Origin: Ignavibacteriales bacterium
GTDB lineage: Bacteria > Bacteroidota > Ignavibacteria > UBA10030
Length of the DNA stretch: 64,000 nucleotides
Direction: 5' to 3'
Assembly: GCA_026390585.1 (NCBI GenBank)
Contig: JAPLFP010000355.1
Span: forward strand, 12,779 to 76,778
In this document: piece after piece, positions 1 through 64,000 of the stretch
Layout: each line of letters begins with the position of its first letter
Numbering within the stretch: position 1 is the stretch's first letter
Made by a program: the position numbers and the translations under genes
Notes under the pieces: generated by a model
The model's input: only the letters and a program-made list of their open reading frames with translations
Database searches by the model: none
What the model was told of the DNA's origin: nothing

Positions 1-159
1 GTTCCGCTCATCACACTTCAATTCATGGGCGGGAATGTTTGGATGTGCCCCCAGTGTCTTCCTATTCTCATTCATTCTCCACACAAATTGACCGGAAAGC
101 TCCCGGGCGCCGAAACGATGGACGCCTCAGAACACAGTCACTGACATGTGACAGTCCGT

Positions 160-210
160 TGCAGCAAAAACAGAAACCCCTTCAATGCACACAGTGCAAG
201 AAGGGGTTTT
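160..210 (-). terminator. rho-independent terminator downstream of serC (hairpin aaaccccttc...gaaggggttt followed by U-run on minus strand)
   Basis: 9-10 bp GC-rich inverted repeat at 174-209; on the minus strand it is followed by TCTGTTTTTGC; lies just 3' of the serC stop. Confidence 0.6.
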
Positions 211-275
211 GAGTTTCATGAAGAAGGTGACCTTCTTCCCGGATTGGATCCTGCTGAAGGTGACCTTCAAATAAG

Positions 276-1364
276 CTACTGCTTGTTCGCAGCGTAGAAC
301 TCCTCCATGAACTTCGCCAAGGCTTCAACCGATTCGACCGGACAAGCATTGTATTGTGAAGACCGGACTCCGCCGACTGATCGGTGACCCTTCAGTCCGA
401 CCAATTGCTTCTTCTTCGCTTCTGCAACAAACTTCTCTTCCAGTTCAGGCGTCGAGAGATTCCATGTGAGGTTCATGATGGACCGATCCGCTTTGTCGCT
501 CACCGATCCCTTGTAGAAACCTGAGTGTGCATCGATTACATCGTAGATCATCTTTGCCTTCTTCTGATTGCGGGCTTCGACAGCTTCGAGCCCACCCTCC
601 TTCTGGATCCACTTGAGGGTTCTGCCAACAACGTAGATGGCGAAGACCGGCGGAGTGTTGTAAAGCGACACACCATCGACATGCGTTTTGTATTTCAGCA
701 TCGAGGGGATCTGCTGTTTTGCTTTGGCTTCAACATACGCCCGTTTGACGACAATCATGGTGACGCCGGCGGGGCCAAGATTCTTCTGCGCGCCCGCATA
801 GATGAGGCTGTACCTACTCCACTCGCGTTTCGTACCAAACATGTCGGAGGACATATCGGCAATCAACGGCACGCTGCCGACCTCGGGGATCGATTTCCAT
901 TCAGTCCCGTAGATCGTATTGTTCGTTGTGATGTGCACATAGTCAGCATCGGGTAAGAAGTTGAAGCTCTTCGGCAGGTAGTTGAAGTTCTTGTCCTTCG
1001 AACTTGCAGCCTCGTTCACAACACCGAACAATTTTGCCTCCTTCGCGGCTTTTGTCGCCCATTCGCCCGTAACGATATAGTCGGCTTTGGTTTGCATGAA
1101 GTTCATCGGGATCATCGCGAACTGCAGACTTGCCCCGCCGCCGACGAATATCACGGCATAGTCCTGCACTGAGAGACCCATGAGGGCGAGCACATCTTTC
1201 TCCGCATCCTGAATGATGGCTTCAAAGTCTTTGGACCTATGGCTGATCTCGAGTATGGACATTCCGAGAGAACCAAGGTTCGCTACAGCATCCCGTGTTT
1301 CCTCGAGCACCGTCAAAGGAAGAACAGCGGGACCCGGATTGAAATTATGTGCTCGATTTGGCAT
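276..1364 (-). CDS. serC: phosphoserine aminotransferase
   Basis: 362-aa ORF with hallmark SerC motifs (SHRSKDF, GHRSVGGVRSS); adjacent to serA. Confidence 0.9.
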   Translation of the reverse strand: MPNRAHNFNPGPAVLPLTVLEETRDAVANLGSLGMSILEISHRSKDFEAIIQDAEKDVLALMGLSVQDYAVIFVGGGASLQFAMIPMNFMQTKADYIVTGEWATKAAKEAKLFGVVNEAASSKDKNFNYLPKSFNFLPDADYVHITTNNTIYGTEWKSIPEVGSVPLIADMSSDMFGTKREWSRYSLIYAGAQKNLGPAGVTMIVVKRAYVEAKAKQQIPSMLKYKTHVDGVSLYNTPPVFAIYVVGRTLKWIQKEGGLEAVEARNQKKAKMIYDVIDAHSGFYKGSVSDKADRSIMNLTWNLSTPELEEKFVAEAKKKQLVGLKGHRSVGGVRSSQYNACPVESVEALAKFMEEFYAANKQ

Positions 1365-1685
1365 GGCAATTCTCCTTCATCATGTGATACTGAGCATCGA
1401 ATTGTACATCGCCAATATACAAATTTTTCAATTCATCGAGCATCGCTGTCGATTCACGAAGGAATGTCCAGGGTATTGAACATCGCGCCGTGAGCTTTCT
1501 CCTATTTCTGATTTCTAGAAACCCCCATTCGCGACATGAGTATTCTGCAGTTGTGACTTGCTCGGAATTTCCTTACGTTTCGACCATAAAATGAGGAGAT
1601 GTAGAGGAAGTTCGAAAAACGGTTGCACCCCATCGGAAACCTCACCTCCCATCTCAAAAGTGTCTTCCTGTCAAAGGAGGCTGCC

Positions 1686-2606
1686 ATGAAAATACTTGTA
1701 ACAGACGGTATATCGCCGGAAGGGGCAAAAATCATGCTCGATGCCGGCCATGATGTCGACCAGGTGAAATATACCCCTGAGGAACTTGTGGCGAATATCG
1801 GAAAGTATGATGCCATCATCGTCCGATCGGCAACGAAGGTGACGAAAGATGTCATCGAAGCAGGAAAAAACCTAAAAGTCATCGCCCGTGGAGGCATCGG
1901 CTTGGACAACATCGATGTCGAGGCTGCCAAGGCGAAGAACCTCCTGGTGCTCAACACACCTGGAGCGTCTGCGATCTCTGTCGCTGAGCTTGCCGTCGGC
2001 CACATGTTTGCCCTCAGCCGTTTCCTCCACGTCAGCAAGATGGAAATGATGGCCGGAAAATGGCCCAAAAAGGAATACTCAAAGGGAATTGAACTGTTCG
2101 GCAAGACGCTCGGTGTGATGGGATTCGGGAATATCGGGAAAGAAACTGCCCGCCGCGCTCTCGGTCTCGGCATGAACGTTCTGGCGTACGATCCACCATT
2201 TACCCTGATGGATTTCGTTGTGCGCATCACAACGCGCGAGAAGCTTCTGGCGGAATCCGATTTCATCACACTGCACATTCCTGCTGACAAAAAGGGGGGC
2301 CCGGCGATCGGGAGGAAAGAATTTGACATGATGAAGAAGGGTGTCATCATCGTCAACTGCGCCCGCGGTGGAGTCGTCGACGAGGTCGCGTTGCTCGAAG
2401 CACTGGAGAGTGGCAAGGTCGGCGGTGTGGGTCTCGATGTGTTTGCCAATGAGCCACCCACCGATGCCCAAAAGGCTCTCCTCAACCATCCGCGCGTCAG
2501 TGTATCACCGCATATCGGAGGATCAACGATCGAGGGGCAGGAGCGTGTCGGCATCGAGATCGCCCAAAAAGTCGTGAAGGCGTTTGATCCGGAAGCATTT
2601 CATTAA
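1686..2606 (+). CDS. serA: D-3-phosphoglycerate dehydrogenase (D-isomer-specific 2-hydroxyacid dehydrogenase)
   Basis: GFGNIGKETARRA Rossmann motif; AAGGAGG RBS 7 nt before the ATG at 1686 (the ORF-track start at 1623 lies upstream of the RBS); serC neighbour. Confidence 0.85.
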   Translation: MKILVTDGISPEGAKIMLDAGHDVDQVKYTPEELVANIGKYDAIIVRSATKVTKDVIEAGKNLKVIARGGIGLDNIDVEAAKAKNLLVLNTPGASAISVAELAVGHMFALSRFLHVSKMEMMAGKWPKKEYSKGIELFGKTLGVMGFGNIGKETARRALGLGMNVLAYDPPFTLMDFVVRITTREKLLAESDFITLHIPADKKGGPAIGRKEFDMMKKGVIIVNCARGGVVDEVALLEALESGKVGGVGLDVFANEPPTDAQKALLNHPRVSVSPHIGGSTIEGQERVGIEIAQKVVKAFDPEAFH

Positions 2607-2624
2607 GAGGAGCCCAAAGATTGT

Positions 2625-3866
2625 ATGTCGACTGTACGTCCGTTCAAAGCATTTCGGCCCAAGCCTGAGTACGCGGGAGAGGTCGCAGCAAAACCGTACG
2701 ATGTGTTGAACTCGGATGAAGCACGCGTGGAAGTCAAAGGACATCCACTCTCGTTTCTCCACATCGGGAAGCCGGAGATTGATCTGGATCCGGGAATTGA
2801 TCTCCACGACTCAAAGGTTTATGCGAAGGGGAAGGAGAATCTTCGGAATCTCATCGACCAGAAGGTGCTCGTTGAGGATCCCGAACCTTATCTCTATGTG
2901 TATGCTCAGACCATGGAGGGGCGGACTCAATACGGAATCGTCGGATGCGCTTCGGTGGAAGAATATTGGAACGACACGATCAAGAAACATGAGCTCACTC
3001 GGAAGGATAAGGAAGAGGACCGCTGCAACCACGTCCGCGTGACAAACTCGCACTCCGGTCCAATCTTCCTCACCTACCCGGACAATGCCGAGATAAACGC
3101 CATCGTAGCAAAAGTCGTGAGTGCGCCTCCGGAAAATGATCATGTAGCAGCTGACGGTATCCGGCACCAGTCGTGGGTCGTCAACGACAAATCGACGATC
3201 CTGAAGCTCCAGCAGCTCTTTGCAGCAACTCCTCATCTGTACGTCGCTGATGGACACCACCGCTCTGCAGCAGCCGGCATCGTGGGACGCGAAAGAAAAC
3301 TGGCGAATCCGAAGCATCGGGGAGACGAAGAGTACAACTTCTTCCTCGCTGTTTGTTTTCCCGCGAGTCAACTGAGAATTCTCGACTACAACAGAGTGGT
3401 GAAGGACTTGAACGGACTTTCCACGCGAGAATTCGTCGACAAGCTGAAGGGGAAGTTTTCTGTGCAGCCCATTCAAGGCCGCCCGAGACTTTCAAACAAA
3501 GGCGAGTTCGGTTTGTACCTCGATGGCAAGTGGCATATCATGACTGCAGCAGAATCATTGCTCAAGGATAACGATCCCGTCGAGCGTCTCGATGTCGCGA
3601 TCCTGCAGAATCACTTGCTGGATCCCATCCTGGGAATCAAGGACCCTCGGACGGACAAGAGAGTTGACTTCGTCGGTGGAATACGCGGCATGGGTGAGCT
3701 CGAGAAGCGTGTTGACTCAGGTCAGATGAAAGTGGCGTTCAGCATGTTTCCCACATCGGTTCATGAACTCATCGCCATTGCCGACGCCGGCAAGATCATG
3801 CCTCCCAAGTCCACCTGGTTCGAACCGAAGCTGCGGGATGGGCTCTTTGTGCATTTTTTGGATTAG
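2625..3866 (+). CDS. DUF1015 family protein (conserved serA/serC-associated protein)
   Basis: N-terminus MSTVRPFKAFRP...KPYDV and central ADGHHRSAAA are characteristic of DUF1015; conserved synteny with serA in FCB-group bacteria. Confidence 0.7.
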   Translation: MSTVRPFKAFRPKPEYAGEVAAKPYDVLNSDEARVEVKGHPLSFLHIGKPEIDLDPGIDLHDSKVYAKGKENLRNLIDQKVLVEDPEPYLYVYAQTMEGRTQYGIVGCASVEEYWNDTIKKHELTRKDKEEDRCNHVRVTNSHSGPIFLTYPDNAEINAIVAKVVSAPPENDHVAADGIRHQSWVVNDKSTILKLQQLFAATPHLYVADGHHRSAAAGIVGRERKLANPKHRGDEEYNFFLAVCFPASQLRILDYNRVVKDLNGLSTREFVDKLKGKFSVQPIQGRPRLSNKGEFGLYLDGKWHIMTAAESLLKDNDPVERLDVAILQNHLLDPILGIKDPRTDKRVDFVGGIRGMGELEKRVDSGQMKVAFSMFPTSVHELIAIADAGKIMPPKSTWFEPKLRDGLFVHFLD

Positions 3867-3970
3867 GGAATTAGTGAAGAGGCTAATTGGTTAATTAGTT
3901 AGTTGGTTAATTGGCCAGGAAGAAATCACCAGTTAACCATTCACCAATTAAAGAGCTTTGGAGGGATGTG

Positions 3971-4504
3971 ATGAAAGGAATTTTGACGGTATTGTTGACT
4001 TGCGCGCTTGTTGTGGGCGCTGCCGCTCAGCACGATATGCAGAAGATGACGAATGGCCCTGCCAAAGCCGTCGCCGTTGTCTATCCTGCAAAAGACAAGA
4101 CAGTGAAGGGTATCATTACCTTCACGCAGATGGAGAATGGTGTTAAGGTTGTTGCTCACCTCGAGGGTTTAACTCCGGGCAAGCATGGGTTCCATGTGCA
4201 TGAGTTCGGCGATTGCAGTGCCCCGGATGCGACCAGCGCGGGCGGCCATTTCAATCCTACACAGATGACACACGGCGCTCCTACCGATGCCATGCATCAC
4301 TCCGGCGACCTTGGAAACATTGTCGCTGACGACAAAGGAGTGGCGGATCTCGAGTGGCTCGATCCCATGATGCAGCTTTCCGGACCCCAGTCAATCATTG
4401 GCCGTGCGGTAATTGTACACGCTAAAGAGGATGATCTGAAGACTCAGCCTACAGGCAATGCTGGAGCGAGAGAGGCGTGTGGAGTAATCGGAGTAGCGAA
4501 ATAG
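3971..4504 (+). CDS. sodC: periplasmic Cu/Zn superoxide dismutase
   Basis: signal peptide plus HVHEFGDC, GGHFNP, HAKEDD, and ACGVIG motifs of SodC. Confidence 0.85.
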   Translation: MKGILTVLLTCALVVGAAAQHDMQKMTNGPAKAVAVVYPAKDKTVKGIITFTQMENGVKVVAHLEGLTPGKHGFHVHEFGDCSAPDATSAGGHFNPTQMTHGAPTDAMHHSGDLGNIVADDKGVADLEWLDPMMQLSGPQSIIGRAVIVHAKEDDLKTQPTGNAGAREACGVIGVAK

Positions 4505-4535
4505 GATCTGTCGGAATTTCATCAGACACAACAAG

Positions 4536-4566
4536 GCCCGGAGAAATCTGGGCTTTTGCTTTTTGT
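4536..4566 (+). terminator. sodC rho-independent terminator
   Basis: aaggcccgg agaaatc tgggcttttgcttttt hairpin plus T-run directly after the sodC stop. Confidence 0.6.
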
Positions 4567-4909
4567 GCGCGCACCACAGCGCTTCACGATCAACTTTTTC
4601 TGCAAAGCGTTCGCGCTTGATACCGCGGAAGATGACCTTGATATTGTCATCGTCAAAAGCCAGCGACCTCCCCTTTGTCCCCTCCTTGCGATGGAAGCAG
4701 TCTGGATGGTGTGTCCCGACACTCAACTCTCAGCGTAGGATTGATCTTCCACCTCCCCTTAATGAGGCTGTCTCAAAAGTCGAGTTCGTAGACATCTTGT
4801 CAGTACTGGCGTTGCTGAATCGCGGATTGTGATTTCAATTCGCGATCGGATTTTCAACACCTGAACAAATGTCACGGTAAAAATAACTTTTTAGACAGCC
4901 TCACATGGG

Positions 4910-5335
4910 GTGGTCAAGCGACAGCGATTTACGATGACCCTGCACTTCAACACGATCCAGCAAAAGAATCGGCGGCGCTTTCTTCGGAGTCATCTCCCCA
5001 AAGCCGAGGCCGTTCTTTGGATGCATCTCTCTCGCCGCCAAATGCTGGGATACAAGTTCCGCCGACAGTACAGCGTTGATCAGTACATCATAGATTTCTA
5101 CTGCCCAGAACTGAAGCTCGCCATTGAGGTAGACGGTGAATGTCACTTCACTGCACCAGCAAGAGAATACGACCGTAATCGTCAAGATTTCATCGAATCT
5201 TTTGGAATCAGATTCCTTAGGGTGACAAACGCAGATGTCCTTGACAATCTTCATGGTTTACTGGATAAGATAGCAGCAACAATCGGGGAAATCCAAAAGG
5301 CTAAAGCCTCAGTCCAGCCATCTCGACCGGCTTAG
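4910..5335 (+). CDS. DUF559 domain protein (Vsr-like / restriction-endonuclease-fold)
   Basis: AEAVLWMHLSRRQMLGYKFRRQYSVDQYIIDFYCPELKLAIEVDGECH...RFLRVTNADV matches the DUF559 signature; GTG at 4910 or ATG at 4934. Confidence 0.75.
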   Translation: MVKRQRFTMTLHFNTIQQKNRRRFLRSHLPKAEAVLWMHLSRRQMLGYKFRRQYSVDQYIIDFYCPELKLAIEVDGECHFTAPAREYDRNRQDFIESFGIRFLRVTNADVLDNLHGLLDKIAATIGEIQKAKASVQPSRPA

Positions 5336-5337
5336 AA

Positions 5338-5510
5338 TCAATCATTGGCGGTGTGGTCATTGTGCATGCGAAGATGGATGATCTGAAGACCCAGCCTGCC
5401 GATAACGCGGGAGCAAGAGAGGCGTGCGGGTTATTGGGGTGGCAAAATAATCGGACTGGTGCACAAGACAAATAAAAGAAGGCCCGGAACACTCCGGGCC
5501 TTTTGCGTTT
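5338..5510 (+). pseudogene. diverged duplicate of the sodC 3' end (encodes SIIGGVVIVHAKMDDLKTQPADNAGAREACGLLGW) plus duplicate terminator
   Basis: ~80% nucleotide identity to 4391-4565, including the ggcccgg..ccgggcc terminator hairpin; no start codon. Confidence 0.65.
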
Positions 5511-5540
5511 CACTTCATTTATCAAATTACGCAGCTCGCA

Positions 5541-6977
5541 TCACCACCCTAGCGCTTTCTTGACCCCTTCGGCATACGACGGATCAGCTTTCGCGAAATG
5601 CATAAGCTGCCGTTCGATGATTGCCTTCGGAACACCAACCATGGCGCCTGCAATTGCCTGATGCAGCCGCTTGCGTTGCTCGGGACCGAGAAGCCGGTAC
5701 AGGTCTCCTGCCTGAGTGAAATCATCATTTCCCATTCGATGATCGTACCGGTCGGCATCTCCCGATATCTTCAAAGGGGGTTCCTTAAATTTTGCATCCT
5801 CCTTCGGACCTCCCATGGTGTTCGGTTCGTAGTTGACGGACCCTCCACCGTTCCCGTCAGCCCGCATGACCCCATCGCGATAGTATGTATCCACGGAGAC
5901 GTGAGGACGATTCACCGGAAGACTTTCGTAGTTGACGCCGAGTCGGTGTCGGTGCGCGTCTGCGTACGATACGATGCGGAACTGCAGCATTTTGTCAGGG
6001 CTGTGACCGATTCCCGGTACAACATTCGCCGGAGAAAAGGCGGCCTGTTCAACTTCTGCAAAGTAGTTCTCCGGGTTCCGGTTCAATTCCATGATGCCGA
6101 CTTCGTGCAGGGGATATTCTTTGTGCGGCCACACTTTTGTGAGATCGAAAGGATTATACGGCGTCTTTTCCGCATCCGTCTCCGGCATCACCTGCACCAA
6201 TACCCGCCACTTTGGAAAGTCGCCGCGCGCAATTGCTTCGAAGAGATCTCGCTGATGGCTTTCCCTATCCTTCGCAATGATTGCCGCAGATTCTTCGTCA
6301 GTCATTGTCTTGATCCCCTGCAGCGTCTTAAAATGGAACTTGACCCAAAACCGCTGTTGCTTTGCATTGATGAAACTGTACGTGTGGCTTCCGTAGCCGT
6401 TCAAATGCCGATAGCTGCGCGGAAGACCACGATCTGAAAATAGGATCGTGACTTGATGCAGGCTTTCAGGAGACAACGACCAGAAGTCCCACATTGCAGT
6501 CGCACTCCGGAGGTTCGTCTTCGGGTCGCGCTTTTGTGTATGGATGAAATCCGGGAACTTGTACGGATCCCGGATGAAGAAGACCGGCGTGTTGTTCCCC
6601 ACCAGATCCCAGTTTCCTTCGTCTGTATAGAACTTGAGCGCAAATCCTCGGACATCCCGCTCCGCGTCGGCTGCACCTCGTTCACCAGCGACAGTGGAAA
6701 AGCGGAGGAAGCATTCCGTCTTCTTTCCCACCTTGGAAAAAATGCCGGCGGTTGTATACTTACTGATGTCCTTCGTCACTTTGAATACGCCATAGGCACC
6801 AGACCCCTTGGCGTGAACAACGCGTTCTGGAATTCGCTCACGATTGAAATGAGCGTGCTTCTCGAAAAGCTGCCAGTCTTGCACCAGCAACGGACCACGC
6901 GGTCCGGCTGTCAATGAGTTTTGGTTGTCTCCAACCGGAATCCCGGCCGAAGTGGTCAATTGCTTCTTCTTTGCCAT
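5541..6977 (-). CDS. katA: monofunctional heme catalase
   Basis: 478 aa; canonical catalase motifs ([22 protein letters not shown]-like, proximal-Tyr region RLFSYADAH variant). Confidence 0.9.
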
Positions 6978-7038
6978 GTTCGCCTCCAGTTAGTTTAGTC
7001 GGGGAGTGAAGTTTCAGATGCAATTCAGAAATAGCACA

Positions 7039-9891
7039 TTATCTCTTCTCCAGCTCGTACGCCCGCGTCTTTCCCTTCTCGATCGCAGGAAGCCCTATCG
7101 TCATCCACACCGGAGCCGGCTGGCCCATCAGATAATGATCGAAGAACTGCAGCATACGAATAGACAGATCTTTTCTGTTTTTCCGCTGGACCAGATTGTG
7201 CGCTTCCCCGTTGTAGGTCAACATCCATACAGGTTTGTGCAACCTGCGCAACGCGGCGAACAACTCGATTCCCTGATACCACGGCACTGCTCCGTCTGCA
7301 TCGTTCGCCATGATCAGCAGAGGCGTCGTTATGTTCGGTGCACGGAAGAGTGCAGAGTTTTCCAGATACAGCATCGGCTTTTCCCATAGGGTGGCTCCGA
7401 TGCGACTTTGCTCCTTTTCATACTGCATCATCCGGCTCACGCCTGACTCCCAGCGAATGCCACCATAGGCGCTTGTCATGTTCGAAACGGGTGCTCCGGC
7501 TCCCGCCGCCGCGAACATGGTAGAGTTCGCAACCAAATATGCCACTTGATAGCCACCCCAGCTCTGTCCTTGAATTGCCACCTTCGAACTGTCAATGAAT
7601 CCCGCCTCAATCAACTTCAGGATTCCTGGCACAATGCAATCATACGCACTCTTGCCGGGATAGCCGACTCTGTACCGGATGTCTGGAACAAAGACAACGT
7701 AGCCGCGACTAGCAAAAAGGGCGATGTTCACTGTAGAGGCAGACGGCGCCGGCGGAATGTAACGATGGAGGAGATCAGAGTTTCTTTCATAGAAGTACGA
7801 TATCAGCGGATACTTCTTCTTCGGATCGAAGTTCTCCGGTTTGTAGAGAAGTCCGTCGATCGGCTTTCCATCTCCGGCGACCCACGACACGAGTTCAACA
7901 CTTCCCCAGAGATAGTCCTTCTGCTGGGGATTGATATCGCTGATGCGATCGAGATGAGTCATCGCCATGCCGGTCACGTACAGATCCGGGCACTCGCGGA
8001 AATTGCTCCGCGTCATGATCAGCTTGTCACTGTTTTCCGCCTTTTGAGGCGCCGAGAAAACGTATGGCTGCATGATGATCTTCCGTGGCGGGAGAGTCTC
8101 ATTCAGCTTCAAGGTGCAGAACCCTGATGACTTGTCAGTATAGGAGAACGCATCGAGAAGCACCTGAGCGTCAGAATTCAAAAACTTCTCGTCGCGATCG
8201 AGCCGTACATATCGCAGGCGGAGGTTCTCTTTGCGCCCCATGCGGGTGAGATTCTCTGCCGGACGTTTCCCTTCCGGATCGAGCCTCCAGATGTCATGAC
8301 GATCGTAAACGAAAACATCTTTGTCATCCTTTGTCCATCCCATCATCCCATGGGGCGAAGGATCACCGGGAACATCATTGAGCTCATTGTAGACTGGGAA
8401 TGGAACCGTTGCCGAAATGTTGACCGTTTTCTCCTTCTTTACCGAGTAGGCTCGCCAACATGTATCTTCTTCCGCATACCAGGTAATGTACTGAGCCCCA
8501 GGAGAAAGGGCTGCGCTCCCTTGAGTCTTCGTCGCAATTTTCTTTGCCTCTCCGGTAAGGAGGTCAACAAGATATACGTCGCGATAGACCGCATCCCATG
8601 ATATCAACTGGCGGTACGGAATTTCCGATATGCCGACGGCCATGTCTGCATTCCCTTCGATTCCCGCCGTGACGGTCGGCATATTTGGGTTCGCAAGCTG
8701 AACGAATTTCCTTTTCTTCAGATGAACTACTGCCGAATAGGAGCGCTTCTTTTCATTGTCGAGATTCTTCAACTGATGCGGCTGCAGATACGGGTCCTGC
8801 CAATTCCATATGTCAAGTTTGGCCGTCTCCTCATCATTCATCGTGGTGTCTTCGGGCATCGGCACCGGAGCAGTTCCAAAAAGGAGCCGCTTTCCGTCCT
8901 TGGAAAAGAAGATCCGACCGTTCTCGCTGACCAGCCATTTCTTCGGCATGCCCTGCGTCAGAGTATCGACAAGAACTTCGGCAGACTTCACATTCTCTGA
9001 CCAATAGTACAGCGAATAGTACCGTTGCTTGGCTTTGGAGGTATCCCGATCGGCAACGAAGGCGGCTTGTGTTCCCTCTTCATCGCAGACCACCCCTTTG
9101 AATTTCCCTTTTCCGACCACCAACGTATCGCAAAAGAACTTTGCAGTGTCGACGGCAGATTTCTCGGTATTGACGGTGAACACGCCTGCCTTGACAGTGC
9201 TGTCATTTCCCGTCGTTGCCACAATGAACCGCTTCCCGTTTTTCGAGAAGGCAAATTCACTGCCAAACGAGAAGCTGTATTCTTTGCCAGCAATCAGGTT
9301 CCGCAAGACAATCGTGGTTCCTTTCTCTTCTTTCTTTGGAGTTTCCTCGTCGGCCGGATCTGCGGCATCGTCCTTGTTCTCGAGGGCCTTCTTTCCCTTC
9401 TTCGTGGTGTCCGTTGGCTCCTTTTCATTTTGATAGGCAACCCAACCCGAGCCCTTCTCGGGGAGTTTGAATGACTTCACGCGAGGGATCTTTATGAGTT
9501 TCGACGTCGCCAGATTGTAGATGCCGAGTGAGTCCTTCGGCAGATCGTCCTCTTTCTTCTTTGCGATCTTCAGCTTCTTTACCTCCGCATAGAACGGCTT
9601 TATCGAGAACACGACGAAATCGGAGGCTTCGGCGATCTTCGCGTTCATGCCGCGCGGAATGGTGTCGTACTTCTTCGAGTCCGTATTGAAAACGACAAGA
9701 TGAGCATCCCCTTCCTGCGGTTCGACGGAATAGACAACCCACTTTCCATCATTCGAAATGGATTCACCATTGACTTTCTTCCAGTTGTCATAAACATCGT
9801 GATTCAGGGGCTTCTTTGCTGTCGTCTGGCAGAGCGCGGTTTGCATGAGAGCGGCTGCAAGCAAAGCAAGAACGATGGTGCAAGATTTCAT
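7039..9891 (-). CDS. secreted S9 family serine peptidase (prolyl oligopeptidase / dipeptidyl-peptidase-like with N-terminal beta-propeller)
   Basis: GQSWGGYQ catalytic-Ser motif in the C-terminal alpha/beta hydrolase domain; signal peptide begins at MKSCTIVLALLAAA (start 9891, GGAG RBS). Confidence 0.8.
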   Translation of the reverse strand: MKSCTIVLALLAAALMQTALCQTTAKKPLNHDVYDNWKKVNGESISNDGKWVVYSVEPQEGDAHLVVFNTDSKKYDTIPRGMNAKIAEASDFVVFSIKPFYAEVKKLKIAKKKEDDLPKDSLGIYNLATSKLIKIPRVKSFKLPEKGSGWVAYQNEKEPTDTTKKGKKALENKDDAADPADEETPKKEEKGTTIVLRNLIAGKEYSFSFGSEFAFSKNGKRFIVATTGNDSTVKAGVFTVNTEKSAVDTAKFFCDTLVVGKGKFKGVVCDEEGTQAAFVADRDTSKAKQRYYSLYYWSENVKSAEVLVDTLTQGMPKKWLVSENGRIFFSKDGKRLLFGTAPVPMPEDTTMNDEETAKLDIWNWQDPYLQPHQLKNLDNEKKRSYSAVVHLKKRKFVQLANPNMPTVTAGIEGNADMAVGISEIPYRQLISWDAVYRDVYLVDLLTGEAKKIATKTQGSAALSPGAQYITWYAEEDTCWRAYSVKKEKTVNISATVPFPVYNELNDVPGDPSPHGMMGWTKDDKDVFVYDRHDIWRLDPEGKRPAENLTRMGRKENLRLRYVRLDRDEKFLNSDAQVLLDAFSYTDKSSGFCTLKLNETLPPRKIIMQPYVFSAPQKAENSDKLIMTRSNFRECPDLYVTGMAMTHLDRISDINPQQKDYLWGSVELVSWVAGDGKPIDGLLYKPENFDPKKKYPLISYFYERNSDLLHRYIPPAPSASTVNIALFASRGYVVFVPDIRYRVGYPGKSAYDCIVPGILKLIEAGFIDSSKVAIQGQSWGGYQVAYLVANSTMFAAAGAGAPVSNMTSAYGGIRWESGVSRMMQYEKEQSRIGATLWEKPMLYLENSALFRAPNITTPLLIMANDADGAVPWYQGIELFAALRRLHKPVWMLTYNGEAHNLVQRKNRKDLSIRMLQFFDHYLMGQPAPVWMTIGLPAIEKGKTRAYELEKR

Positions 9892-10170
9892 AGGAACTCC
9901 AGACTGCAGGTTGTGGTGGATTGCTGACGGGACACAATACAGGACGCCGGTGTGAGACGATGATACCAATATTCTCGAATGCATTCAAATTGAATCTTGA
10001 GATGGCAACCCCCAGATGATGCGCAGCCCCAGGCAGGCGCATGCCCCTGACCAGCCCCATCGTTCAGAATGTACGATGTCGATCTCCCCCTTTGATTTTA
10101 CCCACCGTTTCCCTTAGATTAGCACCGTAGCGCCGAACCCCTCCATCCCATAGACTGGTCAAACCACGCA

Positions 10171-13100
10171 GTGACCACACCCAAAGAAATCGTCAAGCTT
10201 GTCGAGCGCTTCGACCACAACAGAGATCAATACCTCTCGGGCAAGTACAACGAGGCGCAACTCCGACAGGAATTTGTCAATCCTTTCTTCGCTGCTCTTG
10301 GCTGGGACATCGAGAACCGCCTGGGCTACGCCGAGCCATACAAGGAAGTCATACATGAAGATGCAATCAAGATCGGAAGCGCGACAAAGGCGCCAGACTA
10401 CGCATTTCGTATCGGGGGAACGCGAAAATTCTTCGTTGAAGCAAAGAATCCTTCCGTCAACCTCAAGGAAGACGCCACACCCGCCTTTCAGCTTCGCCGC
10501 TATGCCTGGTCCGCAAAACTGCCGCTGAGTATTCTAACAGACTTCGAAGAGTTCGTGATCTACGACTGTCGCACGAAGCCGCTCAGCAGCGACAAAGCCT
10601 CTACCGCTCGCGTGCAATACCTCACTTATAAAGAGTACATCCCGAAATGGGAGACGATTGCATCGGTCTTTTCGAAAGAGTCGGTCCTCAAGGGTTCATT
10701 CGACAAATATGCAGACTCTGCCAGGGGGAAGAAAGGCACGGCCGAGGTCGACGATGCGTTCCTGAAAGAGATTGAATCGTGGCGTGAGCTTCTGGCAAAG
10801 AACATCGCACTCCGCAACCCGAAACTCTCGCAGCCAGAGCTCAACTTCGCTGTGCAGCGTACCATTGACCGTATCATTTTTCTGCGCATTTGCGAGGACC
10901 GGGGAATCGAGCCCTACGGCCGACTCCAGTCGCTTGTCAACGGAGAGCACATCTATCGGCGACTGTACGAACAGTTCTACCGGGCAGATGAGAAATACAA
11001 TTCCGGACTTTTCCATTTCGAGGCGGAGAAAGGGCGGCCGGAGCTACTGGATGAGCTGACCCCCCACCTGCACATCGACGACAAGCCTCTCAAAGAGATT
11101 CTCGCGAACCTGTACTATCCCGATTCTCCGTACGAATTCTCCGTTCTTCCCGCAGACATACTCGGCCAGGTGTACGAGCAGTTTCTCGGCAAGGTCATAC
11201 GGCTTACCGCAGGACACCAGGCAAAGGTCGAAGAGAAGCCGGAAGTGAAGAAGGCCGGCGGTGTCTACTATACACCGACATACATTGTCGATTACATCGT
11301 CAAGAACACCGTCGGCAGACTCTTGGACCCCGAGCCCCCTCTCCTCGTGGGAGAGGGTGAGGTCGGCAAACGCAAAGCCGCGAAGCCCATCACCGGAGTT
11401 GGCAAGCTCATCGAACCCGAGCCCTCTCCCCCTTCACAAGGGGGAGACAAAGAGGCGGTCAGCAGCAAGCAACTCGCAAAGCCCTTGACACCAAAAGAAG
11501 CATCCAAGCTCCGCATACTCGATCCCGCGTGCGGCTCAGGCTCGTTCCTCATCGGGGCGTATCAATATCTTCTCAACTGGCACCGTGATTGGTACGAGAA
11601 GGACGGAGCGGAGAAACACGCAACCGGCAAGACCGCAGAGATCTTTCGCGGGCCAGGCGGAGAGTGGCGGCTCACGACAGCCGAGCGCAAGCGCATACTT
11701 CTCAACAACATTTATGGCGTTGACATCGATTCGCAAGCTGTGGAGGTAACAAAACTCTCCCTCCTCCTGAAGGTGCTTGAAGGCGAGAACGAGCAGACAA
11801 TTAGCCAGCAGCTGAAGATGTTCCATGAGCGTGCACTCCCCGACCTCGGCAGCAACATCAAGTGCGGTAATTCGCTCATCGGTCCCGATTTCTACGAAGG
11901 CAAACAATTGTCGTTGCTCGATGACGAAGAAAAAAACCGGATAAATGTGTTCGACTGGAAGAGCGAGTTCAAGGAGATCATGGATGCGGGTGGGTTTGAT
12001 GCGGTGATTGGGAATCCGCCGTACGGCGTACCGTTCTCGCCACAAGAGTTAGGCTACCTGAGCGTGAAATACAAGAAAGCCGCGAAATTCCCAGACAGCT
12101 ACTGTTACTTCATTATTAAATCAGTTGATATCCTACGTTTAAAAGGCGCGGTCTCGATGATCGTGCCCAACACCTTCTGTGATTTGGAAAATTGCGACGA
12201 TTTTCGCAAATGGCTCTTGACAGAATGCATGCTTGGAGAAATATGGCAAACCGGCTGGGCTTTCAAATCGGCGATAGTCGATACGTTGGTATTTCGAATC
12301 ACGAGGCAGACGGCTCGTGGAGCCTTAGAAGTCACAATAAAAATCGGAAACAGGAGCTACAAAAGGCTCTTGCAGGAATTTACCGAAAACGATCTCGCAA
12401 AGATAGACTATCGCAACACTCCTGACAATCAAATCATATTACGAAAAGTCACGAAGGACAGCATTCAGTGTGGTTCGCTCTGCACCATAAAAGCTGGTGT
12501 AAAAATGTATGAGAAGGGGAAGGGAATTCCCCCGCAAAGCGACAAGACCTTACAGGAGAGGCCCTATTCAAAGAAGGGCAAACAGCCGAAGGGCTGGAAG
12601 CCTCTATATAGAGGCGAGCATGTATCGCGGTATGCCTTGAGCACCACTGATGAATTCGTAGAGTATGGACCATGGCTTGCGGCTCCTCGCAGCGTCGAAT
12701 TGTTCGCGGGCCAAAAGATACTGATGAGAAGAACTGACGACAAGCTCCGAGCATGCCTCGAGTCCGATTCCGCAATTTGCGTCAACTCATGCCATGTGAT
12801 ACGACTGAAAGAGGGTTCGCCCGGTTCGTATTCACCTCATTATCTGCTCGGAATTTTCAACTGCAGATTATTGCAGCGCATCTTCGAACTGCAAAACCCT
12901 CAAATGGTTCAGAAGGTTTTCGCGGAAATAAAGGTGATTTATGTTGAGAGGCTACCTATCCGTGCAATCGACTTCTCCAATCCGTCCGACAAATCCCGTC
13001 ACGACAAGATGGTGCAGTTGGTTGAGCAAATGCTCTCGTTGCACAAGCAGCTTCCCGCGGCGAAGACGGAGCAAGAGAAGACTGTGATACAGCGGCAGAT

Positions 13101-13185
13101 CGAAGCAACGGATAAACAGATTGATGCATTGGTTTACGAGTTGCATGATCTAACAAAAGAAGAGATCGCCATCGTCGAAGGATAA
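10171..13185 (+). CDS. Type IIG restriction-modification enzyme (fused REase - N6-adenine MTase - TRD, Eco57I/MmeI/PglX-like)
   Basis: GTG start; DPACGSGSFL (motif I), IGNPPYG (motif IV), and a C-terminal YELHDLTKEEIAIVEG tail typical of this family; no separate MTase or BREX partner genes nearby. Confidence 0.8.
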   Translation: MTTPKEIVKLVERFDHNRDQYLSGKYNEAQLRQEFVNPFFAALGWDIENRLGYAEPYKEVIHEDAIKIGSATKAPDYAFRIGGTRKFFVEAKNPSVNLKEDATPAFQLRRYAWSAKLPLSILTDFEEFVIYDCRTKPLSSDKASTARVQYLTYKEYIPKWETIASVFSKESVLKGSFDKYADSARGKKGTAEVDDAFLKEIESWRELLAKNIALRNPKLSQPELNFAVQRTIDRIIFLRICEDRGIEPYGRLQSLVNGEHIYRRLYEQFYRADEKYNSGLFHFEAEKGRPELLDELTPHLHIDDKPLKEILANLYYPDSPYEFSVLPADILGQVYEQFLGKVIRLTAGHQAKVEEKPEVKKAGGVYYTPTYIVDYIVKNTVGRLLDPEPPLLVGEGEVGKRKAAKPITGVGKLIEPEPSPPSQGGDKEAVSSKQLAKPLTPKEASKLRILDPACGSGSFLIGAYQYLLNWHRDWYEKDGAEKHATGKTAEIFRGPGGEWRLTTAERKRILLNNIYGVDIDSQAVEVTKLSLLLKVLEGENEQTISQQLKMFHERALPDLGSNIKCGNSLIGPDFYEGKQLSLLDDEEKNRINVFDWKSEFKEIMDAGGFDAVIGNPPYGVPFSPQELGYLSVKYKKAAKFPDSYCYFIIKSVDILRLKGAVSMIVPNTFCDLENCDDFRKWLLTECMLGEIWQTGWAFKSAIVDTLVFRITRQTARGALEVTIKIGNRSYKRLLQEFTENDLAKIDYRNTPDNQIILRKVTKDSIQCGSLCTIKAGVKMYEKGKGIPPQSDKTLQERPYSKKGKQPKGWKPLYRGEHVSRYALSTTDEFVEYGPWLAAPRSVELFAGQKILMRRTDDKLRACLESDSAICVNSCHVIRLKEGSPGSYSPHYLLGIFNCRLLQRIFELQNPQMVQKVFAEIKVIYVERLPIRAIDFSNPSDKSRHDKMVQLVEQMLSLHKQLPAAKTEQEKTVIQRQIEATDKQIDALVYELHDLTKEEIAIVEG

Positions 13186-13386
13186 CCGCGCTCTATCCCC
13201 TCCCATTGACCCCCTCCTGCCTTCCCCTGTGAGGGGGAGTGTCTGCTTCGTCGACACCTGCCTTGCTCTGTAAAAAATCGGAACCACCACCAGTCCTCCA
13301 GCGAATTCTGCATTGCAGTTGAAGACAATTCTCCCGTCCTTGAACGGCATTCGAAACTCACTTGAAGGATGGAGAGGCAACGATAG

Positions 13387-14805
13387 ATGGTTGGGAGTAA
13401 TTTTGGGGGTGGCAAGCACATCGTTGCATCCTTCCTTCTCGTCGTATTGACCCTCCTCGTTGCCAGCGAAAGCAGCGCTCAGGTTCCCCTTCGCCAGAAG
13501 ATCGGCCAGATGGTGATGGTCACCATGACAGGCGACTCTCTTGACGGGAAAGCTTCACCCAGCGTCGACACCATGAAATCTGATCTCGCCAACGGCTTCG
13601 TCGGCGGGGTCATCATGTTCACCTGGAGCAACAACCTCAGGAATCCGCAGCAAATTGCCCATCTCACCAAGAAACTCCAGGAACAATCCTCTACTCCGCT
13701 TTTCATTTGCATCGACGAAGAAGGAGGGCAGGTCGCCCGACTGAGCGCCGCAAATGGATTTGCCAATACCCCATCAGAGTTCCAGCTGGGAAGCGCAAAC
13801 AACGAGTCGAACACCAGGGCAACGGCGTCAACCATGGCCGGGTGGTTTATGCAAACCGGACTCAACCTCAACCTGGCACCCGTCGTTGACGTCAATGTCA
13901 ATCCCAATAGTCCGGCGATCGGAGCACTCGGTCGCAGTTTCTCGTCGAATCCCGACATCGTCGCTGCCAATGCATCCTGGTTCATCGATGAGTTTCACAA
14001 GAAGAACATCCTTACAACATTGAAGCACTTCCCAGGTCATGGCAGCGCTGCGACGGACTCGCATCTTGGACTCGTCGACATCACCTATACGTGGTCGGAC
14101 AAAGAGCTCACTCCGTATCGACAGCTTCTGAGCGCAGGAAAAGTTGACGCGATCATGACTGCGCATGTGTTCAATGCCAAACTCGATAGCCTCTATCCGG
14201 CCACTCTCTCGCAGAAAATCCTCACAGGGATCTTGAGGAATCAGCTTGGTTACAATGGCGTTGTTGTAAGCGATGACATGAGTATGCAAGCCATTGTCTC
14301 ATACTACGGGTTTGATGATGCAGTCACACTTGCCGTGAATGCCGGCCTCGATATCCTTCTCTATACCAGCAACCTGCACGACGCCAGTTCTTCTCGGGCA
14401 AGACACGTCGTTGACCTCATCGAAAGAAAAGTCAAGGACGGGACGATCGACGCGAAGAGGATCGATGATTCCTACAACAGGGTCATGGCACTCAAGCGCC
14501 GCTCTATCGCCAGCGGAGTGGAGTTTGCGCTCTCGGCAGTGCCCGATCACTTCATTCTGAGAAACTATCCAAACCCATTCAATCCCTCCACAACGATTGC
14601 CATTCAGATCCCGCAGCGAGAGCACGTCAGTCTGAAGATCTTTGACCTGCTAGGCAGGGAGATTGTCACCCTCCTGGATGACAATGCCCCCGCTGGAACC
14701 AGGCTCGTCACGTGGAATGCGTCAAATCTCGCCTCTGGGATCTATATCGCACAGCTGAGAACCAGCCGGGAGATTCACAACCTCAAGATGGTGCTATTGA
14801 AGTAG
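13387..14805 (+). CDS. glycoside hydrolase family 3 beta-N-acetylhexosaminidase-like protein with T9SS C-terminal sorting domain
   Basis: KHFPGHGSAATDSH GH3 motif; C-terminal NYPNPFNPSTTI...GIYIAQL Por-secretion tail. Confidence 0.75.
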   Translation: MVGSNFGGGKHIVASFLLVVLTLLVASESSAQVPLRQKIGQMVMVTMTGDSLDGKASPSVDTMKSDLANGFVGGVIMFTWSNNLRNPQQIAHLTKKLQEQSSTPLFICIDEEGGQVARLSAANGFANTPSEFQLGSANNESNTRATASTMAGWFMQTGLNLNLAPVVDVNVNPNSPAIGALGRSFSSNPDIVAANASWFIDEFHKKNILTTLKHFPGHGSAATDSHLGLVDITYTWSDKELTPYRQLLSAGKVDAIMTAHVFNAKLDSLYPATLSQKILTGILRNQLGYNGVVVSDDMSMQAIVSYYGFDDAVTLAVNAGLDILLYTSNLHDASSSRARHVVDLIERKVKDGTIDAKRIDDSYNRVMALKRRSIASGVEFALSAVPDHFILRNYPNPFNPSTTIAIQIPQREHVSLKIFDLLGREIVTLLDDNAPAGTRLVTWNASNLASGIYIAQLRTSREIHNLKMVLLK

Positions 14806-14842
14806 AACCTATCTCAAAAACACACTAGGGAAAGAAAATAGT

Positions 14843-14995
14843 CTCACGCAAAGTCCCGCTCTGCAACGAGTCATTGCGAACGCTTTCTGCGAAGCAATCT
14901 GTCGATAGATTGTCCCGCTTCTGGATTCCGCTTATGAGCGGGATTCAGAGAGCGGAACTTCGTCGCTTCGCTCCTCGCAAAGACTGGAAGCTAGT
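14843..14995. repeat. MITE-like palindromic repeat, copy A (GTCATTGCGA...GCGAAGCAATC family)
   Basis: shares caacgagtcattgcga..ctgcgaagcaatc and ccgcttatgagcgggattc modules with the copies at 32060-32276 and 53765-53905. Confidence 0.7.
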
Positions 14996-15208
14996 TGTCA
15001 CTGCACCAAATATGTCTCTGCGCCCTTGGCGCCTATGCCCCGAAGGGGGTCACTTCGAAACGTGACATTTTTGAGATGACTTCTTGTATGTTGCTGTTGC
15101 GCACTTGCCTTTTTTTTCGTACCGTTTCGGGAGCGATCGGTTCTCCAACACCCACCATCCGTCGCTTCGAATTCCATTCCGTCAATCTCTCTTCGTCAGG
15201 AGTCCGTC

Positions 15209-18200
15209 ATGGCCCGCTCGTTCGCAATTCTGTTTCTTACAATATTGAGCTGCAACCTCTTTGCTGAATCCCCGAGGGGATACTATCGATTCCCGGCACT
15301 CTCAGCCGACAAGATCATCTTCACTGCCGAAGGTGATCTTTGGAACGTTGAAATGCGCGGAGGAATCGCTCAACGACTGACTTCTCACCTGGGAACAGAA
15401 TCAAACGCTTCCGTTTCTCCGGATGGAGTGCTTATCGCGTTCTCTGCACAATACGAAGGACCAACCGAAGTCTACACAATGCCCATTGATGGCGGCATAC
15501 CAACACGACGAACGTACGACGGCGAGACAGCGACGGTGATCGGATGGACGCTCGATGGGAGGATCATTTATCAAACTTCCCACTTCTCGACGCTCCCGAA
15601 CCGACAGCTTCTGACCATCGATCTCAAAGGCGGACATGCCGACGTGCTTCCGCTCAGCCAGGCAAGCGACGGAAGCTTCGATGAAAAGGGAACGACATTG
15701 TATTTCACCCGCCTCCCCTTTCAGGGCAGCCATACGAAACGCTACAAAGGTGGAACTGCTCAGAACCTCTGGAAATACGAGCTTGGGAAACCCGAAGCCT
15801 TGCCACTCACAGCAGACTTTCCCGGCACGAGCAAGACTCCGATGTTCTGGCATCAGCGCGTTTACTTCGCGAGCGATCGAGACGGTACAATGAACATTTG
15901 GTCGATGAATGATGACGGAAAAGACCTGAAGCAACTTACATTCCACAAAGGTTGGGATGTGAAGTCGCCTTCACTCCGGAATGGCAAGATTGTCTATCAG
16001 GTGGGTGCGGACATTTTTCTTTTTGATGTTGCCGCGAACGTCGAGAATCTCGTCTCCATTTCCCTTGCGTCCGATTTCGACCAGGAGCGAGAGAAGTGGG
16101 TAAAGAAACCCATGGAGTATCTGACCGCAAGCAATCTCTCTCCGAACGGCGACAGGATTGCTCTCACGGCACGCGGACAAGTGTTCGTCGCTCCAGCCCA
16201 GCAAGGAAGACTTGTGCAAGCCACGAAAAAGGGGACTGTCCGTTTTCGAAATGCCAGGTTCATGCCCGACGGCAAGTCGCTTCTCATGCTCTCTGACGAA
16301 TCAGGCGAGCTTGAATTCTGGAAGGTACCCGCCAACGGCGTCGGAGATCCGGAACAACTCACGAGGGACGGAAAGGTGTCTCGATCAGAGGGCGCCCCCT
16401 CTCCGAATGGAACAATGTTTGCATTCGACGACAAGAATGGGAAACTGTGGATCTACAATATCGAGGAGAAGATGATGATCGAGGTCACGACCTCGACAAT
16501 TGCTGGAGGAATCGTCGGTTTCAGCTGGTCGCCGGACAGCAAGTGGCTCGCGTTCGTCGCATCGGCTGATAACAACAACCAGCAGATCAAACTCTATCAT
16601 GTCACTGATGGAAACACCATTGTCCTTACGCGGGACAGAGTCGAAAGCTACAGTCCGACATGGAGCGAGGACGGAAAGTGGCTCTATTTCCTTTCGGATC
16701 GTTTCTTTCAATCCCTGGTCGGCAGCCCCTGGGGGGCCAGACAGCCTGAGCCATATTACGACAAGACCACGAAGATCTATCACGTTTCGTTGAAGAAAGA
16801 CGGACGTTCGCCCTTCCTCCCCACAGATGAACTGGCAGCGATTCAACAAGAGAAGGACAAGGAGAAGGAGAAGGACAAAGAGAAAGACAAGAAGAAGGAG
16901 TCCGACGATCAGAAGAAGGAAAAGAGTGTGGATGTCGTCATCGATCTCGAAGGGCTCCAGGACAGGATCTGGGAAGTTCCCATCTCCGCCGGCAACTATG
17001 GCAGCTTGACGATGAACGAGAAGAACCTCTTCTGGCAGGAATCGGACCCTTCGCAGAACTTCAAGACAAAGCTCGTAGCACTGGAGATTAAGAACAAGGA
17101 CATCGCATCAAAAACGCTGGTTGAAGATATCGGCGGCTACGAACTCTCGCGTGATGGTAAGAAACTCTTCGTTCAAAAGAGCGGCGATCTGTTCGTGATC
17201 GACGCCTCGTCGACGCCACCAACGGAAATGTCCAAGAGCAAAGTCAACCTGGACAACTGGACGATGACGGTCAATCCACGGGATGAATGGCGACTCATGC
17301 TTCGTGAAGCCTGGCGACTCGAGCGCGACTACTTTTACGACACGAAACTCCACGGTATTGACTACAACGGGCTTCTGGCAAAACATCTTCCGCTCGTTGA
17401 CCGTGTGACTGACCGCGACGAACTGAACGACCTCATCTCAAGCCTTGTCGGTGAGCTTGCAGCGCTTCACACATATGTTTTTGGAGGTGATCGACGAACA
17501 ACGCTCGATCAGGTATCCCTTGCCTCATTCGGCGCGCTCCTCACCCGAGACGAGACGAACGGAGGATACAGAATCCAGCATATCTACAAGGGCGATCCGG
17601 ATTATCCGGAAGTTTCGTCCCCCCTCATCAGGAACAGCCTCGACATTCACGAGGGAGATGTCATCAAAGCGATCAATGGTGTACCAACCCTTTCCGTTGC
17701 ATCACCGTATCTTCTTCTTCGCAATCAGCTGAATCAGCAGGTGCTCTTGAAGCTCAAGTCTGCCAGTACGGCCAAAGAGTTCGACGCCATCGTGAAACCG
17801 ATTTCACAAAACGAGGAATTCAATCTCCGGTACACTGAGTGGGAGTATACGCGGCGACTGCTTGTCGATGAAACCAGCAAGGGGGACATCGGTTACGTTC
17901 ATCTGCGTGCGATGGGAGGTGGCAACTATACGGAATGGGCCAAGAACTTCTACCCCATCTTCAATCGGAAAGGGCTGATCATTGACGTCCGCCACAATAG
18001 CGGTGGTAACATTGACAGCTGGATACTGGAGAAACTGCTGCGAAAGGCCTGGTTCTATTGGAAGAACCGCCAAAATCAGCCGACGTGGAACATGCAGTAC
18101 GCATTCCGGGGACATCTGGTGGTACTCTGCGACGAACGGACAGCCTCTGACGGCGAAGCCTTCACAGAGGGGTTCCGAAGACTCGGCCTTGGGAAGGTCA

Positions 18201-18502
18201 TCGGCACGCGGACATGGGGAGGCGAGATCTGGCTTTCAACCCGGCCATGGTTGCAGGACAAAGGATTTGCGTCTGCAGCGGAAATGGGAGTCTATGGCCC
18301 TGAGGGAGAGTGGCTGATTGAGGGACATGGTGTCGATCCGGACATCGTCGTGGATAACCTCCCGAAAGCGACCTTTGATGGTAACGATGTTCAGCTCGCA
18401 GCTGCGATCAAATATCTGCAGGAGCAAATCAAGCTGCACCCGATTGAAGTCCCTCCTGCGCCGCGATTCCCGAACAAGGCATTTGACTACGACAAGAAAT
18501 GA
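15209..18502 (+). CDS. tricorn protease homolog (S41 family, beta-propeller + PDZ + C-terminal peptidase)
   Basis: 1097 aa; N-terminal YRFPALSADKIIFTAEGDLW and the C-terminal S41 catalytic region ASDGEAFTEGF...GTRTWGG. Confidence 0.8.
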   Translation: MARSFAILFLTILSCNLFAESPRGYYRFPALSADKIIFTAEGDLWNVEMRGGIAQRLTSHLGTESNASVSPDGVLIAFSAQYEGPTEVYTMPIDGGIPTRRTYDGETATVIGWTLDGRIIYQTSHFSTLPNRQLLTIDLKGGHADVLPLSQASDGSFDEKGTTLYFTRLPFQGSHTKRYKGGTAQNLWKYELGKPEALPLTADFPGTSKTPMFWHQRVYFASDRDGTMNIWSMNDDGKDLKQLTFHKGWDVKSPSLRNGKIVYQVGADIFLFDVAANVENLVSISLASDFDQEREKWVKKPMEYLTASNLSPNGDRIALTARGQVFVAPAQQGRLVQATKKGTVRFRNARFMPDGKSLLMLSDESGELEFWKVPANGVGDPEQLTRDGKVSRSEGAPSPNGTMFAFDDKNGKLWIYNIEEKMMIEVTTSTIAGGIVGFSWSPDSKWLAFVASADNNNQQIKLYHVTDGNTIVLTRDRVESYSPTWSEDGKWLYFLSDRFFQSLVGSPWGARQPEPYYDKTTKIYHVSLKKDGRSPFLPTDELAAIQQEKDKEKEKDKEKDKKKESDDQKKEKSVDVVIDLEGLQDRIWEVPISAGNYGSLTMNEKNLFWQESDPSQNFKTKLVALEIKNKDIASKTLVEDIGGYELSRDGKKLFVQKSGDLFVIDASSTPPTEMSKSKVNLDNWTMTVNPRDEWRLMLREAWRLERDYFYDTKLHGIDYNGLLAKHLPLVDRVTDRDELNDLISSLVGELAALHTYVFGGDRRTTLDQVSLASFGALLTRDETNGGYRIQHIYKGDPDYPEVSSPLIRNSLDIHEGDVIKAINGVPTLSVASPYLLLRNQLNQQVLLKLKSASTAKEFDAIVKPISQNEEFNLRYTEWEYTRRLLVDETSKGDIGYVHLRAMGGGNYTEWAKNFYPIFNRKGLIIDVRHNSGGNIDSWILEKLLRKAWFYWKNRQNQPTWNMQYAFRGHLVVLCDERTASDGEAFTEGFRRLGLGKVIGTRTWGGEIWLSTRPWLQDKGFASAAEMGVYGPEGEWLIEGHGVDPDIVVDNLPKATFDGNDVQLAAAIKYLQEQIKLHPIEVPPAPRFPNKAFDYDKK

Positions 18503-18517
18503 CCTGAAAGTCCGATG

Positions 18518-18562
18518 TGACCGTCACCTACCTGCGAACTCTGCGTAAGGTGACGGTCATCT
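18518..18562 (+). terminator. hairpin after tricorn gene (tgaccgtcacc...ggtgacggtca)
   Basis: perfect 11-bp inverted repeat with a 19-nt loop immediately after the stop codon. Confidence 0.45.
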
Positions 18563-18899
18563 TACTCCGCGATTCGGCACGCTCAGCACACCCTTCGTCT
18601 TCGCTCGCAAACAACCCTCGCTTCGCTCAGGGTGTGACACGTCTTTTTGTGGGATGGTGGACCAAACAAAACCGTGACACATCCTGAGCGCCTGCCCGCC
18701 CGCCGACGTCCCGAGGACTTAGGCGGGCCCGCCAAAGCGGAGCGCAGGCGGGGAGGGAGCGCTTTTTGCGACCGGAGTCGAACCCTTCGACACCTCTTAG
18801 ATAATACTTCGAAGTCGCTCAGGGTTCGACCCCGAGTGTAGTCGAGGGATCGAAGGATGAACCAAGCCGGCCTTCATGTCTACGGATATCCTAAATCGG

Positions 18900-21413
18900 T
18901 TACGGCCCGAATGGAGCGACGCTCGGCCGTAATGGTACCGCTTCTAGCCTCACTATTATCGACTCTTCTTTGAACCCATCAGACGATGCCTTCAGATCGA
19001 GCGTTCCAGCCTCCTTTATCGACTGGACAATGACCTGGCATTTTCCATTGAACAATCGCCGCCGGTATTGGCCGACAAGATACTTGTCAGGTTCGTGACT
19101 GCTTGGGTCACCGTTGCCAACGCCGATGATCTTGCCCATTCCCTTGAGGTCGAACCGGATGAGATTGTCCGCGACCGGCACTTCTCTTCCTTTGTCGTCA
19201 AGCGCTGTAACGGTCACAACAGTGACATCCTCCCCATCGGCTTGAATGAGAGTGCGATCCGCTACCATCTTGATCCTCACGGGTTGCCCCGTCGTTTCAA
19301 CTTTTCTCACCATCTGTTTACCGTTTCGCATCCCGCGAGCTTCAAGAATTCCGGGCTGGTAGGGAACCTTCCATTCAAGGTGAGAATTGAGCTCCATCGT
19401 TTTCTTCCCGAGGCTCTTGCCATTCAGGAAGAGTTCCACGCTTTCGCAATTGCTCTGGCACCACACATCGATCATCTGCCCTTCTTTCCCTCGCCAGTTC
19501 CAGTGCGGTGCAATGTGAAGAACATCCTTGTCAGACCACCACGACTGGTAATAGAAGAAGTTGTTCTTCGGAAAACCGCACACGTCCATGATACCAAAAT
19601 GCGAGTTGATGCAAGGCCAGCTGTAGGGAGTCGGCTCGCCGCGATAGTCGAAGCCGGTCCACACAAATGCTCCTGCAAGCCATTCCCTTGCGGCATAAAA
19701 TTTCCACCATTTTTCCGCGGTCGCCCCCCAACCCGGCGGGTAGAGATCGTAGTCGCACATGTACCCTCGTGCCGTGTCATTCGCGTAGATCCCTCTCGTG
19801 CACAACGTACTCGCCTCTTCGCTCCCCAGCAGAATCTGCTCGGGATGTTCCTTCCGGTACTTGTCGATATCACTTATGCTCATATAGTTGAAGCCGCGTA
19901 TCGGCAGTATGCCGTTGATGCCGTTGAACATGTTGCCATTGTTTGCAGCGTAGGTGTACAGACGCGTCGGATCGAGTTGTTTCAGCCGCACGATCAACGA
20001 TTGTGCGATCCGCTTGCCAATGTCTGTATTCTGAATGACCCATTCTTCGTTTCCCAGCGACCATAGGATGACCGACGGATGATTCCTGTCGCGGAGAACG
20101 AGCCTCTCGAATTGACCGATCAATTCCGGTGTACTTCCCATCAAACGGTTTTCGTCCAACACCAGCATACCGAGCTTATCGCACGCCTCGAGCAGCTCGT
20201 TCGTCGGTGGATTGTGACTCGTTCTGTACGCATTGCTTCCCATTTCCTTTAATCGCTCTATCCTGTAATACTGGAGTCGGTCAGGAAGAGCTGAACCGAC
20301 ACCCGCATGGTCCTGATGGTTGCACACACCCTTGATTTCCACCCGCTTGTCGTTGAGGAAAAGCCCCTTGTCTTTGTCGAAGTGGACGGTCCGGATGCCG
20401 AAGGCGGTTCTCACGCTGTCGACCGTCACACCGTGTGATCGGACAACGGAGACGAGCGTGTACAAGTGAGGTTGCTCGATTGACCAGAGGAGGGGATTAT
20501 TCACAGCCAGTTCACCGCGAACTGTCGTTCGCTCATTCGCCGGAACGGCAGTCTCTTTTGACGAAGACGCAGCAATTGTTCCGCGCTCGTCAATGACAAA
20601 CGAAGACAGAGTACATGGAGTGCCCGTTTCAGATGTGTTGATCACATCTGTTTCAGAGTACACCTGAGCCACATTCTTCGAGACAGCGGTGTGAACGAAG
20701 ATTCCATAATCCGGGATGTGTACGGGATCTGTCTTGATCAACCAGGTGTGGCGGTAAATGCCAGCCCCTTCGTAGAACCATCCTTCATATTGGCTGACAT
20801 CGACTCTTACAACGATGACGTTCTTCTGACCATATTGCAGATAATCTGTGATGTCATAGCTGAACTCCGAATAGCCGCTGAGGTTGTTCCCGAGGTAATG
20901 TCCGTTAAACCAGACGATGCAATCACGGAATACCCCATCGAATTTCACCTCCAGCCGGCGTCCTTCGTCCTCCTTCGGAACGAAGAAGGCACGCCGGTAC
21001 CAGCCGACGGTGGACTTCGCAAATTGCCGGCCAATTGGCTTGTAACCATGGCTTTTGACATCTTCGTCTTTCACGTTTACGAAATCCAGTTCCACCGCCC
21101 AGTCATGCGGCACATCAAGAGTACGCCACGTGCTGTCGTTGAAGTTGGGGTGAATTGCGCCGGCGGTCTCTCCCGCTTTCGCGAAGGTCGCTTGCACGCC
21201 GTACTCAAAATCATTTTTGGGATCGGAGGCATCACCGAGATGAAATTTCCAACCAGAATCGAGGAGGAGTTTTTCTCTGACGGCGTGAGGAGGGTTCAGT
21301 CCTAGTACGTCGGATGCACTTCTATTTTGAGTGAGGGAGAGTGAGGTCGAGAGAAGGCACAAGCTCATCAGGATTGCCATATGACGCAAGATACTTCCGG
21401 TTTTCGTAGCCAT
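18900..21413 (-). CDS. glycoside hydrolase family 2 (beta-galactosidase/beta-glucuronidase-like), secreted
   Basis: GH2 TIM-barrel motifs (NAYRTSHNPP, WSLGNEEW) and an N-terminal signal peptide. Confidence 0.8.
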   Translation of the reverse strand: MATKTGSILRHMAILMSLCLLSTSLSLTQNRSASDVLGLNPPHAVREKLLLDSGWKFHLGDASDPKNDFEYGVQATFAKAGETAGAIHPNFNDSTWRTLDVPHDWAVELDFVNVKDEDVKSHGYKPIGRQFAKSTVGWYRRAFFVPKEDEGRRLEVKFDGVFRDCIVWFNGHYLGNNLSGYSEFSYDITDYLQYGQKNVIVVRVDVSQYEGWFYEGAGIYRHTWLIKTDPVHIPDYGIFVHTAVSKNVAQVYSETDVINTSETGTPCTLSSFVIDERGTIAASSSKETAVPANERTTVRGELAVNNPLLWSIEQPHLYTLVSVVRSHGVTVDSVRTAFGIRTVHFDKDKGLFLNDKRVEIKGVCNHQDHAGVGSALPDRLQYYRIERLKEMGSNAYRTSHNPPTNELLEACDKLGMLVLDENRLMGSTPELIGQFERLVLRDRNHPSVILWSLGNEEWVIQNTDIGKRIAQSLIVRLKQLDPTRLYTYAANNGNMFNGINGILPIRGFNYMSISDIDKYRKEHPEQILLGSEEASTLCTRGIYANDTARGYMCDYDLYPPGWGATAEKWWKFYAAREWLAGAFVWTGFDYRGEPTPYSWPCINSHFGIMDVCGFPKNNFFYYQSWWSDKDVLHIAPHWNWRGKEGQMIDVWCQSNCESVELFLNGKSLGKKTMELNSHLEWKVPYQPGILEARGMRNGKQMVRKVETTGQPVRIKMVADRTLIQADGEDVTVVTVTALDDKGREVPVADNLIRFDLKGMGKIIGVGNGDPSSHEPDKYLVGQYRRRLFNGKCQVIVQSIKEAGTLDLKASSDGFKEESIIVRLEAVPLRPSVAPFGP

Positions 21414-21466
21414 GGCACGTTCGCCTTTCCACAGAGTATTTACGGAAAACCTCCTATTACCGGATC

Positions 21467-21916
21467 CTACACAATACGCTCAAGTTCTCCTTCGCCCATA
21501 TAGATAAGCGTGACGCCGATCTCTTTTGCGTACGCCGTTATTCTTTCGTCCTTGTAGAATTCCATGTAGTAGATGACCTTGATACCGCAGTTGACGACAA
21601 GCTTGAAGCACGCAAGACACGGAGAGGCGGTGACATAGAGCTCGGAATCGTTGATGGCAACGCCATTCTTCGCCGCCTGAGCTACGGCGTTCGCTTCGGC
21701 ATGAACCGTTCTCACGCAGTGACCGTTATCGATATCATGGCCCACGTCGTCGCAGTGTGCTGCTCCCCGCAGACTGCCGTTGTATCCGGTCGAGAGGATC
21801 GTCCGGTCCCTCACAATAACCGCACCGATGTGTTTTCGATCGCAGGTGCTGCGAGTGGCCACCTGTTCAGCGATTTTCATGAAGTACTCATGCCATTCTA
21901 TTCGTTTGTCATCCAT
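21467..21916 (-). CDS. dCMP deaminase / ComEB-type cytidine-deoxycytidylate deaminase
   Basis: HAEANA and PCLACFK zinc-binding motifs. Confidence 0.85.
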   Translation of the reverse strand: MDDKRIEWHEYFMKIAEQVATRSTCDRKHIGAVIVRDRTILSTGYNGSLRGAAHCDDVGHDIDNGHCVRTVHAEANAVAQAAKNGVAINDSELYVTASPCLACFKLVVNCGIKVIYYMEFYKDERITAYAKEIGVTLIYMGEGELERIV

Positions 21917-22483
21917 GGAGGTGCCTCTCTGTGCGGCAAGATTGTTGCAGGTAAGAACCCCGACTTCTCATATTGACCCTGTCGTAGAAGTCGGGATTCT
22001 ACACTTAGCAGGATTGATTCGACCTGCCAATGATATTCAAACAATGGACTGAAAGCAAGGAGCGTGCTGTGTGTGGTTGATCGGCAATTAGTCATTTCGT
22101 GAAGAGAGGATGGAGCCCAGGTTGGTTTCGGAGTTCTATTTACGCCTTAAGTGTCACGCTCACACCCCAGAAGACATCACCACGAGGACCAGCGTTGGCA
22201 CAACTGAGAAAAGACTCCGGTGAGGAACTTGACTTTCTCAGCTGAGAACTCTAGATTTGCATTGTCGTTTCAAACAGGGAGAGTACCTACCTACATTTTG
22301 CCACGCTGTTAGTTCGCTTCACGTTTTCATAGAAGGCATTTATCTCACTTCTGGAGGCATCGCTCCGTTCTTGCTAACGCTTTGGCACTTTTGCGACCAA
22401 ACGCCATTTCATTCCACTCAATGAGCAAGGGAGCGCTTATGACCATCATCACCTGTCCGACCTTTGCCGGGACACAGAATAGC

Positions 22484-24664
22484 ATGCGTCGTGCCGTTGT
22501 TGTTTCGTTTGCGACTTTCATCGTGGTATTCGGGAGCCTCGCTCAAGATCACGCGACGGTCTGGGGTGTCGTGTCCGACGCTGCAACAAACCAGCCCATC
22601 TCTCAAGTCAATATTACGCTTCAGAATCAGAAGAGCGGAACGTCCACGGACTCTTTGGGGAAGTATGTATTGCATGTCACGCCAGGTGTTCAATCGATCA
22701 GATTCAGTCACATCGGCTATCGGGTGGGGCTATCCACCGTTACGATTGACGTCGGAGAATCTCTACGCGTTGACATGACTCTCAACGCGACATCCATACC
22801 GCTCGACGAGGTGACGGTGATTGCGGATTCGCTTCCCGTCTCGCGAATACGGTCGCTCGGCGCAATCGTCTTCTCACCGATCAAGTTGCAGAATATTTCC
22901 GGAGCATTTGGAGACATTGGCAAATCGCTCCAGATCATGCCGGGAGTGACCTCAAACAATGAGATGTCAAGCCAGTTTAACGTTCGCGGCGGAACGATGT
23001 TTGAAAACCTTCTTCTTCTGAATGGAATAGAACTGATCGAGCCCTATCATTTGAAGGAATCCCCGAATACCAGTCTCGGTATCTTTAATGTGTCACTTCT
23101 CAATCGTGCGCTTTTCGTCCCGGGGGGATTTACTGCGCGCTACGGTGATCGGCTGTCGGCCGTTGTCGATCTGGAGCAGCGCGAAGGAAGAATAGACAGG
23201 TTTGGAGCGCTATTGGATCTTTCGCTTTCCGACGTCATGGCCGTTGTAGAAGGACCGATTGCCAAGAACGGCAGCGCCCTCTTGAGTTTCCGTTCGTCAT
23301 ACAGCGACTTCGTTGCGAGGTACTTGACTGATCAGAACCAACGATGGCCAACGTTTTATGATTTCAACGGATCTGTCGCCCTGGAACCCTGGAAAGGCCA
23401 TCGCCTTGCGGTGCAGATTCTCCATTCGCTAGATCAAACACACGGTCTCTCCGAAGGAGAATACAGCACTACGCTGATCGGCATCCATGGCGCATCGAGC
23501 ATCAATCCCTTTCTGATGGTTCACAGTTCGCTCTCCTTCTCCCGGCAATATGAAGACCTCCGTCGAAGCGCAAGTATCGTGATGAATGATGCAGTGAATT
23601 GGTCGAGAGATAGTGCGCGAATCGTTCTCGCCGAAGCAAAAGTCCATCTCGATGCGAAGTTAAGCGATGCCTATTCTCTTGCCACCGGTTTCCGGGTTCA
23701 AAGCTGCAACTATGACGGTATCCGAAACGAGTCTCTGCGTATCGATAGCATCGATCAGTTCCTTAAGGGATCTCTCGACAAAGCGGTGATCAAGACCGCA
23801 TTGTACGCTGAGAACATCGTGCAACTGACACGGGACCTTCTCGTCAATGCAGGATTGCGTTGCGATGTCTTCTCATTGACCCATGAGGTCAAGATGGCGC
23901 CGAGGATCCTCGTGTCGTATCAAGCAGGCGAACGAACGTTTCTCAAAGCCGCGTCCGGGCTTTACTACCAAACCCCAACGTATTATCAACTGCTTGCTGC
24001 CAATCAGGCCGGCGAACAGCCTCAGCGGATGCAGCGAGCCATTCACTACCTGATCGGCGTCGAAAGGACACTTGAGAAGGGCATGCGAGTGCACGCGGAG
24101 ATTTACTTCAAGCAACTCGATGCATTGATTTCCTATGCCCGGTTGCGAAGCGGAGATTTTGTCTATTCGCCACGCAACGACTCACGCGGTGAGATCAAGG
24201 GGGTTGACTTGGAAGCGTTGTTTAGTGACGATCGAGTGACCGGGTGGTTGAGTGTCTCGTGGATGGACGCAAAAGAAGTGAAGGACGGTCCGGGAGAGAA
24301 ATGGCATCTTCGACCGACCAGTCAACGCTTGACTCTCAACTTCGTATTCGAGCCCCGACTTGCGGAGAACTGGGTGCTGAGTCTCAGGTCATTGTATGGT
24401 ACCGGGTTTGCTTATGCAAATGATTTGCCCGGAACAAAGTATTACCAAATAAACCATTACCCCGACTACAAGCGAATCGATTTACGCTTGAATTATTCTT
24501 TCGAGGCTGGGCGAGTGCGGTCGACCACCTTTGTTGAAATCACAAACCTGTTTTCAATGCGAAACGTGCTCTCATTCCAGGGTACGCTCAACGACCCGAC
24601 AACGCCAGACTACACACTGCTCCTCCCGATGATTATCAATGTCGGGATGAAGTTCGAGTACTGA
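22484..24664 (+). CDS. TonB-dependent outer-membrane receptor with N-terminal CarboxypepD_reg-like domain
   Basis: signal peptide, a carboxypeptidase-regulatory-like beta-sandwich, a plug region, and a C-terminal ...GMKFEY beta-barrel terminus. Confidence 0.7.
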   Translation: MRRAVVVSFATFIVVFGSLAQDHATVWGVVSDAATNQPISQVNITLQNQKSGTSTDSLGKYVLHVTPGVQSIRFSHIGYRVGLSTVTIDVGESLRVDMTLNATSIPLDEVTVIADSLPVSRIRSLGAIVFSPIKLQNISGAFGDIGKSLQIMPGVTSNNEMSSQFNVRGGTMFENLLLLNGIELIEPYHLKESPNTSLGIFNVSLLNRALFVPGGFTARYGDRLSAVVDLEQREGRIDRFGALLDLSLSDVMAVVEGPIAKNGSALLSFRSSYSDFVARYLTDQNQRWPTFYDFNGSVALEPWKGHRLAVQILHSLDQTHGLSEGEYSTTLIGIHGASSINPFLMVHSSLSFSRQYEDLRRSASIVMNDAVNWSRDSARIVLAEAKVHLDAKLSDAYSLATGFRVQSCNYDGIRNESLRIDSIDQFLKGSLDKAVIKTALYAENIVQLTRDLLVNAGLRCDVFSLTHEVKMAPRILVSYQAGERTFLKAASGLYYQTPTYYQLLAANQAGEQPQRMQRAIHYLIGVERTLEKGMRVHAEIYFKQLDALISYARLRSGDFVYSPRNDSRGEIKGVDLEALFSDDRVTGWLSVSWMDAKEVKDGPGEKWHLRPTSQRLTLNFVFEPRLAENWVLSLRSLYGTGFAYANDLPGTKYYQINHYPDYKRIDLRLNYSFEAGRVRSTTFVEITNLFSMRNVLSFQGTLNDPTTPDYTLLLPMIINVGMKFEY

Positions 24665-24765
24665 GCCACGAATAAGAGATGTCCCTTCCATTTGTGGCAT
24701 TAGACGCGTATCTTAGACACCGTTGTTTCACTGAACCAAGCCCTCATCAGACCTGAAGCAGAACT

Positions 24766-25476
24766 ATGGGAAGAATATTCGAGAAACGTAAACACAAGAT
24801 GTTTGCGAGATTCGACCGTATGTCGAAGGCATTCAACCGGATCGGGAGAGAAATTGAAATTGCCGTGAAGGCTGGCACGGCCGACCCGAAACTGAACCCG
24901 CGACTGCGCATGGCAATTCAGAATGCGCGTAGCGTCAATATGCCGAAAGACCGCATTGAAGCGGCGATCAAGCGGGCATCGTCCAAGGAGACTGCGGGAT
25001 ACCAGGAAGTATTCTATGAAGGGTACGGGCCGCACGGAATCGCCATCCTCGTAGAGTGCGCTACCGATAACCCCACCAGGACCGTTGCAAACATCCGCGT
25101 CGCCTTCTCCCGCCATCAAGGGACCCTCGGATCGAGCGGCTCCATCGCTTTCATGTTCGAGCGCAAAGGCGTCTTCCGGGTTGCCACCGCGAAGATCCCA
25201 AACCTCGACGAGTTTGAGCTGGAGATGATCGATCACGGACTGGAAGATCTCGTTCACCAGGAAGGGGACGTATTCATCTACACATCGTTCCAGGACTTTG
25301 GGAAGATGGCGAAAGCGCTGGAAGAGAAAGGTGTCGATGTGACCACAACGGAGCTCCAGTACGTTCCGACATCTACGAAGGAACTCTCCGAGGCTGAGGC
25401 AAAAGAAGTTCAGGAACTGATCGACAAGATCGAGGAAGACGACGACGTGCAATCAGTGTTTACATCAATGGGGTAA
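24766..25476 (+). CDS. yebC: YebC/PmpR family transcriptional regulator
   Basis: GKIFTKL-like N-terminus, NPRLR, and NMPKDRIE motifs of the DUF28/YebC family. Confidence 0.85.
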   Translation: MGRIFEKRKHKMFARFDRMSKAFNRIGREIEIAVKAGTADPKLNPRLRMAIQNARSVNMPKDRIEAAIKRASSKETAGYQEVFYEGYGPHGIAILVECATDNPTRTVANIRVAFSRHQGTLGSSGSIAFMFERKGVFRVATAKIPNLDEFELEMIDHGLEDLVHQEGDVFIYTSFQDFGKMAKALEEKGVDVTTTELQYVPTSTKELSEAEAKEVQELIDKIEEDDDVQSVFTSMG

Positions 25477-25477
25477 C

Positions 25478-25560
25478 CACGTCAAACTCGAAACTGAAAG
25501 TCCGAAACGACAAGGAAAAGTCAAAAACAAAGTTCAAATCGAAGTGCTTTGGCAAAGAGT
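25478..25560. repeat. A/T-rich left arm of IVS-like inverted repeat flanking four-helix-bundle gene
   Basis: cgaaactgaaagtccgaaacgacaaggaaaagtcaaaaacaaagttcaaatcgaag; approximate reverse complement of 26016-26085. Confidence 0.5.
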
Positions 25561-25650
25561 AACTTCGCAATTCGATTGACCGACTTTTCGTCATCGACCT
25601 AATCCTCCTCAAAATCTCCTATATTCTGCCGGACATTCTCAGGAACTCGA

Positions 25651-26013
25651 ATGGATCAGACAGAATCGCCCCACCCATACGATCTGGAAGACCGGACCCT
25701 TCGATTCGCAAAAGCTGTGTTCGCATTCGTGCGCACACTTCCACCTTCCGTCGCAAACATTGAAGTTTCGAAACAACTGGTTCGATCCGCGGGTTCAGTT
25801 GGCGCCAACTACATCGAAGCCACTGAATCACTCGGAAAGAAAGACTTCTTAATGAAAGTGAAAATTTCCAGACGAGAAGCAAAGGAAAGCCGGTATTGGC
25901 TTGAGCTGGTGCACAGCGGACCAGATGAAGCGAGCGCGCAAGAAAGGCTCATCAATGAATCCGTCCAGTTGATGAAAATCTTCGGAGCAATTATCAGAAA
26001 CCGGCAATCCTAG
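25651..26013 (+). CDS. four-helix-bundle protein (23S rRNA intervening-sequence protein family, TIGR02436/PF05635-like)
   Basis: GANYIEA and REAKESRYWLEL signature residues of the family. Confidence 0.8.
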   Translation: MDQTESPHPYDLEDRTLRFAKAVFAFVRTLPPSVANIEVSKQLVRSAGSVGANYIEATESLGKKDFLMKVKISRREAKESRYWLELVHSGPDEASAQERLINESVQLMKIFGAIIRNRQS

Positions 26014-26015
26014 CT

Positions 26016-26085
26016 CTTGGTTTTTGAAATTTTGAGCTTCCTTTTGTTTTTCGATCTTCGGATTTGATTTTTCGCAGTGTGGATT
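26016..26085. repeat. A/T-rich right arm of IVS-like inverted repeat
   Basis: ctcttggtttttgaaattttgagcttccttttgtttttcgatcttcggatttgatttttcg; reverse complement resembles 25478-25560. Confidence 0.5.
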
Positions 26086-26094
26086 GATTGGGAG

Positions 26095-26135
26095 CAACAA
26101 AAAAAAGCCCCACACTTGTGAGGCCCTTTGTCCTA
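26095..26135 (-). terminator. rho-independent terminator of the oxidoreductase operon
   Basis: on the minus strand, ggcctcacaagtgtggggc followed by a T8 run. Confidence 0.6.
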
Positions 26136-26175
26136 CCAGACCAGCCGCCGATGTGAACCGACGACTGCAAGATTC

Positions 26176-26745
26176 TTACGCCAAAACCTTCTCAGGTTCC
26201 CCCTTCAATAGTTTCAGTCCGTACTCATATCCCTTCTCAAAGGCGGCGAAGTTAAGTTCTTCCGTCCCTTTGGGGACAGAGACCTTCACGGCATTCCGTG
26301 CAGCTTCGCGGCCCACGATGTTGGTGATCGCCGTCGCGAAACCGAGCATCACAATGTTCAGCACAAGCCGTTTTCCAAGTTCCTCTGCGAAGCGGGTCGC
26401 CGGAATCGAATAGTGCTTGACGTCGCTCCGAAGATTGTGCGTCGCAACCAGATCCTCTTCGGTGAGGAGCATCCCGCCCGGCGCAAGCTCGGGAGAGAAT
26501 TTCGAGTACGCTTCCTGCGACATCAAAACCATCACATTCGGCGCCACGATGTACGGATAGGTGATCGGCTCATCCGAGATGATCAACTGTGCACTCGTTG
26601 CACTACCACGCGCCTCAGGCCCAAATGCCTGAATCATGGTCGCATTTTTGTTATCGAAGATGGAAGCCGCTCTTCCAAGAATATATCCGCTGAGAATGAC
26701 TCCCTGACCTCCAAAACCTCCAATTTTAATCTCGGTCCTAGGCAT
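26176..26745 (-). CDS. 2-oxoacid:ferredoxin oxidoreductase, gamma subunit
   Basis: MPRTEIKIGGFGGQGV N-terminus typical of POR/KOR gamma. Confidence 0.85.
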   Translation of the reverse strand: MPRTEIKIGGFGGQGVILSGYILGRAASIFDNKNATMIQAFGPEARGSATSAQLIISDEPITYPYIVAPNVMVLMSQEAYSKFSPELAPGGMLLTEEDLVATHNLRSDVKHYSIPATRFAEELGKRLVLNIVMLGFATAITNIVGREAARNAVKVSVPKGTEELNFAAFEKGYEYGLKLLKGEPEKVLA

Positions 26746-27640
26746 GGAATACCTTCCTCATTTCTTCAGAGGGAACGTATCGGTCCCCGAATTTCTTCTG
26801 ATAATGTTGGTTCATCGCTTGCAGATAGGTCGGTCGTTCTTTGTCGACGAACTTGCCAACGACGATGTCGCCCTGGAACTCGAGCGCTACAGTCTTCGTA
26901 TCGGCTCCGTTCTTGATCTGGCTGTGGTCACGATAAAACTCCATCTGGTCGAGGCCATCTCCAAGTTTGTTGCGGCGGCTGTAGAGCGTCGGGCACGGGG
27001 CCAGGATCTCGATGAACGAAAAGCCCTTCTTCGCCAACGCCTCCTTGATGGATTTCGTCAGATGTCTGACGTGATGGGCTGTCCATCGTGCCACATAAAC
27101 GGCTCCGCATGACTCCGCAAGAAACGGCAAATTGAAAGTCTCCTCGAAGTTGCCATGCGGCGTGGTGGATGCTGTTGCTCCGACGGGCGTTGTCGGTGCC
27201 ACCTGTCCACCTGTCATTCCATAAATCATATTATTGATCAGGATGACCGTGATATCCATGTTGCGACGCGCAGCGTGGATGAAGTGATTGCCGCCGATCG
27301 CTGTGAGATCACCGTCGCCGCTGTAGACCACGACCTTCAACTCTGGATTGGCCAGCTTGAGACCTGTGGCAAAGGGTATCGCCCGACCGTGCGTTGTGTG
27401 AAAGGAATCCAGGTTCATATAGCCCGCCACACGTCCCGTGCAGCCAATCCCAGAAACCATCGCTACCTTGTCGAGATCCAGTCCGCTGGTCTGTAGAGCG
27501 CGCACGAAACAGTTCACCGTTGTGCCGATCCCGCAGCCCGGACACCAAATGTGCGGCATCCGATCCATCCGGAGGTACTCTTCAATCGGATTCGCCGGGA
27601 TATTGGCTTCTATTTCATAAAGTTCTTCTGGCATGATCAC
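26738..27640 (-). CDS. 2-oxoacid:ferredoxin oxidoreductase, beta (TPP-binding) subunit
   Basis: TPP-binding GDG motif and a conserved Cys cluster; overlaps its operon neighbours. Confidence 0.85.
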   Translation of the reverse strand: MIMPEELYEIEANIPANPIEEYLRMDRMPHIWCPGCGIGTTVNCFVRALQTSGLDLDKVAMVSGIGCTGRVAGYMNLDSFHTTHGRAIPFATGLKLANPELKVVVYSGDGDLTAIGGNHFIHAARRNMDITVILINNMIYGMTGGQVAPTTPVGATASTTPHGNFEETFNLPFLAESCGAVYVARWTAHHVRHLTKSIKEALAKKGFSFIEILAPCPTLYSRRNKLGDGLDQMEFYRDHSQIKNGADTKTVALEFQGDIVVGKFVDKERPTYLQAMNQHYQKKFGDRYVPSEEMRKVFHA

Positions 27641-28806
27641 TTCCCTCGAATAGATTTTTCAATTGCCGCCAGGATATCCTTCGGCTGATGAACTGTTCCG
27701 CCGGCGTGGGGAACGGAAACGATGTTACACTTCCCTGCTGCGCAGCGCTCGACTTCATACACCATCTGGCCCATGTTCAATTCGGGCACGACAATCGACT
27801 TCACACGCCCGGCCAGCTCTCTGATGCGTTTCTCGGGAAACGGCCAGCACACAATAAGTCGGAGATGTCCAACCTTCAACCCTTTGGCCCTTGCCTGCTC
27901 GATCGCCGGAATGGCTGTTCGTGATGTGATCCCATACGTCACGACGACAATATCCGCCCCCTCGATGTTCTCTTCTTCGTACTTGATGATGTCGTCGGCA
28001 TGCAGCCGAATTTTGTCCATCAGTCGTTGGACGAGTTTCCCCTGCGCACTGACGGACATGTTGGGATATCCCTTTTCGTCGTGAGTCAATCCCGTCACGT
28101 GAATCCGGTAGCCGTCGCCGGCTTTCACCATCATCGGAACAAGATCCCTCCCCGCTTCGAATGGGAGGTAATTCTCTTTCGGTCCTTCATACACTTTTCG
28201 ATTGTGCACTTCAATCTTTTCCGCCGCTGGGATGACGACTCGTTCGATCATGTGACCGACACATTCGTCCATCATCATCATGACTGGAACACGATAGCGC
28301 TCGGAGAGGTTGAATGCGTGGATCGTGAGGTCAAAACATTCTTGCGGAGAGTTGGGTGCAATGGCGATGATCTGATAGTCCCCATGCGAACCCCAGCGCG
28401 CCTGCATCATGTCGCCCTGGGCGGGCATGGTCGGCAAGCCGGTGGACGGACCCGCACGCTGAACGTCAACGAACACACACGGAGTCTCGGTCATAGCAGC
28501 GAGTCCAATGTGTTCCATCATCAGCGAGAAGCCGGGACCGGACGTTACCGTCATTGCTTTCTTGCCGCCCCAGACTGCTCCCTGGATGGCGATGGATGAT
28601 GCGATTTCATCTTCCATTTGAATGAAGACTCCACCGACGAACGGAAAGCGATCCGCAATTCGTTCGACAACTTCCGTCGATGGTGTGATGGGGTATCCGG
28701 CAACGAACCGACAGCCTGCTGCGATTGCTCCTTCGCTGCACGCGTGGTCACCATCGATGAAATGAGCTCCCGTGAGAACTCCAATTGGATCTGCGTGCAC
28801 GATCAA
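27637..28806 (-). CDS. 2-oxoacid:ferredoxin oxidoreductase, alpha subunit
   Basis: 389 aa; POR/KOR alpha domain architecture. Confidence 0.85.
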   Translation of the reverse strand: MIVHADPIGVLTGAHFIDGDHACSEGAIAAGCRFVAGYPITPSTEVVERIADRFPFVGGVFIQMEDEIASSIAIQGAVWGGKKAMTVTSGPGFSLMMEHIGLAAMTETPCVFVDVQRAGPSTGLPTMPAQGDMMQARWGSHGDYQIIAIAPNSPQECFDLTIHAFNLSERYRVPVMMMMDECVGHMIERVVIPAAEKIEVHNRKVYEGPKENYLPFEAGRDLVPMMVKAGDGYRIHVTGLTHDEKGYPNMSVSAQGKLVQRLMDKIRLHADDIIKYEEENIEGADIVVVTYGITSRTAIPAIEQARAKGLKVGHLRLIVCWPFPEKRIRELAGRVKSIVVPELNMGQMVYEVERCAAGKCNIVSVPHAGGTVHQPKDILAAIEKSIRGK

Positions 28807-29066
28807 GCCTCCTTGGTTTTCTTCTTCATGATGTAGCCATAGATTGCAAAATCAGGACAGACCATTCCGCAAATGTCGCATCCGGTGCATTGATCACGCT
28901 TCACCAGAATTGGTGTGTGGTAGCCTTTCGAATTATATTCGCTCGCGAGTTCCAGCACTTCGGGAGGGCAAAACTCAACGCAGAATCCGCAACCCTTGCA
29001 TCGCTCTGCCGAGATGACAACACTCCCTTTTGCAGCTTTTTTTGTCTGTTCTGCTACTTCGGCCAT
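28803..29066 (-). CDS. 2-oxoacid:ferredoxin oxidoreductase, delta subunit (2x[4Fe-4S] ferredoxin)
   Basis: CKGCGFCVEFCP and CTGCDICGMVCP motifs; start likely at MAEVAEQ (29066) rather than the ORF-track start. Confidence 0.7.
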   Translation of the reverse strand: MAEVAEQTKKAAKGSVVISAERCKGCGFCVEFCPPEVLELASEYNSKGYHTPILVKRDQCTGCDICGMVCPDFAIYGYIMKKKTKEA

Positions 29067-29359
29067 ATCTGCTTTCCCTTTTGGATTTTTGGGTCTTAAA
29101 AATGATACAATATGTATGCCGACCGAAATTCTGGCCGTTTCATGCATTTTGGCAAACAGAAGGAGGCTTGAAGTGTCGGAATTCCTATTTCTGGAAATGG
29201 GAATCCGAATCATAGGTTTGCCGGGGAATCAGAGGCACATTTGGAACGGTGTTCAGCAACTGCGCAGCATAGTCTCGCCACAAGGGCACAAAGACACCAA
29301 GCAAAGTATTTCAGATTTTCAATTCTCTATTTGTGTCCTCGTGTCTTCGCGGCACGTCA

Positions 29360-30940
29360 TTAGAACTTGTACGTGTATTTGCTCCACAGCTCTTCCTGCA
29401 GCTGCCAGTACCGAGCTACCGCGTCATTGGCGATCTTTTGACTGTACTCTGTGAGAAGCCGCTTCACTTGTGCTGGATCTTTTTTGAACATGGCCAGCAT
29501 TTTTGTTTCGAATTCAGGTTGACCGGTGAAGGCCTTTGCTTCAATCTCCCTCCATACATGCTCCACATTTTTCACCATATCCTGATATCGCAAATAGCAC
29601 AGTTGCCCAACAGATCTGAATGCCCACCACGCACAATCCTTCCGGAATTTCGTTCGTCCGTCGACCATGTAACTCTTCGGCATGCTCTCGATGCCACAGT
29701 AAAATGGTGTATGCGGAGTCGTCACAGGATTGTCATATCCCAACCAAACGACGCCGCCAATCGGATCCGGCAGCCAGCTTCTCGATTGCGTGACATGCAC
29801 GTATGTTGCTCGTGGACAAGCAATCGTCCGTTCACTCTTCACGTTGAACAACTGTTTGTAGTCATTGTTCATGAACGGATTCGCAACAGGACTCTTGACG
29901 ACCTTGCCGCTCTTATCTTTCGCAACAACTCCGTTCGTCATGTCGAAATCAGTGTCCTGGTAGTAATCGCGAAACAGGTTGAGGATGTCGCTCACGGAAA
30001 GTTTTCTTTCGGCCTTGACGGAGAGCGGAAAGTTCTCCGCGTTCGGATCCAGTCTCAGAGACGGAGCGGCCATGCTTAGCACGCGCCATTCTCTCCGCCT
30101 CGAATACATGCCGTTCCTGTCCGCATACGCATAGCAGAATTCGAAAGGCTGATCACTCTCAGGCTTCCACCACCCCTTCTCTTGTGCGAGAGTGAAGACA
30201 TTTGCTGATGCCATGAAGCTGTCGGGATCCTTCAGGTTGATCTGACGGATTCTGCTGGCGTTTGCCGAGACCCCGACGTGATCGTCAGGTATTCTCACGG
30301 CTGCCCACACGGCTCCCTTCTTTCCTTTGCCCGGCCCAAGAATTTCGAAATGCCACGTTTCCTTTGTATCGGCAAACGTGAAGCACTCCCCATAGTCGTT
30401 ATACCCATACTGCTTAGTCAGTTCGTCGATGACTCTGATCGCTTCCCTTGCTGTGGTTGCCCTCTCCAACGCGAGCCGGTAGAGTTCGGGGCAATCAAGC
30501 ATGCCCTCATCGCTCTTGAGTTCAATCCTACCTCCGAACGTCGTCTCTCCGATGGCGAGTTGATGTTCATTCATCACTGGATACGCTGAGTTGATGTAGG
30601 CATACGTTTCCGGAACCTGCGGTATCTCACCAACCGATATTGCGTCCGGGTCATTCGGCCCCTTGGTTTCCTTCGGACTCATGTAGACAGGCACCTTTTC
30701 CGCGGCCTTGTGTTTCATGTTTGGAACAACGTTCATCCACGTTCTGTCAGTTTGCGAATCGCACGAATGCGAGGTCATTGTAGACCCATCAATGGACGCA
30801 GCCTTTCCGACGATAATGCTTGTGCAGGCATCGAATTCAGCTTTGTTCCCCTGATCGCTTCGATTGATCGTCGTGCTGCTCAGGATGAAGCAGAGAATGA
30901 AAACGAAGAGAGACGCGGAAACGGAGAGAGTTCTTTTCAT
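29360..30940 (-). CDS. secreted C69 family dipeptidase
   Basis: N-terminal nucleophile Cys in DACTSIIVGK directly after the signal peptide; Peptidase_C69-like length. Confidence 0.7.
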   Translation of the reverse strand: MKRTLSVSASLFVFILCFILSSTTINRSDQGNKAEFDACTSIIVGKAASIDGSTMTSHSCDSQTDRTWMNVVPNMKHKAAEKVPVYMSPKETKGPNDPDAISVGEIPQVPETYAYINSAYPVMNEHQLAIGETTFGGRIELKSDEGMLDCPELYRLALERATTAREAIRVIDELTKQYGYNDYGECFTFADTKETWHFEILGPGKGKKGAVWAAVRIPDDHVGVSANASRIRQINLKDPDSFMASANVFTLAQEKGWWKPESDQPFEFCYAYADRNGMYSRRREWRVLSMAAPSLRLDPNAENFPLSVKAERKLSVSDILNLFRDYYQDTDFDMTNGVVAKDKSGKVVKSPVANPFMNNDYKQLFNVKSERTIACPRATYVHVTQSRSWLPDPIGGVVWLGYDNPVTTPHTPFYCGIESMPKSYMVDGRTKFRKDCAWWAFRSVGQLCYLRYQDMVKNVEHVWREIEAKAFTGQPEFETKMLAMFKKDPAQVKRLLTEYSQKIANDAVARYWQLQEELWSKYTYKF

Positions 30941-31142
30941 TGGTTTCTCGCATAACGTAAAACAGAGGTGTCGGGACTTTGGTCCTGACACTGCGACGCC
31001 TGATTTCGAGACATCGTCATATCAGCGTCAGGAGGTAACTCCTGACGCCACAGCGCTAATTCGTTGCCTTGGCCGCTAGGATCCACACCTTGGCGGTGAA
31101 CCGCTGAGGCTGTCCCACAGACCATAGTTGTCATTTCGAAGG

Positions 31143-31235
31143 AGCCCCGCCTTTGGCGGGGTAGACTCCGCGACTGAGAAATCTGAATGAAACGAAAGAT
31201 TTCTCCCTGCGGTCGAAATGACAATGACACTTTTG
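31143..31235. repeat. palindromic element related to MITE family (TIRs gtcatttcgaagg / gcggtcgaaatgac) with two internal hairpins
   Basis: 11-bp terminal inverted repeat; internal ccccgcc tttg gcgggg and gagaaatct..agatttctc hairpins. Confidence 0.5.
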
Positions 31236-31251
31236 GACGACCTCGTAGGTT

Positions 31252-31932
31252 CTAATAACCCAGTTCTTCACCCACGAGGAAGATGTTCAGCCGATCTTTC
31301 ACCCGATTCGATTCGATGATGGTGATCTGGCTGCACGCTCTTGCCGGAGGGTGACAGTTGTCGTCGTCGCAGAATCCTGTATGTGTGCACGGCGTATCGT
31401 ACCCCAGGCGAATACAGTTCAAAGGAGCTGCGATATCCTTGATCCGTGAAAGGCCGTCTGCCAGCGTCGGAACGATCTTGTTTATCCCCACCATGAGAAT
31501 GACCTTCTTCGGTCCAAAGATCAATCCTGCAACCCGATTTCCCCTGCCGTCCTCATTCACCAGCTTTCCATCGGCCGTAATTGCGTTAGAGCTTGACACG
31601 AGAACGTCGGCAGTCATGCCGCGGAGCATGATTCGCTCCACTTCATCACTGCTGATACCCAGGCGGTAGCGGTCGAGCAATTCAATGTTCATCGATCTCA
31701 ATGCGGCCAGCAAACCCGATTGCATCACGGAAACAGAGCCGCCAAGAGCCACCGTCGCCTGCTGCGGTATCAACTTGCAGATCTCCACAATGGCCTCTGC
31801 GGCAGTACGATAGTAGCAGGCGTTCATGTCTCTTTTCTTGAGGTTCTCGATGACAAATTCGGCTTTTCTTTGATAGATGGCTTCCTTTGGTTTTGTGATG
31901 ATCTCATTCAAATCCATCATGACTGTAGACAT
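31252..31932 (-). CDS. LUD domain protein (LutC/YkgG-like, DUF162)
   Basis: domain-level similarity; GGAGG RBS before MSTVMMDL, so the start is placed at 31932 rather than the ORF-track 32019. Confidence 0.65.
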   Translation of the reverse strand: MSTVMMDLNEIITKPKEAIYQRKAEFVIENLKKRDMNACYYRTAAEAIVEICKLIPQQATVALGGSVSVMQSGLLAALRSMNIELLDRYRLGISSDEVERIMLRGMTADVLVSSSNAITADGKLVNEDGRGNRVAGLIFGPKKVILMVGINKIVPTLADGLSRIKDIAAPLNCIRLGYDTPCTHTGFCDDDNCHPPARACSQITIIESNRVKDRLNIFLVGEELGY

Positions 31933-32059
31933 AACAACCTCCGGCAAAAGTGCGTCAGCGATATGTGTGAGATGACCTGGAAAGAATGTAACACCTTTTC
32001 CAGACATCCTCTCAATCAAAATGCGCTAGAATTCATCCCAAAAAGGATAAGAAAATCTG

Positions 32060-32276
32060 ACGCTAAAACTCGCTGCTCGCAATAGACTATAGCAACGAGT
32101 CATTGCGAGCGTTCTTTGCGAAGCAATCTATACATGGACAGATTGCTTCGTCGTCCCGTCAGAAAGCAACGGGACTTCTCGCAATGACTTGGTTGTATGT
32201 ATTGGTCTGCGCCTTTGCATTTCCGCCCTATGAATCCCGCCTATGAGCGGAATCCGAAAGTGGGACTTTGCGTGAG
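32060..32276. repeat. MITE-like palindromic repeat, copy B (most complete)
   Basis: arms agtcattgcgagcgttctttgcgaagcaatc / gattgcttcgtcg...ctcgcaatgact, plus cccgcctatgagcggaatcc and gggactttgcgtgag modules. Confidence 0.75.
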
Positions 32277-32426
32277 ATTATTAGCTGAGACAGATTCATT
32301 TTTGAGGTGGTTTCTGAACACCAGGCATGAAATAAAAATGCGCCGAATGGTCTCAGCGCATTTCTTCAGGTGCAACAATATGTCATCAGTCAATTCATTG
32401 CCACAAATGCGAAATCAGGCTCGGAC

Positions 32427-32906
32427 TCAGTGGTGCCCGCCGGATCCATGAACATGACCGTGGTCGAGCTCATCGGGCGTCGGTTCCCGAACGCCGACAA
32501 CCTTCACCTCGAAATTCAGAGTCTTTCCGGCGAGTGGATGGTTTGCGTCGACGGTGACAGTATCCCCCTCGACTTTTGTGACGGTAACAATTTGTTCCCC
32601 CGTGCTGCTGTGGACGCCGAATTGCATTCCGGTTTGCACGTCGTCGACACCGCTGAACTGAGTCTTCGGGATTTCGATGATCTTCTCCTGATCCCACTCA
32701 CCGTACGCATCGACCGGCGGCACGGAGACTTTCAATGTCTCACCAGCGCTCTTTCCCTCGAGCGACGCCTCGAGCCCGGGGATGATGTTTCCGATGCCAT
32801 GAATGTAAGTCATCGGTTCCTGGCCTTCAGAGCTTTCGATCAGAGCACCGGATTCGTCTGTCAATATATACTCGATGGTGACGACTTTGTTTTTCTGAAT
32901 TGTCAT
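32427..32906 (-). CDS. slyD: FKBP-type peptidyl-prolyl cis-trans isomerase SlyD (His-rich C-terminus)
   Basis: FKBP domain plus an IF-like insert and an HGHVHGSGGHH tail. Confidence 0.8.
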   Translation of the reverse strand: MTIQKNKVVTIEYILTDESGALIESSEGQEPMTYIHGIGNIIPGLEASLEGKSAGETLKVSVPPVDAYGEWDQEKIIEIPKTQFSGVDDVQTGMQFGVHSSTGEQIVTVTKVEGDTVTVDANHPLAGKTLNFEVKVVGVREPTPDELDHGHVHGSGGHH

Positions 32907-33059
32907 TGCAGTCTTTTGTGTTGGGAAAAAGTTGAACATGCAAGATAGAAAGAACCGTACAAACTGCAAGGAATTTCGGGGAGTGTTGCACCAAGCTGCG
33001 GCTTCAATAGGTGCTCACTCTATATTATGGGAGATCACTGGTGGATTACAGCGGTGGTG

Positions 33060-33312
33060 CGGAAGGATGAATCTGGAAATACCAAGGAAACTCTAAATCC
33101 GTAGTCAAATAAATCCTAAATTCCAAATTCGAAGTCTCAAAGAAATCTCAAACCCTAAATCCGAAATCTCAAAGAAATCCCAAACTTGAAATTGCAAACA
33201 AACACAAGACTCGAAAACCAAAGCAGGAACCCATTTGAGATTTGTCATTTAGGATTTCGTATTTCCTTTGTATTCCCTTGGGATTTCGATATTAGAGTTT
33301 CGGATTTTGCCC
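33060..33312. repeat. A/T-rich low-complexity inverted repeat ('empty' IVS-like element)
   Basis: left half is rich in AAATC/CAAAG units (aaatctcaaagaaatc x2); the right half is its approximate reverse complement (gagattt, ggatttcg). Confidence 0.5.
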
Positions 33313-33322
33313 TTCACTCTTG

Positions 33323-33715
33323 TCAGTTCACGATTTCCACGATCCCACGTTTCGTTGGTGACACTCGGATGCGGACGCGAATCGAATCTCCGTCGCTGGC
33401 GACAATTTTCCCAACGCCAACAATCACACAGTCATCATCTTGTGCACTTTCGACGTAGTACCGTGCGTTTGGGTTTTCCCCCATCGCGGCTATTTGTCCG
33501 ATCGTCACACCGTTGAAACTCTTGTTGCCTCCTCCTTGCGTCGCCGGTTTCCAGTAATACGTCAGCGCTTTTCCTGCGAAGGCGTGCAGGTCGGTCATGA
33601 TCGCACTTCGGGTGTTTTCAACTGCGTTTGCTGAGAACATGGAAACGCCGACGAAGATCGCTACACCGACAAGAATCACAGCCAAAATAACGAGCAGGAG
33701 TTGTGTTTGTCCCAT
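33323..33715 (-). CDS. hypothetical membrane-anchored protein (pilin-like N-terminal hydrophobic helix)
   Basis: N-terminal TM helix followed by an ~100-aa beta-rich domain; no confident family assignment. Confidence 0.4.
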   Translation of the reverse strand: MGQTQLLLVILAVILVGVAIFVGVSMFSANAVENTRSAIMTDLHAFAGKALTYYWKPATQGGGNKSFNGVTIGQIAAMGENPNARYYVESAQDDDCVIVGVGKIVASDGDSIRVRIRVSPTKRGIVEIVN

Positions 33716-33736
33716 TGCTCTGCAATTTTATAAGGA

Positions 33737-34408
33737 TCACACTTCCTTCTTGCTGTATAGCCGAGCCGAAATCTGAACGGAGACTGCCATGCTAGCAATT
33801 ATGAAAACACCCGCAAGCAGTAGCCAATTCGACAACCCAAAATACAGTGTTTCGTGGTCAGAAAACGGGAGCAGGCAGTCGACAATTCGTGGCCAGGCTA
33901 TTACCAGAATCAGATATCCGATCAAGATACGCCACAACGTGCCGTGGCGAACAATCAAAGGAATCACGACGGCAATTGTGAGGCTAAGTGCAAGCGCCCG
34001 AGCGATCAAGTTCTGCGCGAAACCATAATACAAATCGCCCAAGCGGACAGCGGTAAACGCAAGAGGTCCCAACGCTTCGTCCGAACCCACGATTCTTTGA
34101 GAAAAGAAGCCGTAAAGCACATTGGCCATTACGAGCAGAAGAACAAACAAGTATCGTGCGCTCATGACTTTGACATGGCTGATCGGGAGACTCCGATATA
34201 CAACTTGGTGCGCATTCTGTACTTCTCTCAGGAATACAGCGAGTACCATCACTGAAGCAGACATCAAACCCAATTGAATTCCACCAATGCCATAGTTGGC
34301 GAGCATGGCCAGGTGGCCCAAGGCGACCTCGACCAGAATGTAGATAGCAAGCGTCCAAAGGAGGAGAACCGCATTGAGCTTGAAATCATTTATGATGAGC
34401 CTGAGCAC
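33737..34408 (-). CDS. ABC-2 type transporter permease
   Basis: multi-pass membrane protein; part of a GntR-ABC operon; paralog of 34609-35151. Confidence 0.55.
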   Translation of the reverse strand: MLRLIINDFKLNAVLLLWTLAIYILVEVALGHLAMLANYGIGGIQLGLMSASVMVLAVFLREVQNAHQVVYRSLPISHVKVMSARYLFVLLLVMANVLYGFFSQRIVGSDEALGPLAFTAVRLGDLYYGFAQNLIARALALSLTIAVVIPLIVRHGTLWRILIGYLILVIAWPRIVDCLLPFSDHETLYFGLSNWLLLAGVFIIASMAVSVQISARLYSKKEV

Positions 34409-34608
34409 GACTAACCCCCTTGTGCATGAATTCGGACCGCGTAGTCAACAATTCCTTCTAGATCGGAAGTACTGAAAGTTCACAGAAGAACAGAATTGGC
34501 CGTATTTTCAATTGTTTCAGTTACCGTCTCCATGAAATCTATGCAGCGGTGCTTCAAGCGACGTTCCTTGACAATCACAATTGTCTCTATCCATCAGGTC
34601 AGGTCCTC

Positions 34609-35151
34609 TCATAGTTCTTTCCGAGCGTACAACCAAGTGGAGAGCCGGATGGACACGGCCAAGATCACGATCATGAAGACCACCACCAAAAACACCGATC
34701 CGAGTGATCCGAAGACGAGTGCCGAAGAAACTGACCAGCGTTGCAAGTAAGGAATACATCTCGACCAACCAACCATTACAACAACGAAAAGGAAATACAA
34801 ATCCATATGGCTAATCCATTCAGGCAACCCGACGACGCGCTGATAAAACATGCCATACAACATATTGGCAATTACAAAGAGAGCAACTGACAAATATCTG
34901 GCGTACACCGCCTTTGCGTGACTGATCGGGAGGCTGCGGTTGATAATCTGGCCCCTGTTCTGCTCCTCTCTTAGGAACACAGCAACTACCATCGCCGAGG
35001 CGAATGCGATTCCAGACTGGAGTCCGCTCAAGAGGTATTTGCCGGGTCCACCCAGCCAAGCCATCAGGACCAGCTGTACGTTAAAGAGAAGAAAAACCCA
35101 GAACACAAAAACCGCGTTCAACCTGAAATCATTTGCGAGGAGTCTGAGCAT
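34609..35151 (-). CDS. ABC-2 type transporter permease (paralog)
   Basis: N-terminus MLRLLANDFRLNAV parallels MLRLIINDFKLNAV of the neighbouring permease. Confidence 0.55.
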   Translation of the reverse strand: MLRLLANDFRLNAVFVFWVFLLFNVQLVLMAWLGGPGKYLLSGLQSGIAFASAMVVAVFLREEQNRGQIINRSLPISHAKAVYARYLSVALFVIANMLYGMFYQRVVGLPEWISHMDLYFLFVVVMVGWSRCIPYLQRWSVSSALVFGSLGSVFLVVVFMIVILAVSIRLSTWLYARKEL

Positions 35152-36010
35152 TATCGCCTCCCTTATGCATAAAGAAGATCAGATCTTCCAGCGTCGGTTT
35201 ATCAATCAATACTTCGGAACTCAGCTGTTGCCGCACCACAGGGACATCTGACGTCAGCGCTTCGAACCCGTGCTGATGCTTTCTCCATCCTCTGAAAAAG
35301 TGCTTGTTGTCGCTTGTGATGAAGTCCTCACGGGCTTTCACAATTCCCCATTTCTCCTGAATTTCATCCTTCCATAAAGAGCAGCGGAGCTCGCCGTCCT
35401 CGATGAGGATTACATGATCCGCAATTCTGTCCAAATCGGAGGTAATGTGAGTCGAGAAAAGCACAGACTTCTCTTCACTCTGCATTATTTCACTGAGCAT
35501 TTCCAGGAACTCCCGCCGGAAGAGTGGATCGAGCCCTGTGGTCGGCTCGTCCATGATAATCAAGTCTGCATCGTGCGACAACGCCAGTGCCAGCGAGAAC
35601 TTGGTCTTCATCCCTTTCGAGAGGGCGCTGAACCTCTTCTTGCGCGATAGTCCAAACCGGTCGAGCAAGCCGAGGAATTGTTTCTCGTTCCATCGAGAAT
35701 AAAACGGGCCTATGGACCGCATGAGGGTGAGCAGGTCCTGATCTTCATAGAAATAGGGCGTATCGTACACAAAGCCAATTCTATCCTTGACCTCAACTTC
35801 ATGCTTCTTATTATCCAGGCCGAAGACCCTGATTGTTCCTTCATCCCTCCGGATCAAGTTCATAATCAGCTTAATGATCGTTGTCTTCCCGGCACCATTG
35901 GGACCAATCAGTCCTGTGATGTATCCTTTCGGGATGGCAAATGAAACGTTCCTGAGAATGAAATCTTTGTATGTCTTGCGAAGTGATTCGATCTCGATGA
36001 CGTTTTCCAT
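35129..36010 (-). CDS. ABC transporter ATP-binding protein
   Basis: Walker A GPNGAGKTT, signature LSKGMKTK, and Walker B IIMDEPTTGLD. Confidence 0.85.
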   Translation of the reverse strand: MENVIEIESLRKTYKDFILRNVSFAIPKGYITGLIGPNGAGKTTIIKLIMNLIRRDEGTIRVFGLDNKKHEVEVKDRIGFVYDTPYFYEDQDLLTLMRSIGPFYSRWNEKQFLGLLDRFGLSRKKRFSALSKGMKTKFSLALALSHDADLIIMDEPTTGLDPLFRREFLEMLSEIMQSEEKSVLFSTHITSDLDRIADHVILIEDGELRCSLWKDEIQEKWGIVKAREDFITSDNKHFFRGWRKHQHGFEALTSDVPVVRQQLSSEVLIDKPTLEDLIFFMHKGGDNAQTPRK

Positions 36011-36137
36011 CAGTCTTCCTCTAGGAGTAATGAGAGCATCCGCTCGAGTTCCTTTTTCTTGACTCCAAGCCTCTTCGCCGCTTCTACTGCTTCTGTCAGC
36101 TTTGATTCGATGAGCTTAGCTTCTTTTCTTTCAGAAG

Positions 36138-36383
36138 TCACTTATTCTTCGCTGAGATGAATGTCCCCTTTCCTGCGACGGATGAGATAAGTCCCTCCTT
36201 CTCCAGGTCATCGTAGGCCCGCTTCGTGGTGATGACGCTGATTTGCAGGTCGAGTGCCAGCTTGCGAATCGACGGCAGAGCTTCGCCATGAGAGAGATCG
36301 CCAGTGACGATCTGGCGTGTGATCTCGGATTTGATCTGCTCGTAGATTGGATCGGAAGATGAGTTGGAAATGAGGATTTTCAC
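36138..36383 (-). CDS. GntR family transcriptional regulator (short YtrA-like)
   Basis: wHTH segment LPSIRKLALDLQISVITTKRAYDDLEKEGLI. Confidence 0.75.
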   Translation of the reverse strand: MKILISNSSSDPIYEQIKSEITRQIVTGDLSHGEALPSIRKLALDLQISVITTKRAYDDLEKEGLISSVAGKGTFISAKNK

Positions 36384-36420
36384 TGAGCGTGTCTACCTGT
36401 GAAGAATGACAGGATCTCGT

Positions 36421-36456
36421 CACTGTATATACTGTATATAAGCTATATATACAGTT
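36421..36456. promoter_or_regulatory. candidate GntR operator: ACTGTATATA-AGC-TATATACAGT palindrome with extra upstream half-site
   Basis: perfect 10-bp inverted repeat 38-70 bp upstream of the GntR start codon; matches the GntR-type T-rich operator style. Confidence 0.55.
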
Positions 36457-36623
36457 GGAGAAAGTCAAGTGAAAAATGAGCCTTGAATCGGTTCCGAAGG
36501 ATGCTCAGATTTCGGTGGGAGCCTTAGATAAAGAGGATGCGACTATGCTGAATGATCGAACCTGAGACAGGCACAACCCGTGCCTGTCTCAGCGAGAGAG
36601 TAAAGTGAAACACCGTTTGCCGT

Positions 36624-37973
36624 TTAGTGCTTTTCTGCCGCCTGTATTTCCCTCGCCACGCGCTCGGCTTCCCTCCACACACGAAGCAGGTTTTCTCCCC
36701 AGATTTTCCTGATGTCGTCTTCCGTGTATCCGCGTTTCACCAGCTCCAGCGTGATATTGAACGCATCGTCCGCACCATTCCACCCGGTGACGCCGCCTCC
36801 GCCGTCGAAGTCGGACCCGATTCCCACATGGTCCACGCCGATGACTTTCACAATATGGTCAATGTGGTCGACCATATCCTGCACAGTGACTTGCGGACGC
36901 GGGAATTTCGCATTGATCTCCGCCGTCTTTTCCCGGTATTTTGCCCGCTGCTCCTGCGTGAGTGCCTGCATTGCTTGACGTGCTCCTGCCCCGCGCCCTT
37001 CCGGCAACCCATATTCTTTGCGGAGGGCCTCTAACGCCGCCACACGCTCAGGCGAATCCTGCCTGGTCTTGATATACTCGGCTAGGGAAACCACTTGCAC
37101 AACGCCGCCATGCGCTTTGATCGCCTGAAGTGTTTCGTCATCAACATTGCGCGGATTCTTGCTTACCACATCCGCACCTGAATGAGAGGCGATCACCGGA
37201 GCTTTGGACAGCGTAAGAGCTGCTAGCGTTGCCTTTTTCGAAGCGTGCGATACATCGACCATGATCCCCAATCTGTTCATTTCCTGCACTACCTGTACGC
37301 CAAACGGACTGAGACCGCCATAAAGCTCTTTCGCTTCATCATCTCTGGGTGTCGAAGAATCACAGATCTGATTGTGGTCGCTGTGCGTCAACGTGATGTA
37401 CCGCGCCCCTTTGTCATAGAATTCTTTCACTCGGCTGAGATCCGTGCCGATCGGATAGCCGTTTTCGACGCCGATGCACGCAACAAGCTTCCCGCTCTTG
37501 TGAATCCGGACAACGTCATCTGCCGTGTACGCAATGTCGATTTGATCGGAATAGTTCGTCGGGAGGCGATGAACTACATCGAAGAGATTCTGGGCATTCC
37601 GATACGCGTTCTCATACGCTGAGTCTGTTCGCACGCCGACCGGTGTGAACACTGCGAAGAACTCTGCATCCAATCCCCCTTTCCGCATCTTTGGAAGGGT
37701 GACCTGCCGCTTGTTCTCTGGACTGCCGACATCATCTTTTTCCGATGCAAAATTGGCGGAGATATCCGCATGCGTATCCATCGTGAGCGCGCGTTCATGG
37801 ATACCCTTCGCCAGCGCGCGTATTTCTTCTTCGCTCCCCGTTCTCGGCTGTCGCTGGGTCGTGCTCAGCGAAGAACATCCTTGAAGAAAGAGAAAGAGTG
37901 TCACCAGAATTAATACAGGCAAAGCCTGCAAAACGTGAAGTGATCTTAGGAAACGGAAATCGAGGGAGGACAT
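36624..37973 (-). CDS. membrane dipeptidase (peptidase family M19), lipoprotein
   Basis: M19 metal-binding motifs (HxD region, DVSH, SHSGA, IGSDFDGGGG); LQGC lipobox. Confidence 0.8.
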   Translation of the reverse strand: MSSLDFRFLRSLHVLQALPVLILVTLFLFLQGCSSLSTTQRQPRTGSEEEIRALAKGIHERALTMDTHADISANFASEKDDVGSPENKRQVTLPKMRKGGLDAEFFAVFTPVGVRTDSAYENAYRNAQNLFDVVHRLPTNYSDQIDIAYTADDVVRIHKSGKLVACIGVENGYPIGTDLSRVKEFYDKGARYITLTHSDHNQICDSSTPRDDEAKELYGGLSPFGVQVVQEMNRLGIMVDVSHASKKATLAALTLSKAPVIASHSGADVVSKNPRNVDDETLQAIKAHGGVVQVVSLAEYIKTRQDSPERVAALEALRKEYGLPEGRGAGARQAMQALTQEQRAKYREKTAEINAKFPRPQVTVQDMVDHIDHIVKVIGVDHVGIGSDFDGGGGVTGWNGADDAFNITLELVKRGYTEDDIRKIWGENLLRVWREAERVAREIQAAEKH

Positions 37974-38107
37974 GGGAGTTTGTTCAGCAAATGGTTGATG
38001 TCGGTCCGTGCGTGACCATTGTGGTTAGGTAAAACAAATGTAGGGGAGTTTTCCGGGAAAGCAAGCGCAAACCAGACAGAAGAACTGAGATTTGATGCTT
38101 TAGAAGC

Positions 38108-39187
38108 TTATCTCACAGCAGGGAGAACACTGTTCATGATGATTTCTATCGTGCTCATCCATTGATCGTTCCCGGTTCTCCCGGAGTAGGTCCAGTTGCT
38201 GCGGGTCACCACGACAAGTCGTAGGGCAGGAACGACAACGATGAATTGCCCACCATAGCCATTGGCGAAGTAATAGTCGTACTGGCCTGTGCGGCCAATC
38301 CACCAGAGATACCCGTATCCAGACCCATGGGGAATGACGTTGTTTGTGGAAATCTGTCCCCGCGTCGATGCACGCACCCAATCTGCCGAGACAATCCTCC
38401 TTCCTCCAAATTCCCCTTCATTCAAATAGAGCAATCCGATGTTCACCATATCCATTGGCTTCAGGGAGAGTTGGTAGCCGCCATAGTTGTAGCCGCGTTC
38501 ATCAGCCATCCAGGGACGATCTCCCATCATGCCGAGGGGTTCAAACAAGTTTTGTCTGGCGAATTCCAGCAGATTGACCCCCGTGGCCTTCTTGAAGATC
38601 GCTGAGAGTAGTTGGCACGCTGCCGTGTTGTACGTGAACGTGGTGCCAGGAGTGTTGACGACCGGAAGCTGAAGCGCATGTTGAACGTGATCGGGAGCGT
38701 AGTACCAGCTGTCGAGAGACGAAGAGTTCTGAAGTTCTTCCCATTGAAAGCCACCGCTCATCGTCAGAAGATTTCGGATGGAGATGGTGCTCGTTATCGA
38801 GGGGATCGCATCGTAGGAATCGCCCAGATAGTCATTCACGGTCGCATCGAGGCTGCGAATCATTCCTCTATCGACTGCAATTCCGAAGAGGATGGAGACA
38901 ACGCTCTTGGTGACCGACCGGACATGATAGAGAACTTCACGTCCGTCGCTCCGGAAGTACTCTTCTCCAACCAGAACGCCATTCCTGACAACGAGCAGGC
39001 TCATGACGCCCTGATTCAGTTTGGCTTCATCATAGGCTTGTGCAAGTCTCGTCGCATCGATGTTCTGTGCCGAGGCTTGGGGAAAACGCACATCATCGGC
39101 GTTGACTGGTTTGTCGCCGGCGCAGGAAACGAACGCAAGCGACACCAAAAGAGCCAGTACGGCCTGTGTGATTATATCTGTCTTCAT
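38108..39187 (-). CDS. serine hydrolase, beta-lactamase/transpeptidase-like family, lipoprotein
   Basis: S-x-x-K motif SVTKSV; class C/PBP-like fold; lipobox VSCAG. Confidence 0.75.
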   Translation of the reverse strand: MKTDIITQAVLALLVSLAFVSCAGDKPVNADDVRFPQASAQNIDATRLAQAYDEAKLNQGVMSLLVVRNGVLVGEEYFRSDGREVLYHVRSVTKSVVSILFGIAVDRGMIRSLDATVNDYLGDSYDAIPSITSTISIRNLLTMSGGFQWEELQNSSSLDSWYYAPDHVQHALQLPVVNTPGTTFTYNTAACQLLSAIFKKATGVNLLEFARQNLFEPLGMMGDRPWMADERGYNYGGYQLSLKPMDMVNIGLLYLNEGEFGGRRIVSADWVRASTRGQISTNNVIPHGSGYGYLWWIGRTGQYDYYFANGYGGQFIVVVPALRLVVVTRSNWTYSGRTGNDQWMSTIEIIMNSVLPAVR

Positions 39188-39474
39188 TCGACCACCAATC
39201 AAGAACAGTTTGTTTGGCCGATACTTCACTTTGGCGTCGCAGCGGGCGGCTTCAGGCTTGTCACTCTACTGTTGCTTGGGGCGTCCCGCTTGATTACTTC
39301 GTACAGCGAACCGTAGCTAGAGGCCCGGGTGAAAACCCTCTCAGGTGGTGTGAGGACTTTCGCTCCGACACGACTGCGCACTTTTTTGCTGTCTGGAGGA
39401 AACTCTCCGAAGGAGCCCTTCGGGCCTGACAGCAAACACGTGGTTTTCTTCCGAGCTTCCAAGGAAGGGGAACT

Positions 39475-40257
39475 CTACGTCTGTTCTCTTTTCGTGAAGA
39501 GCAACGCCGACCACGTATCGTCAATCGAGCAGATCTTGTAGTCCACCAATCCTTCGGAGAGACCTGCTGCCCGTACGATGGGCTGTGTCAAATCCGTCGA
39601 TTGCGGACCGCCCTTCTTCGGCCACGCGATCCACAGCTTCCCTTCTCCGATCATCGCGATCATCGGGCGTAGCATTCGGTTGAATTCCCTATGGGAGCGA
39701 TTGAACCAAATAGTCAGATCGCGGGCCTTCGAGGGACGGTTCGTCAGCCGCACGTGTTCAGGCAGTGGGTCGAGTTTTGTTTTGAAACCACGCGGTGCAC
39801 AGGCGAGCACAACGATCGTCCCCGGTTTGATCCCGAGTTTCTTTGGAAGCGACGCCCCCGCATATCCATCGAAGACAGACTTCGGCTTCAACGGTTGTGT
39901 CGGCGGGTGATCGATGGCCTTTCTGAGCGATGAGAGAATATTCGTCCATCGGGCGAAAACGGCGTCCGGCAAAAGCTCTTTGATACGCTCAACTTTGATT
40001 GGGTCGCCATCCACAAACACCAGCGGGGTGCTTCGCGTCCGTTTGTATTGGCGCATCAACAATGCGATGTCACGCCCTTGAGACGGAAGCCGTGAGAGAT
40101 CAACAACGACAGCGTCCGGTGGATTCTCGCCGAGAAGCCGTATGGACTTCAAACCTGCGGGAATTGTTGCGTCAATCCGATAGCCGGCTGCTGTCAGCAT
40201 CAACGCGCGCGCTTGCGCCTCTTCTGAGTTCCAGAGTATCAACTTGACATTTCTCAT
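39475..40257 (-). CDS. hypothetical protein with degenerate receiver-like N-domain and DUF3052-like C-domain
   Basis: the CheY-like fold lacks the acidic pocket; C-terminal LWIAWPKK region; no confident function. Confidence 0.4.
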   Translation of the reverse strand: MRNVKLILWNSEEAQARALMLTAAGYRIDATIPAGLKSIRLLGENPPDAVVVDLSRLPSQGRDIALLMRQYKRTRSTPLVFVDGDPIKVERIKELLPDAVFARWTNILSSLRKAIDHPPTQPLKPKSVFDGYAGASLPKKLGIKPGTIVVLACAPRGFKTKLDPLPEHVRLTNRPSKARDLTIWFNRSHREFNRMLRPMIAMIGEGKLWIAWPKKGGPQSTDLTQPIVRAAGLSEGLVDYKICSIDDTWSALLFTKREQT

Positions 40258-40700
40258 AGTCATAACCTGATGATCGATCAAGGATATGCGAAGACATTGA
40301 CGGCCAATCCGCCCTCGTTGCGTCCGTTCTTCTCAACGGTGGGACCGGAAGCCCCATAGATAAGCGATGTGTACGTCGCGGACCGTTCGGCGATACAATA
40401 CATGATCAGCCGCCAAAGAACAGTCAAAAACTGACGAGCTACGCGTTTCCAGTGCCGAGGGTGCAGAAGCAGTCAGACATCCGTATTTTCCATTGTTGCG
40501 CCTGCATCGGGCCACATTCATGAGGAAGACACTGTTGAGGCGGAGCCCCAAACCCCGCAAACCCCCGCCAATCATGAAGTGTTGTACGTGTGACGGCAGG
40601 CACGGTGAGCCCAGTCGGCAGTGCTTATCGTATCAAAAGGTACATCAATCTACGATCGAACGGAATCGGTCAACAGTGCACAGGTGTTTTTGGGAGTTCT

Positions 40701-41465
40701 ATGGATCAATCCGACGTTCTTCGTGTCCTTGTCGCTGAAGATGAGGAATCATTCTTAAGGGTTCTGACGACAGTTCTGGAATCAACGAAACGTTTCACCG
40801 TCTACCCCTTCGAAGAAGGCGAAGAGGTCGTTAAGGCACTGAAGACATCACATTTTGACATCGTCATCCTGGACTACAAGATGCCAGGGATGTCCGGACT
40901 CAATGTGCTTCAGTGGATCCATGAGCAGAAGCTGGATATTCCAGTCATCATGCTCACTGGTGCCGGTTCGGAGAACATTGCTGTCGAGGCGATGAAGCTC
41001 GGCGCGTACGACTACATCCGGAAGGACTCCTTCGACAGGACGCATTTTCCCGTCATCGTGAATGGCGTGTATGAACGATACCTCTTCAAGAGGGACAAGG
41101 AGCAGCGCGAAGCCAGAGCACGAAAGTTGGAGAGGGACATTGTCGCATTCGAACTTCTGAGCACTTCCCTTTCTTCATTCGCTCAAGATGTGAGTGCGAC
41201 GCTATCGGCGGTGACGCAGTTGACGGATGAAAGTGAGCGAACCTTGCATCCACTCCTTCCCCCACATGGAAAAGAGTATCTCAATACCTACCTCAAGAAG
41301 ATCCGGGAAGAATACAGAACCCTCATTGCAATCGGCCGATCGATTGTCAGCCTTTCGAAGGTGGTCAACGAAAACTACCTCAAGATGCAGAGTATGCATA
41401 AGTCAGAAGTCGACCTGATCGCGAAGTTGAAAACGCCTTCTGAGAACACATCTCAAACCAATTGA
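40701..41465 (+). CDS. response regulator (receiver domain + coiled-coil C-terminal domain of unknown function)
   Basis: canonical receiver residues (AEDEE, ILDYKMP, MLTG, YIRK); no DNA-binding domain recognised. Confidence 0.7.
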   Translation: MDQSDVLRVLVAEDEESFLRVLTTVLESTKRFTVYPFEEGEEVVKALKTSHFDIVILDYKMPGMSGLNVLQWIHEQKLDIPVIMLTGAGSENIAVEAMKLGAYDYIRKDSFDRTHFPVIVNGVYERYLFKRDKEQREARARKLERDIVAFELLSTSLSSFAQDVSATLSAVTQLTDESERTLHPLLPPHGKEYLNTYLKKIREEYRTLIAIGRSIVSLSKVVNENYLKMQSMHKSEVDLIAKLKTPSENTSQTN

Positions 41466-41736
41466 TGTGAGGAGATCGAGAGGTATCCTCACGGACATCG
41501 GCCCGGAACCTGCCCAACGTTCACCGCACAGCCTTGCTGCATCCCACGGGAATGGAGCCGGCACATTTTGACGCCGGTGTCTGTCGCATTCTTGCCGACT
41601 ACTCTCTGAAGATCTGAATTCACTCCACGACCTACACAATCATCGGCACGAGTCCAAAGACTCACCTGGGCACGGACGACGCTTTGAATGCCTCCATGTC
41701 GTGCATCAACCTTCTGAAAATATCTAGTCGAGATGA

Positions 41737-41955
41737 CTATTTTTTTCGTTGCAGAGGGGAATCTGAAAGAATGGGAGAGCGTTTCGGAGCTTTTGGTGCG
41801 TTCTCTATCCTGATGACCTGCTCACATTCGCTGCAGACATACACAAGCTGAGTGTACTGAAATGAATGGTACTGAATCAGCCAGGCCCACTTGATCCGTT
41901 TGGAACAGTGCGAGCAGATGAGATCGAGCTTTGCTTTTTCGACGCGGGATTTCAT
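41737..41955 (-). CDS. small zinc-ribbon protein (CxxC...CxxC)
   Basis: 72-aa ORF from MKSRVEK with CSHC...CSEC; short, so low confidence. Confidence 0.35.
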   Translation of the reverse strand: MKSRVEKAKLDLICSHCSKRIKWAWLIQYHSFQYTQLVYVCSECEQVIRIENAPKAPKRSPILSDSPLQRKK

Positions 41956-42438
41956 TCTCGAAATGCCATTGAAGATTGGAAAACGGACAGCGAGACATCC
42001 GGAGGTGTACAAAGGTACTCTTTGCTGTCTCTTGCCAATAGCGGCCTTCCGCACCCTCGCTGGGAAGAACCAGGAGTTTTGGCCCATCGTCTCCCTAGGT
42101 TGCTCCTTAAGTTGCATAGTATAGAAGACAAAAGAAACTCCCATTGGGAATTCGTTACCCGTTTTGCGCAGGCTCCTGAAAACCCCTCATATATCCTCAG
42201 AAATGGGCAATTTCGTTGCTGTGGCTTTGGTAGCAACACTACTAAGTAGACGCCTGCACCGCTCTTCAAGTTCCTCCCCTGGCGTCCACCTCGTCACCGC
42301 TTTCGTCGCGTTCACGTCTCTTTTCGTCCCCTTCAGCGAAAAACCAAATCCTCTCGACCACCCTAGCGTAATGCCAAGTGAACCTAGAACACAGACCTTC
42401 ACTTAAACACAAACTACAAAATTGCGACGGAGGACGAC

Positions 42439-42897
42439 ATGAAGAAGAGAGGAACGATATTCGGAGTGATCGTTCTAGCGATCACCATGGCCCTGCCAGC
42501 GACGGCACATGAGATGCGAAAAGATGTTGGCGAAGCGAAGTACGATCAGGCGGTGAAGAATCTGCTGGTGGGAGTTAGCGACGAGATCAACAATACCGGC
42601 TTGCGCAGAAGTGCAATATACATGCTCGGACAGCTCGAAGCGAAGGAAGCTGTAATTCCTTTGATGAAGGTTTTGCATTCTTGCCCGGACGAGAGGTCCC
42701 GAATGGCCGCGGCCTGGGCGCTGTGCCAGATCGGCGATGGCCGGGGAGAGTATGCGGTGAAGCAAGCGGTACGGTTTGACGAGAATGCAAAGGTGAAGAT
42801 GCATTGCGCCTGGTACTATAATCTCTACGTAAACGACGGTACCTTCGCATTCTATCCTTCTGCAAACGCACCAACGCAGATTGCTGAGTTGCAATAG
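42439..42897 (+). CDS. secreted HEAT-repeat (PBS-lyase-like) protein
   Basis: signal peptide plus repeated RxxAxxALGxIG-like HEAT units. Confidence 0.5.
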   Translation: MKKRGTIFGVIVLAITMALPATAHEMRKDVGEAKYDQAVKNLLVGVSDEINNTGLRRSAIYMLGQLEAKEAVIPLMKVLHSCPDERSRMAAAWALCQIGDGRGEYAVKQAVRFDENAKVKMHCAWYYNLYVNDGTFAFYPSANAPTQIAELQ

Positions 42898-43111
42898 ATT
42901 TCAGAAGATCATCAATACCAACTTCGTGTCCCAACGGGTGGCCCAACAGCCACCCGTTTGCGTTTGTTTGCCAGCCTCGTCCTACAGCTCCCCGGTTTCT
43001 TAAATCCTTCGAAACGGCGCTCTGTGGATTCAAATGGATTTTCCGTACAATGGCATGAATGTTTGAAGATGTGAATCCTGAATTCTCATCAGTTTTTCTG
43101 AGGGAATACCG

Positions 43112-43918
43112 ATGACGCGGATAATCGCGTTGCTACTCACCGCGACAACTCTTGCCTTCTGCCAGCAATCAACACCGTACCTTCAGCATCGCCGGGTTGA
43201 CCGTCCGCCCTACACTCCCCCTTCGCTTTTACTGAAGGAACCCCCGCCCCTTCATCCGGTTGATCCACTCGTTGTGCTTCACGGACAACGTGACAAGAAA
43301 GTCGTCGCTCTGACATTTGACGCTTGTTCAACGCGCAAACCGAGCCAGTACGACGAACGCATCACAAAGATCCTGGTCGAGACCAAGACCGCTGCGACGT
43401 TGTTTCTCGGGGGAAAATGGATGGAAGACGATACCGAGCAGACAAAATATCTTTCGAGTATCCCGTACTTCGAGCTGGGGAATCACACGTTTCTCCATCC
43501 GCACCTTCTCAAGATGTCGGATGACCGTATCCGGCAAGAACTAGCGTGGACGCAGCAACTCCTGTTTTCACTCACCGGCAAGCAGACAACGTTGTTTCGT
43601 CCGCCGTACGGTGAAGAGGACGGCCGTGTGGTCCGCATCGCAGCATCAATGGGGCTTACGACGATTCAATTCGATCTCGCCTCGGGAGACCCCGATTCCA
43701 GCATCTCAAAGGAGAGGCTGATCGAACATGTCTCTTCGATGGCGAAGAGCGGCTCGATCATCGTGATGCATATCAACCGTCGTGGATGGCACACTGCTGA
43801 GGCGCTCCCGGAGATCATTTCCCGACTACGAAAGCGAGGGTTCACGTTTGTGACCGTGGGAGAGCTGTTGTCAGGACTGAAGCCATCCAGGACCACAAAA
43901 CAGAAGGCCAGGGAATGA
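43112..43918 (+). CDS. polysaccharide deacetylase (CE4 / NodB homology domain)
   Basis: TFDA/C, HTFLHP, and RPPYG NodB motifs; signal peptide. Confidence 0.8.
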   Translation: MTRIIALLLTATTLAFCQQSTPYLQHRRVDRPPYTPPSLLLKEPPPLHPVDPLVVLHGQRDKKVVALTFDACSTRKPSQYDERITKILVETKTAATLFLGGKWMEDDTEQTKYLSSIPYFELGNHTFLHPHLLKMSDDRIRQELAWTQQLLFSLTGKQTTLFRPPYGEEDGRVVRIAASMGLTTIQFDLASGDPDSSISKERLIEHVSSMAKSGSIIVMHINRRGWHTAEALPEIISRLRKRGFTFVTVGELLSGLKPSRTTKQKARE

Positions 43919-43956
43919 TCCCCGGCCTTGAGTGTACTCTCCGATTTTATTTCCGC

Positions 43957-45015
43957 CTAATCGTGAAGCGTCTTGACCTCCGACGAGATCTTGACCTTTC
44001 CCAGATGCGACACCTTGTTGCGTCCTGACCGCTGCGCATCGAATAGAGCCTCCTTCACCGACAACAGCAGGTTCTCCAGGTCCGACGCGTGTTGCGGATA
44101 GACCGTGACACCAACGCTGACAGTCGTGAGGATCCCGCGGTCTGTAAACGATGTCCGGCTGATTGCCTCCCGCACCTCATCTGCAAACATGACCCCATCG
44201 ACAAGCTCGGAGTTCGATCTCAAAACGATGAACTCGTCAAACCCATGCCTGCCGGGTACATCGACATCTCTCAACCGGCCTTTGATCAGATCAGCCATCT
44301 GCCGGAGCATTTCCCTCGAGGCATCATAACCGTACGTGTTGGTGACATGTTTGAAGTTGTCGACATCAAAAATCATGAGAGAGAAACTCTCGTGAAGCGC
44401 GTTGGAACGATCGATGGCGGAGCGAATCCTCTCGAGGAATGGAGCGTATTTTTCCAACTCAGTCTCGTGGTCGATCCGATCGAGTCGGAGGTTGTCTTCA
44501 AAGAGCTGCGCTTTGTGGAGTGCGACCGCTGCGAAGTCTGCAAAGCTCTGAAGAATGTGAACATCTTCCACTGTGAAGGCGTCCCTGTGAAGACTATCGA
44601 CGTACAGGTATCCCAGGCTGCGATGATTTGCGGAAATCTGAACGCACACCGCGGAGACGAACGGCTGTTCCAGTTTCACCTCTTCGGCTTGTTCGGGAAA
44701 GGTCGTGCTGTCACGAATCAGGATCGGAGAGCCCGTCCATAACAACCGGCCTATGGCACCCGTCGCGAGCTTTCGACGGAACGCTTTGGCAAACGTGTGC
44801 GAGATTCCGTGTCCAAGCGCAACGTTGAGGTACTCGGTAGCGGGATCGACCAGAACCACGGCGCACGTCTGACAATGGTACATCCGGACAATGCGGTCGA
44901 CAATGAGATGCAGGACTTTTTCGTGCTGGTGGGTTGATTTGAGAACGTTGAGAATCTCGGAGACAAACCCGAGACATTCTTCGTATTTCATGGCAATCAC
45001 CTCCTTTTCTGGCAT
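43957..45015 (-). CDS. GAF domain - GGDEF domain protein with degenerate signature (RHGFDEF)
   Basis: GAF N-domain; the GGDEF fold is conserved (FDVDNFKHVTNTYGYDASREML) but the GG(D/E)EF motif is replaced by GFDEF. Confidence 0.7.
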   Translation of the reverse strand: MPEKEVIAMKYEECLGFVSEILNVLKSTHQHEKVLHLIVDRIVRMYHCQTCAVVLVDPATEYLNVALGHGISHTFAKAFRRKLATGAIGRLLWTGSPILIRDSTTFPEQAEEVKLEQPFVSAVCVQISANHRSLGYLYVDSLHRDAFTVEDVHILQSFADFAAVALHKAQLFEDNLRLDRIDHETELEKYAPFLERIRSAIDRSNALHESFSLMIFDVDNFKHVTNTYGYDASREMLRQMADLIKGRLRDVDVPGRHGFDEFIVLRSNSELVDGVMFADEVREAISRTSFTDRGILTTVSVGVTVYPQHASDLENLLLSVKEALFDAQRSGRNKVSHLGKVKISSEVKTLHD

Positions 45016-45252
45016 GTGCTGCAGAAAGAGCGATTGCTCTGGAACTAGGCATTCTCAGGTAGGCGTTCACTGCTGACACAACGGAAAGCTGCTTTGCCCA
45101 GCGCCAGGGTGTGATCTACTCTGACATTTCAAAACTCGCGCAAGCGAATCGCGGTCGCATTCTCTCACGCTTTCTCCGATTCCCAAGTTGTGTGCTGCTG
45201 GAAATGGAGGAACGATGTGCCTCCTTTCTCAGAAACTCGCCTGCGTTTCAAG

Positions 45253-47181
45253 CTACTTCCTTTCTTCGAAACGCTTGACAATGTTTTTGTTCTGGTGATT
45301 GCAGGCGTCTTTTCCTTCCGCCGTAAGCGTGTAGTCGATGCGGTTCTTGTAGAATTCCGCAATGCGTCCACGCACAATCTTCATTGTGCTGTTCATCAAA
45401 CGGTTTTGCTCGTTGAATCCTTCACCGAGCACAGCTATCGCTGCAGGCAACCAGCGCTCCGGGAACATACCCGCGCTCTTGTTCCCTTCACGATACCGAT
45501 CGATCTCTGATTGAAGAAGGCGCAACGCCGTCGTCTGTCCTTCGTCGGTATGACACGAGAGATGTTGATGCTTCAGGTACGCCAGGATTGCATCTTTGTT
45601 CGGTACAATGAGTCCGACAGTATAGGCTGAGTGATCGTTGTACAGCATCACCTGCTCGATGAAAGGAGAGTGAGCCACGATCGTCTCTTCGATCCCTTCC
45701 GGACTGTACTTCTCGCCGTCATGACTGATCAAAACGCTCTTTTCGCGCCCCAGGACAAACACAAACCCATCCACATCCAGGTAACCGATGTCACCCGTGT
45801 GCAACCATCCATCGCGGATCGTTTCGCTCGTTGCGCGCGGATTGTTCCAGTACCCCGCCATCACGTTTTCCCCTCGCAACACGATTTCACCCTTCTGTCC
45901 AACAGGCAGAGTGTTGCCCTGATCGTCGCACACCTTGATGTCTATGCCAGGCAGCACCGTGCCGGAGGACCCGAATTTGTGCTTTGTTGGAGTGTCACAC
46001 GAGACAACAGGCGAGGCTTCGCTGAGACCGTACCCTTGATACATGGGAACGCCGATGGCGTTGAAGAACCGCTGCAGCTCAATGTCGAGGTGTGCTGCAC
46101 CACCGACGAAGTAATCGAGCCGGCCCCCAAAGCTCGCGCGTATTTTTCTGAAAATGAGGGCATCGCAGAGGGTGTACACTGGATGTTTCGGTTTGCCGAC
46201 ATCCTTCCCACCATTGTAGCCATCACCATAATGCGCGTAGGCAATCTCCAATCCCTTCTGAAAGAGATTCCAGACCAACTTCCCTTTCTCGCTGATTCCT
46301 TTCTCAATGTTCTTTTTGAAGTTCTTTGCCAGTGCCGGCACACTCAGCAGAAATGTCGGCTTGATTTCCTTGATGTTGGTCGGGATGTTTCTGAGCGTCT
46401 CCAGCGCGGTCTTCCCCGTCTGTATGGAAGCCATACTTGCACCGATACTCGTGAGCAAATAAACACCCGCGGTATGTCCGAACGAGTGGTCCCATGGTAT
46501 GATAATCAGCGAACAGTACCAGTCAGGTTGCGGCAAGTGGGTCGAGCATTGCTTGACATTCGCCGTGTAGTTGCGATGGGTGAGTGTTACCCCCTTCGGG
46601 TCTGCTGTCGTGCCCGAGGTGTAACTGATCGTCGCCGCATCAGATTCCTGGATCGACTGCCACCGCTTCTCGAAATCGGAGCGATGACGCCTGAGATATT
46701 CCTTGCCCTGTTCGCGCAGTTCGGGTAATCCGATTTCGTCCTCAGCGAGTTTGCCTTGCGGGTCGAGAAGAATGATCTTTTCGAGGTCAGGAAGGTCAAC
46801 CCTCATTCGAGCGACCTTGTGCGCTTGCCCCCCGGAAACGACAACCATCCTGCACCCCGAATGAGCGAGGCGAAACTTCAGATCCGACCGCTCTTCGAGC
46901 TTCACGGAGAGAGGGACATTGATGGCACCGACAAAGAGTATCCCAAGCTCAGCGATGACCCAGTCATTACGCCCTTCAGAAATCAGTCCAATCCGGTCCC
47001 CCTTCTCAACACCCAGGCTTATGAGCCCTGCAGCACATTGATGCACGGACTCCTGGATTTCCCGATAGGTGGCGCCGTTGTATGCCGCCTCTTTCTTTTC
47101 CCACATCATCACTTTCTGTGAGAATTTCTGCACACTGTCTTCGAAAAGGCGCGGGATTGTACGCGGTTGTGAGGAGGTCAT
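45253..47181 (-). CDS. long-chain-fatty-acid--CoA ligase (AMP-dependent synthetase)
   Basis: AMP-binding motif TSGTTADPKGV; 642 aa FadD/FACS-like. Confidence 0.85.
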   Translation of the reverse strand: MTSSQPRTIPRLFEDSVQKFSQKVMMWEKKEAAYNGATYREIQESVHQCAAGLISLGVEKGDRIGLISEGRNDWVIAELGILFVGAINVPLSVKLEERSDLKFRLAHSGCRMVVVSGGQAHKVARMRVDLPDLEKIILLDPQGKLAEDEIGLPELREQGKEYLRRHRSDFEKRWQSIQESDAATISYTSGTTADPKGVTLTHRNYTANVKQCSTHLPQPDWYCSLIIIPWDHSFGHTAGVYLLTSIGASMASIQTGKTALETLRNIPTNIKEIKPTFLLSVPALAKNFKKNIEKGISEKGKLVWNLFQKGLEIAYAHYGDGYNGGKDVGKPKHPVYTLCDALIFRKIRASFGGRLDYFVGGAAHLDIELQRFFNAIGVPMYQGYGLSEASPVVSCDTPTKHKFGSSGTVLPGIDIKVCDDQGNTLPVGQKGEIVLRGENVMAGYWNNPRATSETIRDGWLHTGDIGYLDVDGFVFVLGREKSVLISHDGEKYSPEGIEETIVAHSPFIEQVMLYNDHSAYTVGLIVPNKDAILAYLKHQHLSCHTDEGQTTALRLLQSEIDRYREGNKSAGMFPERWLPAAIAVLGEGFNEQNRLMNSTMKIVRGRIAEFYKNRIDYTLTAEGKDACNHQNKNIVKRFEERK

Positions 47182-47349
47182 CGTTCGAGACCTTTGATAA
47201 TTGTGAAGTGGGATCGTTCTGGTGCAACTCGGTGCGTGTTTTTCGAAATAGCCTCTGCTAACTCGCCTGCAATCTATAAAAGAAAATCAAGATCTGCACG
47301 GCAATTGACAGGAATACGGTCTGGGTGTCTCATTTGTGAGAATCTTCTG

Positions 47350-47382
47350 TTGGACGGAATGCCATTCCGTCCAACAAATCAG
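47350..47382. terminator. perfect 15-bp-arm palindrome (ttgttggacggaatg c cattccgtccaacaa) downstream of ABC-F gene
   Basis: perfect inverted repeat 20 bp after the ABC-F stop codon; weak U-tract, so it could instead be a protein-binding site. Confidence 0.45.
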
Positions 47383-47402
47383 TGAAACGAACGGAAGCCG
47401 GT

Positions 47403-49355
47403 TCAGTGCTCGCTTCGGACTTTTTCTATCTCGCTCTGGATTGTGTCCCACTGATCGTATGCTCTCGCGAGAAGCTGCTCAAGTTCCTTTCGTTCCACGG
47501 AGATCTTCTTCGCTTCAGCACCGTTCTTGTAGAGCTCGGGGTCGAGCATCGCTGCTTCAATTTCCTTATGACGCGATTCGAGTTTCTCAATCTCGCGTTC
47601 CATTGTCTCGACTTTTAGTTTCAGCGGTCGCAGTTTGACGGAGAGTTGTTGACGGTGCTCGGCTTCGATGCGTTTCCGATCTTTGTCGCTCTTCTCGAAC
47701 GCTGAGGCCGCTTTCTTTTCTGCCGCCTCCGATTTCACAGAGGCTTCTCTTTCCTCCCGTTTTTTCGCGATGTAGTCTGAGATGTTGCCGATGAATGTCC
47801 TCACCGTTCCGCTCCCCACTTCCAACACTTTGTTGACAATCGGATCGAGAAAGTACCGGTCGTGCGAAACGATCAAGAATGTCCCATCATAATGAAGAAG
47901 GGCTTCCTGCAGGACTTTTTTCGATTTCATGTCCAGGTGATTCGTGGGCTCGTCGAGGACCAAAAAGTTTGCCGGTTTCAGTAGCATCTTTGCAAGGGCA
48001 ACCCGGCTTTTCTCGCCGCCGGAGAGAACAGAGACTTTCTTGAACACGTCGTCGTCATGAAAGAGAAATGCACCGAGCAACGAGCGCAGCCGCCTTCTGA
48101 TGTCCCCCTCGGCAATCTCATCAATGGTATCGAGCACTTCTTTGGATGGATCGAGCTCTTCCGCCTGATGTTGCGCGAAATAAGAGAGCGTCACGTTATG
48201 ACCGACGATGCGCTTTCCCGAGTTGAATGACTCGACGCCGGCAATGATCCTCGTCAGCGTGGACTTTCCCGCGCCGTTGAGTCCAACGATAGCAATTCTC
48301 TCACCTCGTTCGACCTTGAGATCGAGGCTCTCAAAGACCTCGATCGGCCCGTAGCTTTTCGCGAGGTCCTTCAGTTCCATCACGATGCGGCCACTGGGAG
48401 GGGGCTGCGGAAACTCGAAACGGATGCCGCTCTCCTCAGGCTCGACTTCAATGATTTCCACCTTCTCCAGTTGCTTGATGCGGCTCTGCACCTGGCGTGC
48501 CTTCGTCGCCTTGTATCGAAATCTCTCAATGAACTCCTGAGTTTCTTTCAGGCGCTGCTGTTGATTCTTCATCGCCTGGATCTGAAGCTCCCGGCGTTTT
48601 ACACTTTCGGTCTCAAAGAAGGAATAGTTGCCCGAATACTGCTCAAGCCTTGTCATCGTCAGCGCAAAAGTCCTCGAACAGAGATTGTCCAGAAATGTCC
48701 GATCGTGCGACACCAGGACGACAGCCCCATGATAGCTCCGCAGATACTCTTCCAGCCATTGCAGTGTTTCGAGATCGAGATGGTTGGTTGGCTCGTCCAG
48801 CAAAAGGACCGACGGTTCCCGTAGCAACAGCTTTGCCAGCTCTATTCGCATTTGCCATCCACCGCTGAACTCTTCCGTCATTCGGGTGAGATCCGATACA
48901 GAGAATCCGAGCCCCATGAGCACGCTCTCGACCTTCGACTTCATCCGGAAGGCGTCCAGGTCTTCGAGCTTGTGCTGAAGTTCACCATAGACTTCTATCG
49001 TTTCGGCGTATTCTTCGGACTGCGGATCGAGCCGTATCATGCTCCGGTGCGCCTCGTCGAGTTCCTGCTGGATCTCGAGAACATCCTCGAACGCAGACGC
49101 CGCCTCTTCATAGAGCGTCCTTCCGCAGACAGCAACACCTTCTTGTTGCAGGTATCCAACTGTGACGAATTTGGCCTTGCTGACGGTGCCGGAATCGGGC
49201 TGCACCAGTCCGGTGATGATCTTCAGGAGCGTCGTCTTGCCGGTACCGTTGGAACCCACCAATCCAATGCGATCATGCGGACTGATCATGCAGGAAAGGT
49301 CGTTGAACAGAACACGACCTCCAAATTGGAGCGCTATGTGTTCGAGGGAGAGCAA
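47403..49355 (-). CDS. ABC-F family ATPase (Uup/EttA-like, two ABC domains + C-terminal coiled coil)
   Basis: duplicated Walker A/B and LSGG signatures; the conserved N-terminus LSLEHIALQFGG begins at a TTG (49355), with no in-frame ATG nearby. Confidence 0.8.
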   Translation of the reverse strand: MLSLEHIALQFGGRVLFNDLSCMISPHDRIGLVGSNGTGKTTLLKIITGLVQPDSGTVSKAKFVTVGYLQQEGVAVCGRTLYEEAASAFEDVLEIQQELDEAHRSMIRLDPQSEEYAETIEVYGELQHKLEDLDAFRMKSKVESVLMGLGFSVSDLTRMTEEFSGGWQMRIELAKLLLREPSVLLLDEPTNHLDLETLQWLEEYLRSYHGAVVLVSHDRTFLDNLCSRTFALTMTRLEQYSGNYSFFETESVKRRELQIQAMKNQQQRLKETQEFIERFRYKATKARQVQSRIKQLEKVEIIEVEPEESGIRFEFPQPPPSGRIVMELKDLAKSYGPIEVFESLDLKVERGERIAIVGLNGAGKSTLTRIIAGVESFNSGKRIVGHNVTLSYFAQHQAEELDPSKEVLDTIDEIAEGDIRRRLRSLLGAFLFHDDDVFKKVSVLSGGEKSRVALAKMLLKPANFLVLDEPTNHLDMKSKKVLQEALLHYDGTFLIVSHDRYFLDPIVNKVLEVGSGTVRTFIGNISDYIAKKREEREASVKSEAAEKKAASAFEKSDKDRKRIEAEHRQQLSVKLRPLKLKVETMEREIEKLESRHKEIEAAMLDPELYKNGAEAKKISVERKELEQLLARAYDQWDTIQSEIEKVRSEH

Positions 49356-49546
49356 GGAGTATGAAGTATGGAAGTAATAAGTAATAGAGTACGGATGCAG
49401 ACAGTATGCAGAGTTCAGCGGGCAGACTGTTTCCGGGTTCTCTTGTGATAGGAATATACGGAATTGGACGTGAAGATGAGAGCAGGGCGTGGCAAAAAAA
49501 GAGCCCCCTACGCGGGGGCTCTTCATTTTTGGTTATTTCTCATTAG

Positions 49547-50512
49547 CTACTTTATCAACTGCATCGTCCGTTCCTGCACGAACTCTCCGCTGCGGATTCT
49601 GTAGATGTATGTGCCGCTGGCGAGATTCTTCCCATCAAACGTGACCGTGTGAGTTCCCGCACCAAGTTCAGAGTCGACGAGTGTGCCTACTTCTTTGCCG
49701 AGCATGTCGTAGACAACGAGGGTAACATGGTCCGCCCTTGGAATCGTGAACGAGATTTTCGTTGATGGATTGAACGGATTCGGATAGTTGGTTTCCAGCG
49801 CATAGCCATCCGGAGTCACAGAGTCCGCGTTATCCGGACTTGTGGAATCGTCGCTCAACATCCGGTTCACTTCCGGCAGATCCTGTCCGTCCCAGAGCAT
49901 GAACTTGGCAGCCGCAAGCTTTCCCTTCATATCGTCACCCATCAATGCCCCGAGCGTCTTGAGCCGCTCGATGGCTTTTGCCAAAGCCGCCTTGAATCCC
50001 ACCGACAGATCTTCTTTGTGGACTTCATACCATCTCAATCCTACTCTTTTGATTCCAGCTTTCCATTCGGTGCCGAACGGCTTCGCATCTTTGCCGATAC
50101 TCTCTAGTGTCGCTTTGTATTTGACGCCGAGAGGCTTCAGGTCCGTAAGGAGGGCCTGCCGATCCGTCGCAAGCTCTTTTATCTTCTGCCGGTACATTCT
50201 GATATCGCTCGCATTGTTGTTTTGCATGGCCTTTTTCAAAGCAAGAGCGAGTCTCGTCCCCTTCATTTTGAGCTGCGCGGCACGATCCCGAAGCGCATTC
50301 AGAGCACGGAGGTCGGCTGGAGCCATGGAACGGTCCAGTGTGCCTTTCCATTCCTTCATTTTCGGGATGATGTTCCCCTGCGCATAGTCACGGACACCCT
50401 TGTAGAGTTCCTTGAGCGCATCTTTTGTTTTTTGATCGAGGACTCTCCCCTGGGAAAACGCACTGCTGCCGATGAACACCACCAGAGCAATGAGTAACAG
50501 CATTTTTTTCAT
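49547..50512 (-). CDS. secreted protein with T9SS C-terminal sorting domain
   Basis: signal peptide; C-terminal NYPNPFNPSTKI...GTYIYRI Por_Secre_tail. Confidence 0.6.
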   Translation of the reverse strand: MKKMLLLIALVVFIGSSAFSQGRVLDQKTKDALKELYKGVRDYAQGNIIPKMKEWKGTLDRSMAPADLRALNALRDRAAQLKMKGTRLALALKKAMQNNNASDIRMYRQKIKELATDRQALLTDLKPLGVKYKATLESIGKDAKPFGTEWKAGIKRVGLRWYEVHKEDLSVGFKAALAKAIERLKTLGALMGDDMKGKLAAAKFMLWDGQDLPEVNRMLSDDSTSPDNADSVTPDGYALETNYPNPFNPSTKISFTIPRADHVTLVVYDMLGKEVGTLVDSELGAGTHTVTFDGKNLASGTYIYRIRSGEFVQERTMQLIK

Positions 50513-50782
50513 ACATGCCTCCCTTTTCACTGATGAACAATTACTTGGAAACTTATGCCAAACTTGCGCAGGTAAATGCTTTGTTGCCTGCTTGGGGATT
50601 CGATGCTAAAACCCTTGGTTCGGTTTAACGGGCAAGACGGTAGAATTCTCTCTTTCCAAGTTCGCTCTTGAAAGACAAATATGCAACAGGATGAGAATCT
50701 GCGTTGGTTTGGCTATTCTCCGTTCAAAACACTACATTTGTGTCAATCTTGCACATAGTCTGGGCTTTTGACAGGAAGGATC

Positions 50783-51274
50783 ATGCAAATCAGGGTTTTC
50801 GTCACAGGCGGGACATTCGATAAAGAGTACAATGAACTCGACGGGAGGCTCTACTTCAAAGATACACACCTGAAGGAGATGCTGTCCCTCGGCAGATCCA
50901 AAGTCAGGGTCGACATCAGGACACTGATGATGGTGGACAGCCTGGAAATGACGGACCAGGACCGGCAGATCATTCTCGACCAATGCTCGAAGTGCACTGA
51001 AGACAAGATTCTTATCACGCATGGCACCGATACAATGGAAGTGACTGCGCGGGTTCTCGGGCAGTCAGTGAAAGACAAGACGATCGTCCTGACGGGAGCA
51101 ATGATTCCGTACAAATTTGGGAGTTCCGACGGTCTCTTCAATCTTGGAAGCGCACTCGCCTTTGTTCAGACGCTGCCGCATGGAGTCTATGTTGCGATGA
51201 ATGGAAAGTGCTTACCCTGGAACAATGTTCGCAAGAACAAGCAAACTGGCGAATTCGAGGAGATCACGAAGTAA
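50783..51274 (+). CDS. asparaginase-family N-terminal-domain protein
   Basis: VFVTGGT...THGTDTM threonine-containing motifs of L-asparaginase; only ~163 aa; GGAAGG RBS. Confidence 0.55.
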   Translation: MQIRVFVTGGTFDKEYNELDGRLYFKDTHLKEMLSLGRSKVRVDIRTLMMVDSLEMTDQDRQIILDQCSKCTEDKILITHGTDTMEVTARVLGQSVKDKTIVLTGAMIPYKFGSSDGLFNLGSALAFVQTLPHGVYVAMNGKCLPWNNVRKNKQTGEFEEITK

Positions 51275-52536
51275 TGTCGGCACTGAAATCAGATCCGGAT
51301 ATTGTGATCGTCGGTGGTGGACTCGCGGGCCTGGCTTGCGCTCGGCACCTTCAACAGCATGGCATCTCATTCCAAATCATCGAAGCATCGGACGGCCTCG
51401 GAGGCCGCGTACGAACGGATCGCGTTGCAGGATTCCTTCTCGATCGCGGTTTTCAGGTTCTTCAGACTGCATACCCCGAAGCACAAAGGGTGCTAGACTA
51501 CACCAGACTTGGTCTCCGCACGTTCTTCCCTGGCGCGGTAATTCATATCGATGATCAATCTTACCGCGTCGCAGATCCGCTGCGAATGCCCCTCGCGGCA
51601 TTTGAATCTCTCTTCTCCCCCATCGGGACGATGAGCGACAAGGTCCGTCTTCTTGCTCTTCGTCAGCGCCTTCGCAGACAATCGATCGACTCGATCTTCA
51701 AGAGCGAGGAGCGGACGACACTGGACGCTCTGCAGCGCGAAGGATTCTCTCCCACTATTGTCTCAACATTGCTTCGTCCCTTTCTCAGAGGGATCTTCCT
51801 TGAGAAGGGACTGAAGACGTCGAGCAGGATGTTTGAATTTGTCTTCAAGATGTTCGCCGATGGACACGGTGCCCTTCCGGCAAATGGAATGGGAGCCATT
51901 CCGGATCAACTGGCAAGCACGCTCCCGGCGGAGTCGGTCCGACTCAATACCAGAGTTATTTCCGTGTCACCCAACTCGGTGACCCTGGAATATGGTGAGC
52001 ATGTGCAAGCTCGTGCAGTCGTCGTGGCGACAGAAGGGCCCGAAGCATGTCGACTCATCCCGGGACTTGAGCCTGTGATCTCTTGCAGCACGACCTGCAT
52101 GTATTTCGTCGCGGACTATGATCCTCTCGGTTCTCCGATTCTGGCATTGAATGGCGACGGGTCCGGAGTCATCAACAGTCTCTGCGTCCCAAGCTCGGTC
52201 GCTCCATCGTACGCTCCTGCCGGGTCTTCGCTAATTTCCGTCTCAATTCTCGGGATCCCGGAGGAAGACAACAAGAAACTCGAGACGTCTGTACGTTCTC
52301 AACTCAAGTCCTGGTTCGGACCAAAAGTCGACTCGTGGAGGATTTTCCGCACCTGCCGGATTCTTCATGCGTTGCCGAGCCAGGCGTTTCCTGCCCTCTC
52401 TCAGCCACAGCGACCGGTGAAGATGGAACAGGGATTGTATGTTTGCGGCGATCACCGCGATACCGCGTCCATTCATGGCGCCCTCGTCTCCGGCCGAAGA
52501 ACTGCCGAGACAATTCTCGAAGACTTCGCATTCTAA
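51274..52536 (+). CDS. NAD(P)/FAD-dependent oxidoreductase (amine-oxidase / phytoene-desaturase-like)
   Basis: IVIVGGGLAGLACA dinucleotide-binding motif; start overlaps the previous stop (TAATG). Confidence 0.75.
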   Translation: MSALKSDPDIVIVGGGLAGLACARHLQQHGISFQIIEASDGLGGRVRTDRVAGFLLDRGFQVLQTAYPEAQRVLDYTRLGLRTFFPGAVIHIDDQSYRVADPLRMPLAAFESLFSPIGTMSDKVRLLALRQRLRRQSIDSIFKSEERTTLDALQREGFSPTIVSTLLRPFLRGIFLEKGLKTSSRMFEFVFKMFADGHGALPANGMGAIPDQLASTLPAESVRLNTRVISVSPNSVTLEYGEHVQARAVVVATEGPEACRLIPGLEPVISCSTTCMYFVADYDPLGSPILALNGDGSGVINSLCVPSSVAPSYAPAGSSLISVSILGIPEEDNKKLETSVRSQLKSWFGPKVDSWRIFRTCRILHALPSQAFPALSQPQRPVKMEQGLYVCGDHRDTASIHGALVSGRRTAETILEDFAF

Positions 52537-52563
52537 GTCATTACCCCCTCACTACCATCCCAT

Positions 52564-53160
52564 ATGGCCACGCACCTGTCCGATGAAGAGCTGATCAAAC
52601 GAGCGAAGAAAGGCGACGAGCGAGCCTTCACGCAACTTGTGCGGAGGTACGAGTCTCTCGTTTACAGCTTCGCGTTCAAGGTCTGCAGGAACGAGGAAAA
52701 AGCGAGCGAGACGTGGCAAGATACGTTTGTCAATGTCTTCAGAAAGCTCCATCAGTTTGATGGACGATCGAAGTTCACAACGTGGCTCTACAGCATTGTG
52801 ACCAATAGCTGCCGAATGAAGCGGCGGCAGCGCAAGCTGGATAAGGCTTCCGTATCCATCGAGTCACCAACGGAGTCTCACGATGGTTCTGATGACGATC
52901 CATCCGTGCTGACGATTCCCCCGTGGAAAGACACGCCCCTGGATGCTGTGATTGACAAGGAATTGCGAACTCTGCTCGATGAAGCGATTCAACGATTGCC
53001 GTATGACTACAGGGTTGTCTTTGTTCTGCGTGATGTCGAAGGTATGTCCGCCGAGGAAACCGGAAAAATCCTGAAACTGAGTGTACCGGCCGTGAAATCA
53101 CGCCTTCGACGGGCCCGGGTCTTTTTACGCGAACAGCTCAATCCCTACATGACCGCATGA
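52564..53160 (+). CDS. ECF (sigma-70 family group IV) RNA polymerase sigma factor
   Basis: sigma2/sigma4 regions (FTQLVRRYE..., VLRDVEGMSAEETGKIL). Confidence 0.85.
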   Translation: MATHLSDEELIKRAKKGDERAFTQLVRRYESLVYSFAFKVCRNEEKASETWQDTFVNVFRKLHQFDGRSKFTTWLYSIVTNSCRMKRRQRKLDKASVSIESPTESHDGSDDDPSVLTIPPWKDTPLDAVIDKELRTLLDEAIQRLPYDYRVVFVLRDVEGMSAEETGKILKLSVPAVKSRLRRARVFLREQLNPYMTA

Positions 53161-53396
53161 AAAAGAAAACTGTGCGTTGCGACGATGTCCTGAACCATAT
53201 ATGCGAGGAGCTCGATACCAAGCTCACGTCTGCCAAATGCCGTGAGCTCAAACGACACCTCGAACGATGTCCAAACTGTACGGCATATCTCGACAGTCTG
53301 CGCAAGACCATTATGCTGTACTCCTCCACACCCAACCCGCGATTACCTCAGAAGGCCCGAAGACAGCTTTTTGCCGCTCTCAAGCTCAAATCCTAG
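53157..53396 (+). CDS. zinc-binding anti-sigma factor (ZAS/RsrA-like, HxxxCxxC)
   Basis: HLERCPNCTAYLDSL motif; ATGA overlap with the sigma gene stop. Confidence 0.65.
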   Translation: MKKKTVRCDDVLNHICEELDTKLTSAKCRELKRHLERCPNCTAYLDSLRKTIMLYSSTPNPRLPQKARRQLFAALKLKS

Positions 53397-53494
53397 CTTC
53401 CGAGACGTCCTCCAGAATCCTTTTCGCGATGCAGGCATCTCAAGTAGTGAATCATCGTACACTGAAGTTCATTCACTTTCCTAGGGAGGCTGTT

Positions 53495-53701
53495 ATGAAG
53501 AAAAACATGGGTACCGTTGACCGGTCGATTCGGGTTCTCTTGGCTCTCATCGTCGCAGTATTGTATTTCACAAACCAGATATCGGGTACGGCCGCTATCG
53601 TTCTCGGTTTGTTCGCTGTGATCTTCCTGATAACGAGTTTCATGGCATTTTGCCCGTTGTATGTTCCATTCAAGATATCGACGAAGAAGGAAGCGGCATA
53701 A
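53495..53701 (+). CDS. DUF2892 (YgaP-like) small membrane protein
   Basis: 68-aa two-TM protein with an N-terminal GTVDRxIR motif; GGAGG RBS. Confidence 0.6.
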   Translation: MKKNMGTVDRSIRVLLALIVAVLYFTNQISGTAAIVLGLFAVIFLITSFMAFCPLYVPFKISTKKEAA

Positions 53702-53764
53702 ATCTGAAGAATCAGTCTCAAAATGGATAAGACATTCTTACGCCAAGTCGCGCCGCTTCCAATG

Positions 53765-53905
53765 AACTATAGCAATAGGTCATTGCGAGCGTTTTTTGCG
53801 AAGCAATCCGTCGTGGGATACATGGATGGATTGCTTCGTCGTCGAAAAGAAAAGCAACGGACTCCTCGCAATGACTGGGTTGTATGTGTTGCTCTGCGTC
53901 TTTGC
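53765..53905. repeat. MITE-like palindromic repeat, copy C
   Basis: actatagcaataggtcattgcgagcgttttttgcgaagcaatc...gattgcttcgtcgtc...ctcgcaatgactgggttgtatgt; near-identical over ~120 bp to copy B. Confidence 0.75.
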
Positions 53906-53950
53906 ACCATGGATGATCGTTTTTGAGACAACTTGTAGTCACCGGGATCG

Positions 53951-54202
53951 ATGATGAAGCGGATCCACAAACATAGCGCATTGTGCCGCGAAGTAGCGAG
54001 GCATATTCAGAATCAACTCGACGCCGAGCTGCTCTCCCCTGCTTGCCGGGAGATCAGGAAGCACCTGCGCCGTTGTCCGACCTGCACCGCGTACCTTGAC
54101 AGTCTGAAAAAAACCGTGCTTCTTTATAGGCGCTATCCCGACCCACATGTCCCCGCGATCATGAGAGAAAAGCTGTTCGCCATTCTCAAGACCACTACCT
54201 GA
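53951..54202 (+). CDS. zinc-binding anti-sigma factor paralog (ZAS-like)
   Basis: KHLRRCPTCTAYLDSL; ~45% aa identity to the 53157-53396 product. Confidence 0.6.
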   Translation: MMKRIHKHSALCREVARHIQNQLDAELLSPACREIRKHLRRCPTCTAYLDSLKKTVLLYRRYPDPHVPAIMREKLFAILKTTT

Positions 54203-54301
54203 CAGCCCAATGCATTAAATCATGGAGATCTGTTATGACGAAAGAAGTTGTTCTCAAACAAGTCCAGGGAATTACATTCGTCGCAAAAGGGAATTCCAGT
54301 C

Positions 54302-54689
54302 ACTGGGTGCCATGGATGGCTCTACAGAGTTTGGCGGAAACCTCGCCGGCTCGACGCCGAAGGAGCTTCTGCTGATGGCGCTCGCTGGCTGCACAGCGAC
54401 AGACGTCGTCCCGATTCTGAGGAAGAAACGCGCACCGTTGCAGAAGCTTGAAATCAATGTCAAAGGAAACGAACGCGAGGAACATCCCCGCATATTTACT
54501 GACATCCATGTCGAGTATGTTTTCTACGGTGAGGGCCTCAAGGCTGAGGACATTGAACGCGCCATCGAGCTTTCAACAACGAAGTACTGTTCGGTGAATG
54601 CGATTCTGGCAGCCAGCGCGCCGATAACTCATTCCTATCGGATCGAATCAAGAGCGACACCGGCGGTGGCTACCGCGACAGCGATGTGA
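54302..54689 (+). CDS. OsmC/Ohr family peroxiredoxin-like protein (N-terminus apparently frameshifted; see findings)
   Basis: EFGGNLAGSTPKELLLMALAGCTATDV and C-terminal OsmC fold motifs; the expected N-terminal strand is encoded in another frame (54235-54313). Confidence 0.6.
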
Positions 54690-54765
54690 CCCGCAAGGAG
54701 GGCATGGAGTTTAGAAGAACTATACCCTTCACGAACTCGAGAATCCTCAACGATGTCTCAAGGAA

Positions 54766-54990
54766 TTGCTGCGTATTCAGAGCCCTCATTGCCGAATCGT
54801 GCTCGGTGATTTCAACGAAACCGGGTTTGAGGCAATGCAGGAGGTCCATGGGGTGATCTATGGAGACAGCCATTCCCTCGGGTCGCTGAAAATTGCAGAT
54901 GCAGAAGTCATCCTCAAGCGCGCCTACTCTGATCTCGAAATGGTTGTAACACCTCTGAATATCACTTATATTGCCTCCCGCAAGAAATGA
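54766..54990 (+). CDS. hypothetical small protein
   Basis: 74-aa ORF between OsmC and Usp; no recognisable domain; an alternative 55-aa ORF at 54694 has a strong AAGGAGG RBS. Confidence 0.2.
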   Translation: MLRIQSPHCRIVLGDFNETGFEAMQEVHGVIYGDSHSLGSLKIADAEVILKRAYSDLEMVVTPLNITYIASRKK

Positions 54991-55060
54991 CCTGATGAGG
55001 GCATACGCTCTCTCGATCGTGCTGACGAATCTTTCCGATGTTCCCTCTTGTTGAGGTCGC

Positions 55061-55972
55061 ATGTATAAGATCGAACGCATCCTCTGCCCCACGGATTTCT
55101 CCCCGGCGTCTATCGAAGCCATTCGCTTTGCCTCATTCCTCGCCAGCCACGGCAGCTGCCAGTTGACACTCATGTATGTCGACGAGGAAGAGAAAACCCC
55201 GATGGGGTACTTCGAAAAAGATGAACACTCGCTGAACCAACGCCGCGAACTCATCTCCGGATTTGCCCACAGCAAGTTTTCAGAGATTATCAAGGAAGAT
55301 GGACTGAGGGCGGATCGCACCTCCATGCTCGTTCGCTTTGGGACTGCGTACCACGAGATCATTGAAGTCGCTGAAGACAACCGATACTCCCTCGTTGTGA
55401 TCGCAACGGAGGGACTCGGCCGCTCGTCACCCCATCTCATCGGCCGAACGGCCGAACGCGTGGTTCGTCTGTGCCGAACGCCCGTGGTCACTGTCAAGCC
55501 GCATGTGGAAAAGCACGAGTGGAAAATCGAGACCATTCTCTGTCCGACAGATTTCTCCGAGTACAGCAATTTTGCCATTCCTTACGCGGTGTCGCTTGCA
55601 AAAAGCTACAACGCCCGGATCATTCTGCTTCATGTAACGGACCTTGGGACACATCACCCCGAAGCCTTGCTTGAGAAATTTCCAGATCCGCGGTTCTATC
55701 ACGACGACGCAGATAAGATCCACATTGAGAAAATCGTAGGGAGAGATGTCGAACCGGAGAACACCGTCGTGCGCCTCGCCGAAGAATACCAGATTGATCT
55801 CATCGTCATCGGAACGCACGGTGCACGCGGCATGCGCAGGGTGCAAATCGGCAATACTGTCGAAGAAGTCGTTCGTCGCACCAGCTCGCCCGTCCTGACC
55901 ATCACTCATCCGATCCACAAAGCCGTGTTTCCACGCCGATTTAAGGAGGATTACGCTGCAAACGATTCGTAG
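55061..55972 (+). CDS. tandem universal stress protein (2x UspA domain)
   Basis: two repeats of ILCPTDFS...G(x)HG ATP-binding Usp motifs. Confidence 0.8.
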   Translation: MYKIERILCPTDFSPASIEAIRFASFLASHGSCQLTLMYVDEEEKTPMGYFEKDEHSLNQRRELISGFAHSKFSEIIKEDGLRADRTSMLVRFGTAYHEIIEVAEDNRYSLVVIATEGLGRSSPHLIGRTAERVVRLCRTPVVTVKPHVEKHEWKIETILCPTDFSEYSNFAIPYAVSLAKSYNARIILLHVTDLGTHHPEALLEKFPDPRFYHDDADKIHIEKIVGRDVEPENTVVRLAEEYQIDLIVIGTHGARGMRRVQIGNTVEEVVRRTSSPVLTITHPIHKAVFPRRFKEDYAANDS

Positions 55973-56246
55973 AGATCCAGCCGCAGAATCGTGCCACGAA
56001 GACACAAGGACACAAAACTTCACAGAAGTATAAAGAATCGAAAACCCGACTTCACCATTTCTCCATTTTGCCTTGGTGCCTCAGTGCCTTTGTGGCTGAC
56101 AACGGGTTTTTTGCTCGAGCATCTGAAAGACGCCCGCAACGCTCATCTTGGTTTTTTGGAAATCCTTCTCTATCTTCGTCGCACACCGAAATGCGATTTG
56201 TCGCATGTGAACTTCCAGACATTTGTAGATTGAAGGAGAGAGACCT

Positions 56247-58250
56247 CTGAATACCCCATCGGTCGACCAACTTTGCATCAACACGATTCGGACGCTTGCC
56301 ATGGATGGTGTCCAAAAAGCAAAATCCGGCCACCCTGGATTGCCCATGGGTGCCGCCGCGATGGCCTATGTGCTTTGGACACGCCACTTGAAGCACAATC
56401 CGACGAATCCACACTGGCACAACCGTGATCGTTTCGTTCTCTCTGCAGGTCACGGCTCAATGTTGCTCTACAGCCTTCTCTATCTCACAGGCTACGAGCT
56501 CACGCTGGACGATCTGAAGAACTTCCGTCAGTTTAAGAGCAAGACACCCGGCCACCCCGAGTATCATTGGACCCCCGGCGTCGAAACGACAACGGGACCG
56601 TTGGGACAAGGGTTTGCCAACGGTGTTGGGATGGCCATCGCCGAGCGATACATGGCATCCCGGTACAATCGACCGAATTTCGAGATTGTCAAGTATCGCA
56701 TCTACGGCATTGTGAGTGATGGCGATTTGATGGAAGGGGTCTCCCACGAGGCAGCTTCACTCGCAGGACACCTCAAGCTCGGACATATCATTTATCTCTA
56801 CGACGACAATCACATCAGCATCGACGGGAACACCAAGATAGCGTTTACAGAAGATGTCGCAAAAAGGTTTGAAGCGTATGGCTGGCATGTTCAGATTGTC
56901 GACGATGGCAATGACCTCGAGGCAGTTCACAACGCTCTCAAGGCAGCGCAAGATGAGGTGAACCGTCCGTCGATCATCAAAGTGCGGACGCACATCGGTT
57001 TCGGAAGTCCAAACAAGCAGGACACGTCCGAAGCGCACGGCTCACCCCTCGGTGAAGATGAGGTGCGTTTGACCAAACGCAAGCTCGGTTGGGACCCGGA
57101 TAAGCAATTCTTCGTGCCTGCCGAGTCGTTGCAGCAATTTCGGAAGGCAGTTGAGCAAGGGAAAAAGTGGGAGGCGCTCTGGAAAACGATGTTCGATGGA
57201 TACAAACATGCACATCCAGACCTCGCCTCTGAACTGGAGCACGTGCGAGAAGGGGACTTCGGTGCAGCATGGAAAAATGCTCTCCCATCGTTTGCAGCAG
57301 AGGCTGGTTCGATGGCAACCAGAGAGGCCTCCGGAAAAGTGTTGAATGCGCTCGCTCCACACTTGCCGACGCTCATTGGCGGTTCGGCCGACCTCGCGCC
57401 ATCAAACAACACCTTCCTCAGTGGCATACCGGAATTTCAAGCTGGTGTGTATGCCGGACGCAACTTCCGTTTTGGCGTACGTGAACATGCGATGGGTTCG
57501 ATTCTCAATGGCATGGCGCTGACAGAAGGAATCATCCCATACGGCGGGACGTTCCTTGTATTCTCAGACTACATGCGCCCACCAATCCGCATGGCGGCTT
57601 TGATGGGAATACGGCCAATCTATGTTTTCACACATGACAGCATCGGATTGGGCGAGGACGGACCGACTCATCAACCGGTGGAACAGTTCGCCGCTCTGCG
57701 CGCAATACCGAATATCACCTTTATACGCCCCGCTGACGCCAACGAGACCTCGGTTGCCTGGAAGACTGCGATCGAACACAGAAGCGGCCCTGTCGCCCTT
57801 GCTCTCTCACGGCAGAAGATGCCCATCATCGATCGGACAAAGTACGCCTCCGCGGAGAACCTGGCCAAAGGCGCGTACATCCTCGGCGAGAACTCGCCGA
57901 CTCCGAAGATTATCCTGATCGGTACCGGTTCAGAGCTGCAGTATGCGCTCGGAGCCTACGAGCAGCTCGTCAAGGAACAAATTCCCGCCCGCGTTGTCAG
58001 CATGCCTTCCTGGGAGTTGTTTGAACGGCAGCCGAAGGAATACCGCGATTCCGTACTCACTCCCTCCATCAAGAAACGCGTCATCGTCGAAGCTGCATTA
58101 CCCATGGGATGGCACAAGTATGCTGGCGATGAAGGAATCGTCATCGGCATGAACTCCTTTGGAGCCTCTGCCCCCTATGAACTGCTCTATAAGGAATTCG
58201 GCTTTACTATCGAGAATGTCCTGAAGAAAGCCAAAGAACTTCTCCATTGA
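56247..58250 (+). CDS. tkt: transketolase
   Basis: [18 protein letters not shown] and TPP/pyrimidine-binding domains; conserved N-terminal helix [12 protein letters not shown] is encoded upstream of the first ATG (56301), implying a CTG start at 56247 after an AAGGAG RBS. Confidence 0.8.
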
Positions 58251-58285
58251 CTCAACTCTGATGAACAATCAACAATCGACCGACA

Positions 58286-59692
58286 ATGACGCAAACCGCA
58301 CTGGAACGCCCTGTTTTAAGCGCTGAATTCCGAAGACAGCGAGTCATCAACTGGCTGTCTCTTGGATTTCTCTACGCGTTTTTCTACATGACCAGATACA
58401 ACTACACCGCGGTGTCCCCCATCCTCGCAGACCTTCTTGGATGGAAGAATACGGAGCTGGGCGTATTCGAGACGATCATGCCTCTCGTCTACGGACTTTC
58501 CGTTGTGCTGAACGGACCATTCGCCGACCGCATCGGCGGAAAGAAGGCGTTCCTTTTTGGGGCTGTCGGCGTTGCCCTCATGAATTTCCTTTTTGGTTTG
58601 GCAAGCCTTGCGATTGTCAGTCCGGCGGTGTGGGAAGGAACGGGGATTGCACGACACGTGGTAACACCTGCAGGTCTCAGTTACGGTTTGTCGGGGGGAA
58701 TGATTCTGACGTTGATGGCAATCGTCTGGGGTTTGAACGGTTACTTTCAGTCGTTCGGCGCCCTCTCGATTGTGAAAGTCAATGCTCAATGGTTTCATGT
58801 CAGGGAACGCGGCACGTTTGCCGGAATCTTCGGAGTGCTCATCCGGATGGGTCTGCTCCTCGCCTTCCAGGGCGTACCTCTAATTCTTCTCGTTCTCCCG
58901 TGGCAATACGCCTTCTGGATTCCCGGAGCATGTGTGGTCGTGTTGTTCATCATCAACTACTTCCTCATGCACAATTCTCCGAAGGATGCAGGATTGGGCG
59001 AATTTGAAACCGGCGATGAGGTCGAAGACGACGAGAGCAAACCATCGTCGTTGAAATTTGTCATCAGGAAGGTCTTCGCTTCACGAGTAATGTGGATGAT
59101 TGCTGTCGGTTCCATGATGATTGGATTTGTCCGGCGGAGCGTTGTCGACGCCTGGTGGCCGAAGTATTTCGTCGATTTCCATGGTGCCGACAAGAGTGGG
59201 TTCGCAACCTATCTTCCATACATCGTCGCCACGTGGGGGATTGCCCTTGCTGGTATCGCAGGCGGGTTTGTCTTTGGTATCGCTTCGGATCGCACGTTTG
59301 GCGGGCGTCGTGCACCGGTCATTGTGTTTGGGTTCCTCGGTATGGCAATCGCCCTTGCATTGTTCGGCGTTTCTGATTTCCTGAACTTTGGGCCCCTCGC
59401 TGCTGCGTGCTGCCTTGTCGTTCTCTCGTTCTGCGTGAATGGTGCGCACGGAATGATTAGCGGTGCAGCGTCGATGGACTTTGGCGGAAAGCGGGCGGTG
59501 GCGACGGCAGCCGGACTCTTCGACGGCATGCAGTATCTCGCGGGAGCATTCGTCGGCATGGGTGTTGGCTACATCACAACAAACTGGGGTTGGGGAGCCT
59601 GGCACTGGGCGCCGATTCCGTTCGCCCTTGTGGGCGCATACCTGATGTCCCGGCTCTGGAACGTCATGCCACGAGGAAGGAAGGGGCACTAA
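58286..59692 (+). CDS. MFS transporter (organophosphate:Pi antiporter / OFA-like)
   Basis: 12 predicted TM helices; MFS motif MTRYNYTAVSP region. Confidence 0.75.
   Translation: MTQTALERPVLSAEFRRQRVINWLSLGFLYAFFYMTRYNYTAVSPILADLLGWKNTELGVFETIMPLVYGLSVVLNGPFADRIGGKKAFLFGAVGVALMNFLFGLASLAIVSPAVWEGTGIARHVVTPAGLSYGLSGGMILTLMAIVWGLNGYFQSFGALSIVKVNAQWFHVRERGTFAGIFGVLIRMGLLLAFQGVPLILLVLPWQYAFWIPGACVVVLFIINYFLMHNSPKDAGLGEFETGDEVEDDESKPSSLKFVIRKVFASRVMWMIAVGSMMIGFVRRSVVDAWWPKYFVDFHGADKSGFATYLPYIVATWGIALAGIAGGFVFGIASDRTFGGRRAPVIVFGFLGMAIALALFGVSDFLNFGPLAAACCLVVLSFCVNGAHGMISGAASMDFGGKRAVATAAGLFDGMQYLAGAFVGMGVGYITTNWGWGAWHWAPIPFALVGAYLMSRLWNVMPRGRKGH
59631..59692 (+). repeat. left copy of ~60-bp direct repeat (3' end of MFS gene) bracketing the RM cassette
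   Basis: gcgcatacctgatgtcccggctctggaacgtcatgccacgaggaa is identical (45/45) to 61557-61601. Confidence 0.85.
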
Positions 59693-59852
59693 CAAAGCCG
59701 GAACCGGTTGTTTGCGGTTGGCTCATGGCTGTTAGATGTCAGCATTGCCGTGTAATAATGAGAATGCCGACGTGGAGGTTGGGTCCAATTTCTTCGCTGA
59801 ACAGATTATCGGCTCGAGTTTCGCTATCTTGGGATCAACAAAATGGAGCCAT

Positions 59853-60590
59853 ATGAGTAAAATCGACAACCTAAACAAGCACTTATCTAAGGCAATCTCC
59901 CATTATTGGCGAACTCGTCAAACACAATCTCAGAAACAGGCCAAATCTGGTCGGGCTGATCAAGGTGCACGGAGCGCAGTAACCGGCGGCGCTCATATGG
60001 ACGGATTTATCGGTCTGATCAGCGAGCTGATTGTCGATGCCGGTGCCCGTGAATCCGACATTTTCTACAATCAACATCTTGAGTTACCGGGATTCTTTCG
60101 CCCTACGAAAGAATGGGACTTTCTGATGGTGAAGGACAACCAGCTCATTCTCGCGTTGGAAGCCAAATCTCAAGTGGGCCCATCGTTTGGAAACAACTTC
60201 AATAATCGAACCGAGGAGGCTATGGGCAGCGCACTTGATTTATGGACGGCTTATCGAGAGGGTGCCTATAATAAAACGGTCAAGCCCTGGCTTGGCTATG
60301 TGTTCTTGTTGGAAGACTGCCCGGAATCCCGAAAGCCTGTGAAAGTCAAGGAGCCGCATTTCAAGGTTTTCCAAGAATTTGTAGGTGCTTCATATGCGAA
60401 GCGTTATGAGCTTTTCTGTAGAAAGCTCGTCCGAGAACGTCATTATAACGTTGCAGCCTTTCTTCTCTCCGACAAGACAAATGGAGCTAGGGGACGTTAC
60501 ACGGAACCTGCTGACGATCTGAGGTTTGACATTTTCGCCAGATCACTTGTCTCCCAAGTCACAGCCTTTGGTGTTTCGAAGAACCGATGA
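59853..60590 (+). CDS. type II restriction endonuclease, XhoI/PaeR7I-like family
   Basis: ALEAKSQVGPSFGNNFNNRTEEAMGSALDLW with a PD..(E)xK-like core recalled from the RE_XhoI family; GGAG RBS; ATGA overlap with the downstream MTase. Confidence 0.55.
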   Translation: MSKIDNLNKHLSKAISHYWRTRQTQSQKQAKSGRADQGARSAVTGGAHMDGFIGLISELIVDAGARESDIFYNQHLELPGFFRPTKEWDFLMVKDNQLILALEAKSQVGPSFGNNFNNRTEEAMGSALDLWTAYREGAYNKTVKPWLGYVFLLEDCPESRKPVKVKEPHFKVFQEFVGASYAKRYELFCRKLVRERHYNVAAFLLSDKTNGARGRYTEPADDLRFDIFARSLVSQVTAFGVSKNR

Positions 60591-61531
60591 CACCAAAAGA
60601 AAATATCGCGCGCGACATAACAACACATCGTCTCGTCCAAGGGGATGCCAGACAAGTTCCATTTCTAAAAGACCAATCTGTTCATCTTGTCATAACGTCG
60701 CCACCCTATTGGACGCTCAAGAAATACAACGAGAACCCGAGTCAACTTGGGCACATCGCGGACTATGAAGGATTTCTTGAGGAATTGTCCAAAGTGTGGC
60801 AAGAAATGTACCGCATCTTGGTGCCAGGTGGCCGTCTCGTATGCGTAGTCGGCGATGTTTGTCTCTCACGCAAGGCATATGGCCGACACGTCGTGGTTCC
60901 ATTACATTCCGACATTGCAGTCATATGTCGCAAGATTGGTTTTGACAACCTCAATCCCATTATTTGGCACAAGATTGCCAATGCCAATTATGAAATCAGC
61001 AATGGCTCAAAGTTCTTTGGTAAGCCTTACGAGCCGAATGCTATCATCAAAAACGACATCGAATTCATATTGATGGAACGGAAATCGGGGGGCTACCGTC
61101 AGCCGACCGAGCGACAACGCAAGCTCAGTATGATTTCCAAGGAAGAGTACAGCAAGTGGTTCCAGCAATTTTGGAATTTAACTGGTGCGTCTACTAAGAA
61201 ACATCCTGCTCCATTTCCAGTGGAGCTTGCGTACAGACTTGTCAGAATGTTCTCATTTGTTGGCGATACGGTAGTTGATCCTTTTTGCGGGTCGGGTACG
61301 ACGATGGTTGCGGCGATTAAAGCAGGACGAAATAGTATCGGAATTGAAATTGATCCCGAGTATTGCAAAATGGCTGAGGAGCGTCTTCGGCAAGAGAACT
61401 CGGATATTTTTTCGTCAGCCACTCTCGAGTTCATCTACCCCGCCCAAGAAATTGAGTCCAAAGTGGCGGTGGGTGATAAGCGAGCGAAATATTCAACTCG
61501 CAAGAAGAAACCCTCCAAGCAACGACCTTAG
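60587..61531 (+). CDS. DNA amino-methyltransferase (beta-class, motif IV SPPY preceding motif I FCGSGTT), cognate methylase of the RM cassette
   Basis: VITSPPYW ... DPFCGSGTTMVAA motif order. Confidence 0.8.
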   Translation: MTPKENIARDITTHRLVQGDARQVPFLKDQSVHLVITSPPYWTLKKYNENPSQLGHIADYEGFLEELSKVWQEMYRILVPGGRLVCVVGDVCLSRKAYGRHVVVPLHSDIAVICRKIGFDNLNPIIWHKIANANYEISNGSKFFGKPYEPNAIIKNDIEFILMERKSGGYRQPTERQRKLSMISKEEYSKWFQQFWNLTGASTKKHPAPFPVELAYRLVRMFSFVGDTVVDPFCGSGTTMVAAIKAGRNSIGIEIDPEYCKMAEERLRQENSDIFSSATLEFIYPAQEIESKVAVGDKRAKYSTRKKKPSKQRP

Positions 61532-61553
61532 TCATTGTTCTCGTATTACCTGT

Positions 61554-61614
61554 CGGCGCATACCTGATGTCCCGGCTCTGGAACGTCATGCCACGAGGAA
61601 AGGGAAGACACTAG
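61554..61614 (+). repeat. right copy of direct repeat bracketing the RM cassette
   Basis: see 59631-59692. Confidence 0.85.
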
Positions 61615-61653
61615 CCGATTCAAGGCTGGCCGTCTGCTCTGTGTTGTGAAAAA

Positions 61654-61690
61654 CAAGAAAGCGAGATCAGACGATCTCGCTTTCTTTTGT
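61654..61690. terminator. bidirectional rho-independent terminator (aagaaagcgagatc agac gatctcgctttctt)
   Basis: perfect 14-bp stem flanked by A-run and T-run on opposite sides. Confidence 0.7.
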
Positions 61691-61786
61691 ACAGCCCAAC
61701 TGTCCGACGGGATGACATCCCGTCGAGACTTGTCGGAGAGACGGCGTCCACTTGTCTGACGGGACTGCGTCCCGTCGCACGGAGCA

Positions 61787-62497
61787 CTATTTTTTCATCC
61801 CCCAGAGTTTCTTTGTCGCTCTCTCTAATTCCTGTCCGATCAGCTTCGGGTCAAGCGTCTTCTCCGGTTCATTCTCAAAGACGGCGTAGGGGATCTTGAA
61901 TCCTTTTACCTCGATGAAGTTCGGATCTTTCGCTTCCAGCTTCTCCCAATCATTCGTTTTGTAATAGAAGTCCATCTTCTCATCGGGCAACGAATGGTAC
62001 AGGATGGAATCTTCCTGACCTTTTCGGGCTCTGCGATGGTTCTTGCGAACGGATTCTTCGTAAGAAACCCGGATGTACATCAGCGTGACTCGACGGAGAA
62101 TGTCCTCGTGAAGACAGCTAAGCGCTTCATGGATTCCGTCGTCGCCACCGCGGGCAAACTCGATGAGTATCGTTTTCCCGTCGTGGTAGTTCGGATCACG
62201 GGCGAGCTTCTTTCGGTACTCCAGATTGATACGCTCGATGTAGAGGTTCCAGATGAAGTGCTCTTTGAACCAGTACTTCTCGTCCGTCCAGATCCGTGGT
62301 TTCGCGTGTTTGGTCAGCATGTCGTCAATTTCGAAGGTCTCCCAGACGTACACAAAGTCGTCCAGTTCTTCGAAGTCGGCGATATGAAAACGCTCCAACC
62401 GTTCTTTGGCGTCGGCTTTCTTCAGGAAGTCAATGACCTCGGACTTGCCTGCAGCAGGCCGACCGGTAATAATGAGTATCGGGAAGTTGTTGTTCAT
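61787..62497 (-). CDS. P-loop NTPase / kinase-like protein of unknown function
   Basis: Walker A ITGRPAAGKSE; weak resemblance to AAA_33/PFK2-type kinases. Confidence 0.45.
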   Translation of the reverse strand: MNNNFPILIITGRPAAGKSEVIDFLKKADAKERLERFHIADFEELDDFVYVWETFEIDDMLTKHAKPRIWTDEKYWFKEHFIWNLYIERINLEYRKKLARDPNYHDGKTILIEFARGGDDGIHEALSCLHEDILRRVTLMYIRVSYEESVRKNHRRARKGQEDSILYHSLPDEKMDFYYKTNDWEKLEAKDPNFIEVKGFKIPYAVFENEPEKTLDPKLIGQELERATKKLWGMKK

Positions 62498-62513
62498 AGT
62501 GCTCCCTAGTCAA

Positions 62514-64000
62514 TTACTTGAGTTCTTTGATCCCACCCTTCAGACTCCCCGGCACGTTTTTCATAGTACGAATCATTTTCTCGGTGGCCTTGAACACCGT
62601 TTCGTCGAGATATGTCAGCTGAGGCGTGTCAATCCCGAGGTACCGTTTCGCTTCACCCATCATATAGTCGCTGGCAGCCCCGGTGTACACGGACTCATCC
62701 TCGACAGGTTTGCCATTGACCAGAAGTTTCACAATCTCAATGTGCACGAGGCCTCGGCGTTGCCACTCACACTCCACGCCTGACATCTGAAAACCAGACC
62801 TATCGATGATGTTCTTAAGGACAATATCATGCACTTGCTTGCCGGTGAGTTTGAATGAGACCAGGATGTTCCGGAACGGCAGCACTTCAAAAAGGTCTTG
62901 CTTCGTGATCGGCCCCGGCGAGAATCTCTTGCGAATGCCGCCATTGTTCATGAAACCAAGATCCGCGCCTGCCCCTTCGCGTTGCGCCTCACAGAGGAAG
63001 TTGCCGAGACGACGGTCCGAGCCTTCCGCATTCGCCTCAACGCTCCACGTGCCGATTACCTCGCTATACTCCTTCGCGATATCGGTCTTGAAAGAATCCA
63101 CCAGCGCTGTCACCACTGTCTTCCGGTCCGGATGATACCACAGTTGATGGAGCTCCCCGCTCCATCTTGTGACGGCATGATCCTCCACCGTAAGATCGAG
63201 CACACCGAGGTTTTCGCAGTTTGCTCCCGACTGCGCAATGATCACACCGTTGATGTATTTCGGCGTCTTCAGTCGCGTGTGCGAGTGCCCCCCGATGATC
63301 ACATCGAGCCCCTTCACATTGATCGCAATCAGCGAATCCTCATCCACCCCCACATGCGTCACAGCGACCACAAGATCGACCTGAGGACGGAGCATCTCGA
63401 TCAACCGTCTGGCGATTTTGATCGCGGGCATCAGCTTTACCCCCTTGGAGCTGTTCTGATTGACCAAACCGTAGTACTCGCTCGATATGACTCCAAAGAT
63501 CCCTACTTTGATTCCGTTTTTCTCGATGATCGCATATTCCCTGTTGGTGATCGGCTTCCCGCTTTTTTCATCCATCAGATTGGCCTCCACGACGGGGAAT
63601 TTTGCCATCGCGACCAGCTTCAGGAGGTTCGCATACGAAATATCAAAGTCGTGGTTCCCTGGCGTCCACCCTTCATAGCCGATCAGATTCATCATCTCGA
63701 CGAGAGCCCCGCCGTCCACTCCTTTATAGAGACGATCGGAGATCGGGTTACCGGTCATCAAGTCGCCGGCATCAAGCACCAGCGAGGTCGTTCTGATCTT
63801 CCGGATGCTGTCAACCGTGAACGCAAGCTCGTTGAATCCGCCGACGAACGGTTTGGACGTCGACCTCAACCAATATGCCTCATGCGGGAGAAAGCTTGCG
63901 TGCATATCGTTTGTGTGGAGTATCGTGATCTGTTTCGGCTGCGAGAGAATGGGCAGCACAAAAAGCATGAGCCCGGCACCAAGGAGCGCCAGACATCTGG
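62514..64000 (-). CDS. bifunctional metallophosphatase / 5'-nucleotidase (UshA-like), 5' end beyond window
   Basis: N-terminal calcineurin-like motifs (HTNDMH, GNHDFD) and a C-terminal 5'-nucleotidase domain; the signal peptide runs off the window end. Confidence 0.8.
   Translation of the reverse strand, partial: RCLALLGAGLMLFVLPILSQPKQITILHTNDMHASFLPHEAYWLRSTSKPFVGGFNELAFTVDSIRKIRTTSLVLDAGDLMTGNPISDRLYKGVDGGALVEMMNLIGYEGWTPGNHDFDISYANLLKLVAMAKFPVVEANLMDEKSGKPITNREYAIIEKNGIKVGIFGVISSEYYGLVNQNSSKGVKLMPAIKIARRLIEMLRPQVDLVVAVTHVGVDEDSLIAINVKGLDVIIGGHSHTRLKTPKYINGVIIAQSGANCENLGVLDLTVEDHAVTRWSGELHQLWYHPDRKTVVTALVDSFKTDIAKEYSEVIGTWSVEANAEGSDRRLGNFLCEAQREGAGADLGFMNNGGIRKRFSPGPITKQDLFEVLPFRNILVSFKLTGKQVHDIVLKNIIDRSGFQMSGVECEWQRRGLVHIEIVKLLVNGKPVEDESVYTGAASDYMMGEAKRYLGIDTPQLTYLDETVFKATEKMIRTMKNVPGSLKGGIKELK

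Follow-up and report, generated by a model that had tools for sequence, protein, structure and literature searches.

Two described systems lie close to the locus reported here. REPs of the GTAG- and CGTC-tagged superfamilies are short GC-rich palindromes that are usually extragenic, just 3' of genes; complete copies, either single or as dimers that code for 20-30 aa, are sometimes present inside ORFs, with uvrA, tRNA-synthetase genes and other genes of nucleic-acid enzymes as notable cases (Di Nocera et al. 2013, PMC3733652). Their families are species-specific or common to some species only (PMC3733652). Rickettsia palindromic elements (RPE), which are ~100-150 bp long and restricted to Rickettsia, are in-frame palindromic selfish DNA that is found in many unrelated genes at fold-compatible positions and is translated (PMC10969869). 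A literature search returned nothing specific on repeat insertions in type IIG enzymes, on the loop discussed below or on permissive-loop hotspots.

The present locus is an in-frame segment of a restriction-modification (RM) gene in a 64,000-nt stretch of DNA from an Ignavibacteriales bacterium (the whole of which is referred to as the window). We judge it about 80% probable that the origin of this segment is a selfish REP/MITE-type palindromic repeat that landed in coding sequence and survived. The first-pass annotation had suggested in-frame insertion of a REP/MITE-like element that was then tolerated as a linker, and this is supported by homologs, dispersed copies and folding. The features concerned are the following.

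10171-13185, + strand: intact type IIG RM gene with a 1004-aa product, from the ORF list, Pfam and invariant motifs.
11260-11325, + strand: host codons of methyltransferase motif X with its helix, GVYYTPTYIVDYIVKNTVGRLL, residues 364-385, directly upstream of the insertion site (AlphaFold2 helix 370-385, high confidence).
11311-11397, + strand: unit 1, consisting of duplicated host codons VGRLLDPEP, a hairpin core and then GEVGKRKAAKPIT, delimited by direct-repeat families D1-D3 and DNA alignment with locus L081.
11326-11487, + strand: inserted segment, residues 386-439, 54 codons, standing where most homologs have a 3-residue loop (E-G/N-K).
11337-11357, unstranded: hairpin 1, CCCTCTCC-TCGTG-GGAGAGGG, 8 bp, the outer-stem-only form of the element family.
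11398-11493, + strand: unit 2, consisting of a second copy of host-like codons VGKLIEPEP, a hairpin core and then DKEAVSSKQLAKPLT, delimited by direct repeats and homolog alignments.
11414-11460, unstranded: significant member of the ~45-nt palindromic family, within unit 2 (covariance model R1, 32.9 bits, E 1.5e-5).
11488-11541, + strand: host sequence resumes, TPKEASKLRILDPACGSG, covering motif I and the residues that lead up to it (AlphaFold2 strand 449-451).
13208-13241, unstranded: probable degenerate extragenic family member, ACCCCCTCC-tgc-CTTCCCCT-gtg-AGGGGGAG, beginning 23 nt downstream of the stop codon (E 0.33 in the model, marginal).

The product of the host gene is identical to a database protein from an Ignavibacteriales MAG. 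Its Pfam matches (HSDR_N at 25-136, Eco57I at 512-693, N6_Mtase, MmeI_Mtase and TaqI_C at 810-930) outline an N-terminal PD-(D/E)XK nuclease followed by a gamma-class N6-adenine methyltransferase and a TaqI-like specificity domain, an assemblage of nuclease, methyltransferase and specificity domain in a single polypeptide that would, on sequence grounds, place it among the type IIG (Eco57I/MmeI-like) enzymes. In 116 homologs D76/E90/K92, D451-G457 and N615-P617 are invariant, and Y618 (NPPY) nearly so. The nuclease-methylase-specificity order is that of the Eco57I/MmeI-type IIG enzymes, and motifs X, I and IV are common to the window enzyme, to these enzymes and to the gamma-class relatives CamA (PDB 7LNI) and BREX PglX/BrxX (8C45, 9EWZ). 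However, CamA, a distant solved relative, has a short loop at the insertion position, with ~11 residues between the motif X helix and motif I where the window enzyme has 66.

The extent of the insertion can be read from homolog spacing. The distance from GVYYTP to LDPACGSG is exactly 34 residues in some 60% of 119 homologs, the commonest and basal state, while the spacing exceeds 37 residues in 44/119 of them and in 20/78 metagenome loci. Since motif X and motif I are 85 residues apart in the window enzyme, the net insertion is 51 codons, and the ~70 codons of the first-pass annotation were an overestimate; its placement of an in-frame insertion between these two motifs agrees with the homologs, with coordinate shifts of 1-2 nt, and the peptide it quoted is correct against the translation. 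This peptide is rich in P/G/E/K/S and of low complexity. In the AlphaFold2 model, whose mean pLDDT is 87, residues 394-432 are the sole segment below 50, there is no secondary structure across 386-440 and the insert lies between helix 370-385 and strand 449-451; as modelled, it would be a disordered surface loop at a position where the fold tolerates extra residues.

At the DNA level, the insert is made of two diverged units of ~87-96 nt, each with one perfect hairpin. The motif CCCGAGCCC occurs at 11329 and again at 11416, i.e. with a spacing of 87 nt, and the direct repeat 11311-11344 is 76% identical to 11398-11431, where two degenerate tandem units of ~85 bp had been proposed; the units are too diverged for Tandem Repeats Finder to make a call. 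Unit 1 is present alone in the homolog P0043/L081, and unit 2 alone in P0038 and P0041/L204. Hairpin 1 had been located correctly but for one nucleotide (11336-11356), its 8-bp stem being as described, and the region 11335-11359 gives a weak covariance-model match (E 0.7-0.9). Hairpin 2 lies where it had been placed, at 11425-11447, with a longer stem than the 8 bp first noted (TCTCCCCCTT-CAC-AAGGGGGAGA, 10 bp, 3-nt loop), and is followed by the 3' outer arm AGAGGCGGT. Both fold as predicted. Pyrimidine/purine-arm hairpins of at least 6 bp were found in 10 registers versus 1.3 expected, 7/10 of them from hairpins 1 and 2.

A peptide of this kind could also be a flexible linker of the ordinary, lineage-specific sort that arose by evolution in situ, its hairpins being by-products of Pro/Gly-rich codons in GC-rich DNA. 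Its low complexity and predicted disorder would fit, as would the modest rise in local GC (0.63 versus ~0.54), but we find this hardly credible because the hairpin 1 pattern is expected only 0.01 times by chance in 64 kb, because the 23 nt of hairpin 2 are identical in L082, the protein of which is 56% identical overall by BLASTP (65-80% in compared segments), and because the hairpin and its conserved flanks recur in unrelated genes and intergenic DNA across phyla. Since the 3' tail GGTCGGMAAACGC is also common to the window units and the L082 unit, part of the similarity between these two loci may reflect common descent within the gene family and not independent insertion.

The recurrence of the hairpin is indeed extensive. 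Unit 2 is a member of a ~45-nt palindrome of the form ACCCCCTCT-n3-TCTCCCCCTT-n3-AAGGGGGAGA-n3-AGAGGGGGT, the consensus of which has 19 pairs in 45 nt. A search for other copies, as proposed in the first-pass annotation, matched TCTCCCCCTTNNNAAGGGGGAGA in >119 genomic stretches of other genomes from many phyla where ~0.5 would be expected, several genomes having multiple copies (e.g. 6 loci in CAWINI01, 5 in JABMQE01). This search did not impose the flanks, the conservation of which was found afterwards: ACCCCCTCT and AGAGGGGGT flank 100/125 copies versus 6/2380 in the background. The hairpin type of unit 1 recurs as well, in 11/201 loci compared. The family element is free of stop codons in all six frames, and 35/125 copies lie inside long ORFs, with the frames equally used (12/12/11); Pfam-confirmed host genes encode a U32 peptidase, IleRS, CysRS, UvrA, a histidine kinase, GH116 and an Fe-hydrogenase. 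Other copies are in intergenic DNA.

Within the window, unit 2 is the one significant family member, none being found outside the RM gene, and there are three marginal ones, so that the source genome is not visibly rich in the element; searches of the 64 kb with 12/13-mers for more insert copies gave only single matches at chance level. It appears that the units travelled with the gene and that there was no recent transposition in the source genome. Rfam 15 gave no meaningful match in window positions 10000-13500 or at the element in six loci, the consensus ACCCCCTCTnnnTCTCCCCCTTnnnAAGGGGGAGAnnnAGAGGGGGT is devoid of a GTAG or CGTC tag, and tblastn detected no RAYT-like transposase in the 64-kb window. 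No transposase for the ~45-nt family was found among the loci compared. RAYTs beside homologous RM genes and in L133 were considered as mobilisers and rejected, since in the compared loci they are tied to GTAG-type REPs. A scan of viral contigs found the element in only 9, and thus does not indicate phages as its main carriers.

A third hairpin, downstream of the gene, had been noted at 13225-13238 as related to the other two. It is real, although weak, and actually occupies 13224-13236 (cccct-gtg-agggg), or alternatively 13221-13239 with 8 pairs, one of which is T-G, starting ~36 nt after the stop codon. Taken with ACCCCCTCC on its upstream side (13209-13217), it matches the element family in having a 5' arm followed by a hairpin and, judging by this arrangement, is probably a degenerate extragenic member of the same ~45-nt palindromic family, the model score alone (E 0.33) not being significant. 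It is not a canonical terminator because it has no T-run.

That the hairpins might be a selected regulatory device, acting as a phase-variation switch, in pausing or attenuation, or in RNA stability at the junction of the nuclease and methylase halves, is suggested by their pairing, which is perfect in both (8/8 and 10/10) despite stems that differ in sequence and flanks that have diverged. We nevertheless consider it very unlikely. The coding strand has no T-run or terminator-like site, and a scan for sigma-70 promoters and intrinsic terminators gave no + strand terminator at hairpins 1 and 2 or at the downstream hairpin; the folding z-score for 11320-11460 is only about -1.9; in L204 the 3' arm of the hairpin has decayed, and most homologs are without any insert; the same element is found in unrelated housekeeping genes; and truncation or restart at this point would yield a product without motif X or without the nuclease. 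Slipped-strand phase variation was rejected since Tandem Repeats Finder calls nothing in the linker, and the locus has neither the repeat tract nor the near-identical shufflable repeats of a phase-variable RM locus. The hypermutable or recombinogenic module that the first-pass annotation had offered as an alternative is unsupported as a function, given that simple-sequence repeats are absent, that the units are only 76% alike and that one homolog hairpin has decayed. A neutral linker seems the likelier role of the insert, judging from the model.

Additional insight comes from the insertion site across the enzyme family. In a 116-sequence alignment, ~40 sequences have inserts of at least 8 aa at the motif X/motif I loop, while at other sites of the conserved part such inserts are found in at most ~8 sequences per site. 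Among homologs that depart from the 34-residue spacing, the inserts range from 3 to 174 aa and derive from palindromic repeats of six or more unrelated families, including GTAG-tagged REPs (L011, L015, L025, L043, L069) and long hairpins (L053, L022). The contigs of L025 (at ~5734), L053 (three copies) and L082 (two intergenic copies) also have their loop element outside the RM gene, and in L025 this second copy adjoins a gene for a RAYT-like transposase that follows the RM gene directly. An S9 peptidase neighbour is common to the window, L081 (75% identical), L202, L203 and the P0038 contig, and the linkers at these loci contain units 1 and 2, unit 1, other REP types (L202 and L203) and unit 2, respectively. 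On sequence criteria, the window segment resembles an RPE, in that it keeps the reading frame of a conserved gene and orthologs lack it.

The likely scenario is that two related units, each around a C-rich/G-rich hairpin, came to lie in tandem in a three-residue surface loop, which separates the motif X helix from the first strand of the methyltransferase fold. Since the element is stop-free in every frame and its arms would read as Pro/Ser/Leu and Gly/Glu/Arg, insertions whose length is a multiple of three would just extend a flexible solvent-exposed loop; the catalytic motifs of the enzyme are intact. Insertions elsewhere in the gene would be removed by selection, and unrelated elements would for this reason pile up independently at one loop. 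The tandem itself most likely arose either by illegitimate or unequal recombination between a unit-1-only and a unit-2-only allele, or by duplication of a host-plus-insert unit. Each unit retains its own copy of flanking host codons, in direct repeats of ~27 nt of host coding sequence that are 76-78% identical. These codons were rejected as the element's typical target-site duplication, two intergenic copies of the L082 element having no such repeats. Around the units of the window and L082, the duplicated codons hint at a rearrangement-prone site.

This hint leads to the alternative that the site is a DNA-level insertion or recombination hotspot, where a resident hairpin attracts further hairpin-seeking elements or is broken at replication, and where repair with diverged alleles produces nested and tandem structures, structural tolerance alone being insufficient for the pile-up. 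All 15 closest homologs have their insert within the same scaffold (xPExxP...KPLTPKEASKL) with different cores, composite linkers with two different elements are found in the window, L082, L009 and P0054, and the upstream host codons (VGxLL / NTVGxLL) are duplicated in the window and L082 at ~75% identity, which is typical of allele divergence. However, REP-like peptides are also found, more rarely, in three other loops of the same domain, as a filter of structural tolerance predicts, and we regard a hotspot as possible while leaning against it. Doubtful, and put forward tentatively, is the broader proposal that the ~45-nt C5/G5 mirror palindromes form an undescribed pan-bacterial family adapted to intragenic life, for which, as for other hairpin elements, this loop is a preferred landing pad where a hairpin attracts the next insertion, making it an active hotspot of protein-length evolution and more than a passively tolerant loop. 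About a quarter of the sampled copies lie in frame in conserved enzymes. The family sequence is nearly unchanged from Patescibacteria to Ignavibacteria and Gammaproteobacteria.

Under the reading that we favour, landing and survival of selfish repeat DNA, the locus is a concrete case of selfish palindromic DNA lengthening a protein without breaking it. In different lineages, a single loop of a defence enzyme has taken in repeats of six or more unrelated families, and this accounts for the wide spread in insert length. For annotation, low-complexity 'PSPP..GGD/GEG' stretches in conserved enzymes may be read as footprints of repeat elements and not as functional linkers. The loop may also serve engineering, as a naturally validated candidate site for foreign peptides in type IIG enzymes. 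An untagged palindrome that crosses phyla and is open in every frame raises, for the biology of mobile elements, the questions of its mobiliser and of its strong sequence conservation.

Compared with known systems, the window elements share with REPs the nature of short GC-rich stem-loop palindromes (with stems of 8 bp and 10 bp), and several homologs of the window gene have true GTAG REPs at the same loop. In contrast to REPs, they have no GTAG/CGTC tag, no RAYT (Y1/HUH transposase) was found alongside, and their family spans many phyla. From RPEs the window unit is set apart by length and composition, being ~45 nt and C5/G5-rich. Like MITEs, the element is small, non-autonomous and multicopy, has inverted-repeat termini and is able to make in-frame fusions; a difference is that neither a parental IS nor a short, defined target-site duplication was identified, while the whole element is a palindrome and the direct repeats around the window units do not resemble a fresh target duplication. 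In-frame insertion of REP- and RPE-like elements is already known (PMC3733652, PMC10969869), and what is new is the recurrent landing site together with an untagged, cross-phylum element family.

The gene that carries the hairpins is, judging from its domains, an intact type IIG restriction-modification (RM) enzyme. By Pfam, the 1004-aa protein has an N-terminal HSDR_N nuclease domain, central matches to Eco57I, N6_Mtase and MmeI_Mtase and a C-terminal TaqI-like specificity domain; the catalytic signatures are all intact, and an identical protein has already been deposited for an Ignavibacteriales metagenome-assembled genome. The RM gene is preceded by an S9 peptidase gene on the other strand in the window, in three loci of other genomes (L081, where the peptidase is 75% identical, L202 and L203) and in the contig of the homologue P0038, and this common neighbour indicates that the RM gene is resident in this Ignavibacteriales lineage. 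The closest homologues are 78-91% identical to the window protein over residues 1-385 and 66-79% over 447-700, while in the specificity domain (12271-13185, the C-terminal third) they show mostly 35-67%, often as partial matches, with one local 80-residue match at 78%. This lower identity suggests that specificity domains have been swapped within the RM family. The features concerned are:

10171-13185, + strand: RM gene, listed ORF of 1004 aa
11326-11487: inserted segment, residues 386-439
11337-11357: hairpin 1, CCCTCTCC-TCGTG-GGAGAGGG
11425-11447: hairpin 2, TCTCCCCCTT-CAC-AAGGGGGAGA, 10 bp

The first-pass annotation had described two hairpins here and read them primarily as a REP/MITE-like element inserted in-frame and tolerated as a linker between methyltransferase motifs X and I. 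Both hairpins are present, but the first had been placed one base off and the stem of the second is 10 bp rather than 8. They are not due to chance, since the pattern of hairpin 1 is expected 0.01 times per window and hairpins with one pyrimidine and one purine arm are ~8 times commoner in the window than in shuffles (7 of the 10 registers fall within the linker); on folding, the 141-nt hairpin region is modestly more stable than shuffles (z about -1.9). The motif CCCGAGCCC occurs at 11329 and 11416, and a direct repeat of 34 nt with 76% identity (11311-11344 and 11398-11431) delimits two units spaced by 87 nt.

The distance from motif X (GVYYTP) to motif I (LDPACGSG) is exactly 34 residues in ~60% of 119 homologues, which read ...GKLLE(G/N)KTPKQAAKLRILDPACGSG, and 85 in the window protein; CamA, a distant solved relative, has only ~11 residues from the motif X helix to motif I. 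The in-frame palindromic segment is confirmed, and an insertion tolerated as a linker is supported by homologue spacing, by copies of the element elsewhere and by a disordered structural model. Locus L082 has exactly the 23-nt hairpin seen in unit 2, although the proteins are 56% identical overall (BLASTP) and 65-80% in the segments compared. An ordinary linker that evolved in place is hardly credible, being contradicted by the presence of an identical hairpin in distant homologues and in unrelated genes.

In a 116-sequence protein alignment, indels are concentrated at the linker far more than anywhere else: ~40 sequences have at least eight extra residues there, as against about eight sequences at most for any other site in the nuclease/methylase part; 20 of 78 metagenome loci encoding relatives have inserts there too. 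Among the 119 homologues these inserts form mutually unrelated groups recognisable at the protein level, i.e. SPPSQGGDKEGV, PPLLxGEGKGEV, VILNEAKRSEESA, VILSPVGKE...DGTKDL, VIPAEAGIQ...LDSRFHGND, GADPRVCP...HRVAPT and NPSPARRGVGGEV, each of which is a long hairpin at the DNA level. The linker of L025 contains a GTAG-tagged palindrome, with a second copy directly 3' of the RM stop codon, that of L053 a 100-nt hairpin with three further copies on the same contig, and that of L082 a first element with two intergenic copies within 11 kb. Unrelated hairpin inserts together with copies dispersed elsewhere indicate that one loop is colonised repeatedly by palindromic repeats from different families. 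A hotspot acting at the DNA level, where a hairpin attracts another hairpin or hairpins break, would be compatible with tolerated insertion, and we regard it as possible at somewhat below even odds.

Several of these linkers have peculiarities of their own. The L082 element is a separate ~55-nt MITE-like palindrome (GTAAAAAGTCCGACATTT...AAATGTCGGACTTTTC) with three copies in 11 kb (5775-5835, ~3975-4025 and ~9350-9400). In L035 (1100-1309), an in-frame stop codon lies within the insert (CHSERSEESHSSTGNRKS*IVNRKS), so that the gene was probably killed by the insertion, unless this is a sequencing error. The homologue P0090 (1363 aa) carries an insert of 174 aa in the linker (residues 386-570) and, in-frame in a loop before GGFDA, a Y1/HUH transposase-like domain (PF01797, residues 787-885, motif LPDHVHAML) flanked by repeat-like peptides (QGVATPCL..., region ~760-900). 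The protein sequence gives the impression of a complete RAYT-plus-REP unit translated inside an RM gene.

There is no RAYT in the 64-kb window. RAYT-like genes lie directly downstream of homologous RM genes in three independent loci (L081 5851-6426, L203 13237-13692 and L025 5838-6209), and the GTAG REP adjoining the L025 transposase gene is the one found in its RM linker. Two RAYT-like genes have in-frame GTAG/GGGGCG-type REPs of their own just after the HUH motif, one in L081 (~6150-6180) and two in locus L133 (~3755-3830). The RAYT-like genes of these four loci were considered as mobilisers of the window's element and rejected, since the REPs that they go with are of the GTAG type and not of its ~45-nt family.

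That family is widespread. TCTCCCCCTTNNNAAGGGGGAGA was found in at least 119 stretches (~0.5 expected) when a single genome of each species was scanned, and the matches listed come from Patescibacteria, Dehalococcoidia, Binatia, Gammaproteobacteria, Planctomycetes, Spirochaetes and Ignavibacteria, with several copies in some genomes; a scan of viral contigs gave only nine with the hairpin. Outside the search pattern, ACCCCCTCT upstream and/or AGAGGGGGT downstream flanks 100 of the 125 copies listed (background 6/2380); the complete element is a 45-nt palindrome of 19 pairs. Scoring the window with a covariance model based on 19 complete copies revealed one significant copy in 64 kb, unit 2 (32.9 bits, E 1.5e-5); marginal scores went to unit 1, which appears as an outer-stem-only form, and to the hairpin after the RM stop codon (13208-13241), a 5'-arm-plus-hairpin form. 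Neither a GTAG nor a CGTC tag is present in the family consensus, and no Rfam family corresponds to the element. A weak match at 175-208 (E 0.25; outer-stem-only, AACCCCTTCTT-13 nt-TGAAGGGGTT) lies outside the listed ORFs of at least 60 aa and ends 68 nt before the nearest (276-1364, - strand). The outer arms mirror the inner ones (ACCCCCTCT and TCTCCCCCT, GGGGGAGA and AGAGGGGG; family consensus, window 11414-11460) and make up homopyrimidine/homopurine mirror repeats of a kind that would be capable of forming intramolecular triplex DNA; ~60% of the copies listed have a single outer arm.

The hairpin contains no stop codon in any of the three frames, nor on the other strand since the element is palindromic. 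Of the 125 genomic copies listed, 35 lie in long ORFs and use the frames equally (12/12/11), being translated as SPPxxGGD, xLPLxKGE or xSPxxRGR. Hosts that Pfam confirms as real, conserved genes are a U32 peptidase (three copies), isoleucyl- and cysteinyl-tRNA synthetases, UvrA, a hybrid histidine kinase from an Ignavibacteriales genome, a GH116 hydrolase, a DUF255 thioredoxin-like protein and an iron hydrogenase. The peptidase, from Candidatus Brocadia (L095 4293-7196), has three separate in-frame SPPSQGGD-type copies. AlphaFold2 with the family alignment gave a confident model of the window protein (mean pLDDT 87, pTM 0.82), residues 394-432 being the only segment with pLDDT <50, and no secondary structure is predicted from the motif X helix (370-385) to a short helix and strand before motif I (441-451). 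Insert-type peptides occur occasionally in three other methylase-domain loops of homologues (after residues 493, 576 and 605), the pattern that a structural-tolerance filter predicts. Examples are VGLPSPAAGRGVGGEG, SSPRHCEERSDAAIS, GLLVGADPGVCP...HGCAPT and PSPQGGGRGEV, and in L018, L036, L052, L061 and L078 hairpin or model matches that lie in the RM gene 3' of the linker have a spacing that fits these loops, the sites being estimated. One hairpin arm has decayed in L204, so hairpin maintenance is not universal, and the L035 stop codon suggests that insertions can kill the gene too. A regulatory or phase-variation role for the hairpins is very unlikely, given that neither a T-run or terminator signature nor simple repeats are present, the units are only 76% alike, most homologues lack the element, and it is also found in unrelated housekeeping genes.

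As for the tandem itself, unit 1 has its counterpart in P0043 (L081), where it stands alone; the counterparts of unit 2 are the lone units of P0038 and P0041 (L204) and the second unit of P0073 (L082). Syntenic copies have unit 1 alone in one case, unit 2 alone in another and other repeat types in two, with both units in the window. All 15 closest homologues carry an insert, framed by xPExxP...KPLTPKEASKL around differing cores, and each window unit retains its own upstream host codons (VGRLLDPEP or VGKLIEPEP) and its own downstream AKP(I/L)T. The 22-nt repeat that opens both units has a third, weaker match (73%) at 11505-11526, in the host codons SKLRILDP ahead of motif I, and host sequence itself may be the source of the short direct repeats around the insertion site. 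Independently of the window, L082 has a duplicated NTVGxLL around a different element, whose linker copy is flanked by duplicated AGAATACGGTGGGA of host coding sequence. Since the two intergenic copies of this element lack such repeats, the duplicated codons were rejected as ordinary target-site duplications. The tandem would instead have arisen by unequal or illegitimate recombination between alleles with different inserts, possibly triggered by the hairpins. With a single significant family copy in 64 kb, the units may have arrived with the gene and not by recent transposition in this genome.

In-frame palindromic insertion is an established phenomenon, known for REPs inside uvrA, tRNA-synthetase and other genes (PMC3733652) and for Rickettsia palindromic elements (PMC10969869), and the mode of insertion seen here is the same. 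Our literature search found no paper describing such loop insertions in type IIG enzymes. Described REPs have defining tags, GTAG and CGTC marking two superfamilies (PMC3733652), and an association with transposases, whereas the window's element lacks the tags and, in the loci searched, the association. What is new compared with known in-frame palindromes is, on the sequences compared, an untagged family spread across phyla and a single loop of one enzyme family that has been struck recurrently by many element families.

Follow-up and report, generated by a model that had tools for sequence, protein, structure and literature searches.

We propose that three repeats in the window (the entire 64,000-nucleotide stretch of an Ignavibacteriales genome analysed here), termed copies A, B and C, form one family of composite non-autonomous mobile elements, in which a MITE-like shell surrounds an inner head-to-head doublet of REP units that lies in or near the CGTC-tagged REP superfamily. 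According to this model, which we regard as likely, the composite is a mosaic built by nested insertion and is moved in trans by a transposase, while the doublet travels by a single-strand-DNA route. The three copies are small non-coding mobile elements, an ordinary type of genomic parasite.

The original prediction of a palindromic repeat at three places was borne out: the window contains exactly three copies of this one repeat family, and a profile built only from REP doublets outside the window matched these loci and no more when run over it with nhmmer (Table 1). In a repeat search of the window, B and C share about 80% identity across about 190 bp, and the core of A (14863-14909) is 79-83% identical to both; a composite profile, built with the window copies included, matches A with an E value of 9.5e-49. 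The cores fold with z scores of -4 to -8, none of 200 shuffles being equally stable. We set the element ends by the outer inverted repeats together with alignments to empty sites, which extends the copies, at first drawn too short, to 230-293 bp. All three are intergenic, as had been stated, and only spurious ORFs overlap them; Pfam gave no match for either of the two examined (14995-15267 and 32370-32948).

Each copy comprises two layers, an outer inverted-repeat shell and a central REP doublet; the palindrome first noticed is thus real but is not the whole element, being a REP-type doublet nested in a shell that bears terminal inverted repeats (TIRs). The shell consists of imperfect TIRs with the consensus CTAGAAYYCATCTCAAAAA, put at 17-19 nt, and of subterminal inverted arms, TCTCACGCAAAGTCCCG. 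The TIRs, present in all three copies, are 17-21 nt long; their imperfection, with 75-82% complementarity, we count against the proposal of a composite element. The motif of A's left TIR also terminates B, C and two metagenomic copies (L151 and L142), and A's subterminal arm recurs at L151 and L160. The centre is a doublet of 85-115 bp of inverted hairpin units, GTCATTGCGAGCG..GCGAAGCAATC - loop - GATTGCTTCGTCG..CTCGCAATGAC, with each REP unit laid out as (C/T)GTC - ATTGC - GAGCG..GCGAA - GCAAT - C(CA) and the GTC tags facing outwards. Copy B folds end to end into one DNA hairpin (-51.1 kcal/mol, z -4.4), and its REP heterodimer into a Y shape (-48.5 kcal/mol, z -6.4). Copy A is rearranged, as suspected, its doublet being broken at 14913-14957 by a 45-nt module, Y, that recurs inverted in the right arm of B. 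The pattern of module Y has two matches in the window, on the plus strand in A and the minus strand in B (0.12 expected), and no further copy in any locus that we fetched.

Table 1. Positions of the three composite elements, their parts and the stand-alone doublet in the window.
Feature	Position	Strand	Description
Composite element A	14805-15087	+	283 bp; outer shell and interrupted REP doublet; stretch missing at the orthologous site L161
A left TIR, AGAACCTATCTCAAAAA	14804-14820	+	82% complementary to 15068-15084
A right TIR, TTTTTGAGATGACTTCT	15068-15084	+	Partner of A left TIR
A subterminal arm, AATAGTCTCACGCAAAGTCCCGCT	14837-14860	+	92% complementary to B right arm 32259-32282
A REP doublet	14870-14984	+	Left unit 14870-14899, loop, right unit split at 14912/14958; nhmmer E 5.3e-10, non-window profile
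Module Y, core GGATTCCGCTTATGAGCGGGATTC	14913-14957	+	45-nt hairpin inside A's right REP unit
Stand-alone REP doublet	31130-31222	+	Variant type; arm 5-mer ATTTC/GAAAT replaces ATTGC/GCAAT; passes four-arm test
Composite element B	32026-32318	+	About 286-293 bp; most complete copy
B left TIR, AGAATTCATCCCAAAAAGGA	32028-32047	+	75% complementary to 32296-32315
B right TIR, TCATTTTTGAGGTGGTTTCT	32296-32315	+	Partner of B left TIR
B REP heterodimer	32099-32188	+	GTCATTGCGAGCGTTCTTTGCGAAGCAATC - loop - GATTGCTTCGTCG - (GTCCCGT..ACGGGAC hairpin) - CTCGCAATGAC; nhmmer E 2e-14, non-window profile
Module Y core in B right arm	32232-32255	-	Inverted relative to that of A
B right subterminal arm, AGTGGGACTTTGCGTGAGATTATT	32259-32282	+	Pairs with A arm 14837-14860
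Composite element C	53708-53937	+	About 230 bp; ends good to about 8 bp; nhmmer 53703-53941, E 2.3e-65
C inverted arms	53715-53735 and 53909-53929		
C REP heterodimer	53779-53875	+	nhmmer E 2.4e-16, non-window profile; fold -49.3 kcal/mol, z -6.1

In close relatives, with flanking proteins 86-95% identical, none of the three sites holds an element; A, B and C are therefore recent insertions, with the whole composite present or absent as a single block at each orthologous site. Copy A lies between a GH3 gene and a tricorn protease gene; downstream of GH3, L161 has GAAGTA joined directly to ACGTTGTTGTTGCGC, and the window has GAAGTA, the 283-bp element and then ATGTTGCTGTTGCGC. At the same site, L160 carries the same outer arms around a different, non-REP interior. 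When aligned with the orthologous SlyD-LUD spacers of five relatives (L152, L153, L155, L156 and L157), which are about 200 bp long and have LUD proteins 86-95% identical, copy B stands out as a clean insertion between the SlyD and LUD genes. Copy C, whose neighbours are a YgaP-like gene and the second of two zf-HC2 anti-sigma paralogues (53157-53396 and 53951-54202, 49% identical), is missing in L158 and L159, where the YgaP-like proteins are 88-90% identical and a native terminator-like hairpin occupies its position in a spacer of 85-125 bp; native sequence was replaced here rather than cleanly interrupted, which we count against the proposal. The duplicated anti-sigma gene next to C is as described, but C did not create the split: because the order sigma - zf-HC2 - YgaP-like - zf-HC2 - OsmC is unchanged in relatives that lack C, we conclude that C entered a pre-existing spacer.

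The inner doublet also leads a life of its own. The shorter relative that had been reported near B exists, at 31130-31222 rather than 31143-31235, and is a variant doublet with a strong fold (-48.5 kcal/mol, z -7.3). Its orthologous site has a doublet of the same ATTTC type in L155, an ATTCT-type doublet in L157 and none in L156. In the wider collection every one of the arm 5-mers ATTGC, ATTTC, ATTCT, ATTCC, ATCCC and ACCCC is found repeated in all four arms, and the four-arm test yields no match on shuffled sequence. Metagenomes supplied 29 contigs, and IMG/VR more than 120, in which doublets have unrelated flanks; doublets also occur in plasmids of Novosphingobium, Methylosinus, Methylocystis, Methylobacterium, Halomonas and Aulosira, that is, of Alpha- and Gammaproteobacteria and one cyanobacterium; in Novosphingobium they are found at no fewer than 40 places on one replicon. 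Doublets with the tags outside (about 109 distinct) stand beside 111 single units, and many doublets are arrayed in tandem or present as partial terminal copies (L146, L140 and L127). The base before GTC is C or T in 172 of the 181 units at other loci in relatives, and in 143 of the 154 doublet matches when both strands are counted; the three window copies have A, A and G there and A at the opposite end, with GTC retained. Tails in relatives are most commonly CCA (73/181) and then CTC (53), and those in the window are CTG, CTA and CCG.

The composite itself is known in about eight copies in four assemblies, a low number that we count against the proposal. Those beyond the window, at 85-92% identity, lie in unrelated flanks: two, L121 and L122, in the Bacteroidota MAG JBGPAN01, and others in metagenome contigs L142, L151 and L130. 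A further family (L126, L141) holds the same doublet within different TIRs flanked by 9-bp direct repeats. Given that the elements are multicopy, non-coding, bounded by inverted repeats, polymorphic for presence at their sites and found at unrelated loci elsewhere, their original description as MITE-like and non-autonomous stands.

The doublet occurs alone in several phyla, the shell occurs without the doublet (L160), and module Y is a third small hairpin placed differently in A and B. In our model this mosaic would have arisen when small hairpin elements inserted, one within another, at the middle of a larger palindrome, and the composite could then be mobilised in trans by a transposase that recognises the inverted ends. 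Candidates for such an enzyme were searched for in several ways. No IS200/RAYT-like ORF was found in the window by tblastn with IS200 TnpA, IS608 TnpA and, as the RAYT-like query, a YafM sequence; in the first 152 sequences fetched (1.35 Mb, including the window) no Y1 transposase flanks any copy, and the sole IS200/RAYT-like ORF is an unrelated IS200 that lies 80 bp from a doublet. Scans of IMG/VR with the TIR and subterminal arm gave only chance matches, one solo arm and no TIR-flanked ORF, and neither the window nor any fetched locus holds an autonomous IS with matching termini; we count the failure to find a partner for either layer against the proposal. An 8-bp direct repeat, GCCGATCA, abuts both ends of L121, filled and empty sites align at A and B with a target duplication of 0 or at most 3 bp, and a duplication of constant length was not found across the composite copies examined, which likewise speaks against the proposal; for isolated doublets target duplication is not above chance. 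Three findings, namely the lack of target-site duplication, a loop that stays constant and 5-bp arm sequences that vary together at all four positions, lead us to suggest that the doublet may spread by a structure-specific single-strand-DNA route, like REPs and REPINs cut by HUH Y1 enzymes. Effects on neighbouring genes, such as the large hairpin that replaces a terminator at C, would be a side effect rather than the raison d'être of these elements.

A structured RNA (an sRNA, an mRNA-stabilising 3' hairpin or a terminator) retained for its function, with mobility secondary, would account for the strong folds and for C taking the place of the native terminator-like hairpin that follows the YgaP-like gene; moreover, Di Nocera et al. 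(PMC3733652) argue for transcription of many REPs, and all stem pairs of module Y are Watson-Crick or G-T on the plus strand in A and the minus strand in B, the G-T pairing being confined to the strand of the flanking genes. We nevertheless consider this explanation unlikely. No Rfam family matches the window at the gathering score, and at E up to 1 the seven loci with canonical copies gave only two chance-level matches, both off the elements. In 94 heterodimers, G-T mismatches do not outnumber those of the A-C kind (20 vs 26, p 0.46), and by crude gene calls orientation relative to neighbouring ORFs is unbiased (14 co-oriented, 23 anti-oriented, 13 convergent and 11 divergent), with B antisense to both neighbours and A and C sense. 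We found no support for promoters or terminators within the copies, which have no sigma-70-like promoter sites and no U-runs after their REP cores; the sole terminator-like site among the three is a weak hairpin with a T-run (15049-15066) adjoining A's right TIR.

More improbable still is that the doublets were never transposed and instead spread or persist when the host's own DNA processing (hairpin-primed template switching, gene conversion between copies or recombination, for example) copies them, the outer TIRs being only remains of older palindromes. Such processes fit the failure to find a transposase, reported earlier for CGTC REPs in the text of PMC3733652, the isolated doublets without target duplication, the frequent arrays and partial terminal copies and the coordinated difference of all four arms that one site shows between the window and L157, a possible outcome of templated homogenisation. 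However, entire blocks of 230-290 bp with sharp borders stand at three unrelated sites, near-identical copies lie within unrelated flanks in other genomes, a sister family has classic 9-bp flanking duplications, and homologous recombination cannot insert sequence at a non-homologous site. Finally, a shared cis-regulatory site, for instance the operator of one dimeric regulator binding ATTGC-N12-GCAAT, which would agree with intergenic copies whose half-units are themselves inverted repeats (ATTGC..GCAAT), is close to refuted: the neighbours are functionally unrelated (GH3/tricorn protease, SlyD/LUD, YgaP-like/anti-sigma), the elements are missing from orthologous spacers of close relatives, the family extends beyond these loci, viral contigs, Proteobacteria and a cyanobacterium holding the same sequence in unrelated flanks, and the arm 5-mers co-vary around a fixed loop, the reverse of what a sequence-specific operator should show.

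The proposed REP doublet within a mobile shell can be compared with known systems. Like REPINs, which Bertels and Rainey reportedly described in 2011 as hairpin-forming REP doublets mobilised by RAYT and with which the BIMEs of E. coli are grouped as REP-doublet relatives, two inverted REP units form one long hairpin as the replicating unit, with singleton remnants, tandem and mosaic clusters and no target-site duplication. In REPINs the tag is GT[AG]G, and every family is accompanied by a cognate RAYT gene that is present once and lies between REPs of that family; the tag here is GTC, not GTAG, and a RAYT-like gene was not found in the window. Like bacterial MITEs, which include Correia/NEMIS, RUP, Nezha and ERIC, the composites are non-coding, 230-290 bp long and bounded by TIRs, with multiple intergenic copies, insertion polymorphism and a fold into a single long hairpin. 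They differ in that target duplications are inconsistent and in that the centre is an independently distributed REP doublet, for which reason we interpret the composite as a mosaic rather than an IS deletion derivative; we know of no parent IS with matching ends.

The closest described relatives of the central doublet, in a comparison with the text and supplements of the source, are the head-to-head dimers of CGTC-tagged REPs (Di Nocera, De Gregorio & Rocco 2013, BMC Genomics 14:522, PMC3733652), with which it would belong or to which it would sit very near. As that text describes them, these REPs have no known transposase, a stem of 8-9 bp beginning with two A-T pairs, a loop of 4-5 nt, an unpaired terminal CGTC (TGTC or CCTC also being allowed) and a 3' tail with the consensus CCA; they mostly form intergenic head-to-head dimers with the tags outside and no flanking transposase gene, and dimers embedded within longer palindromes are reported. 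The unit described here differs in its stem of five Watson-Crick pairs (ATTGC/GCAAT, starting A-T, T-A) around a conserved loop of 12-17 nt, GAGCG..GCGAA, often with a GCGAAGC mini-hairpin, and to reach nine pairs the stem would probably need a bulge and tandem G-A pairs; the window copies differ further in their tags (AGTC or GGTC) and tails (CTA, CCG or CTG). The differences in stem, loop and tag we count against the proposal. The doublet sequence and its translations are absent from the text and supplements of PMC3733652, and the nearest of the four named families is probably CGTC-3, whose intragenic peptides VIAGLDPAIH imply, by our own back-translation, GTC-ATTGCCGGG-CTTGA-CCCGGCAAT-CCA. 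With the published families, as far as that text portrays them, the doublets share an unpaired tag, (C/T)GTC in most units at other loci, a stem starting with A-T pairs, a short tail for which CCA is the commonest sequence at those loci, outward tags, heterodimers with unequal loop lengths, intergenic positions without an adjacent transposase, hosts that include Alphaproteobacteria and bacteria of the Chlorobi/Bacteroidetes group, and the placement of some dimers inside longer palindromes.

Altogether, our results identify the three intergenic composite repeats of the window, A, B and C, as recent insertions. The evidence comes from the orthologous loci of relatives, which were found via the flanking proteins. 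At site B, the SlyD-LUD spacer measures ~200 bp in five contigs with LUD proteins 86-95% identical, and all five spacers align on both sides of one gap that corresponds to composite B (~286-293 bp). At site C, the spacer is 85-125 bp long in two contigs that share the window's gene order here (ECF sigma, zf-HC2, YgaP-like, zf-HC2, OsmC), and both relatives have a native GC hairpin with a T-run at the position of element C. At site A, next to a GH3 gene, L161 (L-numbers denote loci fetched from other assemblies, metagenomes or IMG/VR) reads GAAGTA immediately followed by ACGTTGTTGTTGCGC, and the window reads GAAGTA, 283 bp and then ATGTTGCTGTTGCGC; in L160, the outer arms are the same but enclose a different interior without the REP doublet.

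Gene calls around these sites call for some care: one relative's LUD call begins 29 residues before the conserved start, and the 144-aa ORF covering the YgaP-like membrane protein gene at site C is too long, the homologues having 90 aa. The zf-HC2 anti-sigma-like paralogues on either side of that gene are 49-50% identical, with the ECF sigma gene upstream, an arrangement that is the same in relatives. The closest relative at site B, L155 (LUD 95% identical), is without copy B and instead carries, at ~1150-1275 in its SlyD-LUD spacer, a different insertion of ~125 bp nearer the LUD start, rich in CACAGAG/CTCTGTG motifs; similar motifs occur in L065, and this insertion is probably another dispersed repeat family.

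Direct reading of the three regions bore out the palindromic motif of the original prediction, and a profile built from non-window sequences only finds exactly 3 doublets in the 64 kb. The likeness that it described between B and C amounts to ~190 bp common to both at roughly 80% identity (repeat search, families D1, D3, D7 and D20); the same search places the shared core in A as well, and a 24-nt arm of A is the reverse complement of a segment of B (92%; I6). The spans reported for the copies were correct in location but too short, the real composites being longer and two-layered, with a core and family-specific flanks within outer inverted repeats. Imperfect inverted repeats bound the whole of A (AGAACCTATCTCAAAAA / TTTTTGAGATGACTTCT), and B and C have equivalents. 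The composite plan was drawn from an alignment of eight copies, in which module loss differs from one copy to another. The cores fold Y-shaped or as long hairpins, with energies 4-8 SD below dinucleotide shuffles on either strand, and in the folding check suggested for B, the single-stranded DNA folds end to end so that the two termini pair (dG -51 kcal/mol, z -4.4). The repeat family first noticed is real, and its interpretation as MITE-like was essentially right.

Features of the window and modular plan of the composites
Feature	Position or sequence	Basis or remark
Composite A	14805-15087	
Composite B	32026-32318	
Composite C	~53708-53937	
REP doublet in A	14870-14984	non-window profile, E 2e-16 to 5e-10 over the three doublets
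REP doublet in B	32099-32188	non-window profile
REP doublet in C	53779-53875	non-window profile
Shared core in A	14863-14909	repeat search
24-nt arm of A	14837-14860	I6
Matching segment of B	32259-32282	I6
ATTTC-type doublet	31130-31222	
ECF sigma gene	52564-53160	
zf-HC2 paralogues	53157-53396; 53951-54202	
YgaP-like gene	53429-53701	
144-aa ORF	53267-53701	
141-bp element	4763-4903	I25
Tandem 32-nt repeats	33105-33200	D8
63-nt direct repeat	59629-59691; 61551-61613	D5
ORFs at the 63-nt repeat	58286-59692; 60587-61531	
101-nt duplicated segment	4391-4491; 5338-5438	D2
GC hairpins after the 101-nt segment	4533-4556; 5479-5502	I12
Plan 1, left terminal repeat	CTAGAAYYCATCTCAAAAA	eight-copy alignment
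Plan 2, subterminal arm	..AAAATAGTCTCACGCAAAGTCCCG	eight-copy alignment
Plan 3, remnant and following module	CTCGCAATGAAC, then ACTAWAGCAAYRA	eight-copy alignment
Plan 4, REP doublet		eight-copy alignment
Plan 5	TTGGTTGTATGT..CTGCGCCTTTGC	eight-copy alignment
Plan 6, inverted arm	GGGACTTTGCGTGAGA in B; several other copies only CTTTGCGTGA	eight-copy alignment
Plan 7, right terminal repeat	CATTTTTGAGATGGYYTCTAG	eight-copy alignment

The central REP doublet consists of two inverted hairpin units (GTC tag, ATTGC, GAGCG..GCGAA, GCAAT, tail) with their tags outward, and reads, in canonical full form, GTCATTGCGAGCGnAGCGAAGCAATCCAG - loop - CTGGATTGCTTCGTCGC..GCTCCTCGCAATGAC. The half-site GTCATTGCGARCG-N(2-20)-GCGAAGCAATC is present in at least 120 IMG/VR contigs, and a pattern for the T-rich loop variant of the window in 29 metagenome contigs, nearly all with unrelated sequence outside GTC...GAC. 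The canonical 81-mer has unannotated plasmid copies in Novosphingobium, with at least 40 sites on a single replicon, and in Methylosinus, Methylocystis, Methylobacterium, Halomonas and the cyanobacterium Aulosira; curated phage genomes gave partial matches only (6 of 50,697 records). We counted ~109 distinct doublets, alongside 111 units that occur singly. C or T stands before GTC in 172 of 181 units, and CCA is the commonest tail. Doublets are either perfect homodimers or, like those of A, B and C, heterodimers whose second unit has a variable hairpin in its loop. The 5-nt arm is repeated at four positions, the 5' and 3' stems of unit 1 and of unit 2, and the same four-arm plan is found at other loci with ATTTC, ATTCT, ATTCC, ATCCC or ACCCC (0 in shuffled sequence). 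The shorter relative of the original prediction exists, but at slightly different coordinates, and is the ATTTC version of this plan; at its site, L155 carries the same type, L157 the ATTCT type and L156 none.

Phage-like IMG/VR contigs (L001, L010, L093, L036, L077, L078 and L106) often have a single unit with a CTC rather than a CCA tail, lying a few nt ahead of a ribosome-binding site with its start codon and sometimes preceded by short direct repeats of its own first 10-12 nt. The long spacer downstream of GH3 in L161 (~4700-5030) contains textbook CGTC-1-like units (GTCATTCCGGCGAAAGCAGGAATCCAG, CGTCATTCCCGAATGCTCTTGTCGGGAATCTAG) and the minimal TGTCATTGCAGCAATCCA, so that several REP types are represented among relatives of the source.

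The composite behaves like a MITE, with one-block movement and inverted ends. Other composites, 85-92% identical to B in unrelated flanks, occur in the Bacteroidota MAG JBGPAN01 and, among metagenome sequences, in contigs L142, L151 and, in part, L130. An 8-bp direct repeat flanks the composite of L121, the duplications at A and B are 0-3 bp, and composites are inconsistent overall. A 9-bp repeat near B (AAAATGCGC) was rejected as a target duplication, being native and present around empty sites too, as was a TA target of the IS630/mariner kind, TA being found in empty site A and absent from empty site B. No parent IS emerged when IMG/VR was scanned for the TIR and for the subterminal arm; the hits were chance matches, a single phage gene family and, in L219 and L220, a left arm on its own. 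In a sister family (L126 and L141), the same ATTGC doublet lies inside a different MITE, with TIRs CTCACCTTACGC / GCGTAAGGTG and, on its flanks, direct repeats of 9 bp (AATTAAACA / AGTTAAACA and ACCTCCTAT / ACCTCCTAT) that we read as the signature of a DDE transposase. In L122, ~80 nt beyond where the composite's REP doublet ends on the right (reverse-strand view), a second shell with inverted ends CGAGACTGTGTAAAAAG / TTTTTACACAAACTCGG surrounds an ACTCT/ATTCT-type doublet (GTCACTCTGAGCGTAGCGAAGAGTCTC...GATTCTTCACTTCGTTCAGAATGAC); the layout of a REP inside a palindrome therefore recurs with different sequences. We suggest nested insertion as the origin of the mosaics, given the doublet-free shell of L160, the second shell-plus-doublet of L122 and the 45-nt hairpin module Y, which lies inside the right unit of A and inverted in the arm of B.

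The 141-bp intergenic element of the window has 18-nt inverted ends (TGAGGCTGTCTCAAAAGT / ACTTTTTAGACAGCCTCA, 94% complementary), a terminal motif GTCTCAAAA like the ends of A, B and C, and an interior without a REP doublet; this could be either a related shell or a different MITE. An apparently non-coding stretch holds three 32-nt repeats in tandem (TCAAATAAATCCTAAATTCCAAATTCGAAGTC, 69-75% identity), and a 63-nt direct repeat (89% identity, 1.9 kb apart) has one copy at the 3' end of an ORF and the other just past another ORF. Each copy of a 101-nt duplicated segment (78% identity) is followed by a similar GC hairpin (AAGGCCCGG..CCGGGCCTT), and the pair looks as if a gene 3' end had been duplicated in tandem along with its terminator.

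For the doublet itself, we propose a structure-dependent single-strand route of spread, as for REP/REPIN and unlike DDE transposition, because isolated doublets have flanking direct repeats no more than the null distribution and constant loops with co-varying arms, and because tandem arrays and partial terminal copies are frequent. The single-strand step is one that we infer, since tblastn with three Y1 queries against the first 152 sequences (1.35 Mb including the window) linked no Y1 transposase to nearby doublets, in line with the published lack of a dedicated CGTC REP enzyme; one ordinary IS200 ~80 bp from a doublet has its own hairpin ends and was judged coincidental. The constant loop (GAGCG..GCGAA, with a GCGAAGC mini-hairpin), the constant GTC and the concerted 5-bp arms at four positions would fit an enzyme that reads structure in ssDNA. 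It is conceivable, if rather unlikely, that the ATTGC-type hairpin is an orphan mobile element crossing phyla by means of such an enzyme, which might belong to an undescribed HUH family or be a replication/repair factor of the host; if so, the enzyme would be common to Alphaproteobacteria, Gammaproteobacteria, Cyanobacteria and Ignavibacteria and possibly phage-carried. On this reading, a passenger route inside DDE-type MITE shells (the window family, L126/L141) could be a second way in which "transposase-less" CGTC REPs continue to spread.

We find no evidence that an RNA or regulatory function maintains the composites: Rfam gave no relevant match (gathering thresholds on the window; E up to 1 for seven loci with canonical copies), G-T mismatches show no significant excess over A-C mismatches (20 vs 26) that would indicate RNA-level selection, and orientation relative to neighbouring ORFs (14 vs 23) is not significant, with crude ORF calls that miscall the context of B. 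Of the promoters or terminators once suspected, no sigma-70-like sites were found with a consensus that may not suit the phylum, and a scan of the copies gave a single weak terminator-like hairpin. On inspection of the sequence, CRISPR repeats, integron attC sites and ribozyme cores, hammerhead-like or otherwise, were set aside because their defining motifs are missing. Local effects on neighbours are possible, most clearly for C, which stands in place of a terminator-like hairpin.

These results mark three intergenic regions of the window as recent insertions, which bears on the annotation of promoters, terminators and spurious small ORFs, and make the composites strain-level markers for Ignavibacteriales populations. 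The filled and empty site pairs, the doublet-free shell and the sister MITE with 9-bp duplications could help to tell whether CGTC-type REP hairpins move themselves or travel as passengers. How such hairpins cross phyla is a point of mild interest.

As described by Di Nocera et al. (2013, PMC3733652), the tag of CGTC-tagged REPs is CGTC or TGTC, their 8-9 bp stem starts with A-T pairs, the loop is 4-5 nt and the tail CCA, and they are found mainly as dimers with tags outside, termed HH. They are reported there to be commonest in Alphaproteobacteria and present also in Chlorobi and Bacteroidetes groups, to be without an associated transposase gene and in some cases to form dimers within longer palindromes, and the present doublet, an Ignavibacteriales example of such elements, shares the A-T stem start and the tags-out dimers, whereas the C or T before GTC and the CCA tail are seen mainly in units from other loci (PMC3733652). 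Unlike the families described in that account, its 5 Watson-Crick pairs enclose a conserved loop of 12-17 nt, and the window copies keep GTC but have A or G before it (PMC3733652). The CGTC-3 peptides VIAGLDPAIH (PMC3733652, Additional file 4) imply GTC-ATTGCCGGG-CTTGA-CCCGGCAAT-CCA, a unit back-translated rather than printed in the source, with the same outer stem. A full-text literature search with 10-11-mers of the palindrome returned primers and unrelated matches only, and the two REP papers closest to the subject contain neither the palindrome nor its translations in text or supplements. Because stem, loop and tag base differ, we place the unit next to the CGTC superfamily and not in a named family; the composites are a new family within well-known kinds of element, REP doublets and MITEs.

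Follow-up and report, generated by a model that had tools for sequence, protein, structure and literature searches.

A four-helix-bundle protein gene between inverted heptad arrays: one copy of a widespread cassette with likeness to rRNA intervening sequences

Introduction

Few small genes without an explanation are as common in bacterial genomes as those for four-helix-bundle (4HB) proteins of the PF05635/TIGR02436 family: thousands of clusters were obtained in one search, and more than 599 matching stretches occur among species-representative genomes. To our knowledge, the only known contexts of these genes are rRNA intervening sequences (IVSs) and diversity-generating retroelements (DGRs). 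The question raised by the locus studied here is what kind of element such a gene belongs to when it lies, between A/T-rich arms, among protein-coding genes. The window, i.e. the whole stretch of 64,000 nucleotides (64 kb) of Ignavibacteriales DNA that was analyzed, contains one gene of this kind and, at another place, a palindrome without an open reading frame. A first-pass annotation had placed the gene outside rRNA, had described its arms as approximate reverse complements, had assigned the palindrome to the same repeat type, and had suggested that both belong to one family of elements, IVS-like or MITE-like, with a loaded and an empty member.

Results

The 4HB gene of the window and its neighbours

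The gene (25651..26013, + strand, 120 aa) belongs to the PF05635/TIGR02436 'S23p / 23S rRNA IVS protein' family, as its product exceeded the curated cut-offs of both profile HMMs (PF05635, 33.8 bits required and 52.5 reached; TIGR02436, 24 required and 75 reached). The AF2 model of the protein displays four helices (pLDDT 92), and the top Foldseek results for this model were 2RLD (E = 2e-5, TM 0.76–0.84), 2GSC and then Avd. The solved relatives 2RLD and 2GSC have five chains each. The protein is a member of the GS(V/I)GANYIE subfamily, with identities of 52–98% to all 160 fetched loci, and its net charge, with residues counted by hand, is roughly neutral (~ +2). As it keeps 29/29 of the residues invariant in the subfamily alignment, and since dN/dS was 0.12 for the comparison with the 98%-identical copy of locus L001, the protein is under purifying selection.

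The upstream neighbour is YebC (24766-25476, + strand, stop codon at 25474-25476), and the downstream neighbour is a 2-oxoacid:ferredoxin oxidoreductase (POR) operon (26176 onward, − strand). No rRNA or other Rfam family was detected in the 64-kb window at gathering thresholds or with E <= 1, and the location of the gene outside rRNA is thus confirmed. No tRNAs were found, the 4HB gene had no match in PADLOC or PHROGs, and Pfam scans of the ORFs across 22.4–36.0 kb yielded housekeeping families only.

Arms and spacer of the window cassette

The cassette extends over 25484-26074. The heptads of its left (A-type) arm (25484..25547, + strand) are eroded (AAANNNN); the arm also has an AAACAA core (25525-25530), after which comes TTCAAATCG, a relic of the family consensus at this place, which is AAACAAATTCAAATG, start codon included. 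The arm begins 8 nt past the stop codon of YebC, on the same strand, such that the cassette adjoins an upstream gene of its own orientation and fills the gap after it. The left arm scored 34 with a k-mer arm model, under the threshold of 60, and gave only a weak match to the arm HMM (25484-25508, + strand, E = 3.2); its outer part can be aligned to the arms of L096 and L081, two syntenic loci. The ATG of the present gene occurs 120 nt past the AAACAA core. The intervening, lineage-specific spacer (25548..25650, + strand), with a conserved TAnATTC box at 25620-25626, is common to all syntenic orthologues: every syntenic YebC-4HB-POR locus has a spacer of 100–290 nt with a GTCGTAnATTC-like box some 25–35 nt before the ATG. 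A sigma-70 consensus promoter was not found in the spacer region of the window cassette; the box may be the 4HB gene's own promoter or 5′ UTR, the promoter role being inferred.

In the right (T-type) arm (26014..26074, + strand), a 30-nt inner segment leads into a TTGTTT core at 26044-26049, beyond which there are some 3.5 outer heptads (TTCGATC TTCGGAT TTGATTT TTCG). Its k-mer score was 63.5 at 26017-26075, its core lies 30 nt from the stop codon (family median, 28 nt), and the corresponding arm of L001 is 96% identical to it.

The inverted-repeat alignment of 25478-25577 with 26014-26113 gave a score of 29, versus 18.0 ± 3.2 for arm-wise shuffles, 5/1000 of which reached 29; this score corresponds to the 97th percentile among the flanks of other ORFs. 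The arm duplex was only marginally stronger than in shuffles (−36.7 versus −28.7 ± 4.2 kcal/mol, 22/500), the fold of the whole region displayed no excess stability versus shuffles (z = −0.75), a local hairpin in left arm plus spacer was unsupported (z = −0.44), and the arm-HMM matches of the cassette were individually insignificant (E = 3.2 and 8.2). So, it can be said that the arms are approximate reverse complements, real as sequence complementarity, but weak. The window thus carries an old copy, eroded in part, of the heptad-hairpin 4HB cassette described below, which is found by the hundred in unrelated operons of many bacterial phyla.

The ORF-less hairpin

The second locus occupies 33067-33320. 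Its A-type side (33067..33208, + strand) contains about four tandem 32-nt units, direct-repeat copies of some 4.5 heptads each, with a AAACAAAC core at the end; TRF described this array with period 32 and 2.5 copies. The k-mer score of this side was 95.9, and HMM matches were located at 33110-33140 and 33174-33209, + strand. The loop (33209..33228) is without coding capacity, judging from predicted structures and the ORF list. The T-type side (33229..33320, + strand; k-mer score 88.3) stops 2 nt short of the stop codon of a minus-strand ORF (33323-33715), and it contains the best arm-HMM match of the window (33307-33279, − strand, E = 0.021). Among the nine best window matches of this HMM, five were in the palindrome and one in each cassette arm.

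The two sides gave an inverted-repeat score of 54, versus 20.1 ± 3.4 in shuffles (0/1000), and a core duplex of −43.2 versus −26.2 ± 4.1 (0/500). No ORF between the arms appears in the ORF list, and the description of this locus as a palindrome without ORF stands. The k-mer arm model, trained on the arms of other loci, exceeded its threshold at three sites of the 64 kb and nowhere else. These sites (26017-26075, 33067-33208 and 33229-33320), all oriented as expected, fall on the two loci, which are therefore of the same repeat type, as proposed before. When the two regions were folded whole, a check suggested in the first-pass annotation, neither fold was better than those of shuffles (z = −0.75 and −0.80). 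The hairpin at 33067-33320 is an ORF-less derivative of the 4HB cassette with expanded arms.

Architecture of the cassette family

Further copies of the arm motif were found across 143 non-redundant loci of the 4HB subfamily, which represent over 12 phyla. These comprised 63 metagenome loci and an independent set of 80 loci from species-representative genomes, the latter set by itself covering more than 12 phyla; for the three closest homologues no DNA was retrievable. The same build was present in about 93% of the 143 loci. Considering the 80 genome loci, an A arm occurred upstream in 77/80, a T arm downstream in 76/80, and both in 74/80. Either side, of some 35 nt altogether, is composed of four AAATNCK heptads and an AAACAA(A/T) core, and the two sides are in inverted orientation; core-anchored ungapped profiles displayed exactly four heptads and the core, with noise beyond. 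The 7-nt rhythm runs inward across the start codon and across the ~30 nt that come after the stop codon, and the ATG is exactly 6 nt past the core in 37/75 loci. On average over the 63 metagenome loci, the 60 nt upstream were 35–51% A and poor in G, the 75 nt downstream were 42–51% T and poor in C, and composition returned to background beyond the arm zones. The flanks of 4HB genes had a mean inverted-repeat score of 41.6, compared with 17.6 in other ORFs and 18.7 after shuffling of the arms; the arms of 4HB cassettes are only about 79% complementary.

ORFs were found on both sides in 143/143 loci, and the set includes no copy inside an rRNA gene. The neighbours were co-oriented with the cassette in 115/128 cases upstream and 113/129 downstream, and the median distance between the stop codon upstream and the ATG of the 4HB gene was 60 nt. 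The cassette ends are crisp (|AAA...TTT|). The gene and its arms make up a single unit, located between ORFs of unrelated contexts and nearly always oriented like them. Additional ORFs occurred as cargo in only three loci, the 4HB gene being the only constant cargo.

ORF-less hairpins of the same build numbered 29 in 782 kb near loaded copies, and 18/29 had both cores. The idea that these empty copies generally keep a start-codon relic was rejected, as only 4 + 4 of the 29 did so. Arrays may also be expanded, as in L012, which has (CGAATAT)17. No Rfam family or paper describing these cassettes was found, and when texts were searched for the arm sequences, nothing but unrelated primers came up.

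The architecture with other heptamers

Ten distant plasmid relatives of the 4HB protein, from cyanobacteria and Chloroflexota and with 35–39% identity, were all (10/10) located between inverted arrays of about four heptamers. These heptamers were AATTCGC, AATTCGT, AATTCAA, GAAGTCG and others. Many of these arrays are perfect inverted repeats of 31–39 nt, and in Nostoc plasmids the heptamer type tracks the relatedness of the proteins. Nostoc punctiforme PCC 73102 is one carrier of plasmid copies (NPUN_RS35560 and NPUN_RS34315).

A similar arrangement has been reported for the 23S rRNA IVS of Coxiella burnetii, in which three GACAGAT repeats and one degenerate repeat occur directly before the S23p ATG, the terminal stem has 28 bp, and RNase III makes its 5′ cut at the first heptamer repeat (PMC4990558). 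Like the cassette, the S23p rRNA IVSs of Coxiella burnetii and Leptospira contain a PF05635 ORF of about 120 aa inside stem-forming terminal inverted repeats, have three to four tandem heptamers 5′ of the ATG, measure about 0.43–0.6 kb and occur also in ORF-less versions. The differences are that the window cassette is not in an rRNA helix but between protein-coding genes, that the heptamer is AAATNCK in the cassette family versus GACAGAT in Coxiella, that the cassette stems are longer and imperfect (~79% complementary) while the 28-bp Coxiella stem is near-perfect, and that the Coxiella ORF is decaying whereas the window 4HB is under purifying selection. By virtue of the Coxiella heptamers before the ATG, the analogy with IVSs is closer than the first-pass annotation knew; a stem-dependent excision of the cassette is inferred from that analogy, and for excision by RNase III without religation Coxiella is the only precedent.

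Heptameric repeats have also been described in Xanthomonas and Nostoc (GGGAATC / GGGGAYT; Rehm et al. 2015, PMC4692102), and each Xanthomonas genome has 70–75 pairs in convergent (inverted) arrangement. According to that paper, repeats of the GGGAATC type are mostly transcribed and placed mostly between co-oriented ORFs, near start or stop codons. Its table includes XCC0516, the PF05635 protein of PDB 2GSC, with a four-unit (GGGAATC)4-like array over its start codon and 6 nt from the neighbouring bccP gene. No link to S23p/4HB is made there, 'S23' occurring 0 times in text and supplements. Those repeats are G-rich and have been read as G-quadruplex formers, whereas AAATNCK is unable to form a G-quadruplex. 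The cyanobacterial STRR arrays were grouped with them for comparison.

Discussion

An IVS-like cassette with proposed processing

With a probability that we would put at roughly 0.6, the locus is interpreted as a copy of a widespread 4HB cassette whose arrays form an RNase III-type stem, in the manner of an IVS; co-transcription and processing are inferred. The cassette would be transcribed together with the host operon or, alternatively in the window lineage, from an own promoter within the acquired 100-nt spacer. The arrays would pair in the transcript to give a long imperfect stem, with the gene looped out and the start codon buried, and this stem would bring the host flanks back together. 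The stem would be a substrate of RNase III, for which the experimental precedent is the Coxiella S23p 23S rRNA IVS of the same build, and with it the element could reside without harm in rRNA helices or between the genes of an operon. The protein, presumably pentameric like its solved relatives, might bind its own arrays, although there are no binding data.

The free-standing 4HB copies and the Coxiella IVS have a common and precise architecture, with the gene inside inverted arrays of about four heptamers. This joins three separate literatures, those on rRNA IVSs, on S23p/Avd proteins and on heptameric tandem repeats, in which four units are preferred, and it offers for all three a testable model: processing of the stem by RNase III, binding of the pentamer to the arrays, and movement of arms and gene together. 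There are also consequences for annotation, as 4HB cassettes split operons and occur inside cas and restriction-modification loci, and their arrays can be mistaken for simple-sequence or G-quadruplex repeats.

Pairing of the arms versus protein binding

Inverted-repeat alignment scores were used in place of folding energies. Folding z-scores and RNAduplex energies were dropped as tests because ordinary ORFs attain equal energies where their flanks are GC-rich: raw duplex energy fails to separate 4HB flanks from ordinary flanks (−42.6 versus −39.1), and the folding energies of the two window regions were not exceptional. Own-arm duplexes were stronger than cross-locus duplexes (−42.2 versus −37.3, Wilcoxon p = 7e-5), the difference being modest because all the arms have one common motif. 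Compensatory covariation at the variable arm positions was absent from the main subfamily, where complementarity was no commoner than with permuted partners; covariation of the arms appeared only between subfamilies. Covariation at the G/T position was merely a whole-locus effect (0.649 for the same position, 0.642 for other heptads) and tracked GC content. Mismatches of the G-U type were as frequent as those of the A-C type (97 versus 90), which gives no indication that a sense-strand RNA helix has been selected for.

The main alternative to the processed stem, which is possible but can be held only tentatively, is that the arms are primarily arrays of sequence-specific binding sites, in RNA or single-stranded DNA, for the encoded pentameric 4HB protein, an array of about 35 nt offering five 7-nt units per ring. 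The arrays would then have a role in autoregulation, or in maintenance or mobilisation of the element in the manner of REP/RAYT, and pairing of the arms would be secondary; processing by RNase III is compatible with this. Besides the equal mismatch frequencies, the conservation of AAAT, C and AAACAA across more than 12 phyla without covariation of the variable positions speaks for binding sites, as does the retention of the period of seven and of about four to five units while the heptamer itself changes between subfamilies, its type following protein relatedness within Nostoc plasmids. The 4HB gene as the only constant cargo and the five chains of 2RLD and 2GSC point in the same direction. 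We do not know of Avd genes sitting inside heptad arrays. Avd (PDB 4DWL, 8UB7) has the same fold and Pfam family as the window protein, with about 14% identity. It is the only characterised relative; as a pentameric barrel it binds stem-loops of RNA, and the 3′ coding end of avd pairs with downstream RNA (bioRxiv 10.1101/2023.10.23.563531). On the other hand, binding data are lacking, the window protein is roughly neutral in comparison with the basic Avd, and other subfamilies have about 4.5 repeats, not exactly five. Moreover, the perfect inverted repeats of Nostoc are what would be expected from selection, or a copying mechanism, for pairing, and co-inheritance of gene and arms alone explains the tracking of protein by heptamer.

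A more far-reaching proposal combines three parts. The 4HB pentamer and its own heptad arrays would be sequence-specific partners, each ring taking about five 7-nt units, and would together constitute a self-propagating element of a kind not recognised before. The loaded form of this element would be the 4HB genes in operons, CRISPR-cas loci and rRNA genes, the rRNA IVSs being the subset that landed in rRNA. Its empty form would be the tandem-heptamer repeats of bacteria, which have long lacked an explanation, namely the cyanobacterial arrays of STRR type, the GGGAATC repeats of Xanthomonas and the AAATCCG hairpins of the present analysis. Taken jointly, these three parts are a speculation whose truth must be considered doubtful.

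Inferred movement of the cassette

At the YebC-POR site, the cassette is present in L002 and L168-170, while L161, L162 and L171 have neither arms nor gene in a gap of 177–209 nt; the similarity of the POR genes of the occupied loci is equal to that of cassette-free relatives. Presence or absence of the cassette at this site thus varies among relatives. 4HB genes 88–93% identical at the nucleotide level have unrelated flanks, and the arms are AT-rich even in genomes of 61–68% GC. From such sequence comparisons, arms and gene appear to move as one unit, although mobility was not observed directly.

These data bear on another reading, which we consider unlikely: a mobile hairpin repeat acting at the DNA level (MITE, REPIN or PATE-like), with its enzyme encoded elsewhere, arms serving as terminal inverted repeats or folded single-stranded DNA ends, and the 4HB gene as a passenger or addiction module. 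Near-identical cassettes with unrelated flanks would fit, and so would the frequency of ORF-less copies near loaded ones and the growth and shrinkage of the arrays, seen in L012 and in the 32-nt units at 33.1 kb. In 82 loci, direct repeats of 3–6 nt at the arm ends were no commoner than with permuted partners. Crisp ends without target-site duplication are as in elements of the HUH/ssDNA type, and the absence of the duplication argues against a classical MITE. The family of elements suggested in the first-pass annotation, IVS-like or MITE-like and with loaded and empty copies, is supported in that such a family exists and is very large. No transposase or recombinase is consistently nearby, no 4HB relatives were found on viral contigs in an IMG/VR scan, and phage records gave one partial match only. 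Against a passenger role, the protein is strongly conserved, under purifying selection and a near-universal cargo, and the co-orientation with host genes (~90%) indicates selection at the level of the transcript.

As in REP/REPIN-RAYT systems (REPtrons), a small gene lies between inverted hairpin repeats, and the same repeat is dispersed as ORF-less intergenic hairpins. However, RAYT is an HUH/Y1 transposase, while the cassette protein is an all-helical 4HB with a PF05635 match only and no known catalytic motif; besides, REP is a single repeat, whereas the cassette has tandem heptad arrays and its family spans many phyla. With MITEs and integron attC cassettes it has in common the nature of a short, promoter-less or non-autonomous inverted-repeat unit with loaded and empty forms, and all insert co-oriented into transcription units. 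Unlike MITEs, it lacks the target-site duplication; unlike attC cassettes, it has no integron platform or integrase nearby, and its repeat is split around the ORF, not at the 3′ end.

Two further readings can be set aside. Chance pairing between the A-rich leader and T-rich trailer of an ordinary gene, with an unrelated AT-rich palindrome elsewhere, would agree with the whole-region folds, the marginal arm duplex and the insignificant HMM matches of the cassette, but it is very improbable in view of complementarity above that of composition-matched shuffles at both loci and of k-mer matches confined to them in the right orientation, and it is refuted by the cross-locus data, i.e. the ordered architecture in about 93% of the 143 loci and, with other heptamers, in all ten distant relatives. 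Least credible of all, an Avd-type accessory gene of a DGR, with flanks acting as DGR RNA elements, would account for the common fold and for a duplex like that between the avd 3′ end and the downstream spacer in DGR RNAs, but is refuted at the window locus by gene content, with no reverse transcriptase, template or variable repeat nearby, only housekeeping neighbours and no PADLOC or PHROGs match, while at each of the 143 loci a single gene is inserted between host genes that are unrelated.

Divergence at the YebC-POR site

The 4HB proteins of the window and of L096 are only 60% identical, versus 96–99% for their POR proteins. A replacement of the allele was entertained for this gap and then withdrawn, as the filled syntenic loci all have the same arm position and spacer box. 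The gap is explained by fast evolution of the protein (dN 0.34 versus 0.087), with neutral divergence near saturation (dS of YebC, 1.9). Between the window and L001 there is a tract of low dS (0.09 versus 0.43–0.64), which may be the result of ordinary homologous recombination.

Heptad arms flank the gene family

The sample comprised 80 metagenome loci and 80 species-representative genome loci, encoding relatives 52–98% identical to the four-helix-bundle (4HB) protein of the window and spanning Bacteroidota, Ignavibacteriae, Planctomycetota, Verrucomicrobiota, Chloroflexota, Desulfobacterota, Omnitrophota, Patescibacteria, Gammaproteobacteria and others. Across 63 non-redundant metagenome loci, mean composition was 35–51% A and G-poor over the 60 nt that precede the 4HB ATG, and 42–51% T and C-poor over the 75 nt past the stop codon, with a return to background beyond. 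A 5-mer arm model trained on the metagenome arms was then applied to the independent genome set, where an A-type array occurred just upstream of the gene in 77/80 loci and the inverted T-type array directly behind it in 76/80; 74/80 loci had the pair. In 559 kb, just 64 further segments scored, mostly adjacent A-T pairs, i.e., ORF-less hairpins. 4HB flanks had a mean inverted-repeat score of 41.6, whereas the other ORFs of these loci averaged 17.6 and shuffled arms 18.7. The ORF-less hairpins, 106–249 nt long, numbered 29 in 782 kb; both cores were present in 18, and a start-codon relic in a minority only. These counts support the proposal of the first-pass annotation that the window holds loaded and empty members of a family resembling intervening sequences (IVSs) or MITEs.

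Arm profiles were obtained by anchoring the loci on the core (AAACAA upstream, TTGTTT downstream) and reading outward without gaps. Each arm consists of exactly four AAATNCK heptads plus the core (consensus nnAAAtnCnAAatnCgAAantCgAAAtnCnAAACAAattcnAAa), the third heptad being frequently AATATCK or AAGCACK, and the columns are random past position 33. The outer ends are crisp, starting with AAA and finishing with TTT, and directly adjoin host stop codons, ribosome-binding sites or start codons; no target-site duplication was found at the cassette ends. The core-to-ATG distance is exactly 6 nt in 37/75 loci (AAACAAATTCAAATG), and the 7-nt rhythm runs inward, persisting over several units at the 5′ end of the ORF and across the approximately 28 nt from the stop codon to the downstream core. 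Pairing of the arms would place the start codon within the stem.

In three loci the arms enclose a second ORF beside the 4HB gene: at L152 4377–4751 it encodes a NOV_C/PD-(D/E)xK-like protein, while those at L019 996–1349 and L103 3251–3883 are without Pfam match. Some loci have several nested or tandem arms round one gene, with up to seven arm segments in L110 (3740–5084) and, in L081 (3723–4570), a complete A-T hairpin on either side of the gene; this suggests repeated hairpin insertion into or beside one another. The upstream arm of one acidobacterial-type cassette (L012, 2825–3000) contains CGAATAT about 17 times in tandem, from which it follows that heptad arrays expand by slippage.

The window copy

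The window gene (25651–26013, plus strand) encodes a 120-aa product that clears the cut-offs of PF05635 (23S_rRNA_IVP) and TIGR02436 (four helix bundle protein) by a wide margin. Its model is a clean four-helix bundle (pLDDT 92; input alignment of 37 relatives), and the closest solved structures are BT_0352 (2RLD) and Xcc0516 (2GSC), then Avd (4DWL, 8UB7), the accessory protein of diversity-generating retroelements. The gene is under purifying selection (dN/dS 0.12 against locus L001), and its protein evolves at about four times the rate of YebC (dN 0.34 versus 0.087, against locus L096). No rRNA or other Rfam family was matched anywhere in the window, nor around the 4HB locus at E ≤ 1, so that its position outside rRNA is confirmed. 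PADLOC and PHROGs gave no match at the locus. The neighbours are the YebC/PmpR gene upstream (24766–25476, plus strand) and a convergent 2-oxoacid:ferredoxin oxidoreductase (POR) operon (26176 onward, minus strand), with its terminator at 26129–26102.

The approximate inverted arms reported earlier were borne out by alignment of 25478–25577 with 26014–26113, which scored 29 versus 18.0 ± 3.2 for arm-wise shuffles (5/1000), the 97th percentile among the flanks of other ORFs. Folding, by which the first-pass annotation would have judged the stem, gave less: the arm-arm duplex was marginal (−36.7 versus −28.7 ± 4.2 kcal/mol; 22/500 shuffles) and the whole region folded no better than shuffles (z = −0.75). 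In raw duplex energy, 4HB flanks (−42.6) were not set apart from the GC-rich sequence around ordinary ORFs in related loci (−39.1), and energy was therefore abandoned as a test. So, the window arms are real by extent of complementarity, and barely so by folding energy. They are eroded, with arm-HMM E-values of 3.2 and 8.2 and a left-arm k-mer score of 34; the window cassette belongs to the heptad-armed family as an eroded copy.

The ORF-less palindrome at 33.1 kb, also noticed in the first reading, is an unambiguous inverted repeat (score 54 versus 20.1 ± 3.4; 0/1000 shuffles), with a core-duplex z of −4.2. A 32-nt unit repeated in tandem about four times makes up its A side. Across the 64 kb, the 5-mer model fired at three sites only: 26017–26075 (T), 33067–33208 (A) and 33229–33320 (T).

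Host context and proposed mechanism

Neighbouring genes are co-oriented with the 4HB gene upstream in 115/128 loci, downstream in 113/129 and on both sides in 92/115. The 4HB ATG follows the stop codon of the upstream gene at a median distance of 60 nt, a gap thus filled by the arm. This strong orientation bias suggests that the cassettes rely on transcription of the host, and published PF05635 genes between cmr3 and cmr2 (PMC3936711) or scattered across several rRNA insertion sites in CPR bacteria (PMC11270868) are consistent with this. Distantly related plasmid copies (L177 from Chlorohelix; L178 and L179, cyanobacterial) lie between helicase-related and N-6 DNA methylase genes, or beside cas1 or cas2; these contexts fit the same picture and match published 23S_rRNA_IVP genes inside cas loci. 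The association with CRISPR may be mere cassette insertion into operons.

The closest known parallel is the 23S rRNA IVS of Coxiella, which RNase III excises and which has an S23p (PF05635) ORF within inverted repeats pairing as a 28-bp stem; three tandem GACAGAT and a degenerate fourth heptamer stand right before the ATG, the 5′ cut falls at the first repeat, and the repeat number varies between strains (PMC4990558), as paralleled by the expanded L012 array. The free-standing cassettes are alike in build but, unlike it, are not placed inside rRNA. The favoured reading, to which we assign a probability of roughly 60%, is a selfish IVS-type cassette, all of its steps being inferred. The cassette would be transcribed together with the host operon; the arrays would pair into a long imperfect stem, looping out the gene, hiding its start codon and bringing the flanks back together; and RNase III would cut the stem, as demonstrated in Coxiella.

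Pairing or motif

Complementarity between the arms reaches only about 79% in the main subfamily. Mismatches of G-U type are as frequent as those of A-C type (97 versus 90), and pairing at variable heptad positions was no more frequent with own than with permuted partners in this subfamily. The G/T position covaries at whole-locus level only (0.649 versus 0.642), tracking GC content (rho = 0.41). Without a position-level pairing signal, it is therefore the motif of each arm that is conserved within this subfamily, not individual base pairs. Between subfamilies the picture is the opposite. All ten plasmid-borne relatives (35–39% identity; Nostoc, Anabaena, Pseudanabaena, Chlorohelix) have flanking inverted arrays of about four tandem heptamers, which differ widely (AATTCAA, AATTCGC, AATTCGT, GAAGTCG, CAAGTCG, GATGAAG and others), and many are perfect inverted repeats of 31–39 nt. 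What is conserved family-wide is therefore the period of 7, the 4–5 units or so and the inverted symmetry round the gene. Heptamer type tracks protein relatedness (a 91%-identity pair both with AATTCGC; a 95%-identity pair with GAAGTCG and GAGGTCG), and the gene and its arms are inherited as a single unit. In L099, a second 4HB paralogue (5605–5940), 34% identical and 1.2 kb from the main copy, lacks AAATNCK arms and has its own inverted repeat based on TAAAATTAGCAA; cassettes of unlike arm types can thus share one genome.

The main rival, not exclusive of the favoured reading and in our opinion possible rather than probable, has the arrays, each of about 35 nt, serve as binding sites of a pentameric 4HB protein, with 7 nt per subunit. 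It explains motif conservation without base-pair covariation, and a constant period and unit number despite changing heptamer sequence. Among 4HB relatives only Avd has been characterised; it forms a pentameric barrel and binds RNA stem-loops (bioRxiv 10.1101/2023.10.23.563531). A purely DNA-level MITE/REPIN-like element is a weaker candidate still, and we consider it unlikely: it fits the empty hairpins and the absence of target duplication, but is at odds with the orientation bias and the constant 4HB cargo. Chance as an explanation of the arms was excluded, as was membership of the window locus in a diversity-generating retroelement, no reverse transcriptase being found near the gene.

Heptamer arrays have been described in Xanthomonas, with about 186 GGGAATC arrays per genome, between aligned ORFs, near start or stop codons and mostly transcribed; Rehm et al. 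read them as G-quadruplex formers of unknown function, and their supplementary table places an array of four units 6 nt from bccP, with a 17-nt overlap onto the start codon of XCC0516 (PMC4692102). XCC0516 is the PF05635 protein of PDB 2GSC; S23 is not mentioned in their text or supplements (PMC4692102). No published account of, nor Rfam family for, free-standing 4HB genes in heptad hairpins was found; literature coverage was incomplete and a prior description is not excluded, but at family level the architecture appears undescribed. It ties together rRNA IVSs, S23p/Avd proteins and bacterial heptamer repeats.

Mobility and history of the YebC-POR site

Unrelated flanks surround 4HB genes 88–93% identical in nucleotide sequence (e.g., L089/L102/L115/L090 and L143/L158), and the arms remain AT-rich even in genomes of 61–68% GC. 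At the window's own site, relatives with POR-gamma about 89–90% identical are split between filled (L002, L168–170) and cassette-free (L161, L162, L171), the latter with a YebC-POR gap of 177–209 nt holding neither arms nor 4HB gene. In all filled syntenic loci (the window, L001, L002, L081, L096, L168) the arm directly follows the YebC stop codon, and a 100–290 nt spacer with a GTCGTAnATTC-like box precedes the ATG. This looks like one old insertion, vertically kept, which, by inference, may have acquired its own promoter. The low-divergence tract between the window and L001 (4HB dS 0.09 versus POR 0.43–0.64) may be ordinary recombination, and no weight is given to it as evidence of cassette exchange.

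Some minor observations concern the same region. The (GTCG)TAnATTC box, at 25620–25628 in the window, about 25–35 nt before the 4HB start, has equivalents in L096, L081, L002 and L168; it is confined to the syntenic lineage, in a spacer absent from other cassettes, and resembles in sequence a Bacteroidota-type −7 promoter element. In the cassette-free gaps of two sister lineages, L161 (3070–3280) and L171 (932–1110), there is another kind of small palindrome, GTTCGATATTGG ... CGAATATCGAAC, arranged T-then-A round a GC-rich hairpin, with a negative score in the arm model; it could be an element scar or an unrelated bidirectional terminator. The 3′ UTR of the POR operon (26095–26175, minus strand) has a fold of −34.8 kcal/mol (z = −4.8) with three hairpins, one of them the terminator; it shares 97.6% identity with L001 and is kept in L096 too, with synonymous sites of the adjoining POR genes 40–60% diverged, and may be a 3′-UTR-derived small RNA or a regulatory element.

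Elsewhere in the window, an AT-rich low-complexity stretch (3862–3950) between the co-oriented ORFs 2625–3866 and 3911–4504 has short inverted repeats of TTAATTGG/CCAATTAA-like units and may represent a further small hairpin repeat, of another type. The AT-rich segment 36414–36489, with the near-palindromic TGTATATACTGTATATAAGCTATATATACAG, looks like an operator or promoter.
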